From IMG/VR virus record IMGVR_UViG_3300032285_001177: a DNA stretch of 64,000 bases. One strand, given 5' to 3'. The position numbers and the translations under genes are program-made. This document shows, piece after piece, positions 1-64,000 of this stretch. Each line of letters starts with the position of its first letter. Within the stretch, counting starts at the first letter, position 1. The notes under the pieces were generated by a model. That model searched no databases. It was not told where the DNA came from and worked only from the letters and a program-made list of their open reading frames with translations. The DNA is from a virus.

Positions 1-106
1 CTGATACAAAATCAGTTAAAGCTATAGTGATAGTATCATTAGCTCCAGATACTGAAACAACAGCTTCTTTACTTGTATTCTTAATAATGTGGTAATCTAA
101 GGCCAT
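1..106 (-). CDS. Partial hypothetical protein of the head-assembly region (N-terminus MALDYHIIKNTSKEAVVSVSGAND...), runs off the window edge
   Basis: Manual translation: ATG at 106, 2 nt after the stop of 109..648, GGAG upstream, frame open to position 1. Not in the ORF track. Confidence 0.65.
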   Translation of the reverse strand, partial: MALDYHIIKNTSKEAVVSVSGANDTITIALTDFVS

Positions 107-108
107 TC

Positions 109-648
109 TTATTCTCCGATTTGTTTAAGCACATCGATAAAGTTTTCTTTACTTTCTCTCATATGCTCGATAACTTCTTGTTCGTCTTTAAATAGTTCTG
201 CAAGTTTATCTTGCGTTGACTCGTTGATAGCTATGATACTACCATCGGCCAACTTGTAATCTATCTTACCTTCAATAAGCTTATCTAACTTATTAAGGTT
301 TCTAATCTCTAATACAACAGGGTCTACAGTAAAAAGTTTAGAGGAAGCAAGTTCTATGTATGACTCTATTAATGTATCAGTAACTTTAATATCATGATGC
401 TCTTTAATTATATTCGCTATCTTATTGTCTGGGATATCTTCGTATAATTCTGTCTTAACTTGTTCTTCTATAGTCTTCGTATATTGCTGTGTTTTAACGT
501 ATTGTCTTGCTTCCTCTAAATCTGTAAAAGATGTTTTTTCACCATCGATAAGGATCTTACCGTTGGATGCTTGCTCAATGATATGACCATAAGATCTAAC
601 TTGAGCGGATGTGCCTCTGATGGACTTAAGAAACTTACCATAGTACAT
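109..648 (-). CDS. Hypothetical protein in the prohead gene cluster
   Basis: 179-aa ORF coupled by TAATG overlap to the upstream gene; lies downstream of portal. Confidence 0.7.
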   Translation of the reverse strand: MYYGKFLKSIRGTSAQVRSYGHIIEQASNGKILIDGEKTSFTDLEEARQYVKTQQYTKTIEEQVKTELYEDIPDNKIANIIKEHHDIKVTDTLIESYIELASSKLFTVDPVVLEIRNLNKLDKLIEGKIDYKLADGSIIAINESTQDKLAELFKDEQEVIEHMRESKENFIDVLKQIGE

Positions 649-920
649 TATACTGGATTATCCTTTGTATAAGTTTTAGGACCACCTGGTTCTTGGTCAC
701 CAAACACACCTTCTTTTTTCATTTTCTTTTTACTCTCATAAGCAACATTAACTTTCATTGCATCTGGAGTTGAACCACTTGGTTCAGACTTAAGATCGTC
801 CATGCTGCAGGTTGGGTTATATGCAGATTCTTTTTTGCAGCCGCATTTAGCCGCCGCTTCTAATAGATCTGCGTCTAAGCCAAGGCTTGACACATTCATG
901 TTGCTGAGAGGATTAAACAT
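648..920 (-). CDS. Small hypothetical protein, possible prohead core/internal protein
   Basis: 90-aa Lys/Glu-rich ORF with TAATG overlaps on both sides; position where T4-like phages keep prohead core genes. Confidence 0.55.
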   Translation of the reverse strand: MFNPLSNMNVSSLGLDADLLEAAAKCGCKKESAYNPTCSMDDLKSEPSGSTPDAMKVNVAYESKKKMKKEGVFGDQEPGGPKTYTKDNPV

Positions 921-1165
921 TATTCAGTTTCAAATGGTTCTGCATCTTCAGCAGGCTCTTCAATTGGAGCTTCTTCAGCTTCATCACCAGGGCCAACTTC
1001 TTCAACGGCTTGTTCTGTAGCAAACATATTCTTAGCTACTGTAGCTCTCATATCTTCAAGTCTTGTACCGATACGGTTTGCCATCTCAGCATTGAATGCT
1101 GTATCGATAGCTTGTGCATCGCCTGTGCTGATAGCTGCGATTAAATCTTTTACGCCTTGTGACAT
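920..1165 (-). CDS. Prohead core protein, gp67-like
   Basis: 81 aa, helical N-terminus, very acidic C-terminus (EEVGPGDEAEEAPIEEPAEDAEPFETE), immediately downstream of portal. Confidence 0.6.
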   Translation of the reverse strand: MSQGVKDLIAAISTGDAQAIDTAFNAEMANRIGTRLEDMRATVAKNMFATEQAVEEVGPGDEAEEAPIEEPAEDAEPFETE

Positions 1166-2745
1166 TATACTTCTCCTTTAGGTTTATTAGATGATTGTGG
1201 TGGTGGTAAACCAGGAGGATTGGGTCCTGCTCCCATACCGCCATCAACCGGCATTCCGCCTTGCATAGCCATCATAGCTTGCATTTGATCCGTCTCCGAA
1301 TCCATTTGTTTCTGCATCTCTTCAATCTCTTCTTCAGATTGCTTGAGAACATTTCGTTTTACATACTCTAAACTATAGAACGTACCAATAAATGGTTGTA
1401 ACATGTTTAAAGTATTAATCCTATTATTTAGGATCTCAGAATCTTTTAGTTCTGCAAAGTGGTTATCTTCTTGGAAATCGAATCGTATATCTTGTGCGAT
1501 CGCATCCCACTCATCAGGCCTAATAATCTGTTTAGCAACTAGCTGTACTCTTAATGCTTCTGCAAACAATACCGAGAACTTGCGACGGATACGTTCAATG
1601 AACTTATTGAACTTAATCTCATCACGGGTTATCTCATTTGTTCTACCAAGACTGAAACCTTGATCGGTCTTCATCCTTGATACTGGTACATTCAAGCATT
1701 GATACAACTTGTTTTGGAAGTAATTGATGTCTTCGATCTGACCTAGGTTCTGACCACCATTTAATGTAGTGATCTCAGTACCTTTACCGCCTTCTCTACG
1801 TGGCATCCAAAAGTCTTCCATCATAGAGAGGTGTTTACGATCATCTCTGATCTCGCCAGTGTTGGCATCATAGACAACTTTGTTCCTATACTTATTCATA
1901 ATATCATTGACGTATTGCTCAGCTTTAAGCTTTGGCAAGTTACCTACATCAATGTAAAAAATCCTACGTTCAGGTGCTCGTGATACTCTGTAGATAACAA
2001 GAGAATCTTCGATCATCTTTAATTGGTTTACAGGTTTGATCGCTTTATGTAAGTAACCTAACATAGTGTTAGAGTTAGCATCGATCAAGCCTGAAGGAGC
2101 ATAGATTACCGAATCAATCGATAACTTAACACCCTGACTTGTGTTCTCGTTGATACCCTTATCGTTGTAGATATAGAACTCTTCTATACCAATTACGACG
2201 TCGATACCTTTATCGTTCTTACCTTTTTTGATATTCTTAATACGTCTGATCTTACGTGGATCAATGAAGCGTAGTTCTTGAATACCGTTCTTAATATTCT
2301 CGTTGTCAATAAGGATGTGATAGTATAGTCTGCCGTCTACATACCATGACCTAAATATGTCGTGACCTCTGCTGTCAAACTTATAGAGCTTAAGGATTTC
2401 CTCAAACTCATCAGTGATCATCTTCTTAACAGAACTAGACAACTTAACGTCATCTAATACTACTTCAACGATCTGCTCATTGTTATTAGCAACGATAGCT
2501 TCGTTAACGATGTCTTCTACAGCATTGTCACAATCACCGTACTGAGATATCTCTCTGTATCGGCGGATTAAATCATTCTCATTCTTGATAACACCCTCAA
2601 GGTCTACAGTCATGCCATAATAGGCTGCTGCAGCTCCAAGAGTGGAGATTACCGTCGAGCCGTCATCCGGCGCAGGGGTTACAACTTCTGTTCCCTGCTG
2701 CCTTTTGACCTTTTTCTTTGCTATCTCGAAACCAAAAATTTCCAT
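1165..2745 (-). CDS. gp20: Portal vertex protein
   Basis: T4 gp20 motifs: YLHKAIKPVNQLKMIEDSLVIYRVSRAPERRIFYIDVGNLPKLKAEQY, MMEDFWMPRREGGKGTEITTL, EITRDEIKF. Confidence 0.98.
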   Translation of the reverse strand: MEIFGFEIAKKKVKRQQGTEVVTPAPDDGSTVISTLGAAAAYYGMTVDLEGVIKNENDLIRRYREISQYGDCDNAVEDIVNEAIVANNNEQIVEVVLDDVKLSSSVKKMITDEFEEILKLYKFDSRGHDIFRSWYVDGRLYYHILIDNENIKNGIQELRFIDPRKIRRIKNIKKGKNDKGIDVVIGIEEFYIYNDKGINENTSQGVKLSIDSVIYAPSGLIDANSNTMLGYLHKAIKPVNQLKMIEDSLVIYRVSRAPERRIFYIDVGNLPKLKAEQYVNDIMNKYRNKVVYDANTGEIRDDRKHLSMMEDFWMPRREGGKGTEITTLNGGQNLGQIEDINYFQNKLYQCLNVPVSRMKTDQGFSLGRTNEITRDEIKFNKFIERIRRKFSVLFAEALRVQLVAKQIIRPDEWDAIAQDIRFDFQEDNHFAELKDSEILNNRINTLNMLQPFIGTFYSLEYVKRNVLKQSEEEIEEMQKQMDSETDQMQAMMAMQGGMPVDGGMGAGPNPPGLPPPQSSNKPKGEV

Positions 2746-2778
2746 TATATAACCCCTATAATATTAACCCAAACCAAC

Positions 2779-3375
2779 TTAGATGTTGATTGGGAATGAA
2801 CCTAATGGAGTATTAACTGTTGTAGTTACTCCAAAGTTCGAACCAGCTGTACTTGTATCTGATGTCCAGTAGTTGTAAACAAACTCACACTCAAAGATTT
2901 CAATTTGGTTAACTGTATCGTAGTCAACAGCGATTGGACCAACTGTAACTGGATAAGCGTCATGGAACTTATAAGCCTTGACAACTGCACCATTACGATC
3001 TAGTTGGAATACTTGTAGATCCACTTGGTAATCACGCGGATTAGTACGACCGTTTGTTTGACTATTGTTTTGAATACCATCTGACCATTTTTCCATCGCA
3101 TTACGGATGTTAAATGTTGTGTCATTGTAGACTGATACAGTCCATGGTTGGAATACCTTTTCACCCGCAAAGTTAACAGCGCGACCACGGTATTGGATAG
3201 GCATGTTCTCAATGTTTGCAGCTGGCAATGAAGCAGCTTTACATAAGAACTGTGATTGCAATCCAATGGCAGGTCCACCAACAACAAATGAAGGGAATGT
3301 TAATTGCACTTGGAACTGGTTGGCGCGTGCTCCGCCACCAACTAGTTGTGCTTTAAAATCGCTAATGTTTGCCAT
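2779..3375 (-). CDS. gp19: Tail tube protein
   Basis: GGGARANQFQV, CKAASLP, YRGRAVNFAGEKVFQPWTVSVYND, VFQLDRNG; between sheath and portal. Confidence 0.96.
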   Translation of the reverse strand: MANISDFKAQLVGGGARANQFQVQLTFPSFVVGGPAIGLQSQFLCKAASLPAANIENMPIQYRGRAVNFAGEKVFQPWTVSVYNDTTFNIRNAMEKWSDGIQNNSQTNGRTNPRDYQVDLQVFQLDRNGAVVKAYKFHDAYPVTVGPIAVDYDTVNQIEIFECEFVYNYWTSDTSTAGSNFGVTTTVNTPLGSFPINI

Positions 3376-3400
3376 ATTTTATCCTTTATTTTTCCTTTAT

Positions 3401-3408
3401 TATTTATA
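3401..3408 (-). promoter_or_regulatory. T4-type late promoter upstream of gp19
   Basis: Exact TATAAATA on the minus strand in the gp18-gp19 intergenic gap. Confidence 0.85.
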
Positions 3409-3410
3409 TG

Positions 3411-5399
3411 CTATGCACCAATTTCACTGAACGCTACTGAAGATCTAGCAGCAACAAAGTTCAATGTAATGAAGTTGATGGAGCGGTTAGGTTTAATATA
3501 GATATCGGCAACAAACTCGTTACGATCGATTACTTCACCTGTATTGTTTGTATCATCACAAACTACACGGAAGTCTGTAACACCGCGTCTACCTTGTACA
3601 TCTCTTAAGAACGGCTCTACTAAATTCTTGAACTGAGCTCTTGTGAATGCATCGTTAAATTCAAATAATTGATATTTAGATGCTGTAGCAATTGCTTTTT
3701 CAAGTACAATGAATAGTCTACGTACGTTGATACGATCAAATGCGCTAGGTTTAGCAAGCAATGTCTTATCACCGAAGAGAACTGTACCTTGACCTGGGAA
3801 GTTAACAACTGGGTTAACACCACCTTTATAAAGGTTATCACGTTCTGTTTTACCTGGATTAACAGCAAGCTTAACAACGTTCTTGATTTGACCACGGTTT
3901 AGACCAGCTGGTGACCACCATGGATCATTTGTGTAATCTGTACGAGCAGATAAACCAGCAACGTCACCGTTGAGTGGAACCCAACGATACTTATCGTTGT
4001 ATCTGTCATATTGATACTTAAAGCCAGAATCTAACACAGCGTATGATGAGCTAGGTAATGCTTGACGGTATGTCAAGATAGCATTAGTTGCATCTGAACC
4101 AGAACCGATGATGATATCACCTGTTGAGTTATTTTGTGGAGATGCAAACACTACGCAATCAAGTCTTTCTTCAGCTACGTTGTTGATAACGTATGTAGCT
4201 ACAGTTGAAGATACTTTACCTAGTGGGATCAATGAAACATCATATTGTTCTGCGTTAGCAAACAATGCGTATGCATTCATTAGTTGACCATCTGTTGGGT
4301 TTAAGTCATCAACACCACCTGATAGTGATTTTGTAACAGCATCTTGAAGATCTTTAAATGCAACACCCGCTGCAGCTTGACCCCAAGCTTGACCGCTTGA
4401 ACCTTGGCCATGAACTGTTGAAACTACTGATGTTGTATGATCCATCCACCAGATATATTTAGATTGTGAGTTGATCACATCTTTATAGTAGTTGTTTGTA
4501 CCATCTGATTTTTTAGCGTCTGAAGCTTTTGAAACAAAAGCAAATTTTTCTAATACTGTACCAGCAGTGCCAGACCATGTACCGTCTTCGTCGATAACTA
4601 ATACATGTAGTTCATCGTTTGAACCAGCAACACCAGCTGCATAAGTTGAAGTACCTGGAGCAGAGTCAAACTCAGCTTCGTAGATACCTTTTGATTCGCC
4701 TGATGGGATACCGCCCCAACCAGCATACTTTGTTGAGTCAGCCATAGAAACTTTTAATCCGTTACCTAAAGCACCTGGGTATTTAGCAGCCCATTCACCA
4801 ACAACACCTTCGCCATGAGCGTATGATGCAGAGTATACATCAAAGTTGTTGATCTTGATACCTGAAGTAGTGATAGCTGAATGTGCTGTAGCACGTGTAC
4901 CAGATGAAGTAGCGATAGTAACTGTTGGTGCAGCTGTATAACCTGTACCTGGATTATCGATAACGATATGATCTACGCCATCTGAAACTAATACTGCATG
5001 AGCTGTAGCTTGGATACCACCAGTAACGTTTGGTGCACCGATTTGTACTGAAGGAGCAGTTACATATGAGTCACCATGTAAGTCCATAGTGATACTAGTT
5101 ACTGTACCTGTTTGTGTAACCACTGCGTTTCTGTTGCCGTTTGTATCAGCACGAACTGTCAATAGGTTATTTGTATATGCAAGGAAATTTGCTGCAGTGA
5201 AGAATGATTGTGCTGTTGCATCTGTTGGTTTGCCAAAACGTTGGACCAAAACAACTTCTGATGAAATAGTAACAGGATCAAGTACTGGACCCCATGTGAA
5301 CGCACCGGCAAAAGCACCAGCAGATGTTGAAACCGCTGGAATGATACCTGAAAAGTCTTTCTCGACTACCGCAACTCCTGGAGATAATTGGAACGGCAT
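3411..5399 (-). CDS. gp18: Tail sheath protein
   Basis: MPFQLSPGVAVVEKD, FTAANFLAY, PWWSPAGLNRGQI, SAFDRINVRRLF, FEFNDAFTR, IYIKPNRSINFITLNFVA. Confidence 0.98.
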   Translation of the reverse strand: MPFQLSPGVAVVEKDFSGIIPAVSTSAGAFAGAFTWGPVLDPVTISSEVVLVQRFGKPTDATAQSFFTAANFLAYTNNLLTVRADTNGNRNAVVTQTGTVTSITMDLHGDSYVTAPSVQIGAPNVTGGIQATAHAVLVSDGVDHIVIDNPGTGYTAAPTVTIATSSGTRATAHSAITTSGIKINNFDVYSASYAHGEGVVGEWAAKYPGALGNGLKVSMADSTKYAGWGGIPSGESKGIYEAEFDSAPGTSTYAAGVAGSNDELHVLVIDEDGTWSGTAGTVLEKFAFVSKASDAKKSDGTNNYYKDVINSQSKYIWWMDHTTSVVSTVHGQGSSGQAWGQAAAGVAFKDLQDAVTKSLSGGVDDLNPTDGQLMNAYALFANAEQYDVSLIPLGKVSSTVATYVINNVAEERLDCVVFASPQNNSTGDIIIGSGSDATNAILTYRQALPSSSYAVLDSGFKYQYDRYNDKYRWVPLNGDVAGLSARTDYTNDPWWSPAGLNRGQIKNVVKLAVNPGKTERDNLYKGGVNPVVNFPGQGTVLFGDKTLLAKPSAFDRINVRRLFIVLEKAIATASKYQLFEFNDAFTRAQFKNLVEPFLRDVQGRRGVTDFRVVCDDTNNTGEVIDRNEFVADIYIKPNRSINFITLNFVAARSSVAFSEIGA

Positions 5400-5462
5400 T
5401 TTTGTTTCTCCTTAAATTATGTGTTTTTTATGATATAAGTTCTAGAGTCACCTCTATACCTA

Positions 5463-5470
5463 TATTTATA
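5463..5470 (-). promoter_or_regulatory. T4-type late promoter upstream of gp18
   Basis: Exact TATAAATA just after the gp17 stop. Confidence 0.85.
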
Positions 5471-5474
5471 AGTT

Positions 5475-7061
5475 CTAAAAATTCAATAGGACCTGAGAGT
5501 CCTGCATACCCTGTCCATCATCATAGAATCCAAAGGGGGTAAGCTCATCTTCTATCTGTTTAATACGATTCTCATACATTATCTCTCTCATGTTTATATT
5601 ATTGAGTTCTTTAAAGTATGGGTTTGTTGTCAACCAACTAAATAACACTAATGTCATAACCAAGTCATCATGATAACCTTCATCAGCTTCGTATGAGCCT
5701 TTATTGTTCTCGATGAAGGTTGAGATCTCAGCAATGGTGTCTATGTCCTGTACAAGCAACTTATTCTCTTCCACCAGAGACTTGAAATTCATACAACCAA
5801 TTCGTTTTACTTTCTTATCAGTATTTACCCCTAGCTGAGTTTTACCTCCACCAAAGCCACCTGATACTACCTGACCGTCCACGCCTCTATTGACAAACAA
5901 TAGGTTATCATATTCCATCTCACCGTATAAGATCATGGCAACTTGCTCTGAGGAGTTAACCTCTAACAATACGTATGCTTTATTATATTCTGTTGCTACT
6001 TTATATATGACTGATGGGAATAGCATAGGACTAATACTGTTGTCTCTATACTTTGCCACCTGTCTGTATGGTGCAGCTGTTACATCTATGATAGAAAAGG
6101 CTGAGAAGTCTCCTCCCACACCCTTTGCAGTATCTGCAACTAGCACATAACTGTGATCCTTAACCGGTCTTTCATACACATCAAGGCCATCCTTACTATG
6201 TATAATGAAGCCCGCAGACATCCTCCCGATCACATCCGCACGCACCAGAGTGAGTGCAGAACCAAGGAAGTTACACATAACCTCTTGGTTGTATTTTAGT
6301 TCACCAAGCTGTCTCCTTTGTTCCTCTGCCCATTTTTCATTCCTACCTGGGATAGAAGTATATGGTATAAACAATGGAACGAAGTCGTTACGTTTATTCT
6401 CAGCATCGTTCCAAAACTTCCAAAAGTGGTTGTAACCCAACGGAGTGGAACTTAATAAGATCTTTGTCGTTTCACCCGCAGATATCGTAGGATAAACTGA
6501 AGTGAAGAAGTCTTCTGCTACGTTATTAGGTATGATCGCAGCTTCGTCGACATATAGCATGTTAACAGATTTACCGCGGATACCAGATGCAGACGTTGCT
6601 GCTGTGAATACTTTAGAATTATTCTCAAGCTCGATGTCACCTTTATTCCAAGTAGTTACACCTTGTTGTAACCAGATTGGAAGGTTCTCATACATTAACT
6701 GATACCTGTATAAGACCTCACGGGCGGCGGTGGCTTTGTTTGCCAAGATCGCGACTTGTTTCGATTCTTGAAATAGGGTATACCATAAAATATATGCTGC
6801 ACTAGTTGTCGTCTTACCTTGTTGACGACCTTCCATAAGGATAACTTTTCTATTCTCATGTATTACCTTCACCTTTTCCTTTTGGCACTCATACAACTTA
6901 AAGTCTATAAGACCATGGTCTAGTGATATGATCTTACAGTAGTTCTCAATAAAATAGATTGGATCAGCAGCACACTTCATGTACTCTTTAACTTGATCCT
7001 CAGTAAAAGGTATGTTTACACCGGCTGCCTTTAACTGACTATTGGCATTATAGTTCTTCAT
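5475..7061 (-). CDS. gp17: Terminase large subunit
   Basis: Walker A-like GRQQGKTT, Walker B YVDEAA, SSTPLG, nuclease DTAKGVGGDFS and HDDLVM. Start placed at ATG 7061 (MKNYNANSQL), which overlaps the gp15 stop as TAATG, rather than the track's 7079. Confidence 0.97.
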   Translation of the reverse strand: MKNYNANSQLKAAGVNIPFTEDQVKEYMKCAADPIYFIENYCKIISLDHGLIDFKLYECQKEKVKVIHENRKVILMEGRQQGKTTTSAAYILWYTLFQESKQVAILANKATAAREVLYRYQLMYENLPIWLQQGVTTWNKGDIELENNSKVFTAATSASGIRGKSVNMLYVDEAAIIPNNVAEDFFTSVYPTISAGETTKILLSSTPLGYNHFWKFWNDAENKRNDFVPLFIPYTSIPGRNEKWAEEQRRQLGELKYNQEVMCNFLGSALTLVRADVIGRMSAGFIIHSKDGLDVYERPVKDHSYVLVADTAKGVGGDFSAFSIIDVTAAPYRQVAKYRDNSISPMLFPSVIYKVATEYNKAYVLLEVNSSEQVAMILYGEMEYDNLLFVNRGVDGQVVSGGFGGGKTQLGVNTDKKVKRIGCMNFKSLVEENKLLVQDIDTIAEISTFIENNKGSYEADEGYHDDLVMTLVLFSWLTTNPYFKELNNINMREIMYENRIKQIEDELTPFGFYDDGQGMQDSQVLLNF

Positions 7062-7792
7062 TAGAACTGAGCTTCCCAATTCTCTGTAACTGGATCAGCT
7101 ATACCACCTGTTGCTGTGGCAGTATACTTCCTACCAGGAATTGATATATTTGCATTTGTAGTAAGGATAACACCGTTCTCTGACACTGGCCCGTATATGT
7201 TTGTCTTAAGCGTGAACGTAAGTGTATGTACTACGAATCGTCTTTCTTGGAAAGATCCATCATAGTTGTCTTCTACAGTAATAGAGTTTAAGATAACTGG
7301 GATATCCTGTACTATCTCCATCTCTGGAACTGCATTGATTGATAGTGTATATTCTGGGTTGAAGATCGGTAAGATCTGTTCTACGATCTGCATCGCATCT
7401 TCTTGTGTTTTTGTTAGTACATATAAACTGATGTCGATATTATATGGAGCTGGAGCAAACACTGTCTTTGCTGTAGGACTTGCATTAGTTGTTGCATCTT
7501 TACATGTAATCTGGTTCATCTTGTTTGTCTTACGTGATGAATCATAATGATATCCAGTTATCTCAAATGATAACCTTGGTAGAGATGTGTATACGTTGTT
7601 TGTTAATGTTGGGTCTGAATCAACACGTACCAACCATTTTTCTTTTGGAGCATAAGCAAGAGGCACTGCAACTGTTTGAGCAACATTTCCATCATTGCCT
7701 TGTCTAGCTATCTTGATGTCAGAGAATAAACGACCAAAGGCAATGATCGTCTTTCTAATAGCTCCGTGGTAATAGGTTTGTCCGTTAAGCAT
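7061..7792 (-). CDS. gp15: Tail sheath stabiliser/terminator
   Basis: YYHGAIRKTIIAFGRLFSDI, VPLAYAPKEKW, LPRLSFE, QIVEQILPIFNP; synteny gp13-14-15. Confidence 0.95.
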   Translation of the reverse strand: MLNGQTYYHGAIRKTIIAFGRLFSDIKIARQGNDGNVAQTVAVPLAYAPKEKWLVRVDSDPTLTNNVYTSLPRLSFEITGYHYDSSRKTNKMNQITCKDATTNASPTAKTVFAPAPYNIDISLYVLTKTQEDAMQIVEQILPIFNPEYTLSINAVPEMEIVQDIPVILNSITVEDNYDGSFQERRFVVHTLTFTLKTNIYGPVSENGVILTTNANISIPGRKYTATATGGIADPVTENWEAQF

Positions 7793-8868
7793 TATGGTGC
7801 CTTATGATATGTTGAGAGTTCACCAAATGGGTTGCTCTCATTGAATATAACAGATTCAGCTTCTTCTTTAAACTTATTGTTATCGCCGAATGAGTTACCT
7901 TGATTGTCAAGGTTAGATATGATTGCTGTAGCTACACATCCATTTGGATATCCACCACCTGCAACAACTACTAAAGGCGGTTTTGTATAACCAGATCCTG
8001 CATTGTCCACTGATATCTTAACAACTTGACCAGATGATATTGGTTCATCACCAAGATATGCTGTAGCTGTGGCTCTATAGCCAAAGAATTGTAATGTTGC
8101 TGTACCATTTACTGCAATACTACCAGTATGAGTAGGACCATTTGCGCCCGTAATACCCGCGATCGTACAGATATATCTACGACCTCCAAAGCAGGCTTCA
8201 TCCCCAACTGCGATAGCAGTATTAGCAATCCAATCAGATCCGATAGTTACAGCTGGCGCAGTTGCATATCCGCCACCATGATACTGGATATTGAAACCTG
8301 TAACTGTACCGTTCGGCACTTTATCCACATCAAAAGTCTTGAGTGACTCGAACGTATCGATCTCTTTGATACCTGTTTGGATATGCTCTGAAGCATATTG
8401 GAATAATTCAACTTGTAGTTTGTAAACGTATAGTTTACCAGCCTGATAGAATGGGTCTTGATGTGTAACGAACTTGATCTCAAACAATCCACCAGTTAGC
8501 GGGAAGTATAATAGATCACCTTCAGCAGGTCTATTTGGTAATATGGATAAGCCATGTTGACCAACGAGTTGTTCCCATTTACGGCGAGCTACTGTAAGCG
8601 TAGCACTTTGTTCCATCATGAGGCCAAACTTTTGAATGAATGCGCCTTGACCCTCAAAGCCATCATGTGTTTCTAGGTACATCTCAATGCCATAAGCATA
8701 CTTAAACTTAGATAGACGGTCTTCACCTAAGATCTCATCTTTGCCAACTAATGTACGTGGGATATAATAGAAGTCTTGACCGTAGATCGAGATAGACTCT
8801 ACTATGATGTCCTCATAGAGCAATTGCTCGGATCTTACTCCGTTTGAAAAGTATACTGAACGAGCCAT
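7792..8868 (-). CDS. gp14: Neck (head completion) protein with an inserted beta-rich/carbohydrate-binding-like segment
   Basis: EQLLYEDIIVESISIYGQDFYYIPR, RPAEGDLLYFPL, FEIKFV, PFYQAGK, C-terminal FNESNPFGE. Confidence 0.93.
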   Translation of the reverse strand: MARSVYFSNGVRSEQLLYEDIIVESISIYGQDFYYIPRTLVGKDEILGEDRLSKFKYAYGIEMYLETHDGFEGQGAFIQKFGLMMEQSATLTVARRKWEQLVGQHGLSILPNRPAEGDLLYFPLTGGLFEIKFVTHQDPFYQAGKLYVYKLQVELFQYASEHIQTGIKEIDTFESLKTFDVDKVPNGTVTGFNIQYHGGGYATAPAVTIGSDWIANTAIAVGDEACFGGRRYICTIAGITGANGPTHTGSIAVNGTATLQFFGYRATATAYLGDEPISSGQVVKISVDNAGSGYTKPPLVVVAGGGYPNGCVATAIISNLDNQGNSFGDNNKFKEEAESVIFNESNPFGELSTYHKAP

Positions 8869-8869
8869 G

Positions 8870-9883
8870 TTATCCTAAGAAGAATTCGAGAGGCGCTGCT
8901 TTGTTTAGCATCTCGTCTTGTAATTCTTTTATCTCTGTAATAGCTTCAGCGTATAGCTTATCTCCATCGATAGTTACGCCACCTGGTAGTTGGATTCCTT
9001 GGAACTTCTTGATATTTGTAGCCCATTGACGTTTAAACAATGCTGTCACATAGTGTCTAAACCATGGTTCATTCCATACTTTAGAGAATGTTGTAGGATC
9101 TAATGCTCTATAGCATTCAACCAATATAAAGTCACCCATAGTGAGAGCTGCATCCCAATTGATATCAAGACTCAATCTACCCATCATACGGTTAAACCTA
9201 TATAGAGGATATCCATTAAGTTCAAGATTAAGCAGAGAGATATGTTGCATAACCGTCTTATAGTAGATCAATGACGTTGAAGTCAAGTCATATAAGTCGT
9301 TAAGTCTTAGTTGGTATTGTAAGTCAAAGAGGTTCTTTGAGCTGGATGCTGCTGAGAATGGGATAACTCTTGTTACGCCATAGATGTAATCAGGAATAGG
9401 GAAATACTTAAGGTCGTATGTACCTAACGTTACGCCATCCGCATGGACAACTGCTGTAGCACCATTATCACCAGTAATAGTTTCACCTGGGATAAATGCA
9501 GCAGATGTTGTAGAGTTAAACACATGGTGTTGGATAGTCTGTTCATTTGCAATAGTTACACTCTTACATATGATGATGTTCTCAACTGCGGCCCTTCCGC
9601 TTTCACCACACACGACAGCTGTAGCACCAGAAGTGGAGCCAGTTATCTTTGTACTTTGTGGGAAGTCTGCTGAGTTTGTGCCTACGATCTTAATGGTAGA
9701 AGCTGTAATCTTTTGTTTAAGATACATGCGTTCTGCACCATCAAAGTGATATTGGTTCCAATAGTCGAGAGCTTCATCGATACGCTCCTCTAATTGAGAG
9801 TCATCAACGTTGATCTCAACTACTGGTTCACCCAAGGCCCTAAGGCAATATTCTGTTAATCCTGCTCTACTTGTAACGGCCAT
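8870..9883 (-). CDS. gp13: Neck protein
   Basis: YCLRALGEPVVEINVDDSQLEERIDEAL, KRQWATNIKKFQGIQLPGGVTIDG. Confidence 0.95.
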   Translation of the reverse strand: MAVTSRAGLTEYCLRALGEPVVEINVDDSQLEERIDEALDYWNQYHFDGAERMYLKQKITASTIKIVGTNSADFPQSTKITGSTSGATAVVCGESGRAAVENIIICKSVTIANEQTIQHHVFNSTTSAAFIPGETITGDNGATAVVHADGVTLGTYDLKYFPIPDYIYGVTRVIPFSAASSSKNLFDLQYQLRLNDLYDLTSTSLIYYKTVMQHISLLNLELNGYPLYRFNRMMGRLSLDINWDAALTMGDFILVECYRALDPTTFSKVWNEPWFRHYVTALFKRQWATNIKKFQGIQLPGGVTIDGDKLYAEAITEIKELQDEMLNKAAPLEFFLG

Positions 9884-9907
9884 TTTGTGTTCCTAGTTAT
9901 ATTATAC

Positions 9908-9921
9908 TATTTATATTTATA
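9908..9921 (-). promoter_or_regulatory. Two overlapping late promoter boxes upstream of gp13
   Basis: TATAAATA at 9914-9921 and 9908-9915 (minus strand TATAAATATAAATA). Confidence 0.8.
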
Positions 9922-9944
9922 ATAGGTTCAAAACGGCCGATGCA

Positions 9945-11630
9945 TTAAGCTTTCTTAAGGATCATCACGTTGTTAACGAACCAACCCATATGATAGCCTT
10001 GACGGCAGTAGTTGATCAGTTGGTCTTTAAGCTCAACGTCTTCAACTAAACCTTTTGCAAGGAACTTATCAAGCCAATATTGGCGAGGACGACAGTTAAT
10101 ATGTCCAACTCCACCTTGACCAGGTTTTGCTGCAGTAAAGATCAATGTACCACCAGATTCGATAGTGTTGAATACACCATCAACGATCTTGTCATTATGC
10201 ATTGGATCCATATGTTCTGCAACTTCAAACATGATAACGCAATCAGCTTGTCTTGTACCATCAAGTGTTAGCATATCTGCATAGGTGATAAGGTTCTTAC
10301 CATCTACACGAGGATCAATATCTAAACCTTCAGCGTTAACACCAATATCATCAAGCGAATAGACATACATGCCAGGACCACAACCAATGTCGAATACCTT
10401 TTTAGGGTTTACAACATCTTTGATCCATGATGCGATACGGTTTGCAAATGGTTTCTCTTCAGCTTCGATAGCTGGATAGTCGATCAGATCTGGATAGCGT
10501 GGATAATGCTTCTTAGCATAGTCCATGTTACTACGCCATGGATTCTCTTCGTACCAGCCTTGACCACCATGGATATTAAGTACAGCTTGGAAGTACTCTT
10601 CATACATACCAGCTACCTTCTCAAGCGAGAAGTTTCTTAATGCCCAATCACGGCAGTCTTGAGGACTAATCTTATCGATGTTCTTAAGTGCCCACACAAA
10701 CTCTTCCATAGTACGGCAACGGTAACCTGTAACACCATGGATATTGTTCTCTGTGAATGAACCCCAATCGGTAGTAATCGTTGGTGTACCAGAGAATAAG
10801 TTCTCGATCTGTACTCCACCGAACGGTTCAACATACATTGAAGCAACGAAAGATACTTTAGCTTTTGCCATTAGTTCTTTACGCATCTCTACGTCAGCAT
10901 AACCAATGAACTCAACGTGTTTTGGGATCTCTTTATAACCACATGCTTCAAGGTTATTTTGACCAGCAACCTTAAGCTTCATACCTGCACGCTCAGTTGC
11001 CTGGATAGCGATATGGATACCTTTACCTTCATAGACACGACCTAAGAATAAGCAGTAGTCTTCTTTTTCTTCAGGAGCAAACCTAAAGTCATCAGGATCA
11101 AAGTAGTTAGGGATAACAACATCATAGAAGTTTTGTTTACACATGCCAACCGCTTCAAGACCATAGTATGCATGCATGATAGCATAAGATTCAAAGATCT
11201 TAAACTTAGCCCAATGGCCACCTGCATAACCAATACCAGGTTCAACGCAGATTAGATCTGGATGTGCATCACAGATTGGTCTTGTACCAGAACCCCAGAA
11301 TGGAAGGATAAAGTCGTTCTTTTGTTTACGAAGACCTACTTCACGGATAGCGTTCTTATAGAACTCTTGATAGGCATGATCGCCTGTATTGAACTTGAAG
11401 AAGTTCTTACGCCAATCATAAGAACCATATGCGATCTCAAGGTCTTTGTTGGTTGTTACTGTAACATGTTCTGTACATGGTACATCTGATTCTTCATGAC
11501 CGTAGTGGATAACTTCATGACCACGTTCAGTCATCATCTTACCAAACTTCCACACCTTCTGTGTATAAGCGCAAGCTACATACTCTTTAGATGTTACCGT
11601 ATGAGGCAGACCTAAAATATGAAATCTCAT
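9945..11630 (-). CDS. GT-B (GT4-like) glycosyltransferase fused to a class I SAM-dependent methyltransferase
   Basis: N-terminal part: VIPNYFD, LFLGRVYEGKG, E-x7-E motif EPFGGVQIE, GTPTITTDWG, HGVTGY. C-terminal part: VFDIGCGPG, GLDID, FEVAEHM, GGTLIFTAA. Confidence 0.9.
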   Translation of the reverse strand: MRFHILGLPHTVTSKEYVACAYTQKVWKFGKMMTERGHEVIHYGHEESDVPCTEHVTVTTNKDLEIAYGSYDWRKNFFKFNTGDHAYQEFYKNAIREVGLRKQKNDFILPFWGSGTRPICDAHPDLICVEPGIGYAGGHWAKFKIFESYAIMHAYYGLEAVGMCKQNFYDVVIPNYFDPDDFRFAPEEKEDYCLFLGRVYEGKGIHIAIQATERAGMKLKVAGQNNLEACGYKEIPKHVEFIGYADVEMRKELMAKAKVSFVASMYVEPFGGVQIENLFSGTPTITTDWGSFTENNIHGVTGYRCRTMEEFVWALKNIDKISPQDCRDWALRNFSLEKVAGMYEEYFQAVLNIHGGQGWYEENPWRSNMDYAKKHYPRYPDLIDYPAIEAEEKPFANRIASWIKDVVNPKKVFDIGCGPGMYVYSLDDIGVNAEGLDIDPRVDGKNLITYADMLTLDGTRQADCVIMFEVAEHMDPMHNDKIVDGVFNTIESGGTLIFTAAKPGQGGVGHINCRPRQYWLDKFLAKGLVEDVELKDQLINYCRQGYHMGWFVNNVMILKKA

Positions 11631-13249
11631 TTTCTACTCCTAATATTATTCAAATAATTATTGATATCCCCATTTGGCATTGCATAACGATGTACAAGTT
11701 CTGGGTGCTTCATCTGTACTATCGTGTAGATAGCTTCTTCAGTACCGATTGCTCCAGCTTCTAGCGACTTATCGATATATTCAAAGTACTTATCATTAAA
11801 CTTCTGTATCTGTTCAGGCGTACCACCAAACAATGTTGCCCTACAGACGTATGATGGTTTTTCTCCAATCAACTCTGTCATCTTATTTATATCATACCCA
11901 TGGATCTCAGAATCAGTCCAGTATGGATATGATGTTAGTAAGAAGTTATCCTTCGGCATCTTAAGGAAGTTGTATGTACTGATAGGTTCTCTAACACCAA
12001 AACTATTAGAGAATCCAGAATCTATCCAATAGAAACGTTTGGATCCCCATGGACGGCCAACAGGATTCTTCTCAGCTACATAAGCCAATAACTCGTTCTT
12101 AATAAGAGTTAACGGTATGTAGTACTTAGATGATATGACTGAGTCCTTCATCCATGCAGATTGGTTTTTCCATTCATCTGTAGAGATAATATCTTGGATA
12201 GGTTTAAACCAACGATGGTTATCAAGATAATCTGTTGCAAGAGGGAAGCATTGAAGTCTGTTATCAGATGTAGCGATACTTAGTTCTTTACGTCTCTTAT
12301 ATAGGTACTCGTGATGCTCTTCATCTGCAAAGATAACGAGCGGGTTACGTACAGATAACAGCTTATCTAAACCTTTGATGTAATGCTCAACGAAGTCCCT
12401 ATCACCTCTATTAAGGTCGATCGCCATAGTAACGAGTGTGATGTCACCGGGATAATCATACTTTGGATCAGAGTCCATATAACGATAATCAAAGTATGGT
12501 AAAGTTCTATTCTTTTTAAGTTCTTCGGGGAAGAAGTCATGTGGAACCTTGCTATCGTCTGGTCGTTTACCTTCCATAGCAGAGCACTTATCACCTAGGT
12601 GTCTAGAGTATTCACCGTTAAGGTATGCACCTCTAAAGCCTAACCCACTAAATAAGCGATCGATGTTCCATTCATTATGCCACTTCTCTACACGACCTAA
12701 CATGATAAGGTCATCGCGGCGTCTTAGGTTTGGAGATCCAACCCAACAATGCCATGCTAGGTGACCATCAGTGATACGCCATGGTTTCTTATAGAAGAAC
12801 ATATCATCGATGAGTTCCTTCTCATATGAGTCGATACCTTGGAACTCAAACGTTCTCCATGATGTATCAACGCAACCGATATCACGATACTTCTCTAAGA
12901 TTTGTTTTGATTGGTTTAGGTAACCTGGTCGGATAAGTTCCCAGTCATCTTCAAGGTAGAAGATGTATTCACTGTCACAGTAGGATACCATGAAATCCAT
13001 GGCCCACCATTGTGAACGGTTACGGGGAAAACATACTACATCGCAGTAATCACCATACTCTTCAACAAGCTTCTCGAATACTCCATCGACAGCAGAGTCA
13101 TCTACGATCACCATCTTGGTGATATAGTCTTGTGTGTCATGGAATGATTGAAGAGTCTTAGATAAGACGTCTAGTCTATTACAGGATAGTACGAAGGTTG
13201 TTGTGTCTGAATCTGGTTGATCAACGGTGTGGATCTTCAATTGTGCCAT
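11627..13249 (-). CDS. Two-domain glycosyltransferase: GT-A (GT2-like) plus HtrL/YibB(WlaTC)-like domain
   Basis: N-terminal FVLSCNRLDVLSKTLQSF, IVDDS, YIFYLEDDW (DxD-type). C-terminal ITLVTMAIDLNR, FYWIDSG, ATLFGG, TEEAIY resemble HtrL/YibB proteins. ATGA overlap with the downstream GT gene. Confidence 0.8.
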   Translation of the reverse strand: MAQLKIHTVDQPDSDTTTFVLSCNRLDVLSKTLQSFHDTQDYITKMVIVDDSAVDGVFEKLVEEYGDYCDVVCFPRNRSQWWAMDFMVSYCDSEYIFYLEDDWELIRPGYLNQSKQILEKYRDIGCVDTSWRTFEFQGIDSYEKELIDDMFFYKKPWRITDGHLAWHCWVGSPNLRRRDDLIMLGRVEKWHNEWNIDRLFSGLGFRGAYLNGEYSRHLGDKCSAMEGKRPDDSKVPHDFFPEELKKNRTLPYFDYRYMDSDPKYDYPGDITLVTMAIDLNRGDRDFVEHYIKGLDKLLSVRNPLVIFADEEHHEYLYKRRKELSIATSDNRLQCFPLATDYLDNHRWFKPIQDIISTDEWKNQSAWMKDSVISSKYYIPLTLIKNELLAYVAEKNPVGRPWGSKRFYWIDSGFSNSFGVREPISTYNFLKMPKDNFLLTSYPYWTDSEIHGYDINKMTELIGEKPSYVCRATLFGGTPEQIQKFNDKYFEYIDKSLEAGAIGTEEAIYTIVQMKHPELVHRYAMPNGDINNYLNNIRSRK

Positions 13250-13272
13250 AAATGTTCCTCAGTTATGATATA

Positions 13273-13301
13273 ATTATACTATAGAGAGTGTTTAATGTAA
13301 A
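13273..13301 (-). promoter_or_regulatory. Sigma70-type promoter for the glycosyltransferase pair
   Basis: Minus strand TTTACA (13301-13296), 17-nt spacer, TATAAT (13278-13273); GAGG RBS before ATG 13249. Confidence 0.75.
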
Positions 13302-13303
13302 AT

Positions 13304-13311
13304 TATTTATG
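13304..13311 (-). promoter_or_regulatory. Possible late promoter variant CATAAATA upstream of the GT pair
   Basis: 7/8 match to TATAAATA, overlapping the stop of 13307..13492. Confidence 0.4.
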
Positions 13312-13492
13312 TCATCCAGTAAATTAGTTTATATCCAGAATACTCAACATCTATCTCAGGACAATGTACTTGAATATCACCTGGCAAAAATATTGCAGCA
13401 GGTGGGGTTGATAGTTGTCCTGGAGTTCCACCCCAACATTCTATCATCGTCTCATCATCTACTTTAATTAATTTATATCCAATTATTTGCAT
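13307..13492 (-). CDS. Small hypothetical protein
   Basis: 61-aa ORF with AGGAG RBS, directly after a glycine-rich gene. Confidence 0.6.
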   Translation of the reverse strand: MQIIGYKLIKVDDETMIECWGGTPGQLSTPPAAIFLPGDIQVHCPEIDVEYSGYKLIYWMT

Positions 13493-13501
13493 CGTATCTC
13501 C

Positions 13502-15537
<2,036 letters not shown>

Positions 15538-15538
15538 T

Positions 15539-15546
15539 TATTTATA
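15539..15546 (-). promoter_or_regulatory. Late promoter upstream of 14698..15531
   Basis: Exact TATAAATA, 7 nt from the ATG. Confidence 0.65.
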
Positions 15547-16246
15547 CGTATGCCCATTGAGATTCCATGTTTCTTGATGATGTACTATTTGTCCATGAAT
15601 AAGCAACTGTTGCTGTACCGGCTGTGCCTTGGCTATTATCATAGTAGTATGTTTGATCTAAATTTGGTGTTGAAAATGGGCCTGCTGTAGGATTTGCTGG
15701 TGTACCAGTTGCTATTAGCGCAGTTGGAGCTGTCGTACCAAATGAAAGATGGAAGAAGTTAAACCCACCTGCAGACATCGCTAGCGAGTTTGTTCTGCTA
15801 GTACCGGTAGCTATCGTTGTTGTACTTGACGATACATACGATAGTGTGGTCCTACCATCTAAAGTATATACCAGAAATTCTGTAGTACCATTTGCAGAAG
15901 CTCCTGATGTTACCACGCTAACAGTTACACCAGTCGTACCTGTTGTTACGTTTGCAAAGATCGCAGCATTACCACCTGATGTAGTACTACTAGGATTAGA
16001 GTATGCTATGGTTGCAGAGACACCATTAATAGTTGCGGATGTAAATGATCTTGGAGTAATCGATGTAACAGGAGTCCTAACAAAAATTATTACCCATCTA
16101 GTAGATGTTGCTGTTCCTATGTTTACACTTGCAGTCTTAGTCGCAGCAGTGCTTGCTGCCATCTGGAAAGGTCCTTGCGATGTGAGCGTGGCTATTGTGT
16201 TACTGTTACTCGAAAACGAGCCTATCAATGCTTGCATCATACTCAT
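15542..16246 (-). CDS. Thr/Ser-rich beta-sheet virion protein, likely fibre-associated
   Basis: Start reassigned to ATG 16246 (MSMMQALIG), a TAATG overlap with the stop of the 1876-aa gene. Confidence 0.7.
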   Translation of the reverse strand: MSMMQALIGSFSSNSNTIATLTSQGPFQMAASTAATKTASVNIGTATSTRWVIIFVRTPVTSITPRSFTSATINGVSATIAYSNPSSTTSGGNAAIFANVTTGTTGVTVSVVTSGASANGTTEFLVYTLDGRTTLSYVSSSTTTIATGTSRTNSLAMSAGGFNFFHLSFGTTAPTALIATGTPANPTAGPFSTPNLDQTYYYDNSQGTAGTATVAYSWTNSTSSRNMESQWAYV

Positions 16247-19200
16247 TATGTTAGACCTGCACCTGAACAATGGAATGTTGGAGTTCCACCACCGACTACA
16301 CATAAGTATGTCGCCATACCATACTGAGCTAGTGTCCTGTTACCAGTCGATGCTGTACCAGCTAGTCTGAATGTTACTGATGTACCTGCAGTAATCGTTT
16401 GTGCTGACGCAGAGTTGTTAACGATGGTGACCATATCACCAGCATTGAATACTGAGGCATTGATCGTCACACCGCCTGTAGAGATGTAGATAGTCTTACC
16501 TGCATCAGAAGCCGCGGCAATGTATGCTCCACCCTGCGTATTGATCGGTGCGGCACGCACATCTCCTTTAGAATCTGAGATAATACCAGATGCATTAATT
16601 ACACCAGTAGCACCAGTCGCGCCTGTACCCACAGTAATATTTGATGTGATAATCATGCCTGACGCATTGATTGAACCTGTTGCACCGGCCGAAGCACCAC
16701 CTACGGCTACGGCAGCATTTAATACTACAACACCAGATGCACCAATGGTTGGGGTAGTATTGATATTGATACCAGTGCCAGATATATTACCTGAAGCATT
16801 GATAGAACCTGTTGCACCTGTAGCACCAGTTCCTACTGCTAAGAGTACTGGATTAGTTCCTCCAACACCTGTAGCACCGCTTGCCCCTTGTACACCTGTA
16901 GCACCATTAATGCCTGATGCACCACTAGCACCAGATGCGCCACTAATACCAGTAGCTCCACTTGCTCCTGAGGCTCCACTTGCGCCTGATGCACCATTAA
17001 CTGCAGCTGGTCCAGTTGATCCTGTTGCACCATTGATAGCTACACCAGTTGCTCCTGATGCACCGTTGATTGCTGCTGGTCCTGTTGCACCTATCGGTCC
17101 TGTTGAACCAGTTGCGCCTGATGCTAGTAGTACACCAGCTAAGTATGCGGTATTAAAGTAAGCAGTAGTTGCAGACATCGAACCAGTAGATCCAATATAT
17201 CCTGTTGCACCTGTAGTACCTACTGCAAGGTTAGGTGATTGGATTTGACCTGATGTATTGATCGTACCAGTTGCACCAGTAGCACCAGTACCGATAGCAA
17301 GAGCTTGTGCACCCATACCTTGTGATGAGTTAATACTATTGAAAGCTGATATTGTACCCGTAGCACCTACTGATACACCACCTGCAGCAATTGCACCATT
17401 AACTAATACTGCTCCAGATGCACCGAGACCTGCATTTCCAATGCTAATACCACCAGCTAACATGTTACCAAGAGCAGTGATAGAACCCGATGCACTAACA
17501 GTTCCAGTTGCTCCAGGACTTGATGTTCCTGCACTAATACCACCTGTTATAGCTAAAGTATTTCCATCAATTCTACCTAATGCATAGATTGATCCAGTTG
17601 CACCTGAGGCTCCTATATTACCTATCTGTAGAGATTGGGCAAACATTGCTAATCCCGCTTTAATCTCTCCGGACGCTGTGATAGATCCAGTCGCACCTGT
17701 CGCACCAGTACCTACAGTTAATGTACCTGTACCTATATTAGCATTTGCAATAATAGATCCAGTTGAACCTAAGATGCCAGTGGCTCCAAGTCCAATTTGT
17801 AAGTTTTGAGTAACAGTGTTTACAGCATTAACCGCAGTTGCACCAAGCGTTGGAGTATTTACGGATAGTGAAGCAGTAATTGCACCAGTTGCACCTGTCG
17901 CTCCAGTACCAATTGCTAAGTTAGGAGCAGTGATGGTATTAGATGCCATAACTGTACCAGTCGCACCTGTAGCACCAGTACCAACAGTTAATGTACCAGA
18001 TGCTATATTAGTTGTAGCACTGATATTACCTGAAGTGTTGATAGAACCGGTTGCACCTGTTGCACCGGTACCAACTTCGATTGTTTGTACAGCGATGTTA
18101 ACAACGTTAGCAGCGGTCGCACCTAATGTTGGAGCATTAACAGATAGTGAAGCATTGATAACTCCGGTTGCGCCTGTCGCGCCTGTACCTATCGCTAAGT
18201 TTGGAGCAGATACTGTATTAGTTGTAATGATTGTACCAGTTGAACCAACTGTTGCACCACCAATAGCTAAGGTACTAGATGCTAATGCTGTAGCAGCTAT
18301 TTGTCCAGAAGCGTTAATAGAACCTGTAGCTCCTGTGGCACCAGTACCAATTTGAATTGTTTGAGCTGTAAGGTTTACGGTGTTAGCTGCAGTTGCACCC
18401 AATGTAGGAGCGTTAACAGATAATGAAGCATTGATAACACCTGTAGCACCAGTTGCTCCTGTACCGATAGCTAAGTTAGGAGCTGAGATAGTATTTGATG
18501 TGATAACAGTACCTGTAGCACCAGTTGCACCAGTTCCTACTGTTATTGTACCGTGAGAAACGTTATTTGCAAATACACCTACTAGGGCATTAATGGATCC
18601 TGTAGCACCTGTTGCACCTGTACCAACTTCAATCGTTTGTGCTGCAAGGTTTACGGTGTTAACACCAGTCGCTCCATGTGTAGGAGCATTAACAGCTACT
18701 GAAGCATTGATTGTACCTGTAGCTCCTGTGGCACCTGTGCCAACTTCAATCGTTTGTATAGCAAGGTTAGTAGCAGTTATTGTACCGCTAGCACCGGTTG
18801 CACCAGTACTAAATGATGCAGCATTAATAGATCCAGTTGCAATGATAGAGCCTGTTGCTCCAGCAGTGCCTGCACCAACAACTGCATTCTTAAGAACACC
18901 CACTGAAGTTAAGCTTGAGTTAACAACGTTAGTTCCTAATGTAGTTGAACTAAGTACTGCTACGTTATTGATATAGTATGTTAATGATGCGCCACCAAGA
19001 TTCCAGTTATCCGAAGCGTTCCAATAACCAGTGTTTGTACCAGCGGTTGTGGCTGTCGCAGCCCAACTTAATGTCTTGTCTGTTGCACCTTTAAGTGTAA
19101 CACCACCACCAGCTGCTGTAACATCTGTTACCCCGCCGATTGTTAATGTAACACCCGCAGTTGGTCCACCAGTACCAGTTAACGCTGCACTTAATGTGAT

Positions 19201-21876
19201 TTGAGTTGCGCTATCAACAGATTGAACTGTTGTACCACCAGCAACAGTGATTGTACCAGCACCAGTTAATGCAGTAAGTGCAGATCCTGGAATAATACCA
19301 GTTACGCTTGACATGTTTGTGATGATACCAGATCCAGCAGTTACCGTACCTGTAGGGCTTACTGCTGTTACAGAACCTAACTCGATGTTCTTATCATCAA
19401 CAGTTAGAGTGTTTGAGTTTACTGTAGTTGTAAGACCGTTAACAGTTAAGTTACCAGTGATCGTTGTATTACCACCGACGTTTAGGTCACCTGAAGCATT
19501 GATAGATCCTGTAGCACCAGTTGCACCTGTACCAACTCTAAATGATTGTATTACGCCGTCAGTGCCAACTAATGTATTAGTAGTAACACCTGTTGAACCA
19601 ACTGATAATGCACTAAATGCATTTATGGTCGCAGCTGTTGCACCGATAGATGCTGCGGTTACAGAACCTGATGTAACGATTGAACCTGTGGCACCAGTTG
19701 CGCCAGTACCAACTTGAATTGTTTGAGCTGTAAGGTTTACTGTATTAACACCTGTTGCACCGTGTGTAGGAGCATTAACAGCTGTTGATGCATTGATTGT
19801 TCCTGTAGCACCTGTAGCACCAGTACCGACCGTAAGTGTACCAAACGCGGCGTTATTTGTGATTACACCAGTAATAGCACTAATAGAACCTGTTGCTCCC
19901 GTAGCACCTGTGCCGAGGATAATATTAGGTGAAGTGATCCATCCGCCAAACGCAGCACTAGTTGCACCAATAGATTGCGCTGTTAGAGGACCAGAAGCAT
20001 TGATAGAACCGGTTGCACCTGTTGCACCTGTACCTACTTCAATAGTTTGTAATGCTGAATTAGTTGCAACTAATGTATTAGTAGTAACACCGGTTGAACC
20101 AACAGTCAATGCACTGAATGTATTGATTGTTGCTGCAGTTGCACCAATGGATGCAGCTGTAATTACACCAGATGCATTGATTGTGCCTGTCGCGCCTGTT
20201 GCTCCCGTACCAACTTGTAATGTTTGCACACTTCCATTAGTAGTAACTAATGTATTTGTTGTAACACCTGTTGCGCCAATTGTTGCTGAAGCTAACGTGT
20301 TTGTTGTTACACCAGTTGTTCCAATTGTTGCTGCAGATAATGTATTAGTAGTAACACCAGTTGCACCAACTGTTGCAGCAGATAATGTATTAGTAGTAAC
20401 ACCAGTTGCACCAACTGTTGCAGCAGATAATGTATTTGTTGTGATGCCTGTTGCACCAGCGGTACCGATATTTAAAGTATTAGTTGTGATACCAGATGCA
20501 CCGATTGTTTGCGCGCTAAACGTATTAATAGTTGCTGCAGTTGCACCAATAGATGCAGCTGTAACTGATGTTGTAGTTGTTATAGGACCAATAGTACTAA
20601 TCGCACCAGTAGAACCAGTTGCACCTAATGTAGTACCTACATTTAATGCATTGGGGATATTAATGTTACCGTTTGCATCTATTCCAAGTCTTATAGCTAT
20701 AGGAGCCGCACCAGTAGCACCGTATCTATCTCTTATTGCAAATTGTCGCGCGCCTGTTGCACCTGTTGCATACATATCAAAATATGCACCGTTTGTAGTA
20801 AGTGTTGAATCCCATTCTTGTAGTTCAACAGATGGGTTTCCACCCACACGGGCGACTTTAACTGAAGCAGAACCGTCTATTAAGTTAAAACTTCTGTTTG
20901 CTGGTAAACCAGTTGTAGTTCCTTGTACCCAAACGTTTGCGATATTTACGTCAGAGATCTTATTGCCAGCCAGTATATGACCATCAGTTGAATATACTCT
21001 ATTGTATAATCCAACGTTTAGGTCACCAGAAGCATTGATAGATCCAGTAGCACCAGTTGCTCCAGTGCCTACTCTTAATCCACCATTGATCCATGTTGAA
21101 TTATCTGTGCCAATCGTCATCGCATCGTATGTATTGCCATTGATTACGAAGTGGATTGGTTTTAATGCATATGTACCAATAGCAAGATCAGATGACTGAG
21201 ATGCAACGTATACCGTGTTAGGTTGGATAAATGCGCCGCTAGCACCAGTTGCGCCTGATGCACCAGTATTGAACAGCGATGAGTTCATACCAAACTCACC
21301 GTAGTAGGTTGAGTTGGTTGCTTGGTCGTTTGATACTACGAAGTTAGTAGAGGCACTTTGACCCGCAAAAGTATTTTGTAGGAGTAGTTGGTTATAGCTA
21401 TCTACAGATGATGACCATGAACCCATGATGTTGCCATCTGTATAGTTCAATGTACCGTATGAGTATGCTCCTTGTGCAGATGATGCACCTATAGAACCAT
21501 TAGCTATATAGTATGTACCTGAAAAAGCGCCAGAAGCATTAACAGAACCTGTTGCACCAACACCTGTTGCACCGACAGCAAGAGTTCCAGTAAATGATGT
21601 ATTTGTTGTATTAAGGTTTGAAGATATAGCACCTGTAGCACCTGAAGCGCCTGTCGCACCAGCTCCAACATGCAAACTACCTACAAGTTGTACAGATCCG
21701 GTTGCACCAGTAGAACCAACTAGTGGTCCTACTTGGAAGGTGTAGAAACCTCCCGAAGTTGGGACTTGACCGGTTGCTCCATAGAAGCCTGTCGCTCCTG
21801 AAGCCCCTTGAGGACCTGTTGTACCAATTGCACCAGCAAAACCACTTGATAATATATTTCTGATATCAGTTGTCAT
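16246..21876 (-). CDS. Very long tail-fibre-like protein with non-collagen [VI]GTGATGATG[ST]I repeats
   Basis: 1876 aa; fibre segment GNLTVNGLTTTVNSNTLTVDDKNIELG...GGGVTLKGATDKT; C-terminal ASDAGK...FNAGDMVTIVN...GNRTLAQYGMAT domain. Confidence 0.8.
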   Translation of the reverse strand: MTTDIRNILSSGFAGAIGTTGPQGASGATGFYGATGQVPTSGGFYTFQVGPLVGSTGATGSVQLVGSLHVGAGATGASGATGAISSNLNTTNTSFTGTLAVGATGVGATGSVNASGAFSGTYYIANGSIGASSAQGAYSYGTLNYTDGNIMGSWSSSVDSYNQLLLQNTFAGQSASTNFVVSNDQATNSTYYGEFGMNSSLFNTGASGATGASGAFIQPNTVYVASQSSDLAIGTYALKPIHFVINGNTYDAMTIGTDNSTWINGGLRVGTGATGATGSINASGDLNVGLYNRVYSTDGHILAGNKISDVNIANVWVQGTTTGLPANRSFNLIDGSASVKVARVGGNPSVELQEWDSTLTTNGAYFDMYATGATGARQFAIRDRYGATGAAPIAIRLGIDANGNINIPNALNVGTTLGATGSTGAISTIGPITTTTSVTAASIGATAATINTFSAQTIGASGITTNTLNIGTAGATGITTNTLSAATVGATGVTTNTLSAATVGATGVTTNTLSAATIGTTGVTTNTLASATIGATGVTTNTLVTTNGSVQTLQVGTGATGATGTINASGVITAASIGATAATINTFSALTVGSTGVTTNTLVATNSALQTIEVGTGATGATGSINASGPLTAQSIGATSAAFGGWITSPNIILGTGATGATGSISAITGVITNNAAFGTLTVGTGATGATGTINASTAVNAPTHGATGVNTVNLTAQTIQVGTGATGATGSIVTSGSVTAASIGATAATINAFSALSVGSTGVTTNTLVGTDGVIQSFRVGTGATGATGSINASGDLNVGGNTTITGNLTVNGLTTTVNSNTLTVDDKNIELGSVTAVSPTGTVTAGSGIITNMSSVTGIIPGSALTALTGAGTITVAGGTTVQSVDSATQITLSAALTGTGGPTAGVTLTIGGVTDVTAAGGGVTLKGATDKTLSWAATATTAGTNTGYWNASDNWNLGGASLTYYINNVAVLSSTTLGTNVVNSSLTSVGVLKNAVVGAGTAGATGSIIATGSINAASFSTGATGASGTITATNLAIQTIEVGTGATGATGTINASVAVNAPTHGATGVNTVNLAAQTIEVGTGATGATGSINALVGVFANNVSHGTITVGTGATGATGTVITSNTISAPNLAIGTGATGATGVINASLSVNAPTLGATAANTVNLTAQTIQIGTGATGATGSINASGQIAATALASSTLAIGGATVGSTGTIITTNTVSAPNLAIGTGATGATGVINASLSVNAPTLGATAANVVNIAVQTIEVGTGATGATGSINTSGNISATTNIASGTLTVGTGATGATGTVMASNTITAPNLAIGTGATGATGAITASLSVNTPTLGATAVNAVNTVTQNLQIGLGATGILGSTGSIIANANIGTGTLTVGTGATGATGSITASGEIKAGLAMFAQSLQIGNIGASGATGSIYALGRIDGNTLAITGGISAGTSSPGATGTVSASGSITALGNMLAGGISIGNAGLGASGAVLVNGAIAAGGVSVGATGTISAFNSINSSQGMGAQALAIGTGATGATGTINTSGQIQSPNLAVGTTGATGYIGSTGSMSATTAYFNTAYLAGVLLASGATGSTGPIGATGPAAINGASGATGVAINGATGSTGPAAVNGASGASGASGASGATGISGASGASGASGINGATGVQGASGATGVGGTNPVLLAVGTGATGATGSINASGNISGTGININTTPTIGASGVVVLNAAVAVGGASAGATGSINASGMIITSNITVGTGATGATGVINASGIISDSKGDVRAAPINTQGGAYIAAASDAGKTIYISTGGVTINASVFNAGDMVTIVNNSASAQTITAGTSVTFRLAGTASTGNRTLAQYGMATYLCVVGGGTPTFHCSGAGLT
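20333..20436. repeat. Exact 45-bp tandem repeat, about 2.3 copies
   Basis: Unit gcagataatgtattagtagtaacaccagttgcaccaactgttgca starts at 20333 and 20378, partial at 20423; encodes AATVGATGVTTNTLS. Confidence 0.9.
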
Positions 21877-21885
21877 GTTCTATTC

Positions 21886-22428
21886 TTAAGAAGTTACTGC
21901 AACGATTGTATTTACATTTGTTTGGATATTATCAATCTTACCAATCTTACCTGCTACTGTATCAGTAGAGTAGTTAGTTGGGCTTGTATTCCATACTGTA
22001 TCAGCGATAGTAGCTGCTGAAGGTACAGAAACTGGGATAGTATTATAAGCGTAAGCTAAGTTAGATACAGTTGATTGAACACCACCAGCATTAACTATGA
22101 ATACCGGCGAAGTCGTCGTGTCGTTGTATATAGTACCAACAACTGATACTTGACTATTTACGACGATCTGCCATCCATTAGTTAAGAAGTAGATGTCACC
22201 AGCATATATACCGCCAGTGATAGGGTCACCTCCAATAGCTCGCATGGGACGTAAATAGCTGGCATTCTGACGTCTCTGCAACCAACGTTTCATTGCAGAG
22301 TAAATGTCAGCCTTTACCGATACTGAGGTATACTGAGTATTGATAAGGATCTGTTTATTGATCCCATCAAACGTAACCTTAAGAGGATCTAATAGATCAT
22401 CCCAAAAACTAATAGAAGTTGTCCACAC
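21886..22428 (-). CDS. Hypothetical virion-associated protein
   Basis: 180-aa ORF with GTG start, packed between fibre genes (MRAIGGDP...YFLTNGWQI). Confidence 0.65.
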   Translation of the reverse strand: MWTTSISFWDDLLDPLKVTFDGINKQILINTQYTSVSVKADIYSAMKRWLQRRQNASYLRPMRAIGGDPITGGIYAGDIYFLTNGWQIVVNSQVSVVGTIYNDTTTSPVFIVNAGGVQSTVSNLAYAYNTIPVSVPSAATIADTVWNTSPTNYSTDTVAGKIGKIDNIQTNVNTIVAVTS

Positions 22429-22430
22429 AA

Positions 22431-24923
22431 TTAACGCATCTCCCTCCAGTATTTAGTATAGAAGAACGATCCAGTTGCACCACCGATTGCACCTAAGTTC
22501 TTAACACCAAAGATGAATACACCTTTAGCGTCTTCTGCAGTATTAAGTGCTGGACCTAAACCGAATGATTTTTCAATACGATCGCCAAGAGCAGCACGAC
22601 CAGCACTGTTACCTGGAGCAAAGAATGATTCGATAGGTTTAAATGAATAGTATGCACCATATGAACCGATAGTTACACCGTTATTTGCTGTAGATGTTTG
22701 ATCACCATTAACTGCTAGTTGATATGTTCCAACACCGCCTGGTGTATAGAATGATACAGCACCTGAAGGAGCAGCATTTAAAGGTTTAGATAACAATACG
22801 ACACCAGTTGCACCAACTGAAGCTTGTGTTACAGACTCAACGAATGTACCAGCAACGATAGCACCTGTAGAACCCATTACTATTTGACCAGCAGCAACAC
22901 CGTTACCGTTTGCCACAGTGATCGTAGTGGAACCTGCACCAGTTGCACCAACTGTTGGAGATGCTACCCAATTTTGTGGTTGAGAAGTTGAACCAGTTGC
23001 TCCAGTCGCTGTTAGTTGGCCAACACATCTTGTTCTTGCTGCAAGTGAACCAGTTACACCAGCTAAAGAGATTGAACCGTTAACGTATAGAGGACCAGAC
23101 GCATATGTTGGAGGAGCTGTGATGTACATCTCTTTTAATAAACCAGAACCAACTGCACCAGTTAATGTAAGTATTGAACCAGATATTGTACCAGCCACAC
23201 CAGTTGCAGCTGTCGACCAATATTGATACTGAGCAAAGTCAGTAGCTTTTTGATCTACATATAACATAGTTGATGGAGCGATTGTTTCTGACCATTGTAA
23301 GTTGTTTACCCATTTTTCTGAAGGAGCTACGAAGATACCAACGTGTAAGTTAGCAGCTGTGTTAGAAGCCCAATCGAACGTTTCATGGATACCAATGATT
23401 GAGTTTTGGATAGCCATCTGAGCAGAACCACTATAACCTGCTGTACCTGTGCCAGTTGCTGTAAACTTAACACCAATAGCATTAGCACTAGCACCGATCG
23501 CAGTAAAGTCTTGGATCGGAGATGCTGCACCTAATGCAGTGATATTATAACTTGCACCAACTACAAATGTACCAGGTGATTGTGTAGGACCTGCAACAGT
23601 GCTCTTAGCTTTAAACTGTAGACATGGTTTATAGTTACCATCTGCTGGGATTAATACGTTATCGTCTGGTGTAATATGAATAGCAACACCAGAATATTTA
23701 ATATCAGATGTTTCTGTAAATACAACAGCAGCACCAACACGCATCGTAAATCCAGTAGCTGAACTTGATGATGTTCTGTTTGATAGAGTAACTGTACCAC
23801 CATTTGGGTTTGAAACAGTTTGTGTATAGTTAGAAGTTTGCCATGTTACTGGTAATGATAAGTTGCGGCATGAAGGACCAACAATGCCAGCACTTTCAAT
23901 AGGAGTAAATTGATGACATGTGATACGACGACCGTCTTGTGTTTCAACACCTAAACGAATTCGACCAATAGTACCTTGTACATCCATCCACCATAAGTTA
24001 TTGAGTGACCAATTTAATAAGAAGTCAGACTTAGTAGCAGAAGTTAAAGTATTAACGTTCCAATAATCTTGTCTATAAACTGTTTCAACTGGAACACCTG
24101 ATGTGTCAGATCTTAAGAACACATACATGTAACCATCAGAGTTTAAACGGAAACCAAAGCCGTTGTTGTCGTCAAAGTATCCCCATTCTGCGATCTTACC
24201 AGTTTGAAGTGAACCACCAAAGTAACCACCACCGCCACCAGCTGTGATAGCTAATGATGTATATATTAATTGTGAAACACCCGGTTTATATGGATGGTAT
24301 TGACCAGTAGATCTACGAGCTAAGTCACCAGCTGCAGTAGTCGTTGTATAGACCATTGATGATGTATTTGGGTTATGAACTACTGAACCAGAACCAGAAG
24401 ATGTTGTGTAGTACCTAGTAGATAAGTCTTGTACGAAGTGGTAGTATTCACCAGCCGCTTGCATCTGAGATACTTGCATGTGACCCCATGCATCGAACTG
24501 TGGAGTACCCTCTTGGAATCTAGTATATGCTGCTCCTTTATTATCTACAGATAATGTATATTCAGGAACCTTAGCATCTGAGATATTTAAAACTGGTTGA
24601 TAGATAGGTGAACCACTTGAACCAAGAGCTGTGATAGTACCATATAACGTACCAGCACCTAATGAAGCACTCGTTAAGTTTTCACCAGAAACAAACTGAG
24701 TTACAGATGTACTAGTTACGTTGATGAACCAGCTTACAGAACCATCAGGAGCATTATAACTACCGATTAAGTTACCATAACATCCGCTGGATGCACCATA
24801 CATTAAAGTATTTAGCTCAGGTGTTGTAGTTACAGAGACAGTTAAATCATTAAGAAGTCTGTGTCTAACCTTCTTACCAACCCCATCTGGTGGTAATTGA
24901 ATTGTATTAGTAGTTATTGCCAT
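22431..24923 (-). CDS. Beta-sandwich (lectin-like) virion protein, paralogue of 29139..32045
   Basis: FDAWGHMQVS, YHPYKPGVSQ, WGYFDDNNGFGF, YWNVNTL, WWMDVQG..GRIRLG align by eye with motifs in the 968-aa protein. Confidence 0.65.
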   Translation of the reverse strand: MAITTNTIQLPPDGVGKKVRHRLLNDLTVSVTTTPELNTLMYGASSGCYGNLIGSYNAPDGSVSWFINVTSTSVTQFVSGENLTSASLGAGTLYGTITALGSSGSPIYQPVLNISDAKVPEYTLSVDNKGAAYTRFQEGTPQFDAWGHMQVSQMQAAGEYYHFVQDLSTRYYTTSSGSGSVVHNPNTSSMVYTTTTAAGDLARRSTGQYHPYKPGVSQLIYTSLAITAGGGGGYFGGSLQTGKIAEWGYFDDNNGFGFRLNSDGYMYVFLRSDTSGVPVETVYRQDYWNVNTLTSATKSDFLLNWSLNNLWWMDVQGTIGRIRLGVETQDGRRITCHQFTPIESAGIVGPSCRNLSLPVTWQTSNYTQTVSNPNGGTVTLSNRTSSSSATGFTMRVGAAVVFTETSDIKYSGVAIHITPDDNVLIPADGNYKPCLQFKAKSTVAGPTQSPGTFVVGASYNITALGAASPIQDFTAIGASANAIGVKFTATGTGTAGYSGSAQMAIQNSIIGIHETFDWASNTAANLHVGIFVAPSEKWVNNLQWSETIAPSTMLYVDQKATDFAQYQYWSTAATGVAGTISGSILTLTGAVGSGLLKEMYITAPPTYASGPLYVNGSISLAGVTGSLAARTRCVGQLTATGATGSTSQPQNWVASPTVGATGAGSTTITVANGNGVAAGQIVMGSTGAIVAGTFVESVTQASVGATGVVLLSKPLNAAPSGAVSFYTPGGVGTYQLAVNGDQTSTANNGVTIGSYGAYYSFKPIESFFAPGNSAGRAALGDRIEKSFGLGPALNTAEDAKGVFIFGVKNLGAIGGATGSFFYTKYWREMR

Positions 24924-24951
24924 GTTAGCGTCCTTGTTTAAAAGTTTATTA

Positions 24952-24959
24952 TATTTATA
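24952..24959 (-). promoter_or_regulatory. Late promoter upstream of 22431..24923
   Basis: Exact intergenic TATAAATA. Confidence 0.8.
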
Positions 24960-24963
24960 ATAC

Positions 24964-27900
24964 TTAACCTATGATATTCGTAATACTTCCACCAACTGGG
25001 GTTGTAGCACTGGTACCTGTTACAGTATACGTTATAGAAGTTAATGAAGGTATTGATGTGATTATACATGAAGTTGGTAAGCCTCCATATAATGCACCAA
25101 TTCCGGATGTTGCTGAAATACTTTGCCCTACATACATTTCACCGGTAGATGTTAAACCGGTAACTACAGCAGACCATGTTGGGAATGCTCCTGTAACCGT
25201 TCCAACAGTACCAGTTGCGCTCAATACATTACTATAGTTCAACTCTTGAGTATTAATAGCTGCAATGATGGTAGTAGTAAATGGAGCTAAAGTAGCAGTA
25301 ACATTAAAGTAATCTGCGTTTATTCTACCTAAAGCAACTAATATAACTGATGGACCTGATATAACTGAACATTTCGATGTATCAGTTGTGCCAAAAGTAG
25401 ATCCAGATGTATACGCTGTAGTAACTTCATACCATGTAGTTGCAGCTGCAACTCTATTACTGAATTGATCACCTACTTTGTAAGTATTATTTGCAACCCA
25501 CGCGCCTTGTGTATTATAGATGTAATCATAGTTAAATGTTACTGATGAAGATGTAACTGTACCTTTAACTTCGAATGAACCATCAGCTGATAGGTCTGTA
25601 CTTAATGATTTAACCAACACCGCATCATTAGTACCAAACTTTAATGATGAGCCTGAAGTATTAAGTTGTTTATAGAATAACCTGTATACAGCACTACCAT
25701 AATCTGATTGAACGTATGAGTCAAACGTTATTTGACCAAACGTTGTAGTATTTTGTACGACTATACTATTTCCCGGTACTGTCGTATATGTAGAAGCGTT
25801 TGCAGTTGAAGATGTATTTGTCCAGATGAATGAAGTTCCAGTAGCACCGATCAAGTTTAAGTCATACGTATTGCCAGAAAACGTCTTATCAGAGTTAGTT
25901 AATGTGATACCAGTAGCTCCGCCAGTATAGTTAACTTTAAGAGCACCTGCAGCATTAGTATTATTTGTAAATGAACATGATACTAGTCTATTAAGAGCAT
26001 TCTGTAGATCTGTTTGTGATGTACCGTTGATGATGACAGCAGCTCCTGATGCACCTAATGTACCAGTTGCACCATAACATGTATTACCTGCCGCAGCATT
26101 AAAGTTACATAACGTCATGATAGGACCAGTAGCACCAGATGCAGGTCTTACTGGGATCTCAGAGCAGTTTGTAAATGCTACAGATGTTAGTGGAACGTTT
26201 GCGTTTAGCGTAACGATACCAGCACCGTTAATCACCGTATTATTAAATGTATATGTTGCAGAAGCACTAGTATTTGGGCTAAATCCCCATGTGTACTTAT
26301 CTTGGGAGATGATAGTAGCATTACTATGGATGATAGTATCACCAGTACCTGCATAGTATGTAATACCTGCAGCATTAGGAACTGAATTATAGAATACTTG
26401 TTTCTTAGCTACATCATAGATCTTTGGAAACTCGATCGCAGATGAATCAAGGTTTAAGTAGATAGGATCAGTACCACCGTTACCAAACTGTAATGGTTGT
26501 AGCACTAGCGCTTGGTCGATACCTTGTTGGATAACGCTTAGACGTTCTTTACCAACAGCAGCAGCTTTTGCCATACCCTTTGTATCTACTGGGAAGTATT
26601 GATTACCTCCTGCGATCACTGTAGTATCTAATGCCCACATCGAACCAAACTGCCATGACGGAGTAGGAGTTCCTACAGCAGAAGTAAAGAATCCAAATGA
26701 TCCAACATTTGTTGTATCTAGTAGACCAGTTGAACCTATGATCTTAGATCCAGTTGCTCCAGCTGCTGGTCCTGTTGCTCCAGGATGTACGACCATTGGA
26801 ACGTGTGTTGCTGTATCAAATGGAGTATTTGAACCATGTACATGCCATATTTTCCAATTGCCAGATATATATGTATTTGTTGTATTAGTATAAGCACCAG
26901 TTGCACCTGATGCAATACCAAATCCAATACCTTTTGTTATATCACGACCGATGCCATCTGTGTTTTGATACGTCGCTGGAGTGGTTGGTTTTGAATGAAC
27001 TAAGATGTTTCTATATCCAATATTGATACCACCAGTTGCACCGCCTACTGCTAGGTATGCGCCTTTATATTGTTTTGTTACGATAGTACCATGGGTCATA
27101 GTACCCATTGAGTGATATGAATTTAATCCTACGTCAGTAGAAGCAGCAACAGCACCTGATTCTAAGTTACTACCAGCTAAAGATATACCAAACGGTCTGA
27201 TACCAGATGCACCAGTTGCACCAGTCGCTCCGCCTAATACTGCAAATGCAGCTTGACCGTTATATGCTGTTGTACCATTGATAGGAGATATGTATTTAGA
27301 GCTATCGCCTGCACAATATGCAGGTATAACTGCGGTACCTGTTGCACCAGTAATTGATGGGCTGATGCCTAAAACAATAGCATGGCCAACAAATGTTGCT
27401 GCAGTTGTTTGAGAATATCCAACAGTACCTGGTGTTTGTCCAGCAGTTCTTTGAACTGTGTAGCTTAATGCAGATGAGTTCGATGCATAGTCTGCACCGT
27501 ATTCATATACGACTGGACCTTCCATGATCATCGGAACTATCGCACTATTTGTTGTTAAAGCGTATAGAACTAAACTATTGTCTACAGTGGTAGTTAACTG
27601 TGGCATAAAACCTACTGCAGCAGTTGTAGTAGACGTTACGATCCTATAACCTGTACCAGCACCACCAGTTCCATTAAATGGAGATGATGTGTTAACATCT
27701 TGTAAAGCTATGATGTGTACACCTGCGACAGCAGATGTAGTTGCCCAGCTAAAAACAGGATCAGCATCTGCACCAGTAGAAACCTTATATAAGATCGCGG
27801 TAGTATGACCAGATGATACAAATGATTGTGCAAGAGATGTCCAACCAGTAGCTGAGACAGTAACAGTTGCTGTAGTTGTCCTAACAACAACGATAGCAAG

Positions 27901-27996
27901 TAATAAGTCACCTGCTACATCGTTAGGTAAGTAACCTGTTATATTAAGCGCGCTGGCGCTGGTATAGTTTGATGCGGAGTCTCTTATGGCTGCCAT
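24964..27996 (-). CDS. Large multi-domain virion/fibre protein with probable beta-helix segment
   Basis: 1010 aa, Thr/Ser/Gly rich; AGDLLLAIV...GWT N-terminal module; FTNCS/CNFN/CSFTNN repeats; WVANNTYKVGD motif. Confidence 0.65.
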   Translation of the reverse strand: MAAIRDSASNYTSASALNITGYLPNDVAGDLLLAIVVVRTTTATVTVSATGWTSLAQSFVSSGHTTAILYKVSTGADADPVFSWATTSAVAGVHIIALQDVNTSSPFNGTGGAGTGYRIVTSTTTAAVGFMPQLTTTVDNSLVLYALTTNSAIVPMIMEGPVVYEYGADYASNSSALSYTVQRTAGQTPGTVGYSQTTAATFVGHAIVLGISPSITGATGTAVIPAYCAGDSSKYISPINGTTAYNGQAAFAVLGGATGATGASGIRPFGISLAGSNLESGAVAASTDVGLNSYHSMGTMTHGTIVTKQYKGAYLAVGGATGGINIGYRNILVHSKPTTPATYQNTDGIGRDITKGIGFGIASGATGAYTNTTNTYISGNWKIWHVHGSNTPFDTATHVPMVVHPGATGPAAGATGSKIIGSTGLLDTTNVGSFGFFTSAVGTPTPSWQFGSMWALDTTVIAGGNQYFPVDTKGMAKAAAVGKERLSVIQQGIDQALVLQPLQFGNGGTDPIYLNLDSSAIEFPKIYDVAKKQVFYNSVPNAAGITYYAGTGDTIIHSNATIISQDKYTWGFSPNTSASATYTFNNTVINGAGIVTLNANVPLTSVAFTNCSEIPVRPASGATGPIMTLCNFNAAAGNTCYGATGTLGASGAAVIINGTSQTDLQNALNRLVSCSFTNNTNAAGALKVNYTGGATGITLTNSDKTFSGNTYDLNLIGATGTSFIWTNTSSTANASTYTTVPGNSIVVQNTTTFGQITFDSYVQSDYGSAVYRLFYKQLNTSGSSLKFGTNDAVLVKSLSTDLSADGSFEVKGTVTSSSVTFNYDYIYNTQGAWVANNTYKVGDQFSNRVAAATTWYEVTTAYTSGSTFGTTDTSKCSVISGPSVILVALGRINADYFNVTATLAPFTTTIIAAINTQELNYSNVLSATGTVGTVTGAFPTWSAVVTGLTSTGEMYVGQSISATSGIGALYGGLPTSCIITSIPSLTSITYTVTGTSATTPVGGSITNIIG

Positions 27997-28376
27997 TATG
28001 CAAGGATCTCAGTTGCTCGTTCTTCGGTTAATAAATTTACACTAACTAAATACCCAATACTATCGATGATAGTCTCATCATCTGTATATATGGTATCCGC
28101 TAAGTCTATCATAAAAATAAAATCTTTGACTTTATCATCGTTTGAGTTTCTTATAGCTATACGCTCATCTGAAGTAAAGCGTGTCATAAATTCAAACGTA
28201 GTATGTTTTGTAGTATTAGGCACAAGAGATAAACTATCTTTGTCCCATCTTACTTTATTAAGGTTAGGAACTTGTCCTTCAAAGTCTATTGCAGAAACTC
28301 CGTTGATACTAACAGCACCTTCAGTAGTAACACCTACTAAAGATAGATCTTCTGAATATAATACATAATACGCCAT
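27996..28376 (-). CDS. Small acidic protein, possible fibre assembly chaperone
   Basis: 126 aa; FMTRFTSDERIAIR...LVSVNLLTEERATEIL C-terminus typical of small genes next to phage fibres; AAGGAAG RBS. Confidence 0.55.
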   Translation of the reverse strand: MAYYVLYSEDLSLVGVTTEGAVSINGVSAIDFEGQVPNLNKVRWDKDSLSLVPNTTKHTTFEFMTRFTSDERIAIRNSNDDKVKDFIFMIDLADTIYTDDETIIDSIGYLVSVNLLTEERATEILA

Positions 28377-28386
28377 ATTACTTCCT

Positions 28387-28394
28387 TATTTATG
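28387..28394 (-). promoter_or_regulatory. Possible late promoter variant CATAAATA
   Basis: 7/8 match overlapping the upstream stop codon. Confidence 0.45.
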
Positions 28395-29139
28395 TGATAC
28401 TGTAGTATATGCTGCTTACTGATCCAAGAGCATCATAGTTAAATAGTTTATTATATTGACTTGCAAAAGCAGAACCTGTTATAGCAATCTGCGATATAGT
28501 TCCATTAGTATTATAACTATAAGTCTTAGTTACTGTACCGCTGCCTGTAGAATACACGATCGATGTAATTATACCTGCAATATCTTTATTGATAGTATAG
28601 TTATATGCATTAATGTTTTTTGCTAGTGATTCGTACGTCGTTGGTACTGTACCAGTTGCTCCTGTAGCACCCGCTGCAGCTGTAGTAGCTGTAACTTGCC
28701 ATGTAGCACCATCATATATGAACTCACATGTAATACCTTTAATCGTTAGTAATACATCATCATTGATCGATTCTATCGATGAACCATTACGAGCAATAGT
28801 TAAGTTATGTTCTGCCCAATTCCCACCATCACTGATTACAAGATATGTTCCTGCAGTAGGATTAGCTGGTAACGTAATCGTAAATGCAGCAGAAGTAGTG
28901 TTTGCTAATACCCTCTCACCATTTGATATCGTATAGTTAGAGGTTTTTACTATCCATGGAGCTAAAGCACCACTTGCACCAACACCACTAGCACCTGATG
29001 CACCTTGAGGACCCTGAGGACCTGAGGCACCACCAGTTGGACCTTGTATACCAGTTGCACCCGCAGGACCAGTAGAGCCTGTAGCTCCACCTGGTCCAAC
29101 GAACGAGCCAGTAATTAAGTTGCTTAGTATTACTGACAT
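28390..29139 (-). CDS. Short collagen-like fibre protein with a T4 gp9/gp10-like module
   Basis: G-X-Y tract, then ANTTSAAFTITLPANPTAG...NLTIARNGSSIE...YDGATWQV. Confidence 0.7.
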   Translation of the reverse strand: MSVILSNLITGSFVGPGGATGSTGPAGATGIQGPTGGASGPQGPQGASGASGVGASGALAPWIVKTSNYTISNGERVLANTTSAAFTITLPANPTAGTYLVISDGGNWAEHNLTIARNGSSIESINDDVLLTIKGITCEFIYDGATWQVTATTAAAGATGATGTVPTTYESLAKNINAYNYTINKDIAGIITSIVYSTGSGTVTKTYSYNTNGTISQIAITGSAFASQYNKLFNYDALGSVSSIYYSIT

Positions 29140-32045
29140 TAAGCTTGAGCTTCAGTCCAAGAGATACGAGCGTTAATAAATCCGGTCGCACCTACAGGTG
29201 TTGCACAAATCGTTACGATATCAGGACCATCAGGATAGAATCCATAAGAACCTGTCGCACCTACTGGTACGTTGTTTGTTAAACCACCACCAACGATGGA
29301 GTTACCAAGGTCTCGAACTTGGTTAATATCTTGGGATGTTGCTGCACCAGTGTTAGTGTAGAAACCATAGATGTTTTCACCACCAGTAATAGTGTTAGCA
29401 GCACCAGTTGCACCAGTACTATGGAACGCGATCTGCGCTAAGCTTGAACCACCAACTGGAGTGAATGTATAACCAGCTACACCTGTTGCACCTTGGATCT
29501 TACCATTAAGGATCAAGTCGATCTTACATGGAGCGTTTGTTGTTACGCAATCTAAGCTTCGTAGTGTTAACTGCATACGATTAATGATCTCACGCGCGCC
29601 TAATACGCCCGTTAAACCTGAGTCAACTGAAGGAGCAAGTCTTAAGCTCATCAATGCATATCTTGTACCAGCTGTTAGACCACCAACTGTTGTTGCCATA
29701 GATGAGTTGAACACGAATGATTTATCGTCGTCATATCTACCGTCCATGATGATCGAAGAACCCCAATGAGATAATGTACTTGCATTTGCCGGAGCATATA
29801 GTGCCACTTGAACAGGAGCTGTACCACCTGGTAGATATGTTGTAGTACCAGTGATAGAGAACGTTGTAGCAGAAGCACCACCTGTTACACCACGACCAGA
29901 TACAACGAATGTTGTTGAAGTCTTAGAGCTGTATGTGATATACTCGATTGCGCCAGTAGTATTAGATGCTGCTGATAATACGATAGTACCTGAATCTGGG
30001 AAATCTGTCGTGCTAGCAACAACTACGTTAGAACCTGCACCAGCACTACTTGATAATGACGCTGTCAAGTATGTTGATGGTGGGATTGTAGATGTTTCAT
30101 AACGAGCAGGTAAGTTACCTGATCTCATGTAAGCACGATAGTTTACGTTGTTATTTGTGATACGATGACAATAGATTACTTCACCACGATTATTCTTGAA
30201 GCCAAAGCGGATCGCACCAGCACCATACCATGAATAATCCATGAACCACATCTGCATCTTAGTAAGGTCAAGGTTGAACTTAGATGCACCTGTACCATCA
30301 CACTTGTCGATGTTCCATGAACTTTGTGGGTATTTAGTTACTATAGTTTTAGTAACGACAGCATTAGTCACAGATGAACTACGATATTCAGGTAATATGT
30401 ATAGTTGTGTATCTGATGTGATAGATTGCACGATATATGATGTACCACGGATAACGATATTATCACCTGGTTTTAATTGTTGTGAGAACAATGTACCAGT
30501 TCCAGTAACAGATGCAGTACCATTGGTTGCAGATACTTTACCTGAGATCTGTTGTGTTGATGAACGACGACACGCGTTAATATTTTGACCATCGTATTCA
30601 AAGTAGAATCCATTTTGATGGTCAAACATACCAAGTCTATTTTGTGAACCATACCATGAATATGGACTTACTGTGATCGGGAAACTAGATGATCCTGTAC
30701 CCGCTGGAGTTGTTCCTGTCGCATCAAGTCTATTAGTTGTAACATATGTTAATGTGACACCGTCGGGAGTAGATACTACGGCATATCGACCATTGTATCC
30801 AGTTTCAGCACAACCTGCTACAACGATGATTGCACCGACAGCCATACCATGGTTTGTCTTAGTAGTAATAGTAACTGTTGAACCAGAGTTAGTTAATGAA
30901 TCAACTGCTAAAGCTGGTTTCAATACTGAACCGGTTGAAAATGAAATTGCCTTACCAGATTGGTAACGGAAGTAACGACGAGTTTGTCTAATTACTTGAT
31001 AACCATGATATGGTTGTACGTTACTGAACTGTACTCCACCATCAAATGCACGGTGTTCTACATAACCAAACGGTCTTGCGAAAAGCGTTGCAGTTGCACC
31101 AGCTGATGCTGTGACTGTAGTTGATGCAGTTGTGTTTGCAAAAGTAAACGTGTTTTGTGTAGGAGTTGTTGCAACTATCCAGTTACCGTTGATAGTAGAT
31201 ACGTTTGTTCCTAATAAGAAGAAAGTATCACCAACTTGTAAACCGTGAGCGTATGTTGTTGTAACTGTCCAAATACCTGATGATGTGAAAGATACTGCCG
31301 CACCAGCAGAAGCTGATACCGGAATACCTGCCCCAGTATAGTATTGGCCAATAAAGATATATGTCTTAGTAGCATCATAGATACTTGCACCGCCGCCAGG
31401 TGATGGTGCGTTTGTTGTAATGTATGAGAATGATGAAACAGATGATGCAGTAACCATGAACCAACCATCAGCGTCAGCAACGTCAGTAGTACCTTGAACG
31501 AAAATCACAGCTCCAACGCCGGGATTTGCAGCAGATGTTACTGTAACTGTTGTACCAGTAGAAGTTACCGCTGTAATAGTAAGTGGCGCTGTTACATCAT
31601 AGAACCATGTTGGACGGTTGTTGAACATATGTAATGATTCCCACTTTGTAGGCTGTGTGCCGTATTCAAAGTCGGTATCGATAAGAGCTTGCGGTTGTGA
31701 TGTTCTTATTTTATCATTACCATCACGATATGTTTCTGCTGGAACAAATTCTGTATAAGTCTCATCGTATAAGATAGATAACTTATCAGTTGAAGACATA
31801 CCCAATGTGTTATATTCTAGAGCGATAGAAGTAGTTTCTTGACCAGTCGTACTATCAATTGTATTAGTTATTGTACCACCTAATGCTGGATCAGAGAAGT
31901 TATAGATGATAGCACCAGTTGTTACGTTGGTGATCAATAATAATTGCTCTTGACGTAATGTTTTGCCAGTAACTACTATAGCTCCAGCAACATTAGACGC
32001 GCTCGGCGTAAAGGTATAAGCTTCAAGTATCGTGTGTTTTGCCAT
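29139..32045 (-). CDS. Large virion structural protein with lectin-like core and inserted small beta modules
   Basis: YTFTPS, LLLITNVT, SQPQALIDTDFEYGTQPTKWE, IRQTRRYFRYQSGK, DYSWYGAGAIRFG, YMRSGNLPARYE. Confidence 0.75.
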   Translation of the reverse strand: MAKHTILEAYTFTPSASNVAGAIVVTGKTLRQEQLLLITNVTTGAIIYNFSDPALGGTITNTIDSTTGQETTSIALEYNTLGMSSTDKLSILYDETYTEFVPAETYRDGNDKIRTSQPQALIDTDFEYGTQPTKWESLHMFNNRPTWFYDVTAPLTITAVTSTGTTVTVTSAANPGVGAVIFVQGTTDVADADGWFMVTASSVSSFSYITTNAPSPGGGASIYDATKTYIFIGQYYTGAGIPVSASAGAAVSFTSSGIWTVTTTYAHGLQVGDTFFLLGTNVSTINGNWIVATTPTQNTFTFANTTASTTVTASAGATATLFARPFGYVEHRAFDGGVQFSNVQPYHGYQVIRQTRRYFRYQSGKAISFSTGSVLKPALAVDSLTNSGSTVTITTKTNHGMAVGAIIVVAGCAETGYNGRYAVVSTPDGVTLTYVTTNRLDATGTTPAGTGSSSFPITVSPYSWYGSQNRLGMFDHQNGFYFEYDGQNINACRRSSTQQISGKVSATNGTASVTGTGTLFSQQLKPGDNIVIRGTSYIVQSITSDTQLYILPEYRSSSVTNAVVTKTIVTKYPQSSWNIDKCDGTGASKFNLDLTKMQMWFMDYSWYGAGAIRFGFKNNRGEVIYCHRITNNNVNYRAYMRSGNLPARYETSTIPPSTYLTASLSSSAGAGSNVVVASTTDFPDSGTIVLSAASNTTGAIEYITYSSKTSTTFVVSGRGVTGGASATTFSITGTTTYLPGGTAPVQVALYAPANASTLSHWGSSIIMDGRYDDDKSFVFNSSMATTVGGLTAGTRYALMSLRLAPSVDSGLTGVLGAREIINRMQLTLRSLDCVTTNAPCKIDLILNGKIQGATGVAGYTFTPVGGSSLAQIAFHSTGATGAANTITGGENIYGFYTNTGAATSQDINQVRDLGNSIVGGGLTNNVPVGATGSYGFYPDGPDIVTICATPVGATGFINARISWTEAQA

Positions 32046-32048
32046 TTT

Positions 32049-33014
32049 TTAATCTCCTAATGCGATGGTCATCGCTGAATATGGGTATTTCTTTGTTTGT
32101 ACATTACTATTGTTATTTATAACCATTAAAACTGAGTCTGATCCTGACTTGGGTGGAGTACTGAATACTACTTGCTGAACTCCGGTTGCTCCAGCCAATG
32201 CAAGTCTAAAGCTTCTGAATCCATAATTATTAACTTCAGTAATCCATGGATAAGTTATTTCCTTGATATATGGCTTATACATCAAACCGTTAACCACTAC
32301 TTGCAAGTTAACAGACGCTGATAGTGTAGTCACCGGTGTTGTATCTGTATATAGATAAAAAGCTGAATTCCTACCATCAAACTGGGTTGATATATCATTT
32401 AAGAAAGCTGGAGCAGGTATATCATTCACATAGCCTTGTGTGAGAGCTCCTGTTGCACCTGGACCCGTTGCTCCAGCTGGACCTGCTGCACCGCTAGCAC
32501 CTTGTGCACCTGTTGAACCAGCACTAAAACCTGATGCGCCTTGTACGCCTGAAGCACCCGCAGCACCAACTGTAGCAGATACTTGCCATGTAGTACCATC
32601 GTATAGCAAGTATACTAATACTCCACCAACGTTTAGAACTAAGTTAGTCGATTGTCCTTCAATCGTACTACCATTTTGTAGTACTGTTAGAGGGTATGTT
32701 GACCAGTTTGCTCCGTCTTGGATAACAACTACGTTACCTACAGTTGGACTAGCTGGTAATGTAACTTGGAAAGATCCACCAGATGTATCGATGATGTATT
32801 GAGCGTTAGCAGATAGAGTTGTAGCAGTTGTTATCTTTGTCCATGGGGCTACGATACCGGTTGCACCTGTTGCACCTGATGGGCCCGAAGCACCAGTAAT
32901 GCCAGTGGCACCACCAATACCTGATGCACCTTGTACACCAGTAGCACCAACACCGCTTGCGCCTCTAAACGCAACGGTATTTCCTAATATGTCTTCTATC
33001 GTTGTTGTTGCCAT
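32049..33014 (-). CDS. Collagen-like fibre protein with a gp9/gp10-like module
   Basis: Two short G-X-Y tracts flank DTSGGSFQVTLPASPTVG...YDGTTWQV; C-terminal LNDISTQFDG domain. Confidence 0.7.
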   Translation of the reverse strand: MATTTIEDILGNTVAFRGASGVGATGVQGASGIGGATGITGASGPSGATGATGIVAPWTKITTATTLSANAQYIIDTSGGSFQVTLPASPTVGNVVVIQDGANWSTYPLTVLQNGSTIEGQSTNLVLNVGGVLVYLLYDGTTWQVSATVGAAGASGVQGASGFSAGSTGAQGASGAAGPAGATGPGATGALTQGYVNDIPAPAFLNDISTQFDGRNSAFYLYTDTTPVTTLSASVNLQVVVNGLMYKPYIKEITYPWITEVNNYGFRSFRLALAGATGVQQVVFSTPPKSGSDSVLMVINNNSNVQTKKYPYSAMTIALGD

Positions 33015-33038
33015 TTTAGCTCTTAGTTATGTTCTCTA

Positions 33039-33046
33039 TATTTATG
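33039..33046 (-). promoter_or_regulatory. Late promoter variant CATAAATA
   Basis: Intergenic 7/8 match upstream of 32049..33014. Confidence 0.55.
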
Positions 33047-33048
33047 GT

Positions 33049-34023
33049 TTAAAATAATGCAAAAAAGTTTGGGTTGTTAGTATCGTACTTGAATACGATA
33101 ATACCTTGTGCTCCAGGATTTGATGTAGATCCTGCTGCAGAACCTCCACCACCGCCGCCATATAAACCACCAGCTTTACCACCATTGACTGTACCAGTTG
33201 CTATACCACCAGTACCTCCTCCTGGACCTAGTGTAGTACCAGTTCCGGTTGTATTTGGATATACTGATCCAGTCCATATACTTCCAGCGCCAGCTGCACC
33301 CGCGGCTGTATTTGTTGTTGCGAAACCACCACCACCACCGCCGCCATTTGCACCCGCGCCTGCCGCAGCCCCCGTTGTTGCTCCGCTTCCACTAGTTTGT
33401 CCGGATACTGCACCACCAGCACCGCCAGCAGCTACTAAACCATTTGCGCCAGTTCCTCCAGCTGAAGTAAGTGTAGCACCGCCTCCACCGCCTCCACCAC
33501 CACCACCAGCAACTGTATATCCATCACCGCCATTACCGCCAGCTCCGCCAGGTCCGGCTGCTCCGCCTGATCCTCCTCGCAATTGAGTAACTGTTTGTAC
33601 ACCAGAATTTCCTCCTGAGTATACTGTATCACCTACGCATGATGCGGCTTGTCCACCAAGAGTTGCTGCAACACCTAAAGTGTTTCCAGCACCGCCCGAA
33701 CCGCCTTTAGCTAAAGTTCCAGTTGATAATGTAGGAGTTGCAGATCCAAACCATGTGTCTCCACCTGCATTTCCAGCAGTTGTTCCTGATCCAGCACCAC
33801 CCGCACCAACACTAACACTAATGTTAGTTCCTGGACCCCAACCAGAAGTTGAAATAGTAGTGCCTTTAGCATAAGCTCCACCACCTCCGCCATATCCATT
33901 AGCACCATTACTACCAGAACCACCACCGCCAATACATTCAACCGAAATAAACTTACCAAAATCAGTAGGTAAAGTAAATGTACTTGCTCCAGTTGTGGTT
34001 ATGAATATTGTTTTTGTAGCCAT
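33049..34023 (-). CDS. Glycine-rich adhesin-like virion protein
   Basis: VECIGGGGSG...GGGGGAYAK...GGDTWFG...GAQGIIVFKY, with long polyglycine runs. Confidence 0.72.
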   Translation of the reverse strand: MATKTIFITTTGASTFTLPTDFGKFISVECIGGGGSGSNGANGYGGGGGAYAKGTTISTSGWGPGTNISVSVGAGGAGSGTTAGNAGGDTWFGSATPTLSTGTLAKGGSGGAGNTLGVAATLGGQAASCVGDTVYSGGNSGVQTVTQLRGGSGGAAGPGGAGGNGGDGYTVAGGGGGGGGGGATLTSAGGTGANGLVAAGGAGGAVSGQTSGSGATTGAAAGAGANGGGGGGGFATTNTAAGAAGAGSIWTGSVYPNTTGTGTTLGPGGGTGGIATGTVNGGKAGGLYGGGGGGSAAGSTSNPGAQGIIVFKYDTNNPNFFALF

Positions 34024-34024
34024 A

Positions 34025-37000
34025 TTAAGCTTGTGTTGCTGATGCTACTACATCCCATGAGAATGTATTTGAGTTCCATATAGCACCAATATATTGGTAC
34101 TTATTAATAACAGTGGTTGATGGTAATGATGTTCCAAGAGGAGCAAAATATCCAGTTGCACCAGTTGCACCAGAATAAGTTATTGCACGAGCTGTACCAT
34201 TGTCTTTGATCCTTATAAACAATCTTTGACCATTTGCAGGAGTTCCAGATTCATTAGCAACAGCTAATGCATTGCCTAATGCTGTGATATCATAGAAGTC
34301 ATAGCTGTTAGCGTTAGGAGTTAAAGTAGAAGGAGATGTTGCTCCGCTAACTCTTACTGTACCATATACCCCAGTTGAACCTGATGCACCTTGAATACCT
34401 GTAGCACCTGTTGCACCTGAAGCACCTTGTACACCTTGAGAACCTGTCGGTCCTGTTGTACCTGAAGCTCCTTGAACACCTTGTAAACCAGTTGAACCTG
34501 ATGCACCTTGTATACCTGTTGCACCGCTTGCTCCAAGTGGACCGGTTGAACCAGTTGAACCTTTAACACCCTGTGGTCCTAAGTTTGCAGATACTCTCCA
34601 TGTAGAACCATCGTATACTAACCTTACAAATATCTGATCGATATCTATAACTAAGTCGTTAGCTGCACCTTGGATCGTTGATCCGTTTCTAAGTACTGTT
34701 AATGGGTTTGTAAAGAAGCTTGCTGCATCTTGGATCTCGATCGCATAACCAGTTGTTGGTGATGCCGGTAATGACACGCTGAATGCACCACTTGTAGTAT
34801 TAGCGATGTATCTTGTACCGCTTACTATACCAGTTGCACCAGTTAAGTTTGTCCATATTGTGATTAGACCAGTCGCACCAGTTAAACCTGTTGAACCTGA
34901 CGCACCTTGGAAACCAGTTGCACCTGATGCACCAGTTAAACCTGAAGCACCAAATATACCTGTAGAACCAGATGCACCTTGGAAACCAGTTGCACCTGAG
35001 GCGCCTTGGTTACCGATGTTGGCATATACTTGCCATGTACCTTGACTATAGATTAAGTTAAGGATTACATTTGGCACATCGCACACCAGATCTGTAGCAG
35101 ATCCTTCGATCGTTGAACCATTACGTGCTAACGTTAAGTTCTTTGTAGCCCAATTATTACCATCTGCAATAACTACCCAATCGCCGTTTGCTGGTGATGC
35201 AGGTAATGTAATAGTAAACGGTGCAGATGTTGTGTCTGCAATGATATAATCTTTATTAACTGCAGTGTATGTTGTTGTCTTAATTAAGTATGATGAGATA
35301 AGACCAGTAGCACCAGTTAAGCCTGTTGAACCACTTGCACCTTGTAAACCTTGGATGCCTGATGCACCACTTGCACCTGAAGCGCCTTGGATACCTTGAG
35401 TACCAGTTGCTCCGCTAGCTCCGCTAGTTCCACTCGCGCCTTGAATACCTTGAGAACCTGTAGCACCTGACGCACCTTGAGGACCTGTTGTACCTACGTT
35501 ACCTTGAGTTCCTTGAGGACCAGTTGAACCTACATTACCTGTAATACCGGTTGCACCGCTTGCACCTTGTACACCACTTGCTCCAGTAATACCTGTAGAA
35601 CCACTAGCACCTTGTACACCTGAAGAACCTTGGATACCAGTTGAGCCTGAAGCTCCTTGAACACCGCTTGAACCTTGGATACCAGTTGAACCTGATGCAC
35701 CTTGTACACCGCTTGAACCTTGGATACCAGTGGATCCACTCGCACCTTGAACACCTGTTGAGCCATTAACTCCGCTTGCACCAGTAATACCAGTTGAACC
35801 TGATGCACCTTGTACACCAGTTGAACCACTAATACCTTGTAAACCTGTTGAACCTGATGCACCTTGGAAACCTGTGGCACCTGTTGATCCAGTTTGACCT
35901 GTTGCTCCGCTAATACCTGTTGCACCTTGTACACCTACTGCACCGTCAAGGTTGACTGACCATGTATTGTATGTACCAGAACCTACAACTCCTGTACGCG
36001 TAAGGTTAAGTGCACCAGTTCCAGATGTGTATGAATCTACGTTTGCATATTGTAAGTTGGACGCGTCGTACGCGATGACTACTGATTGACCAACAGAATA
36101 ACTTAATCCAGTAGGGACAGAGATTCCGGTTGCACCAGAACCAGCAAGCGTCATTGAAGATGTTGAAGTTGTTTGGTACTTATCACCGTTTGAACCAGCT
36201 GTACCTGTTGCGCCCGGTAAACCAGTTGAACCTGAAGCACCTTGTGCACCTGTTGAACCGCGTGGACCTGCAGGACCTTGACCACCTTGGATAGAGTCAA
36301 CGATCGCTATGTAATCGATATTTGTTTGATGTGATGCATTACCAGTGTTTGAGTGGTATAGTCTTAGATCTACTGCTCCACCCATTCCAGCATTAACATA
36401 ATTGGTGGATGAGATAACTGCTAGTTCAAATTGGTAGTAACCACCTAAACCGCTATAAGACCCAATATTATCCCAGTTACCGGTATTCCAGTTCCATAAC
36501 TGAACATAGATCGTATGGCCAGAATTTTGTGTATATTGGATGTTGAGGTCGACAAGGTTGAACTTCTCTACACCTGTGAAACTTACTTGGAATATCCATG
36601 CTGGACCAGTTCCAGTACCATCCGTTAAGATGTATTGATTACCATCATTAAAGCTTTGAATATCTGTAACAGAGCCTGAAACATATACACCGTTTGTTAA
36701 GCTAACAGAAGTTGCACCGTATATAGTGACCGCAGGAGCAGGACCAGTAGCACCAGTATAACCTGTTGCACCACTTGCACCAGTAATACCTGATGCACCA
36801 AATACACCCGTCGCACCAGTTAAACCTGTCGAACCAGATGCTCCATTAATACCAGTGGCACCTGAAGCACCTTGATAACCAGTTGCACCTGTGGCACCAG
36901 TTAAACCTGAAGCGCCGAATACACCAGTTGAACCTGATGCACCTTGGATACCTGTAGAACCTGAGGCACCTTGGAAACCAGTTGCACCTGATGAACCTTG

Positions 37001-38779
37001 GTAACCTGTGGCACCGGTAGAACCTTGTGGACCAGTTGAACCAGTCGCACCACGAATACCTGTAGCACCTGTAGCACCTTGATTGCCTGTGGCTCCTGAT
37101 GCACCTTGAATACCCTGTTCACCTGTTGCACCAGTTTCTCCAGTAGAACCTGAAGCACCTTGAATACCTTGTGTTCCTTGAACACCTTGTGGACCAGTAG
37201 CACCTGAAGCACCAGTATCTCCTGTTTGACCAGTTGCGCCTTGTACACCTTGAACGCCAGTTGCACCATCATTACCTTGAATGCCTGTTGCACCTGTACG
37301 ACCTTGAATACCTGTAGCACCACCAAAACCAGTGGCACCCGAAGCACCGTTGATACCAGTAGCACCAGCAGTACCTGTTGAACCGTATACACCGGTTGAA
37401 CCACCGATACCTGTTGCACCAGTATAACCAGTCGCCCCACTAATACCTGTAGCACCAGTTAATCCAGTTGAACCACTTGCACCAATTAATGTATATGTTA
37501 CCTGTGATGCAGAAATTTCAATTGCTGGTGCTGCTGGGTAAGCACCACTTGCACCGGTGGCGCCAACACCTGGTAAATTTTCAAGACTTACTGTATTCTT
37601 TTCAACGTTTAACCAGAACTCAATATAATCACCCGCCGCATAGCTGTCAACATACGTGCGCGAACTGATCGTCTGACCTGCCACGCCTCCAGGTCCACCG
37701 GTTTTAGGTTGAACGGATACTTGTGAAGTTGAAAGTGGTACAGCATTTCCATTAAGTTTTACAAATATATTTGCATTTTGTGGTGAACCATCTGTGTTAA
37801 GCAGTTGTGCAGAAAATGATACTTGATAAGTACCAGCATTTGCAAATGTTAATCTTGTTGGTACTCCTGATCCATTATTTGTAATGGATACACCATTGGA
37901 TTCCCTTGTACCATCAATTGGTATGACATAATTTATGTCTTTAGTGCTTGGAGCTACAGCAGTTTGGCTATAGAAGTCACCATAGTATGCTACCGTTCCA
38001 CCAACACCTGGAGAACCAGTCGCACCAGCTTGACCTACTGCACCATCAAGGTTGACTTCCCATGTTGAGTATGTACCTGAACCTTGAACTGAAGTTCTAG
38101 TAATTGCCAATGCACCAGTAACTTCGTCATAACTAACTACTTGTGCATGTTGATGATTTGCATAGTCATGCGCGATGATGATACTTTGACCAATAGTATA
38201 GTCAAGGTATGTATCTACTACGATGCCTGTTGCGCCGCTTGCTGCTAGAGTTAATGTGGAAGTTGATGTGGTGTTGTAGATGTTACCGTTGATACCTGAG
38301 GCACCAACACCGGTAGCACCTGTTAAACCCGTTGAACCTGATGCACCTTGGAAACCTGTGGCACCGGTTGCACCGGATAACCCAGTTGAACCTGAAGCAC
38401 CTTGAGTACCGGTGGATCCACTAGCACCTTGATAACCTTGAGAGCCTGAAGCTCCTTGAAGACCTTGAACACCGGTGGCACCTACATCACCGGTAAAACC
38501 TGTTGCACCATCATTACCTTGGATACCTGTTGCACCACGGATACCCGTAGAACCTGAAGCACCTTGGATACCTTGTAAACCAGTAGAACCTGAAGCGCCT
38601 TGATGACCTGTAGCTCCTGATGCACCTTGGAAACCAGTCGCGCCTGATGCGCCGGATGCACCTGTGAGGGTGCCAGTGGCACCTATCCACTCGCCTTGAT
38701 CGTTGATTACATCAATTGGTCCCGATGATCCAACGCTGAGACCATTCTTTACGTTGAACGTTTTATTACTTGTAGCCAA
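34025..38779 (-). CDS. Collagen-like fibre (1584 aa) with a C1q/BclA-CTD-like domain and two gp9/gp10-like modules
   Basis: TTG start; N-terminal [10 protein letters not shown]; long G-X-Y tracts; YYGDFYS...[14 protein letters not shown]...AGDYIEFW at about 37500-37990. Confidence 0.8.
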
Positions 38780-38818
38780 GGTTCACTGTCCCCTAGGTTT
38801 ATGTGATTACGATATATC

Positions 38819-38826
38819 TATTTATT
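38819..38826 (-). promoter_or_regulatory. Late promoter variant AATAAATA
   Basis: 7/8 match at the end of the upstream gene, 39 nt before the TTG start. Confidence 0.5.
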
Positions 38827-41800
38827 AGTATCCGTAGGTGATCTTATTTAAGTCGTCCCTTGAAGTAAAGTTTCCGTTAATAGTAACAACTGTTAATACT
38901 GCACCGTCCCAAGCAACTACATAACCATTTGCTGGGTTTTGCGGACCAATACCGGCAGAATCAAACGTGATGTTTGTATTATTTGCAGCAAGTGTAGCAA
39001 AGTCAATTGTATCATACCAGTAATCGCTTGGATAGATGTATGCTTGACCATTTGGTATAGAATTAACATCAGCATGATCTCGTGAACTAAACAAGTATGT
39101 GCCAGAAGGATCATATATTGTTGTACCACCTATACGACTCTTAACACCTTCTCTTTGCCATGTAATATCAGTACCTGAAACTGTTGGAGTTACCTTTAAT
39201 GATACTACAGAACCGTCTGTAGTTGCTGTAACTGACATAACGTTATGACCAGTTGCCCCAGTTCTTAATGTTGCATACTCTGTCATGTATACACCGTCTG
39301 CATTTTGTGTTAGGATAACTTCTGTTGCTTGTACGTTAGTTCCTTCTACACCTTGAACGATATACTTAACTGTACCTTGATCATTAGATTGGAACCTATC
39401 AACTGTTTGCTGAGATGTACCGCTCAATCCTGTTGTACCAGTTATGAAGCCATAACCTTTTACACCTAAGAAGCCTGTAGCACCGTCAAGACCAACTGTA
39501 CCAGTTGAACCTGAAGCTCCTTGAGTACCTGTTGCACCTTGGTAACCTGTAGCACCTTGATCGCCGTCTACACCAGATGCACCGTCAATACCTGCGGCAC
39601 CACTAGCACCTTGATAACCATCTGCACCGCTAGCACCTTGGTAACCATCATTTTCTGCTGGACCAAAACCTTCGATAACAATGCTTGCACCTGGAGGTAT
39701 AGCACCAAGAGTTACAGGATAGTCTGTAAAATTAAGCATTGAGTATTCATTATTATTCTCAATGTAATTATAAACGGTGTATGTATGACCGCCATAAGTT
39801 ACGGTCATTCCTGGAGCAATACCAGATATAGGACCATTAACCCTTAAGAAACTGCCCATTAATGTTGGGTATTCTAACCAAGCATTGTCTAGACCAGTAT
39901 AACCACCAAATGATGAGACTGTAACATTGATAGAATTATATGCTGCACCGTTACCACCAGTGTAACCACGAGTACCGCTTATACCGCTTGCGCCAAATAT
40001 ACCAGTAGCACCTGATGCACCAATCCAACCTACTGCACCATCAAGGTTAACTATCCAACCACTAACTCCTGTTGCATTTCCGTATGACGCAGTTACTTCT
40101 ACATCAATTCCACTACCACCACCAATGACGTTAGTAATATCAGCAACCATATAGTTGTTGATATCTTTAGCTATGATAACTGATTGACCAGTTGAGTAAT
40201 TATAAGTTGTAGCACCAGTATCTGGATCTGCTAAGAATGGTATAGTTATAGGAGTACCTATAGCATATACTGAGAAGTTTCCATCAGCTGTTGCTTTGAA
40301 TTGTAGACCGCTATAACCTGTAGCACCTGTTATACCAGAAGCACCATCGATACCTGCGGCACCGCTTGCTCCATCTATACCAGCCGCTCCTATATAACCG
40401 GTTTCGCCTTGAGCACCAGAAGCACCGTCAATACCAGCAGCTCCACTAGCACCATCGATACCAGAAGCACCTGAAGCACCATCTATACCTTGAGCGCCTG
40501 ATGCACCATCAACACCTACTGGACCAGTAGATCCATTAATGCCTGAAGCACCTGATGCACCAGCCCAAGCTGTCCATGCCCAATATTCTGGATAACTATC
40601 TGGGTAAAGTCCTGTATTTTCTACTAAACATCTATGTGAATCAGCAGGCATAGTAACTACTATATCACCTGGATAGTATGTTGTACCTACATCCCATAAG
40701 CCGCGTGGATTACCAGTAGTGAGTTGGTCTGCATCGTAACCAGCGTTACCATCAGGACCTTGTACACCATCTGCACCAGAAGCACCTTGAATACCTGTGT
40801 TTGTTGGTGCACCATTACCTAAGTATGTGTATCCACTTGGAACATCATACTGAGGAGTAGTTATTAATTCAAATACAGCACCATCGAGTGTGCTTACTGC
40901 TGGATAACTATGTGGTTGAGCTAATAAGAATGGTGAACCGTTAGTATTAGTTGCGGGATCTCCGCCTTTTGACCATGCTCCACCGTTAACTCTTGCCCAG
41001 AAGTATCCAGTATTATAATTAACTGCAACTTCTACTAAATCACCAACACCCCAACTAATACCTAATGCATCTGTTTGTGCACCGTTTGTGTAAACAGCAC
41101 CATCTTGTTGGAATCCTTGTGATTGATTATCATACATTCCTAACGCATTATTGACATCAATGCCAGATGTTCCTAAGCCAATGCGATTAGTAGTAGCAGG
41201 TATATCAGCATCTAACCTTACACCAAACATACTTAAACCAGAGTTGGCGTATGTTGCCATTTCAGCAGTACCTATTGCTGATTCAATATAACCAACTGTA
41301 CCACTTAATATTGTATTTGTGCCGTTACTGCCGCTTGAAATTGTTTGATGGGCTCCGTAATGACCATAACTTGTATCAAATTGAACTGCTGAGGATGAAC
41401 CATCACCACCTTGTGCACCAGTAGCACCAGTGTAACCTGTAGCGCCATCGATACCTTGATAACCTTGATCGCCTTCATCACCTTGTGAACCTTGAGAACC
41501 TGTAGCGCCTTGTACACCGTCAGCGCCAGAAGCACCATCTATACCTTGAGCACCACTTGCTCCATCGATGCCTGCAGCACCAGTTGCACCTTGTACACCA
41601 TCTGCACCAGAAGCGCCTTGATAACCTTGTTCGCCATCAGCACCTGTAGCACCTTGAATACCTGTTGCGCCTTGATAACCTTGTGCGCCTGTAGCACCTG
41701 TAGCGCCATCTTGACCAGTTACACCTGAGGCACCAACTTGTCCTTCTGCACCGTCAAGGTTAATTTCCCATGAACTTGCAGAACCTGTACCTACGTGATC

Positions 41801-42487
41801 GATCGGGGTGAATGCTAAGATCTTTGTATTAGCATCCCATGAAGTAACAGTAGCGTGGATATGTTTACCACCACCATCTGCTAAAAGGATTGTTTGACCG
41901 TATGAATAGTTTAGATAATCGTCAACAACTACTACACCTGTAGCACCTGTTGTTAAATTGAGTGTTGTCGTAGATGTTGTATGGTATCTATGACCATGAA
42001 CACCTGTAGCACCAGTTTCACCTGTTACACCAGAAGCACCATCAATACCTGCAGCTCCAGAAGCACCGTCGATACCAGCAACGCCTGTTGCTCCAGTTGC
42101 ACCATCTGTACCTTGATCTCCAGTAGTACCTATCTCACCAGTTGCACCTCGAGCACCAGTTGCACCAGTTATACCTTGATAACCATCTGCACCACTTGCA
42201 CCTTGATAACCTTGTGCGCCTGTAGCACCTTGGTAACCTTCTACGCCAGTAGTACCTTGATAACCATCAATACCGGTGGCACCTGAGGCTCCATCAATAC
42301 CAGCAACACCTGTTGCTCCAGTTGCACCATCTGTACCTACTACACCAGTTGCACCATAAGGTGATTCACCTGGGCCAGAGTTACCAACCCATTCACCAGC
42401 TGTGTTAATTACTTCGAATCCAGAAGCTCCAACGGCAAGGCCGTTCTTAACTAGAAACTTCTGGTTATTGGTTGGTTTGTCAGCCAC
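38825..42487 (-). CDS. Collagen-like fibre (1220 aa) with SPRY/concanavalin-like and CBM5/12-like domains
   Basis: GTG start; QKFLVKNGL; acidic G-X-Y tracts (GID, GAD, GYQ); [30 protein letters not shown]...YPAVS...PSGY; [13 protein letters not shown]. Confidence 0.8.
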
Positions 42488-42512
42488 GTTAATCTCCGAT
42501 TATTTTGTTTTA

Positions 42513-44795
42513 TTATGCTAGTAATGCTGAGCGTACATAGTCTATAACAGTGTTAGTATTTGCTGGTGTTACTTTAATGTAAACATAACCTGCATTATAC
42601 TCTGCACTTATTGTCATTAGACTCATACTTGAATACAATGTTGCGTATTCTGTAACAGAAGCATCTGTACCATTATGAGTAACGATAACTTCTGTTGAGT
42701 GTACTTCACCAGCTTCTGTAGCTTGGATGATATACTTAGCTGTTCTATATGTAGTAGCATTATAGCTATCAAGTGTTTGGTTTGGTGTTGTAGTTGGGAA
42801 TGATCCATCATTGATGAATAAACCAGCACCGCTTGCACCTACAGGACCAGTTGAACCGGTAGCACCAGTTAAACCAGTTGAACCTGAAGCACCTTGGTAA
42901 CCCGTAGCACCTGTAGCACCAGTGTAACCTGTTGCACCTGAAGCACCGCTTGCACCATCAATACCTGTAGCACCTGAGGCACCATCTAAACCAGTTGAAC
43001 CTGATGCACCTTGGAAGCCTGTCGCACCTGTTGCTCCTGTATAACCTGTAGCACCTGAGGCACCTTGGATACCTGATGCACCAGTGATACCGCTTGCACC
43101 TTGGATACCTTGAGCACCGTCTAAGTTAACTTCCCATGCTGAATGTTCACCAGAACCATTTGATGTTGTTTTATTAAATACTAATTGGTTACCAGTTAGA
43201 CTTACAACTGTACCAAGTTGCATGTTGCTTGCATCCCAAGCAACTACGATCGATTGACCTACTGTGTAGTCATAATTTGTTTTATCAAGTGTTAATGTGA
43301 TTTGACCTGTGCCACCGATAGTCATTACACCTGTTGCAGTAGCAGCATAAGTGTCACCATCAGAACCAGTTGCACCAGTTAAACCTGTTGCACCATCGAT
43401 ACCTGTAGCACCTGATGCGCCATCAATACCTGTCGCGCCACTAGCACCGTCTATACCTGTAGCACCTGATGCACCATCGATACCAGTTGCACCTGAGGCA
43501 CCATCGATACCCGTTGCACCACTTGCGCCGTCTATACCAGTCGCACCTGAGGCACCATCGATACCTGTGGCACCAGTCGCACCTGAGGCACCATCGATAC
43601 CCGATGCACCTTGTAAACCTGTTGCACCTATAATACCAGTTGCACCTGAAGCACCTTGTAAGCCTGTTGAACCACTAGCACCTTGTGAACCCGTAGCACC
43701 TGATGCACCTGTTGGACCAGTCGCACCATCATAACCTATAACACCCGAAGCACCATCAGCACCAGTTGCACCGGATGCTCCTCGAACACCTGTGGCACCT
43801 GAAGCACCTTGTAAACCGGTTGCACCTGATGCACCATCAATACCTGTGGCACCTGAAGCACCGTCAATACCAGTGGCACCTGACGCGCCTTGTAAACCTG
43901 TAGCGCCGCTTGCGCCGTCTAAACCTGTTGAACCAGAGGCACCTTGGAAACCAGTGGCGCCTGAAGCACCTTGGAAACCTGTTGCACCTGAGGCACCTTG
44001 ATAACCAGTAGCACCAGTATAACCTGTTGCTCCTTGTACACCAACTGCGCCAGATAAGTTAACATTGAAGTTGCTTGATACAACATCTTGTGCATTAGCA
44101 ACGTCTGTGATTACTAAATTTAATTCGCCTGTACTAGCATTATATGCATATACAGTACCATGAATATGATTACCTGGATTATTAAGATCGGCTACGATTA
44201 CGGTTTGTTGCGGACTATAATCTAAGTTTATATCAACGTATAGTAGATCTAGAGTATCTGTTACAGAGTAGTCAGATAAGTTTAATGAACCAGAATATGT
44301 GGTGTTGTATTTGTCACCGTCAAGACCTGCAGTACCTGTAGCACCAGTGTAACCTGTTGCACCATCGATACCAGTTGCACCTGAGGCACCATCAATACCC
44401 GTTGCACCTGAAGCACCATCTACACCTGTCGCACCAGAAGCACCGGTATGACCTGTAGCACCTGAAGCACCTTGATAACCAGTGGCACCTGAAGCGCCAT
44501 CTAAACCTGTTGAACCAGAGGCACCTTGGAAACCTGTCGCACCGCTTGCACCCTGTGGGCCTGTAGCGCCTGAGGCACCATCAACGCCGCTTGCTCCGCT
44601 AATACCTGAAGCACCATCAATACCTGTAGCACCAGAAGCACCATCGACACCCGTTGCACCTGAAGCACCTGTCGCTCCAGCTGGAAGTTGGGCCCCTACC
44701 CAATTACCATTCTCGTCAATGACATCTATCGGTCCTGACGCTCCGCCAACGGCTAGGCCGTTCTTTACTATAAATTTTGAATTATTCGTTGCCAC
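42513..44795 (-). CDS. Collagen-like fibre (760 aa)
   Basis: GTG start; SKFIVKNGL; GASGATGID repeats; C-terminal YRTAKYIIQ...[11 protein letters not shown]...EYA domain shared with neighbours. Confidence 0.8.
43385..43605. repeat. 27-bp-period coding repeat (GASGATGID)n with synonymous divergence
   Basis: Consecutive identical nonapeptides encoded by differing third positions. Confidence 0.8.
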
Positions 44796-44832
44796 AGTGT
44801 GCTCTCCTTGATGGGTATTCTTGCTCTTTAGT

Positions 44833-44840
44833 TATTTATA
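44833..44840 (-). promoter_or_regulatory. Late promoter upstream of the 760-aa collagen-like gene
   Basis: Exact intergenic TATAAATA. Confidence 0.8.
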
Positions 44841-44845
44841 ATTTA

Positions 44846-46282
44846 TTATACTGACAAATCAGTCCTAATATACTTTAATGTTGTTATTCCGCCTGATGGT
44901 GTAAACCTTAGTTCACATGTTCCTGTACCGTCCCAGGCTATGTTACTTAGTAATAATATAGGTGATCTTGTTGGTGTCACTGTAGCTTGCCAAATTCCTG
45001 TAGATACCTCAGTAAACTTAGAGGTAGTTTGTACTGTATATGCACTTGAGTTTAACCTAACTTCAAGGCCTATAATGATCGATTGTAACGCTTGTATTAC
45101 AGTGTTACTTGTTGTGTATACTCGAAGGTTTGACCCATTCCAATATGATACTCCACCAGTATTTATACTTGGTGATGAATAGTTATTTACTAATGGTGAG
45201 AAGTATGTTGCGAACGTGCCAAAATCTGGACCTAATACACCATACTCGTTTAAGAATACGTTTGCTGCGTCATGTAGTAACCTAAGTTCACTTACTTGTA
45301 CATCAGAACCACGAGTAACTTGCATCTCAAACTTACTACTTCTTACTGTTGCAGTATCGATGACTTCAAGTAGCTGTTCGTCTGTTGTTCCGTCTGTTGT
45401 GAATACTGTTTCTTGTATTACACCTGCACCTGATGCACCAACAGGACCTAAGTTACCTGTAGCACCAGTTAAACCTGTTGAACCTGATGCACCTCTAATA
45501 CCAGTTGCACCATCTCGTCCTACATAACCTGAAGCACCGCCAACACCGCTTGCACCCGCTGGACCTGTTGGACCAACTTCACCGGTTGCACCTGTAAATC
45601 CAATACCGCTTGCACCTTGTGTTCCTGTAGCTCCACTAGCACCTTGAATACCTGTTGCACCTGTTAGTCCTGCACCAGTTGCACCAGTTAAACCAGTAGC
45701 ACCAGTAGCACCATCACTACCAACATATCCTGAAGCACCACCTACTCCAGATGCACCTTGTATACCTTGAGATCCTGTTGCACCATCTCGTCCTATGTAT
45801 CCGCTTGCACCAGCAACACCAGATGCACCAACACCTGTAGCACCCTGTGGACCAGTGATAGAGAACCAACTAGCAGGATCAGTATTTGGAGCACCAACAG
45901 TATTGCCTGAGGATGGAGAAGACCATACGTATACAACTGAGTTATATGTAACATAATCACCAGCATTATATGTAGCACCTGATGACCATGGTCCTTGATT
46001 ACTAAATCCTGAACCAGTCGCACCAGACGCGCCTTGCACACCTGTTGCGCCGTGACTACCTGTACCTACACCTGAAGCACCTTGAATACCTTGTGGGCCG
46101 GTTGAACCTGTTGCACCCGCAGTACCTACACCAGTAGCACCACTTGCACCTATCGGTCCAGTTGCACCATCATTACCAACTGGACCGGTTGATCCAGTGG
46201 CTCCATTACCGGTACCACCACCTCCTGATAGGCCTTGTATACCTACCGCGGTGACTTCTGCGTAAACATCTCCTAGTGCCAT
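44846..46282 (-). CDS. Collagen-like fibre (478 aa) with a CBM5/12-like motif
   Basis: G-X-Y tracts; [22 protein letters not shown]; C-terminal [10 protein letters not shown]...SELRLLHD...EYG domain. Confidence 0.75.
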
Positions 46283-46291
46283 ATTCTCTCT

Positions 46292-46639
46292 CTAAGCTGG
46301 ATCTGGTTTTGTTATTTGTGGAGTGAATATAATAATTCCCTCAGAAACTCTTAGCTTCTCACCAGTAGAAGTTTGAGTTATCTCAACATCATACATATAT
46401 CTGCCAGGTTTAATCGCATTCGTGTCAGCATTAGATAGTGATAATCTAATTTGACCACCAACCTCTGAATAAACTTGTGCATGGAAATCAATGTGTGTTC
46501 TTGATGCATACGACTTACGGATATACGATTCAACAGTAAATCCGGTTAATCGTAATGGAAGCCCATCAGAACCTTTAACAGTAATGACTGCACCAAAGTT
46601 AGAGCCTGTATCGATATAAAAATTAGTTATAGCTGCCAT
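46292..46639 (-). CDS. Small Ig-like virion structural protein of T4-like phages
   Basis: NFYIDTGSNF...LTGFTVESYIRKSY...IKPGRYMYDVEI...RVSEGIIIFTPQIT. Confidence 0.7.
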   Translation of the reverse strand: MAAITNFYIDTGSNFGAVITVKGSDGLPLRLTGFTVESYIRKSYASRTHIDFHAQVYSEVGGQIRLSLSNADTNAIKPGRYMYDVEITQTSTGEKLRVSEGIIIFTPQITKPDPA

Positions 46640-46640
46640 G

Positions 46641-47711
46641 TTATTTGAACTCTACCCATTTTTGTACAGTAATAGTATATTCTTGATGACCAACATCGCC
46701 TGGTTCATAGTGGTGGAACTCAATACGATATGTTTTACCAGGAGGTACAAAGAAGTTAAGGTTGGATACGTGTTTTTGCCCCCACCATGGATCTTCTAAA
46801 CGCTCTTGCCAAATGATGTTACCATCAACTATACCATATACAGCATTCTCTTCACCTTCTCCGATTTCGCCAGAATAAGTTTCTGAATGGATAGTAGCAT
46901 TAATCCATATAGTATTGCCAGTTGAATTTGTATATGTTGTTTCGGTATCTCTTGATCCAGTTACATCGTAGTATGTTTGACCTGTACCAAAACCAGAAGC
47001 GATCGTAGCTGTACCTCCAAGAGATACTGTACTACCATTGATTGTAATAGATGAGTTAACGAGTGATGAGTTTGGTATAGCTGTTACTTTTGTACCAGCT
47101 AATGAAGTAATCCATGCTGGATTACCATATGATCCGTTTGTATAAACACCGTTAGTAACAGTACCAGCATTACCTGATACATTGCCAGTTACATTTCCTG
47201 TAACATTACCAGTTACGTTACCTGTCAAGTTACCTGATACATTACCAGTTACATTACCTGTCAAGTTTCCAGTTACATTACCATCCACTGCACCATGATG
47301 TACACCATATGTTTGACCAGTTACATCGCCAGTTACTGGACCAGTATGTGTTCCAGCAGAATTTCCAGTTAAGTTACCAGTTACATTACCTGTTACTCTA
47401 CCTGTTAATGGACCAACTAATGATACACCAGTAATAGTTTGTGCAGCAAAAGATCCATTAGAATCTCGTGCTACGATTGAGTATGGTTGGTTTGTCCAGT
47501 ATGGATATAAACCACCAACTGTGTCTGAATTTAAACCAGATGTATCTGCTGGTTTTGTAACAGTCTTAAGCTTAGTTAAGATGTCGGCAGCAGTATATGT
47601 AGATGAAGGTAGTCTTGTACCTATATCTATATTTAAGTTACTAAAGTTAGTATCTACCTCTTCAATAGTGAGAGGTGATCCTTTATCTACTCTTAATTTT
47701 ATGCTTGCCAT
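46641..47711 (-). CDS. Short tail-fibre-like protein with GN[VL]T repeats
   Basis: N-terminal KGSPLTIEEVDTNFSNLN; (TGNV/TGNL)n shaft; C-terminal GTGQTYYDVTGSR...YTNSTG fibre-tip-like motif. Confidence 0.75.
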   Translation of the reverse strand: MASIKLRVDKGSPLTIEEVDTNFSNLNIDIGTRLPSSTYTAADILTKLKTVTKPADTSGLNSDTVGGLYPYWTNQPYSIVARDSNGSFAAQTITGVSLVGPLTGRVTGNVTGNLTGNSAGTHTGPVTGDVTGQTYGVHHGAVDGNVTGNLTGNVTGNVSGNLTGNVTGNVTGNVTGNVSGNAGTVTNGVYTNGSYGNPAWITSLAGTKVTAIPNSSLVNSSITINGSTVSLGGTATIASGFGTGQTYYDVTGSRDTETTYTNSTGNTIWINATIHSETYSGEIGEGEENAVYGIVDGNIIWQERLEDPWWGQKHVSNLNFFVPPGKTYRIEFHHYEPGDVGHQEYTITVQKWVEFK

Positions 47712-47719
47712 ATTTTACC

Positions 47720-48286
47720 CTATTTTTTAAATACGTGTTCTATTACTTGATCTGCATCATCCGAATAACAAACTATTGCACATACTCCATCTTTTGGTAT
47801 GACTAAGTTTGCTATATTATCTTTCCATACTGTTGCATGCTGCATACTAACCATTCTACTTCCATTTGCATGCGCATACTTTTGTACACAAATTATTGTA
47901 ATTCTTTTATCTAATGGTCCTACTTGATGAGTACCTTCTCTAAGTATCTTAACATCAAGTAATCTAGTCTCAGCTATTGGATTAAAAAACATAGCTGTAC
48001 TACCTTCACCTTCAGTTATAACAGTTTCATATTTACTTAGTTTCAGATGATCTAATAACCGATTTTCATCTTGACTACCATCATGTTTGTAGTCCCTACT
48101 ATTAAACGTCGATGTTATCTCACCGTCTTCAGTATCTCTAAACTCTATCTCTAGTTGGCCATCAATTAAATAAGTATATTGATGCCATAATCCATTACCT
48201 TTATTATGGAACTTTTTTCTTTCCCATGGTCCCCAATGGGTCGTACAATATATAAAACTTCCACAATTCACATCTTGATTAATCAT
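47720..48286 (-). CDS. Hypothetical protein, possibly cupin-like beta fold
   Basis: 188-aa ORF in operon; HQYTYLIDGQLEI segment; no confident family. Confidence 0.55.
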   Translation of the reverse strand: MINQDVNCGSFIYCTTHWGPWERKKFHNKGNGLWHQYTYLIDGQLEIEFRDTEDGEITSTFNSRDYKHDGSQDENRLLDHLKLSKYETVITEGEGSTAMFFNPIAETRLLDVKILREGTHQVGPLDKRITIICVQKYAHANGSRMVSMQHATVWKDNIANLVIPKDGVCAIVCYSDDADQVIEHVFKK

Positions 48287-48673
48287 TTAAGTTCCAGTGG
48301 GGCCGTCAGCTCCAGTCAATGCATTTAGTTGTGCTATCGCAACTTCAGGGTTTGCAATAGCTTCGTTTGTAATTAAGCTTGCATTATGATCACTCAATGT
48401 TGCATACGCATGTTCTGATTCATGCCCTATCCACATTGATAGATCCATCTCAACATCAGCGATCTTTTCTAAGTTATCTCTATGTAATGCTTGATCTAAT
48501 AAAGCTGGCTGAATACCAGCAACAAAATCTTCTATAGTTGCATAACCTAATGTTTTTGGTTGATATGATACAGCGTCATATTCATCTATAGGTTTAGCGC
48601 TGTTCTCAGTGGCAAATTTAATTAAGATCGATTCACCTTCAACACCTACAACTTTTATTTTTAACAAAGCCAT
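48287..48673 (-). CDS. Hypothetical acidic protein downstream of the gp38-like adhesin
   Basis: 128-aa ORF with AAGGA RBS. Confidence 0.6.
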   Translation of the reverse strand: MALLKIKVVGVEGESILIKFATENSAKPIDEYDAVSYQPKTLGYATIEDFVAGIQPALLDQALHRDNLEKIADVEMDLSMWIGHESEHAYATLSDHNASLITNEAIANPEVAIAQLNALTGADGPTGT

Positions 48674-48690
48674 TTTATATTTCCTTTAAA

Positions 48691-49518
48691 TTATGCTACA
48701 TTTCCTAATCTAGTACCAGTTGCAACCCATGTTACGTTAACATTACCATTCAAGTACAGTCCTGATGTACCACCGGCTCCAGGACTTGTACCAGCTCCAG
48801 CTGCACCACCGCCACCTTGCCCACCACCAGAACCGCCAGTTGGAGAGTTAGTAGCTGTACCGCCACCTCCGCCCGCTATTGTAGTACCATTGGCACCAGC
48901 TCCACCATTATATGATGCTCCAGTTCCACCTGCACCGCCTGCACCACCAACATTACCAGCACCACCGCCACCACCAGAACCAGCTTCTGTATATACTGTG
49001 TAGTTACCTTTAGAGCCGGTAGAGAATGATCCATAACCACCACCGCCACCACCACCGCCACCCGCGATGATCGATCCAGTATTATTAATAGTTATTGGGA
49101 ATCCTGCAGTTACAGCTGTACCACCAACACCACCGGTACCGCCTGCTCCGCCATAAGCCGCACCAACACCACCGGTACCACCCGCTCCTTGTATTGTTCC
49201 ACTATTATTTAGTAATATCTGTGATCCAGTTACAAATGACCCAACTGTTAAAGATGGTAATGTTGGATCAGTTGAATTAATAGTTATACCTGAAGCGATG
49301 TTCACCTTTAATCTCAATGGAGAAGTTGGTGAACCTGCTAAAGTATATAAGTTAATATTACTTGCATTAGCTGTGATGTTTATTACCTTATGAACTATCT
49401 TCCATGTACCATTATCGTTAAGCCATGTTTCTGATGGTTCAAACCATGAAGAACCATTATAGACCCATAGATCTTGTACTAAACTCCACGTACCTGCATT
49501 ATTAACGTATAATGACAT
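48691..49518 (-). CDS. Glycine-rich adhesin, T-even gp38-like
   Basis: Trp-rich N-terminus (YVNNAGTW...WVYNGSSW...NGTW), NNSGTIQGAGGTGG, NNTGSIIAGGGGGGGGG, ends GTRLG. Confidence 0.65.
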   Translation of the reverse strand: MSLYVNNAGTWSLVQDLWVYNGSSWFEPSETWLNDNGTWKIVHKVINITANASNINLYTLAGSPTSPLRLKVNIASGITINSTDPTLPSLTVGSFVTGSQILLNNSGTIQGAGGTGGVGAAYGGAGGTGGVGGTAVTAGFPITINNTGSIIAGGGGGGGGGYGSFSTGSKGNYTVYTEAGSGGGGGAGNVGGAGGAGGTGASYNGGAGANGTTIAGGGGGTATNSPTGGSGGGQGGGGAAGAGTSPGAGGTSGLYLNGNVNVTWVATGTRLGNVA

Positions 49519-49520
49519 TA

Positions 49521-50399
49521 TTAAATCCTATACCAAATATCGCCAGATACGCCAGTTGCTCCAGGAGCATTAGTGGAAATATACTTTGTTCCTTGTGAAT
49601 TTTGTCCAACACCAGCTACTGGTGCCGTTTGAACGTATTCTTGTGTTGCTATAGTTCCATTTGCATTTGGTGCAGTAAGAGTCTTAGTTGTACCTGATCC
49701 AATGTTAGATACTTGGAAGTTTAGAACTTTTGTTGTATCAACATCATCGGTGATAGCAAACTTATTATCTCTAAATGTTTGTTGACCTGTCCATAAATTA
49801 TTTCCAGTTTGTGTACCTAAACCTAAACTTAATGAACCACCCAATGATACAGAGTTACCGTCGATGCTGATAGAACTATTTGCTAACTTAGTGTTAGCGA
49901 TTGAACCTGAAAGCATTGCGTTTGTAACTGTACCAGTATCGCCAGTAGTTACAACTGTACCTGACACATCAGGCAACGCAATAGTTCTGTCTGCAGTAGG
50001 ATCATTAACTGTTAATACAGTCTCATACGTATTATCTGTTGGACCTTCAAACGTAACGTTTTGTGATGGACCTACATAAACTCCTGCATTAACTAAGTTA
50101 GCTGTGATAACATTAGCAGAGAAGTTGCCAGATGAACGGGTAACTACACTGTTACCAGATTGATCTGAGCTAGATGTGTTTAATCCATCTAATAAGTCAG
50201 CATCTAATCCTGAACCAGAACCATCTACATTCTTAACTTTTGCTAGTACACCTGCATCAGAATAGTCTGTTGTTAATACACGTGTTTGTATATCAGCGTT
50301 TAAGTTATAGAAGTTAGTGTCAATCTCTGCATTTGTAAGTGCAGCGTTTTTAACTCCTGTTGCGCCAGTGGCACCTAATCTATATAGTATACTTGCCAT
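49521..50399 (-). CDS. Tail-fibre-like protein
   Basis: LTNAEIDTNFYNLN, VDGSGSGLDADLLDG, FEGPTDNTYET...PTADRTIALPD, ends SGDIWY. Confidence 0.72.
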   Translation of the reverse strand: MASILYRLGATGATGVKNAALTNAEIDTNFYNLNADIQTRVLTTDYSDAGVLAKVKNVDGSGSGLDADLLDGLNTSSSDQSGNSVVTRSSGNFSANVITANLVNAGVYVGPSQNVTFEGPTDNTYETVLTVNDPTADRTIALPDVSGTVVTTGDTGTVTNAMLSGSIANTKLANSSISIDGNSVSLGGSLSLGLGTQTGNNLWTGQQTFRDNKFAITDDVDTTKVLNFQVSNIGSGTTKTLTAPNANGTIATQEYVQTAPVAGVGQNSQGTKYISTNAPGATGVSGDIWYRI

Positions 50400-50586
50400 T
50401 TGTTATCCCGTCGATAATCGTTTCTAATCTATTTATTTTCTCTATTAATACATCTATTTTGTTTTCTTTCTCACGCAATGCTGCTTGCATAGCACGATGC
50501 TTTTCCAACTTTGATATGTCTGTTTCCAAGATGGCACCAGTATTAGTATCTCTTACAAGTGTATCTTTTTCTACAGGTATCTTCAT
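50380..50586 (-). CDS. Small coiled-coil hypothetical protein
   Basis: Start reassigned to ATG 50586 (MKIPVEKDTLVRDTNTGAIL), 1 nt after the stop of the VrlC-like gene. Confidence 0.65.
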   Translation of the reverse strand: MKIPVEKDTLVRDTNTGAILETDISKLEKHRAMQAALREKENKIDVLIEKINRLETIIDGITNGKYTI

Positions 50587-50587
50587 A

Positions 50588-53500
50588 TTAACTATCCAAT
50601 GCAATCACTCTAAGATCTCTTAGTCTTGGAGTATTTGCAGCATAAGATGATAACATTACTATCTTAATCTGGAATGAGTTAAACCTTGGAGATATTGGGT
50701 TATCTTGAGGTATACTGTTAACGATCGCTCCAGGTGGGAAGTATCTGTGTTCTTTAAAGTCAAAGCTTGATGTAGAGTTAGCTACTGCACTTTCCAAGTT
50801 CATCAACACCCATTGTTCATTAGTTATTGGTGTATTCTTTTCTGCAGGTAAAGTTCTGTAGTATACTTTAACATCAGTGCCAGTAGGCTTATTAATATCA
50901 ACTGTTACACAGATATTAGATGCTTCGAATCCAGATGCAAGGTTAACTACTTTACTGATATACTTAGCTGTAGCTGAACCACCAACAGTGATACCAGCTT
51001 CTGTGCTTGCATTATTATTAATATCATTGAGTGCTGTTATAGCAGCTACAGTTGCTGCATCAATAGTAGGAGATACTTCATACTTAGTAGCAACTGTTGG
51101 ATCAAGAGACATCTCAGCACGCAACCTTAATGTATTGTTAGCATGTCCTGCTGCAGCATCGATAGCTCTGATAGTGTCATAGTTAATATCTTGGTTCATG
51201 TTTAATGGAACCCAATCAGAATCATATGATGTACCACCATAGTATGTTCTTGCAGACCATGTGATTGATGTACCAGTTGGTAAGATAGAAGACACATTTG
51301 CTTGTAATGTATGATAGTTTCTTAAAGCATCTGGATCTTGGATATCAAACTCAGCGTATCCAGTAGATGAACTAAACACACATCTATTCAATGTAAACTT
51401 AAGATCTTTATTTTGATCTGGTTCCCATGTAGAGGCATTTTGTGATTTAAACAATGAGCCAATGTATGGTTGTTTGTCGATCTTACCACCAGGATTTACT
51501 GCATAGGTAGATGGTATGGTGTCACCAATATTTGCAACGAATACTTGATACTCTTGTGTGTTAGCTAATAATACGATAGAGTAATCACCAGGAGCAAGAT
51601 GTATTGGGTTATCAAATTTAAACTTAGTTGCCACTGAACCATTTTCAGAAACACTAACATCAGAAGCTTTTAACTGTACTGATGAGAATGGTATGGTTGG
51701 TACAGATTCTGGATAACCATTAACGTTGTTTCTGATCTGCAACTCAACTGGAACAGTATTAGATTTAGATTTAAAGTAGATATCTACTGAAGATAGGTGT
51801 AGACCTAATGGGAAATCATTCTCATAGATAACGAATGATTCTGCAATAGGATCATAGTAACCAACTTCTGTTGTAGTCTTTGTATTTTGGAGTAAACGTG
51901 TTGTAAGTATTGTTCTTTGCTTAGTTTGGATCTCACCAATAGCTGTATACTTAGCTTCGCCGATCGACTCTTCTAGTTGAACGTTGTTAGCTGAGTTGTC
52001 AATCAAACGAATAGTTCTTTCACCAGTCTTGAATGTATTAGCTGGGATATCAAACTCAAAGCCAAGATTACCAAACTCATCTGGAACTAAATCTGCGCCA
52101 AGGCTATACGTATGTACAGCTGTAATTAATGCTGATGTACCACTCTTAGAACCAACTACATATTTGCCAGTGTACGACGCTACAGAACCTGACTCACCGC
52201 TGATAGTTAATAGGTATTTGGTTGGATCTGCAGTTGTAGCTTGAGAGAATATAGCAACATTAGCTGTTACACCAGTAGCTACTCCACCTGCAGCTAATGA
52301 ATGGAATGTTAATCCTTCATATACGCCTTGTCTGTCATCAAATCCTGTACCAACAAGTGTACTAATCTCTAATACAGTTAGAGGTTTAACATATGATGTG
52401 ATAGCAGTATTCTCAACGAATGGGTATAGTTTAGCTTTAGGTTTAAATAGTTTACCGATACCAAGAACTTTACTTGCTCTGATGAATGGAACCATTTGAA
52501 CGTCAACAACTGTTGTACCCAACGTTGCAGTAGATGTGCCAAGTACGTTTGTACCAAATGTTACGGTTGTGCTTGCAACATGCCATGGATGGCCGCCTGC
52601 TTCTGAATGGAAACGTGTTGCATTGTTATCGATACGAACATCTTGTTCCATTACACCTGGAACTACAGAGTCAACGACTAAGTTTGTATCTGGTAAGTAT
52701 GTTGTATCAATCCATGTATCAAATGATGGTTCAAGTCTGATAGTACCGATGAATCGAATAACGTTAAATGGGTTAACATTGATATATTGAGAAGCTAATG
52801 GTTGTACGATAGCTGGTGTCTCAGTATATGTTAATGTGATTAGATCGCCGTTTCTTTCTGTGTTTGTTAAAGCATCAGTCACAACATCAAATTGATGAAA
52901 CTCCACGGTGAATGGTGCTCTTAACTCTTGGTTTAATGGATCAATAGCTGCATAGAAATCAATATTAGATGCATCAGCTAATGAGTTTGCATTGTAGTTT
53001 GTAGATGATACGTTCCATGTATTTGAACCATTGAACCATGCATTCCACCAACCCCAACGACGTGTGGCCCATGTGCTAGCATTAAAGATGTCAGCTGATG
53101 TAAATGGATCTGTAGCAAAGCCGTTCTTAAACTTCTCTTTAGTATTAGCGTCAGCTACTGATGTATCCTTAGCTTGTTTTTCAAGCAATGATAGCTGTGT
53201 GTAGTACTCTAAGTTTGCTATACGTTTTTCAAGTCTACCGATATCACGCATAGTATATCTACGATTATCAAAGTATTTAACTGAGATATCACGTACGTTT
53301 GCTGTGTATGGAGGGATGATGACAGCAAATATAGTCATGCCGTTTGATTCATCAATCGGTGGTTGTGGATATAGAGAAGGATTACCCTTCTTAATAGTAA
53401 ACGATTTATCTGCAGTAGCGATGATCTTATCGATACGACCTAAGTAGTATTGATAAGTTGAGATCATATTACTTACAGGAGAAGGGATCTGCTCATACTC

Positions 53501-55954
53501 AACCGCAGTAGTTGCTGCAGCTAAACTCTTTGTAGTGTTAGTAGTATAGTTAATAGTAGAGAGATCAATATCAGAACGTCTTGGTCTAAAGTCAATACAA
53601 TCTCTTAGCGTATATGTAACTCCAGATGCAGGATCTGTAAATGATGGGATACTACCATAAGGGATACTACCATAAGAATCAACTGATAGATAGCCATAAC
53701 CAAGACCACCATCATGTTTATAGTTTCTATATACTACTAACAAGTAGTTTGTATCTGTTGGTGGTGAACCGCTTAATACGATAGTGCCATGATCATACTT
53801 CTCAGCACGTTGGCCGTTATCAAGAGTATATCTTGATGTCACATCAGTATGTGATACTCCACCCCATGCAAGTACACCTGTACCAGCATTAATAGTAACT
53901 GCGCTTGGGACAGTTGAACCAGTATTATAAACTCCATAGATATTTTCAATATCAGAAGCTCCTAATGTATCTGAACCGCCAGTTGTAGTATTTAAACCAC
54001 CAGTAGATCCAGAACCTAAGATAGCGATATTATAACCTGATAAAGATTTTGTTTTTTCTATTTGATGTCTAGCATTAATAGTAACAGTAATGTCTAAAGT
54101 ACCAGCAAAAGTATTATCGCCTATATCAAAGTGAATAGTTTGACCTGCACTATCACTAGCTGGAGTATCAACAGTTACTATCCTTGATTCTGCTCCGTGC
54201 CAATTAACTACTTCACCTACAGCGTATCCGCTACTAGTAGTTGATGTAATAACAAAATGATAGTACGTTGCCTTTTCTAGATCTGTTAAAGTACCGCTTC
54301 CTTGGAATCTTTCAAGTGGATTACTGTTTGTAATACTTGCTAAACCGCCACCTCCAGAACCAAATGTAACTGAGTATACACGTTGGAATGTGTATTCTGT
54401 TTGCGATACTGGTGGAGCACTTGTATCCCTAATAGTTTTTATGAATTGATTAGGCATTGGGAATACTAAACCTGGGCTATCTGCGCCAGATAAGTACATT
54501 GCACCAGATGCACCAACAACAGCATCACCTGTAGGACCAGCTACTCCACCGGCTTTACTTAGTGTTGTAATATTAGCACCAGCAAGAACAGATGAACCAG
54601 ATCTAACAACTATAGACTCAGTGTTATATAAGTATTTTCCAGAATTAATTACTATGTCATACAAGTACATCTTATAGACAGCAGTAATGCCTGTTGCTCC
54701 AGCTGTGCCGATTACGCCTGAATCATAGCTTAAGAACCTAACTCGAGCTGTACCAATTCTTGTTGATGTTCCAGATACGCTTCCGTGTGGAACGTTATGC
54801 AACTCTACAGCAGTATAGCTAGTATGATCTGTAGTATTAGTTTTAAATGAACCCTTTAATGTATCAACTAATGCATAGTTACCATATGTTAAGTCAGTTG
54901 AAACTAAAGATGCAGTATCAGTTTCTCTTGCGCGATCTAATGTTAAGAATGTTTGAGATATAGTTTCATATTCAAAGCCCTTAACGTATGCTTTACCTGG
55001 ATCCAATGATACTGTAAATGCACCTGATGCACCAGCAACATCATCTGTAATATGGATAGGCCATGCTTTAACTGTGTAGTCACCTGATTCATCAGATGTT
55101 CTACGAGCCATCTCTTTACCAATCTCAGAGTATACTGTCGTTGCTTTATTTGTAACCAATGCACCGTTCTCTACACGGGCAATCTCAATGAAGTTTGTAG
55201 ATGTGGCACCTGTTGCACCTGTGATGATGCTTCTGATCTCTAATGTTAGGTATGCTTTGTATCTGTCTGCACCAGGAGCTGCATAGTTTGGTGATTCCTG
55301 AGCTAAGTCAAATAATGATTCACCATCAGCAGAGTCTGTAGTAGTGATCTCTTCGTTTAATACAAGACCGATGCTGTGTGAAGATGTGTTATCATACTTA
55401 GCAACTGGGATACTTTGTGCTTCAAGGTAGATAAACTTACCATCTACAAAGAATACACCAGAATCAATAGAGAAGTTCATTGCTGAGTTAAATGCACCTG
55501 AACTTTGGATGGTTGCATAGTATGCAGTGCCAGAAGTATAGATCGTTTCTGCAAGATCAAATGCTGTGCCTGAAGTGATCTTAACTAATAGTGTTTTTGG
55601 GTTACCGTCTGAATCGATATCAGCTACAGACTTAACTACTGCTTGTGTTCCTGTGGTATTACCAATGATAGTCTTACCAACAAACTTTGTGATATCAACC
55701 GTAGATCCAAGATAAGATGAATTGAGTTTAATTGAAAGGAGAGTGTTCTCAAAGAGTCTATTACCACCTAACACCAATGATCCATTGACAAATATGTTCT
55801 TACCAAACTTATTGATTTGGTCTGATAGTTCTGTCTGGAGCTGTGTTAGTTCACGGGCTTGAACAGCATATCCTGGTTTAAATAAGATTCGATGATAGTT
55901 CTTGGTCTCATCGAAGTCATCATAGTAAGGACTGATATTGAAGTTAATTGCCAT
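50588..55954 (-). CDS. VrlC-like (DUF4815-type) large virion structural protein
   Basis: NISPYYDDFD...RILFKPGYAVQARELTQLQ, APGADRYK, ARRTSDESGDY, DCIDFRP, RRYTMRDIGRLEKRI, GSLFKSQNASTW, PRLRDLRVIAL. Confidence 0.88.
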   Translation of the reverse strand: MAINFNISPYYDDFDETKNYHRILFKPGYAVQARELTQLQTELSDQINKFGKNIFVNGSLVLGGNRLFENTLLSIKLNSSYLGSTVDITKFVGKTIIGNTTGTQAVVKSVADIDSDGNPKTLLVKITSGTAFDLAETIYTSGTAYYATIQSSGAFNSAMNFSIDSGVFFVDGKFIYLEAQSIPVAKYDNTSSHSIGLVLNEEITTTDSADGESLFDLAQESPNYAAPGADRYKAYLTLEIRSIITGATGATSTNFIEIARVENGALVTNKATTVYSEIGKEMARRTSDESGDYTVKAWPIHITDDVAGASGAFTVSLDPGKAYVKGFEYETISQTFLTLDRARETDTASLVSTDLTYGNYALVDTLKGSFKTNTTDHTSYTAVELHNVPHGSVSGTSTRIGTARVRFLSYDSGVIGTAGATGITAVYKMYLYDIVINSGKYLYNTESIVVRSGSSVLAGANITTLSKAGGVAGPTGDAVVGASGAMYLSGADSPGLVFPMPNQFIKTIRDTSAPPVSQTEYTFQRVYSVTFGSGGGGLASITNSNPLERFQGSGTLTDLEKATYYHFVITSTTSSGYAVGEVVNWHGAESRIVTVDTPASDSAGQTIHFDIGDNTFAGTLDITVTINARHQIEKTKSLSGYNIAILGSGSTGGLNTTTGGSDTLGASDIENIYGVYNTGSTVPSAVTINAGTGVLAWGGVSHTDVTSRYTLDNGQRAEKYDHGTIVLSGSPPTDTNYLLVVYRNYKHDGGLGYGYLSVDSYGSIPYGSIPSFTDPASGVTYTLRDCIDFRPRRSDIDLSTINYTTNTTKSLAAATTAVEYEQIPSPVSNMISTYQYYLGRIDKIIATADKSFTIKKGNPSLYPQPPIDESNGMTIFAVIIPPYTANVRDISVKYFDNRRYTMRDIGRLEKRIANLEYYTQLSLLEKQAKDTSVADANTKEKFKNGFATDPFTSADIFNASTWATRRWGWWNAWFNGSNTWNVSSTNYNANSLADASNIDFYAAIDPLNQELRAPFTVEFHQFDVVTDALTNTERNGDLITLTYTETPAIVQPLASQYINVNPFNVIRFIGTIRLEPSFDTWIDTTYLPDTNLVVDSVVPGVMEQDVRIDNNATRFHSEAGGHPWHVASTTVTFGTNVLGTSTATLGTTVVDVQMVPFIRASKVLGIGKLFKPKAKLYPFVENTAITSYVKPLTVLEISTLVGTGFDDRQGVYEGLTFHSLAAGGVATGVTANVAIFSQATTADPTKYLLTISGESGSVASYTGKYVVGSKSGTSALITAVHTYSLGADLVPDEFGNLGFEFDIPANTFKTGERTIRLIDNSANNVQLEESIGEAKYTAIGEIQTKQRTILTTRLLQNTKTTTEVGYYDPIAESFVIYENDFPLGLHLSSVDIYFKSKSNTVPVELQIRNNVNGYPESVPTIPFSSVQLKASDVSVSENGSVATKFKFDNPIHLAPGDYSIVLLANTQEYQVFVANIGDTIPSTYAVNPGGKIDKQPYIGSLFKSQNASTWEPDQNKDLKFTLNRCVFSSSTGYAEFDIQDPDALRNYHTLQANVSSILPTGTSITWSARTYYGGTSYDSDWVPLNMNQDINYDTIRAIDAAAGHANNTLRLRAEMSLDPTVATKYEVSPTIDAATVAAITALNDINNNASTEAGITVGGSATAKYISKVVNLASGFEASNICVTVDINKPTGTDVKVYYRTLPAEKNTPITNEQWVLMNLESAVANSTSSFDFKEHRYFPPGAIVNSIPQDNPISPRFNSFQIKIVMLSSYAANTPRLRDLRVIALDS

Positions 55955-55980
55955 GTTTAGAGTCTTCCAATTATTTTATA

Positions 55981-55988
55981 TATTTATA
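55981..55988 (-). promoter_or_regulatory. Late promoter upstream of the VrlC-like gene
   Basis: Exact TATAAATA overlapping the gp8 stop. Confidence 0.75.
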
Positions 55989-58770
55989 CGGTTAAAACGG
56001 TTCTTACTGTAATAATTTGTTCAGCTGTAGGTGAATATGGTTCTCTTACTGAGAACATCAAGAAGTCACCCGAGAACTGGTCAATAGTCCTTTCGGTCAC
56101 GCTTGTTACCACGATGTTTTGTGAAGGAATTGTAGGAGTAGTTAAACCACCATCTGTAGGGTCTGTAACTAAAAGATCTCCAATGTTTACACTAAAGTTA
56201 TTAAACACTGAAAGTAAGATTTGGGTATCATTAAAGTCAACTACACGATACTTCTTATAGCCATCTTTTAATAGTAACATGTCATGTTGTAACAATGTCT
56301 TATCAAACTGAGCAGTTACTAATACACATCCAGAACCAACATCATCAGTAAACTTGATGTTTTGACCATGCTTCTTAAAGTTACGTACTAAACCTACCTT
56401 ACGGTAATCGTTGTTGATCTCGATACCTTGGTTCTTATCTTTTGAGATAGATGTATAGAAAGCTAAAGAGTTAGCGTTTAACTCATCGATAGCATTTGAA
56501 CCATGACCACCCAATGGAGACATGATTGCTCTTACAGATGCTGTGCCATCATTACCATCATTTCCTATTACTTGAACATCTGTCCAAGTATAATCTCTTC
56601 CAGGATTTGTTATGTTTATTGCAACCACTTTACCACCAGAACATACTGCCTCAGCTGTAGCTCCTGTGCCGTCACCTAAGATATTAACAGTAGCTGTACC
56701 ATATCCAGACCCAGGAGTTACAACTTTAATTGCTTCGATAGTTCCTGGAACTGCAAGTAGTTCTACGTTTGCTTGAAGTGTATTAACATTACCTGTACTA
56801 AAATCAACATCTAGTTCTGCGCCTGATCCAGAGCCTGAAGAGTCAATGATTGTTATGTTAGCTATTGAGTAACCTACACCGCCATTTACAATACTGCAGC
56901 CAAAGATCTCCCCGCCTGTACCTAGTATTGCTGTAGCTGTTGCAGCTCCTGATACCATAGTAAGCTTATGAGAAGAACCTACACCAGCTGAGATATTAAG
57001 AGGAGTTCCAGCTTGAGCATGTAATAGCGAATCTGCTAGTTGGATATTATTCTCATCGATCTTAATGACATAGTATGTATGAGTAGTAGTTAAACCACCC
57101 ACAGAAGTTCCACCGCCGTTGGTATAGACTACTACATCACCAGTTACTAGTTTGTGTCCGTTATATGTGATATATTCTAATGTGCCGTTAACTGCAGTTG
57201 CACCGTTAAACGTTTTAACTGGAGTAGTTATAGTTACTGTTGGAGCTGAAGTATATCCAGAACCAACTTCTGTCATACGTATGATATATACGCCATTGTT
57301 TGATAGTGCATCGATAACACCAGTAGAGGTAGTGCCACTTGGAGGATCTGAGAACGTAACTGTTGGGATCTCGGTATACTTTGTACCATGATAAGTCATC
57401 AAGTTAGTGTATACACTTGTCACGCCGGGGGTAATAAAATTAGCTAAAGATATTTGTGCTTCTGTCTTTATTTGAGTAGGTACGATGATTGCATCTTTTG
57501 CAACGAATGTTAACTCTGCAGCGCCGTTCATCATAGCACCCGATGTATGTGTAGGTGCAGATGTGCCTGAAGTACCTTGTACAGTAACTTGATAGTAGTA
57601 TGTACCAGACTTGATAACTTTATCTTTTACCATGAGCGTTGATGCTGTCCATACTGCATCAATTGGAACCGGTGCACTTACGGTGATGCTAGCAGCAGGA
57701 GATCCTTGATATCCATATCCAGCACTAACTAAAGCTGCTGTATCAACGTGGTCACCAGAAAGTGTTGCTCCGGCAACAGCTGTAGTACCAACGTATTTAA
57801 GTTGACATGATCCGTTTGCTCGTACGATATCATCTGTATGAACTGGACCAGATGAACCTAATTGTGTACCTGAAACAACGTAGTAGAAGTTGTCTACACC
57901 TAAGTTTGTATATTTTATATGACTTCCAACTGGTACAGCTAGATTAGCTGACCATGTTATGTAAGATTCGAATGGTGGCGAAACTGTAAGTGTAATACTA
58001 CCTGTGTAACCAGATCCAGCATCAGCTATTGTTACTCCAGATAATACATAAGGATTTCCTTCTAAATAACCGTTACCAGTAACAACAGCAGTTGTTGTTG
58101 CAGGATTATAGCCTTTGCCGCCGCTCTTAACGATTATCTTATTGATATCACCATTAGAAAAGAAGTTTGAGTTTAATGCTGTAGTTACAGGCATGTAAGT
58201 TGCTGATAAGAACTTATTCCTTAATGATACAGGAATAGTATACATGAACTTCCACTTATAACCATCGGATGTAAAGAATGGAGTTGTACCAGTGCCAACA
58301 GGCATTACTGTGGACTTAGCATTATTATTGTTGTCAAGGCATTTATATACGTTATGATCAGATGTTAAAACATAAAATAATGAATCTTCTAATCTAACTG
58401 CTCCGTAATAACCTACTACGTTTGCACCATCGCCAGAAGTGGTTGAGTAAGCATCATCATACATATCATAAACTGTATTATACGTCCAGTCGATACGTTT
58501 AACTACGTATGATACATCAGATGGTTTAATCTTCTTTGCGGTAAGGATGTCTCTGCGTACATGTAACTCATATCTAAAATTATCAGAAGGTTGACCTGGA
58601 TAGTCTCCAGTTGAAGACGGTATGAATGGACTTAGAAAATCTGTCCATGGATTTTCTTTACCAAACCAATGATAGTAAGTAGCTGTCTTAGATATTACTT
58701 CATTGTAGATAGCATCAGCTATCGTCTTCTTAAACTTCTGTTTAAATATTGAGTACGATGTAGTTGTCAT
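55984..58770 (-). CDS. gp8: Baseplate wedge protein, expanded by inserted modules
   Basis: RIDWTYNTVYDMYDD, FYVLTSDHNVYKCLDNN, DGYKWKFMY, SPLGGHGSNAIDEL, NDYRKVGLVRN; 928 aa. Confidence 0.88.
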   Translation of the reverse strand: MTTTSYSIFKQKFKKTIADAIYNEVISKTATYYHWFGKENPWTDFLSPFIPSSTGDYPGQPSDNFRYELHVRRDILTAKKIKPSDVSYVVKRIDWTYNTVYDMYDDAYSTTSGDGANVVGYYGAVRLEDSLFYVLTSDHNVYKCLDNNNNAKSTVMPVGTGTTPFFTSDGYKWKFMYTIPVSLRNKFLSATYMPVTTALNSNFFSNGDINKIIVKSGGKGYNPATTTAVVTGNGYLEGNPYVLSGVTIADAGSGYTGSITLTVSPPFESYITWSANLAVPVGSHIKYTNLGVDNFYYVVSGTQLGSSGPVHTDDIVRANGSCQLKYVGTTAVAGATLSGDHVDTAALVSAGYGYQGSPAASITVSAPVPIDAVWTASTLMVKDKVIKSGTYYYQVTVQGTSGTSAPTHTSGAMMNGAAELTFVAKDAIIVPTQIKTEAQISLANFITPGVTSVYTNLMTYHGTKYTEIPTVTFSDPPSGTTSTGVIDALSNNGVYIIRMTEVGSGYTSAPTVTITTPVKTFNGATAVNGTLEYITYNGHKLVTGDVVVYTNGGGTSVGGLTTTHTYYVIKIDENNIQLADSLLHAQAGTPLNISAGVGSSHKLTMVSGAATATAILGTGGEIFGCSIVNGGVGYSIANITIIDSSGSGSGAELDVDFSTGNVNTLQANVELLAVPGTIEAIKVVTPGSGYGTATVNILGDGTGATAEAVCSGGKVVAINITNPGRDYTWTDVQVIGNDGNDGTASVRAIMSPLGGHGSNAIDELNANSLAFYTSISKDKNQGIEINNDYRKVGLVRNFKKHGQNIKFTDDVGSGCVLVTAQFDKTLLQHDMLLLKDGYKKYRVVDFNDTQILLSVFNNFSVNIGDLLVTDPTDGGLTTPTIPSQNIVVTSVTERTIDQFSGDFLMFSVREPYSPTAEQIITVRTVLTV

Positions 58771-58774
58771 TTAA

Positions 58775-59488
58775 TTATCCTACGGATACTACCCATGAAA
58801 TTGAGATTGCTTGTGTACCAGTTTTTGTTATAACTGGGAATGTTGTTCTAGCTAACATAGTACCATAAGCCAATTTATGATTTGTTCCTACGCCGTCTGT
58901 AATAGGTATAGCTACTGGAGATCCAGCTGTTGCATCTGTATATGATAATGCTAATTTGAATGTGTTTGTACCAGTCTTAATAACATAATAAGAGTTACCT
59001 GTTGTTAAGCCAACTACAGAAGTTCCACCACCGTTTGTATAAGTTACCTTGTCACCAGTATTAAAACCATGGCTTGCATATGTTATGACATGGGTTGATG
59101 AATCAACAGCATTAACTGAATCAAACGTTACAACTGATGAAGCGCCTTTATTAAAGATACCTGCTTCACGGATAGAGTGAGTAGATGAATCAGCTGGGAA
59201 TAAAGCAGTAAACGTTGTATTTGTACCAGCTGGAGTAGTAGCTGAGCATGCAACACGTTGTACTTCATTAACTAATGACGTATTAGTCAAAGCACTAACT
59301 GAAGAGTCATCACCTATGCTCATGTATCCCATTGCATCATATGCAGTACCAACCATACGAGATGCCATGAATTCTTTACCAGCAGTTACAACTAGGTTTG
59401 GGACCTCAGTTTGATATACTAGAGTACCGTCCGCTTCGAACTTTTGTATTAACAGACGACCTGTTAATGTTATGCTGTCTTTTAACAT
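58775..59488 (-). CDS. Baseplate-region structural protein
   Basis: NLVVTAGKEFMASRM...IREAGIFN...MLARTTFPVITK...ISWVV, interrupted by an HGFNTGDKVTY module. Confidence 0.7.
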   Translation of the reverse strand: MLKDSITLTGRLLIQKFEADGTLVYQTEVPNLVVTAGKEFMASRMVGTAYDAMGYMSIGDDSSVSALTNTSLVNEVQRVACSATTPAGTNTTFTALFPADSSTHSIREAGIFNKGASSVVTFDSVNAVDSSTHVITYASHGFNTGDKVTYTNGGGTSVVGLTTGNSYYVIKTGTNTFKLALSYTDATAGSPVAIPITDGVGTNHKLAYGTMLARTTFPVITKTGTQAISISWVVSVG

Positions 59489-59499
59489 TTTTGCTCCTA

Positions 59500-60996
59500 T
59501 TATCCTGTAAACGGCGCTGATACCGGTGGATTAAATTGTTGATCTGGTATTGAGTAATCTTGACCAGCATATGGATCTACAGAAGATCTGCCGCCTGAGT
59601 CTGTAAGGATTACATTATCGTTAGTTATAGTCTTATTTATAGTAGTAAATGTGGCTTTAGATATCCATTGCTCTAATTCTTGTATAGCAGTGGTAGCTGG
59701 GTTAAACTCATTTTGGATCTGATACTCAGCAAATAAAGCAGTTCCTGCAGGATGTAAGTATGACTTAATAAGTGACTTAAAGTTATCAAGCTTCTCATCT
59801 ACGGTAATCAAGTATGAATACTTTTGATACCTATAGCTGTCTTGAATATACATGTCATCATCAAGGAACCCATCATTTGTATTATAATGGCCTTGATACT
59901 TAGCTACTGCACCTATGTTAAACTTAATTAACACATAGTTTGGGTGTGTACCTTGTTCATTGATAGATTGTTGATAGAACTGTTGTAGGTATGTAGCAGC
60001 ATAAGTTGGATCAGTATATTCAAGCACTACATAGTCTGGTGTTAAGACATAACCATAATCTGCATAACTGTCTATCTTAGTATCATTTGCTATAGAGTAT
60101 TGTGAAGTAAATGCTCCAGTTGCTCCTTCTCTTCGGCCGATACTGATGTTAGAGTTTCCTACTGTAGTGCCACTTGTTTGTAGTAAGAAGAAGTCGCTAT
60201 CATATCCATATCCAAAGTCAAGCGTAACAAAGTTAACTAACCCACCAACCAACGGATTCGCTGGATCTGGATTGATCTTAGTTACCTTAAGTCTTTGTGT
60301 TATGAACTTGCCTTGAGATACTGTTGTACCAGTAATAATTTGACCTACTTTAAATCCTGTTCCGGGTAACTCAACAGAATATGATACAGTTGTAGGTAAT
60401 ATGGTACCAGCAACAGAACCAAACTCTATACTATAACCTACTTCGATCTTTCCATAATAGTACCGATCGATGAATATTTCCCATACATTATCTTCACGGT
60501 AAACTACCTTGTTAACGAATACTTTGATCCGTTGGTTTGCACCTAAGATAGTGATACGATTTCCTGGTAATGTATTTGCATCTCCGTTTGTAATGTTAAC
60601 AAAGATCGACATGTCTTGCTGCCATTTACCATCAGATGCTTTAAGTACTTGATCCCATGGATAAGATACAGAAGCCGTCTTACCATATAATAGTTTAAAT
60701 AAAAACTTATATGAAGCTTCTCCGCCTTTTGCTAGTAATACCTCTTTAACTTTTCTAAGGAATAATCTTTCGTTAATATTAGTGTATGCGCCACCAAAGA
60801 TATCAAGTTCATTCTTAAAGTACTGTATGAACGAATCAAGGGTTTTATCTATATCCCTTAACTCAGTTATATTGCGTTGTTCTGTTTGATCTAAGTATTC
60901 ATAGTATGCTTCTATGAATGCAACGAATAGAGGGTAGTCTTCCCTTGCAAATTCTGGGATCTGTTTAGATACTACTGATTTTAAATCTATGGACAT
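59500..60996 (-). CDS. Baseplate wedge initiator, gp7-like
   Basis: QIPEFAREDYPLFVAFIEAYYEYL, KGGEASYKFLFKLLYG, LKASDGKW, IQDSYRYQKYSY, LHPAG; between gp6 and gp8. Confidence 0.8.
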   Translation of the reverse strand: MSIDLKSVVSKQIPEFAREDYPLFVAFIEAYYEYLDQTEQRNITELRDIDKTLDSFIQYFKNELDIFGGAYTNINERLFLRKVKEVLLAKGGEASYKFLFKLLYGKTASVSYPWDQVLKASDGKWQQDMSIFVNITNGDANTLPGNRITILGANQRIKVFVNKVVYREDNVWEIFIDRYYYGKIEVGYSIEFGSVAGTILPTTVSYSVELPGTGFKVGQIITGTTVSQGKFITQRLKVTKINPDPANPLVGGLVNFVTLDFGYGYDSDFFLLQTSGTTVGNSNISIGRREGATGAFTSQYSIANDTKIDSYADYGYVLTPDYVVLEYTDPTYAATYLQQFYQQSINEQGTHPNYVLIKFNIGAVAKYQGHYNTNDGFLDDDMYIQDSYRYQKYSYLITVDEKLDNFKSLIKSYLHPAGTALFAEYQIQNEFNPATTAIQELEQWISKATFTTINKTITNDNVILTDSGGRSSVDPYAGQDYSIPDQQFNPPVSAPFTG

Positions 60997-62840
60997 TAGT
61001 TTCTACTTGAGGTGAATTTATAGTTAGCTCCTCCAGCTGGATCACCAACTGAAACCTTATCAAGTACCATAGTAACATTAATCATGCTATCTGGGATAGT
61101 TACTAGTTGGTTACGCACTGATACCACATCGTTTGATTGTGGTTTAATGATTAGTTCAAAGATGCCACCATTTGTTTGGTCTACGCCAGTAATCTCAAGC
61201 GAGTCCATAGTTATTGTGCCCATAGTATAATCTATAGTGCCAAATGTTCTATAGTATGTCTTGATGTCGATATCATAGTAGTACATCTTTAAAACACCAG
61301 TAGTTAAAGATGTTGGGCTATCTTCAAGGTACATTAAGTTTGTGTTGCCTTGTACATAGAAACCTGTTGATGTCACTGAGTTTTCTGCAACACCTGAATT
61401 ATAGATTGGGTTGCCAAGGTATACAGTATAGTTTGCATTAGCATTATACTTAACTTCTACTTCTCTATGAAGTTTTAATGTAGTGATGTTACTAACTATC
61501 GAAGCTTCTGTTGCATCGATCTTAGATGATAGGTTTGATTGTCTAAACACACCACTAAATGACTGTAAGTTTTGAGTATTATAGTCAGTAATAGTTTGAT
61601 GAACCAATGTTTGTAGTTCAGACTCTGACATACCAGTTAAACGCGGGTTATAGTATGCAGTAGTATTGATTTCAAGTCTAATATACTCTGGATCAACTAT
61701 AACTGGAGTAATTGATACAACGTTCTTTTGTTTTAATAGTTGGTTTATGATGAAAGACTTTTGTTCAGTAGTCAATACATCTGTTGTGGTAGGCTTGATA
61801 GACAAGAATACGCGACCATATTGTGGAGGAACATTGTCTTCTCCACCCCATACATTAACGCTCTCTGCTTCTGGATAAGTACGATAGATAAGTGCCTTAT
61901 AGTCCTCAACAGTTACCGCTCTGTTTTGTGATGAGTAAGCTCTTGGAGCATTGTATCTGATTGAATCGATAGACTCGATCTCAGCTCCTAATACTGCAGG
62001 TGTTAGGGTTGTTACTGATACAACTCCACCTAATAGAGTTGAACCTGTATAGTTAAATACCCTTGCGCCGTTTGCGGCAGCTTTGTTAGTAACCATATAA
62101 GACATGTTTACTATGTTGCCGTTAACTAAAGCTTTACCGATCACATCATTGCCGAACTCTAACTCATAGAGTTTACCTTCTATCTCTTTGATGAAGTATA
62201 CTTGTGATGTGCCATCAAGGTTTAGGATATCTTCTTGGTTGATCCATGAATTGTATGTAGCAGATGTAGCATTGTCTTGTACACGAACGTTAAGAGTTGT
62301 TAAGTCTACATCGGCATTTGGGATAGTGTATACGGTTCCAGGTGATACCACATATTGCATCGATAGCGGTGTACCTTCACGTATTTGTATATTTGCAAAC
62401 GTGTACTTGCCATTAACTAATGATGTTTGTACAGCTTCTGTATTATAGAACGTATAGTTTGTACCATCGATAGTAGTAGAGAATGCACTATATGCTGGTA
62501 AAGATAATACTGCAGGGGTTGTAGTCGTGCTACTAACAACGATAGTTACAGTTGCTGTTGCAGCTGTAGCTGAATGAGGAACGTACCCGATTTCTTTAGC
62601 CCTTGAAACGACGCTTGATCGTTTGCTGGCAGAATCCAAGAAAGATTCATTGACAGCTAAGTTTGTATATAGAGCGTTGTAATGGGTATTGTATGCAAGT
62701 AAGTCAAGCAACACGGATAAACCGGCACCCTCAAAGTCATAGTCTTTAAATGTATCTTGACCCTGTAAGAATGTTTTTAAGTTTGCCTTAATCGCATCAA
62801 AGTCCAACTCAGATGTTGTTATGTTTTTGTTTGTAGCCAT
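60996..62840 (-). CDS. gp6: Baseplate wedge subunit
   Basis: ELDFDAIKANLKTFL, DYDFEGAGLSVLLDLLAYNTHYNA, ESFLDSA, QNRAVTVEDY, WGGEDNVPPQYGRVFLSIKP. Confidence 0.96.
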   Translation of the reverse strand: MATNKNITTSELDFDAIKANLKTFLQGQDTFKDYDFEGAGLSVLLDLLAYNTHYNALYTNLAVNESFLDSASKRSSVVSRAKEIGYVPHSATAATATVTIVVSSTTTTPAVLSLPAYSAFSTTIDGTNYTFYNTEAVQTSLVNGKYTFANIQIREGTPLSMQYVVSPGTVYTIPNADVDLTTLNVRVQDNATSATYNSWINQEDILNLDGTSQVYFIKEIEGKLYELEFGNDVIGKALVNGNIVNMSYMVTNKAAANGARVFNYTGSTLLGGVVSVTTLTPAVLGAEIESIDSIRYNAPRAYSSQNRAVTVEDYKALIYRTYPEAESVNVWGGEDNVPPQYGRVFLSIKPTTTDVLTTEQKSFIINQLLKQKNVVSITPVIVDPEYIRLEINTTAYYNPRLTGMSESELQTLVHQTITDYNTQNLQSFSGVFRQSNLSSKIDATEASIVSNITTLKLHREVEVKYNANANYTVYLGNPIYNSGVAENSVTSTGFYVQGNTNLMYLEDSPTSLTTGVLKMYYYDIDIKTYYRTFGTIDYTMGTITMDSLEITGVDQTNGGIFELIIKPQSNDVVSVRNQLVTIPDSMINVTMVLDKVSVGDPAGGANYKFTSSRN

Positions 62841-63232
62841 TATCGTGATCTCGTAAGAATTAAATCAACCTGCTGTGGTCGAGTTGTGTTTATTATAGTA
62901 AAGTATATCGACACATAGACTTCATAGTTATCAGGTGATACTGTTACCACTACATCGTTAAGCTTAACTCTTGGTTCAAAGTTAACGATCGTATCTGTGA
63001 TAGCTCTCTTGAGCATGATATCTAGCATAGGCGTTGCGTTCTCAAACAACAAGCCTCTTATCTGAGAACCTATCTCAGAATGGAATGGTCTCTCATAGTT
63101 TTGTGTAAGCACAAGGTTCCTTACTGAAGCCTTAATAGCTTGATCATCATACTTAAGGACAACATCATGCGTGACAGGATGCATACCAAAGTTTAGGTCG
63201 ATATCAGAGAATGTTCTTGTGCTGCGTGCCAT
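62840..63232 (-). CDS. gp25: Baseplate wedge subunit
   Basis: FSDIDLNF, AIKASVRNLVLT..YERPF, NFEPRV. Confidence 0.95.
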   Translation of the reverse strand: MARSTRTFSDIDLNFGMHPVTHDVVLKYDDQAIKASVRNLVLTQNYERPFHSEIGSQIRGLLFENATPMLDIMLKRAITDTIVNFEPRVKLNDVVVTVSPDNYEVYVSIYFTIINTTRPQQVDLILTRSR

Positions 63233-63837
63233 TATACTCTAAACCAGAGGTCTCCGTTAACATACCCAACGGTTGATGAAGGAGCTACTGTACTAATAGT
63301 TCCAACTAATTTTGGTCCTGTTGCACCAGGATTACTTGCCAATGTTATACGCCAATCAGCTGCAGTTGCTGTACCATTGACAAAGTCAAAGTTTATAATC
63401 ATCGTAGTAGTAACGTATGATGTTATAGCACCTTCCATAAAATTGGTTGGTGTAGCATTACTATAAACTCTAACACGGCCACCAACTGGATATGCAGTTT
63501 GCGATGTATCTGTATTAACAGTAAAAGTTTTAGAACCAGTACTTATAGTTTGTGATGTCGCAGAAGTTAAGACAGTGTATCCAATACCTGTTGCACCTAC
63601 AACACCTGGTAAACCAGTAGATCCTGTTAAACCTGTACTTCCGGTTGGACCTTGTAAACCGGTTGAACCTGTTAAACCAGTTGAACCGACTAAACCCGTA
63701 CTTCCGGTCGGTCCTGTTAAACCTGTACTTCCTATTGGACCTTGTAAACCGGTAGAACCCACTGGTCCTGTAGAACCAGTCGCTCCGATTGCTCCAGCTA
63801 ATGCTGCTGAATTGATTGAACTTAAATTAATAGCCAT
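63232..63837 (-). CDS. Short collagen-like protein (GST-rich) between gp5.4 and gp25
   Basis: G-X-Y tract dominated by GSTG, then [17 protein letters not shown] module, ends NGDLWF. Confidence 0.75.
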
Positions 63838-63841
63838 ATGT

Positions 63842-63849
63842 TATTTATA
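63842..63849 (-). promoter_or_regulatory. Late promoter box upstream of 63232..63837
   Basis: Exact TATAAATA, only 4 nt from the ATG. Confidence 0.6.
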
Positions 63850-63853
63850 CTCA

Positions 63854-64000
63854 CTATCCAAAAAATACATTATGCGAACCTTGTGCAGAGACAGACCCGC
63901 ACGAGATCTCATCACCTATACGAGTTACACCTTTACCGTTTACAAATACCTTTGATGATACTGTCTTTGATACACCATCATGACAGATGATCGTACAGCA
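63854..64000 (-). CDS. gp5.4: PAAR-repeat spike tip protein, C-terminal part
   Basis: Manual translation CCTIICHDGVSKTVSSKVFVNGKGVTRIGDEISCGSVSAQGSHNVFFG*; VFVNG..V.RIGD..SCG....GS.NVF is the PAAR pattern. Not in the ORF track. Confidence 0.9.
   Translation of the reverse strand, partial: CCTIICHDGVSKTVSSKVFVNGKGVTRIGDEISCGSVSAQGSHNVFFG

Follow-up and report, generated by a model that had tools for sequence, protein, structure and literature searches.

Do the glycosyltransferases encoded beside the tail genes of an uncultured T4-like aquatic myovirus decorate the phage's own virion, and is the tetrapeptide G-A-T/S-G, which recurs in its tail proteins, their acceptor? An earlier note on this DNA had proposed so. 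We analysed the window, i.e. the whole stretch of 64,000 nucleotides, which is the neck-to-baseplate structural module of this virus, together with related genomes. GATG is scattered in the tail fibres and in surface loops of ordinary tail proteins, and one glycosyltransferase family (GT1) accompanies such fibres in distant phages; the tetrapeptide is thus a candidate site of sugar attachment.

Gene content of the window

All genes of the window are on the minus strand. A two-gene cassette encodes a fusion of GT1 with a class I SAM methyltransferase (561 aa; 9945..11630; PF00534, PF13489, phrog_3408) and a fusion of GT2 with an HtrL_YibB-like domain (540 aa; 11627..13249; PF00535, PF09612), the stop of the latter overlapping the start of the former. 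Direct sequence reading revealed a sigma70-like promoter (TTTACA-N17-TATAAT with a CATAAATA box; 13273..13311) upstream of the GT2 start; the exact TATAAATA late box, of the kind that precedes structural genes in the window, is absent before the cassette.

Collagen-like proteins are encoded at 14698..15531 (277 aa, 20 GA[TS]G, also PF01391), 28390..29139 (249 aa with a short collagen-like stub, 8 GA[TS]G), 32049..33014 (321 aa, 13 GA[TS]G) and 63232..63837 (201 aa, GST/GLT type, 3 GA[TS]G). There are also four tandem proline-poor collagen-like fibre genes (34025..46282; 1584, 1220, 760 and 478 aa with 103, 50, 87 and 29 GA[TS]G, respectively), whose commonest triplets are GAS, GAT and GST. A repeat fibre of 1876 aa (16246..21876) carries 90 GA[TS]G, 64 of them beyond GXY tracts. 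The motif is also present in virion structural proteins of 830 aa (22431..24923; phrog_1645; 4 isolated GATG) and 968 aa (29139..32045; phrog_5838; 4 GATG), the latter an orthologue of S-PM2 p175, in a 1010-aa protein with a beta-rich core (24964..27996; 13 GA[TS]G), in a 292-aa protein (49521..50399), in a gp7/VrlC-like baseplate protein of 1788 aa (50588..55954; PF16075, DUF4815; 4 GA[TS]G) and in a baseplate wedge subunit of 498 aa (59500..60996; PF23786; one GATG). At 13502-14701 and 33049-34023, the window encodes two glycine-rich proteins that resemble the 'tail fiber assembly' family phrog_863. Among the window proteins, sheath, tube and portal contain no GA[TS]G; the capsid gene lies beyond the window.

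Abundance of GA[TS]G inside and outside collagen tracts

About 430 copies of GA[TS]G were counted, in exactly 15 ORFs. The earlier note had claimed at least 15 ORFs and about a dozen motifs in the 1010-aa protein (13 were counted); the isolated contexts that it listed (RREGATGAFT, IITGATGATST, IQGATGVAG and LAGATGVQQ) were all found, and the observation is stronger than it had claimed. Most copies are inside collagen-like (GXY)n tracts, in which the X position is mainly Ala, Y is often Thr, Ser or Gln and proline is rare; uninterrupted Gly-X-Y runs reach 249 residues and the 277-aa protein scores 66 bits with PF01391, as is characteristic of collagen repeats.

Copies outside tracts (i.e. beyond collagen-like tracts of at least four triplets) were compared with the mean of 1000 shuffles of each protein. 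Observed and expected numbers were 4 and 0.26 in the 830-aa protein, 8 and 0.32 in the 1010-aa protein, 4 and 0.23 in the 968-aa protein, 3 and 0.18 in the 1788-aa protein, 3 and 0.08 in the 292-aa protein, and 64 and 1.9 in the 1876-aa fibre. When the outside-tract sequence was pooled, leaving out this repeat fibre, GATG was both the commonest and the most over-represented tetrapeptide (37 copies versus 1.4 expected from composition), and the 11 other permutations of G, A, T and G had 2-5 copies each. When residues were shuffled only locally, within blocks of 8-40, GATG averaged about 3 copies and never exceeded 11. The motif is enriched at the peptide level, and the enrichment outside collagen that the earlier note had anticipated withstands shuffling. 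Its view that the peptide, not the DNA, is conserved also held: the 37 isolated GATG are encoded by 22 distinct 12-mers with codon frequencies resembling those of the genome, and because the codons vary, the conserved unit is the peptide. Thr and Ser occur at a ratio of 37:6 outside tracts versus 167:158 inside (p 1.2e-5). In the repeats of the 1876-aa fibre the ratio is 59:5, equal to the bias of the isolated copies, and this fibre is a possible DNA donor for them.

Lineage-specific gain of GATG in loops

Comparison with related proteins uncovered a lineage-specific gain of GATG in loops. Across 79 orthologues of the 968-aa protein, all four sites correspond to loops variable in S, T, G and A that hold GATG in the window alone, three of the four being insertions. 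In the 1010-aa family, 26 homologues have no motif and two have one or two; all 13 motifs are kept in close relatives (87-93% identity), and a sister protein of 49% identity has 17, some at different sites. Taking both families together (79 and 31 homologues), the sites are common only to close relatives and one sister phage; by sequence comparison, they are specific to the lineage and in most cases are short insertions into loops that vary. Three of the four GA[TS]G of the 1788-aa protein are lineage-specific insertions: one site is common to G006, the closest near-complete relative, and the others are private insertions on either side. The 292-aa protein, besides a C-terminal GATG, has in its N-terminal motif a 7-residue insertion containing GATGATG that is missing from the same motif of its paralogue (46641-47711). 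Among the 830-aa orthologues, L230 has five motifs and L233 none; the motif is kept in the orthologues of the 1876-aa fibre in L230 (80% identity) and G006 (58%). Outside tracts, the sister phage, in which GT2-HtrL and GT1 are beside gp13, has 49 copies versus 3.2 expected, and G006 has 25 versus 2.0, with almost every copy in a gene of the tail module.

AlphaFold models of two proteins placed 17 of 17 sites in coil or turns, as predicted in the earlier note, a location that would be expected for Gly-rich tetrapeptides in any case. All 13 GA[TS]G of the 1010-aa model are in coil, with five clusters of sites mapping to insertion loops of low model confidence around a confidently modelled core, and the four GATG of the 968-aa protein are in loops of a C-terminal jelly-roll-like domain. 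The 1010-aa protein weakly resembles beta-helix glycanases and tailspikes.

The glycosyltransferase cassette

The 561-aa protein belongs to Glycos_transf_1 (GT-B fold; PF00534, 61.5 bits versus a cut-off of 26.4); residues 1-363 (GT1) score 651 bits with phrog_3408, and a SAM methyltransferase domain was detected at about 406-500 (PF13489, 35.3 bits). The 540-aa protein belongs to Glycos_transf_2 (GT-A fold; PF00535, 28.1 bits versus 23.3, residues 20-144) and matches PF09612 over residues 269-519 (29.9 bits versus 24.1). It reached only 38.8 bits with the TIGR02192 equivalog, whose cut-off is 264.9; on these profile scores, the second domain is a distant domain relative of HtrL/YibB within a different protein. 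Of the three glycosyltransferase domains and one methyltransferase that the earlier note had assigned to the two genes, GT1, GT2 and the methyltransferase are supported by profiles, and the HtrL-like domain is only predicted to be the third glycosyltransferase.

Among solved structures, GT1 is nearest to 7FG9 (E 9e-23), a glucosylsucrose synthase that works on a small molecule, sucrose (PMC9909042). Folds similar to GT1 have been proposed as DNA glycosyltransferases in T4-like rhizobiophages (PMC13326640). The loci examined do not show the setting of phage DNA glycosyltransferases (T-even, RB69/DLP3 and RL38J1 types), which cluster with a modified-base synthase and nucleotide-metabolism genes: in the window the cassette adjoins genes of the neck and the fibres, and in relatives it adjoins fibre or metabolic genes. 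DNA or the host surface may nevertheless be the target of the enzymes.

Orthologues of GT1 with 72-75% identity are encoded by S-CAM7 and ACG-2014f. GT2-HtrL has no homologue among cultured cyanophages; relatives with 45-87% identity were found at 48 IMG/VR loci, most with an adjoining GT1. Both the window and L234 have gp13 on one side of the cassette and fibre genes on the other, and GT1 adjoins collagen genes in S-CAM7, ACG-2014f, G036 and S-CBWM1. Metabolic genes (fatty-acid desaturase, TctA, DctP, sulfotransferase) rather than fibres border the cassette in several relatives.

Co-occurrence of GT1 and GAT-type collagens

GT1 and GAT-type collagens co-occur in several divergent phage groups. 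GATGATG is encoded by 14 of the 16 GT1-positive genomes or contigs, each at least 7 times, the remaining two having GA[TS] collagen, versus 2 of the 42 GT1-negative ones (Fisher p 1.3e-9, counts that ignore shared ancestry). Among records at least 90% complete, the proportions are 6/7 and 1/11 (p 0.0025, ancestry likewise ignored). The association persists where the genes do not adjoin (G043, G008 and the jumbo contigs G009 and G013), with GT1 and GAT-collagen genes 15-50 kb apart in divergent groups; adjacency by itself, used as a test, gave a null result. It is also seen in genomes with GT1 only (S-CAM7, ACG-2014f, G036, G043), and the enzyme pair expected in the earlier note to accompany the motif is reduced to GT1 as the tracking partner. 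Eighteen relatives with the same fibre-to-gp13 synteny and no cassette have no GA[TS] collagen and GATG at chance level. A link between GT1 and the fibres is likely on these sequence comparisons.

In the GT1-bearing S-CAM7 and ACG-2014f, the motif is not in excess outside collagen (6 versus 4.9 and 0 versus 5.1 expected), and in jumbo contigs with the full cassette there is little excess; the cassette is thus not sufficient for spread. The spread over exposed loops put forward in the earlier note applies to the window, through lineage-specific insertions, but not to these phages, whose GATG are within collagen tracts. Isolated copies occur in one clade only of GT1 carriers, and it is collagen-borne GATG that co-varies with GT1. 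The earlier note had named motif-rich relatives without glycosyltransferases as evidence against its proposal; GAT-rich collagens without GT1 do exist, in Roseobacter podophage CRP-114 (in which no glycosyltransferases are annotated) and contig G003.

A candidate protein O-glycosylation system and its alternatives

The reading that we favour, at a little below an even chance, is that GT1 (phrog_3408 family), a cytoplasmic GT-B enzyme, would O-glycosylate Thr, less often Ser, in G-A-T/S-G of freshly synthesised tail-fibre proteins. Further sugars would be added by the GT2 and HtrL-like domains, and a sugar would be methylated by the methyltransferase fused to GT1. Action on protein, the order of the steps and the Thr of GATG as acceptor are inferences. 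Among the substrates, the proline-poor GA(T/S) collagen-like fibres would come first; in the window's clade, the tetrapeptide has also been installed, mostly by small insertions, in exposed globular loops, and such tags would widen the glycan coat to fibre and baseplate proteins, perhaps for triple-helix stabilisation, shielding or adhesion. A GATG sequon that covers the isolated copies too is plausible: the earlier note's acceptor sequon agrees with the enrichment, the loops and the GT1 co-occurrence, but not with the missing spread in other GT1 carriers or the GT1-less GAT collagens. Further points against the proposal are the metabolic neighbours and sigma70-like promoter of the cassette, the null result for adjacency, the small-molecule substrate of the nearest solved relative of GT1 and the lack of the motif in sheath, tube and portal.

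GATG could instead be purely structural, i.e. this lineage's collagen triplet and a tight turn in beta-rich trimeric fibres, with the auxiliary cassette remodelling the O-chain of the host surface or another non-virion target and the correlation reflecting shared descent of a host-recognition module. In relatives that lack GATG, the giant fibre is made of closely similar turns (I-G-A-T-S-G-T-x-x-I-x-N), which makes a turn rich in G, A and T a structural element of such fibres; the GAT triplet is common in phage collagens without GT1, and other glycosyltransferases are frequent in collagen-free relatives. The metabolic neighbours of the cassette in relatives, its sigma70-like promoter and the published reading of such enzymes as modifying host LPS (PMC7029224) point the same way. 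However, a generic turn is not expected to be one exact tetrapeptide (37 versus 2-5 for the permutations), and insertion into loops that 79 and 26 homologues fill with other residues, like the GT1/GAT-collagen link in divergent groups despite 15-50 kb of separation, argues against this explanation, which we consider rather unlikely.

Spread as a neutral by-product at the DNA level, with snippets of the GAT-coding repeats, hundreds of which lie in the collagen genes or the 1876-aa fibre, copied to other late genes by slippage or microhomology-mediated recombination and kept in tolerant loops, would account for most isolated copies being in-frame insertions of 3-13 residues, some of them mini-tracts, and for their Thr:Ser ratio matching that of the 1876-aa fibre. 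It is improbable given that S-CAM7, ACG-2014f and jumbo contigs have as many or more GAT repeats yet no spread, that other abundant triplets (GID, GIQ, GVQ) almost never occur outside tracts, that codons at isolated sites are as varied as the genome average, that sites are kept at 87-93% and partly at 49% identity, and that some are substitutions rather than insertions. We give still less credence to another reader of GATG (such as a chaperone for fibre assembly, an enzyme of cross-linking or some other modification, or a receptor or lectin of the host) with the glycosyltransferases unrelated. The two phrog_863 proteins and the restriction of the motif to fibre and baseplate-periphery proteins would suit such a factor, but GT1 is the only gene found to track the motif, no candidate reader co-varying with it, and the window and the sister phage, which have the spread in common, carry different genes between giant fibre and cassette.

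Comparison with known glycosylation systems

The Bacillus exosporium protein BclA has Gly-X-Thr collagen-like repeats whose Thr bear O-glycans with methylated or deoxy sugars and form a surface nap; C. difficile BclA3 with SgtA is presumably a comparable system (see also PMC9614988). The bacterial BclA and the window's collagens are alike in their Gly-X-Thr repeats, but BclA repeats are GPT (Pro at X), whereas in the window X is mainly Ala and proline is rare. The window's peptide also occurs singly in globular domains; we know of no sequon in BclA beyond the collagen region.

A064R of chlorovirus PBCV-1 is a GT-GT-methyltransferase enzyme. By domain make-up, this and giant-virus machinery combine several GT domains with a sugar methyltransferase, like the window's set, but they belong to eukaryotic viruses with N-linked capsid-protein glycans (PMC9614988, PMC4691112). 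Their enzymes modify structural proteins at non-canonical sites, which is only proposed for the window.

Mycobacteriophage virions are O-glycosylated by phage glycosyltransferases (Freeman et al. 2023, Cell Host Microbe, PMC10527164, as described in PMC12801897 and PMC12619734). As far as these descriptions go, Che8-type phages resemble the window in having GT genes in or beside structural genes, and their enzymes act in the cytoplasm on virion proteins of the phage itself; both the virion target and the cytoplasmic action are proposals for the window. Their acceptors, according to the same descriptions, are capsid and tail-tube C-termini with glycans identified by mass spectrometry; the window's candidate acceptor, unlike these C-terminal tails, is an internal tetrapeptide in fibre and baseplate proteins. 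The host also differs, being Gram-negative or cyanobacterial for the window phage.

Host-recognition clusters of aquatic T4-like phages have, like the window, glycosyltransferases amid tail-fibre and collagen-repeat genes; in pelagimyophages and cyanomyophages these enzymes were read as host O-chain modifiers, and no link to a peptide motif or collagen type was reported (PMC7029224). A broader version of our proposal, in which G-A-T-G is the minimal portable sequon of a phage cytoplasmic protein O-glycosyltransferase (phrog_3408) and the clade's coat evolves by tag gain and loss in loops, is doubtful. If true, it would be the first defined sequon of a phage-encoded protein-glycosylation system and would move this class of aquatic T4-like phage glycosyltransferases from 'host LPS modification' to virion modification. 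The proposed gain and loss of GATG in phage surface loops resembles that of N-glycan sequons in animal viruses.

Organization of the tail module and of the enzyme genes

The window's sizeable ORFs are all encoded on the minus strand. When they are read against the coordinates, genes of tail tube, portal and sheath-like type come first, then the large terminase (5475-7079), gp15 (7061-7792), a T4 neck protein (7792-8868) and a gp13-like adaptor (8870-9883). Beyond the adaptor come two enzyme genes, a fibre region of about 33 kb and then baseplate genes (DUF4815/gp7-like, gp8-like and wedge subunits).

The two enzyme genes form a cassette. One (9945-11630) encodes a GT-B glycosyltransferase (PF00534; phrog_3408, 651 bits), hereafter GT1, fused to a class I SAM methyltransferase; in the other (11627-13249), a GT2 domain is joined to an HtrL/YibB-like domain (GT2-HtrL). 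The methyltransferase of relatives is either fused as in the window or a separate ORF between the GT1 and GT2-HtrL genes. The best solved relative of GT1 is 7FG9, a cyanobacterial alpha-1,2-glucosyltransferase with sucrose as acceptor, and a sequence search of solved structures returned no relative of GT2-HtrL, so the acceptor is not readable from sequence alone. An NCBIfam search gave only names far below threshold.

Exact TATAAATA late boxes number 13 in the window (about 6 expected), all on the coding strand and mostly directly 5' of structural genes (e.g. 3401, 5463, 9908, 15539, 24952, 44833, 55981 and 63842, minus strand), a placement that fits predicted T4-type late promoters. Upstream of the cassette there is no exact late box; a near-consensus sigma70-type promoter, TTTACA-N17-TATAAT, is found there together with a near-late CATAAATA box (13273-13311, minus strand), and transcription of the cassette may precede that of the fibre genes. 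Between a 399-aa gene and GT2 lies a small ORF (about 60 codons; 13308-13492, minus strand), and the sigma70-type promoter follows it.

At the DNA level, GT1 is the only window gene matching a cultured relative (Synechococcus phage S-CAM7, 75 %). S-PM2 p175 and its kin share 40-43 % identity with the 968-aa structural protein. The closest near-complete relative found is the IMG/VR contig G006 (terminase 95 %, portal 87 % identity), in which no orthologues of the 968-, 1010- and 830-aa proteins were found, a sign of high plasticity of the fibre module in the window's clade.

Enrichment of GATG outside collagen-like tracts

The peptide GA[TS]G occurs in about 430 copies in 15 ORFs of the window. 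Much of it is collagen-like sequence, with GAS, GAT and GST as main triplets, Ala at the X position and proline nearly absent. Copies were considered as outside tracts when not located in collagen-like runs of at least four triplets. Their count exceeded that of all 1000 composition shuffles in each of the 830-, 1010-, 968-, 1788- and 292-aa proteins. When 12,330 residues were pooled, leaving out the 1876-aa protein, GATG was the commonest tetrapeptide outside tracts (37 copies vs 1.4 expected); the 11 other orderings of G, A, T and G had 2-5 copies each. Block shuffles (8-40 residues) yielded about 3 GATG and never more than 11, against the 37 observed. Compositional bias as the source of the motif is ruled out by the per-protein shuffles, the local block shuffles and a permutation control, and the enrichment outside collagen that an earlier note had named as a test is thereby borne out.

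The 37 isolated GATG are encoded by 22 distinct 12-mers, with codon frequencies resembling those of the remaining genes. The conserved unit is therefore the peptide, as the same note had claimed, and a DNA motif in that role was discarded. Thr is favoured outside tracts (37 GATG for 6 GASG), whereas both forms are equally frequent inside them (167:158; p = 1.2e-5). GID, GIQ and GVQ, the other abundant collagen triplets, are nearly absent outside tracts.

The 1876-aa protein is a separate case, i.e. a non-collagen fibre of about 30 repeat units. Giant fibres (>1800 aa) of similar style were observed in GATG-less relatives (L235:14044-18664 and L236:16920-22418), with repeats such as LNFAGAATTLTIGATSGTANIRNAN and IGAGTGTLTINNPTVVGTQ; they have no BLAST similarity to the 1876-aa fibre and no GATG.

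Isolated copies within protein families

Judging from alignments, isolated copies were added to loops recently. S-PM2 p175 aligns over the full length of the 968-aa protein and has none of its four GATG. In 79 IMG/VR orthologues of this protein (39-59 % identity), variable S/T/G/A/N loops stand at the four sites, the motif is found at any one site in at most one other sequence, and the protein of the window has extra residues at three of the four sites.

For the 1010-aa protein, the IMG/VR profile search gave only 11 relatives, distant and GATG-less, and closer sequences were found in the protein collection. Three close relatives (87-93 %) retain 13/13 sites, and P0006, a 49 %-identical homologue from a sister phage, has 17 sites, part common to the window and part private. 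The motif is missing from 26 homologues at 35-52 %, two homologues have 1-2 copies, and most sites of the 1010-aa protein are 3-13-residue insertions relative to the GATG-less homologues. The gp7-like baseplate protein has one site common to the window and its G006 orthologue; the three other sites of the window are insertions, and one site elsewhere is private to G006. Finally, the N-terminal motif of the 292-aa protein contains a 7-residue insertion with GATGATG, which is lacking in its paralogue and in the G006 homologue.

Predicted structures

Residues 709-968 of the 968-aa protein were modelled with AlphaFold (67-sequence alignment, pLDDT 74) as a beta sandwich that weakly matches jelly rolls, and the four GATG are all in coil or hairpin turns. 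For the 1010-aa protein, the model (32 sequences) is confident over a beta-rich core reaching about residue 750. All 13 motifs are in coil, and motif insertions coincide with the segments of low confidence within the core (218-220, 257-263, 366-377, 410-415 and 638-649). The surface-loop location expected by the earlier note agrees with both models, in neither of which the motifs are buried, although this agreement is weak evidence, as Gly-rich tetrapeptides favour loops anyway.

Foldseek gave weak matches only, i.e. jelly rolls for the 968-aa model and GH87 beta-helices, tailspikes and phage depolymerases for the 1010-aa model. The 1010-aa protein (24964-27996, minus strand) had no match among Pfam or PHROG families; from the weak resemblance of its model to the beta-helices of GH87 alpha-1,3-glucanases and to phage capsule depolymerases, it may be a tailspike that degrades glycans.

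GT1 distribution and collagen type

Among cultured phages, GT1 orthologues were found in S-CAM7 and ACG-2014f (72-75 %), with a 31 % relative in S-CBWM1. Two GAT-type collagen-like genes (gp014 and gp015) with 65 and 22 GA[TS]G lie directly upstream of GT1 in S-CAM7, a cultured Synechococcus phage, and a GAT/GPT collagen tail fibre gene lies upstream of the GT1 relative in S-CBWM1. GT2-HtrL has no homologue in cultured cyanophages; its relatives were found at 48 IMG/VR loci, most with GT1 adjoining, and wherever fibre genes were in reach, the collagen was of the GAT/GAS type.

The coding pattern for GATGATG was counted over whole records. GT1 carriers had 29 (S-CAM7) and 10 (ACG-2014f) among cultured phages, and 29 (G006), 29 (G007), 31 (G009), 28 (G011), 12 (G012), 42 (G013), 53 (G014), 9 (G015), 26 (G036) and 7 (G043) among IMG/VR records; the carriers G008 and G010 had none, yet GAT/GST/GAS collagen is present in both. 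The count was zero in the non-carriers S-PM2, S-RSM4 and Syn1 and in 37/39 GT1-negative IMG/VR contigs holding orthologues of the window's fibre proteins, the exceptions being G003 (10) and G017 (3). Positive controls were recovered in the same searches. Overall, GATGATG is encoded by 14/16 carriers (including the window and the P0006 phage, loci L230/L234) versus 2/42 non-carriers (p = 1.3e-9, ignoring shared ancestry), and, for records at least 90 % complete, by 6/7 versus 1/11 (p = 0.0025, likewise ignoring shared ancestry).

Carriers range from marine cyanomyoviruses and the window's clade to a 177-kb phage (GT1 at 50 % identity) and jumbo phages of 230-390 kb; another carrier, a 179-kb phage, has structural proteins of only 23-35 % identity. 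Several have collagen genes 15-50 kb or more away from GT1. The earlier note had linked the motif to the glycosyltransferase pair. A correlation holds for GT1 with GAT-type collagen but not for the pair, as GT2-HtrL is missing from G036, G043, S-CAM7 and ACG-2014f, where GT1 and GAT collagen are present; GT1 is thus the better correlate.

GT1-less relatives have other collagen types (GLQ/GVQ/GNQ; GTQ/GLQ; GTT/GSQ/GIQ; GTS/GFS) or no collagen, and other glycosyltransferases are present in GT1-less related phages. The note had regarded motif-rich relatives without glycosyltransferases as adverse to its proposal. Motif-rich collagens without GT1 do exist (Roseobacter podophage CRP-114 and contig G003), and GAT collagen does not always imply a phage glycosyltransferase. 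The size of G003 (IMGVR_UViG_3300032315_001715, 452,799 bp; completeness rating 100 %) greatly exceeds that of its relatives, and collagen genes stand at its two ends; the contig could be a concatemer or chimera, a possibility that bears on its value as a GT1-negative counter-example.

Fibre genes beside 968-aa orthologues (loci L134, L137, L138, L114, L150 and L180) each have their own triplet set (GLQ/GVQ/GNQ; GTQ/GLQ/GSQ; GTT/GSQ/GIQ; GTS/GFS/GIS), in runs of up to about 1000 residues with proline nearly absent.

Phages with motifs spread over loops

Outside tracts, the window has 100 copies where 5.1 are expected. In the P0006 phage, a 169-kb ENA/JGI contig whose fibre module is syntenic, there are 49 versus 3.2 expected, with 7, 11 and 5 copies in its 968-, 1010- and 830-aa orthologues, respectively. 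A weaker spread was seen in G006 (25 versus 2.0), nearly all in the tail module; this contig was also the stand-in for the window's own non-structural proteins as control. GT1, GT2-HtrL and a methyltransferase (ORF or domain) are present in each of these three. Loop spread is absent from S-CAM7 (6 outside-tract copies versus 4.9 expected), ACG-2014f (0 versus 5.1), the sampled jumbo-phage fibre regions and 18 cassette-less relatives of the same fibre-to-gp13 synteny. Locus L233 has GAS/GAT collagen and motif-free globular orthologues, on a contig that ends before the cassette region.

GA[TS]G density did not differ between ORFs just upstream of the cassette and those upstream of gp13 in cassette-less relatives, because gene order near the cassette varies, several relatives having a metabolic-gene island there; whole-contig counts were used instead. 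This variable island, directly upstream of GT2-HtrL in some relatives (L043:2988-8234; L022:1404-4787), encodes a fatty-acid desaturase, TctA and DctP transporter components, a sulfotransferase and a mannose-6-phosphate isomerase/cytidylyltransferase-like protein.

Interpretation of the GATG motif

We favour GATG as a selected tag recognised in trans, rather than a product of composition, a DNA signal or a generic turn, on the basis of one exact tetrapeptide, its repeated gain in loops of many unrelated tail proteins over deep divergence, and one glycosyltransferase family tracking the collagen form of the peptide in distant phages. The most economical mechanism would be O-glycosylation of the GATG Thr by GT1, after which the other cassette domains would extend the glycan and the methyltransferase would methylate it; we propose it tentatively, as possible but somewhat short of probable. 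We consider GT1 action on GA(T/S) collagen fibres to be somewhat more probable than use of the isolated GATG as acceptors as well. Mycobacteriophage virions, BclA-type collagens and chlorovirus multi-domain enzymes offer precedents for phage-encoded virion glycosylation, for glycosylated collagen-like surface proteins (both already known) and for a multi-domain enzyme set, respectively.

Against glycosylation, the cassette is insufficient for loop spread (S-CAM7, ACG-2014f), GAT collagens without GT1 exist, the cassette adjoins a metabolic-gene island in several relatives, and its promoter is host-type. The literature assigns such glycosyltransferases to host O-chain or DNA modification (PMC7029224, PMC12801897, PMC13326640). 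Moreover, the giant fibre of GATG-less relatives is built from a similar I-G-A-T-S-G-T turn unit, so the signal of the 1876-aa fibre is partly structural. The data also leave room for DNA-level copying from this fibre into other genes, in favour of which the isolated copies have the same Thr bias as the fibre.

Our literature search found no paper on the GATG peptide, on a sequon in T4-like phages or on any association of a glycosyltransferase family with a collagen type. In aquatic T4-like phages, fibre-region glycosyltransferases are routinely taken for modifiers of the host surface or of DNA. If a family of them glycosylates the phage's own fibres at a four-residue tag, virion glycosylation would reach abundant aquatic myoviruses, beyond mycobacteriophages, proline-poor phage collagens might gain stability by this route, and a short, genetically portable tag with cognate enzymes would be of use in glyco-engineering.

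Other genes close to GT1

In G006, about 11 kb is inserted between gp13 and GT1 (G006:C1:112682-123860). A PiuC-like 2OG-Fe(II) oxygenase gene lies beside GT1 or one gene from it in S-CAM7 (locus L001, 19814-20410) and ACG-2014f (18400-18993). In marine GT1 carriers this oxygenase is near collagen-like genes, and it could be a second fibre-modifying enzyme, e.g. a hydroxylase.
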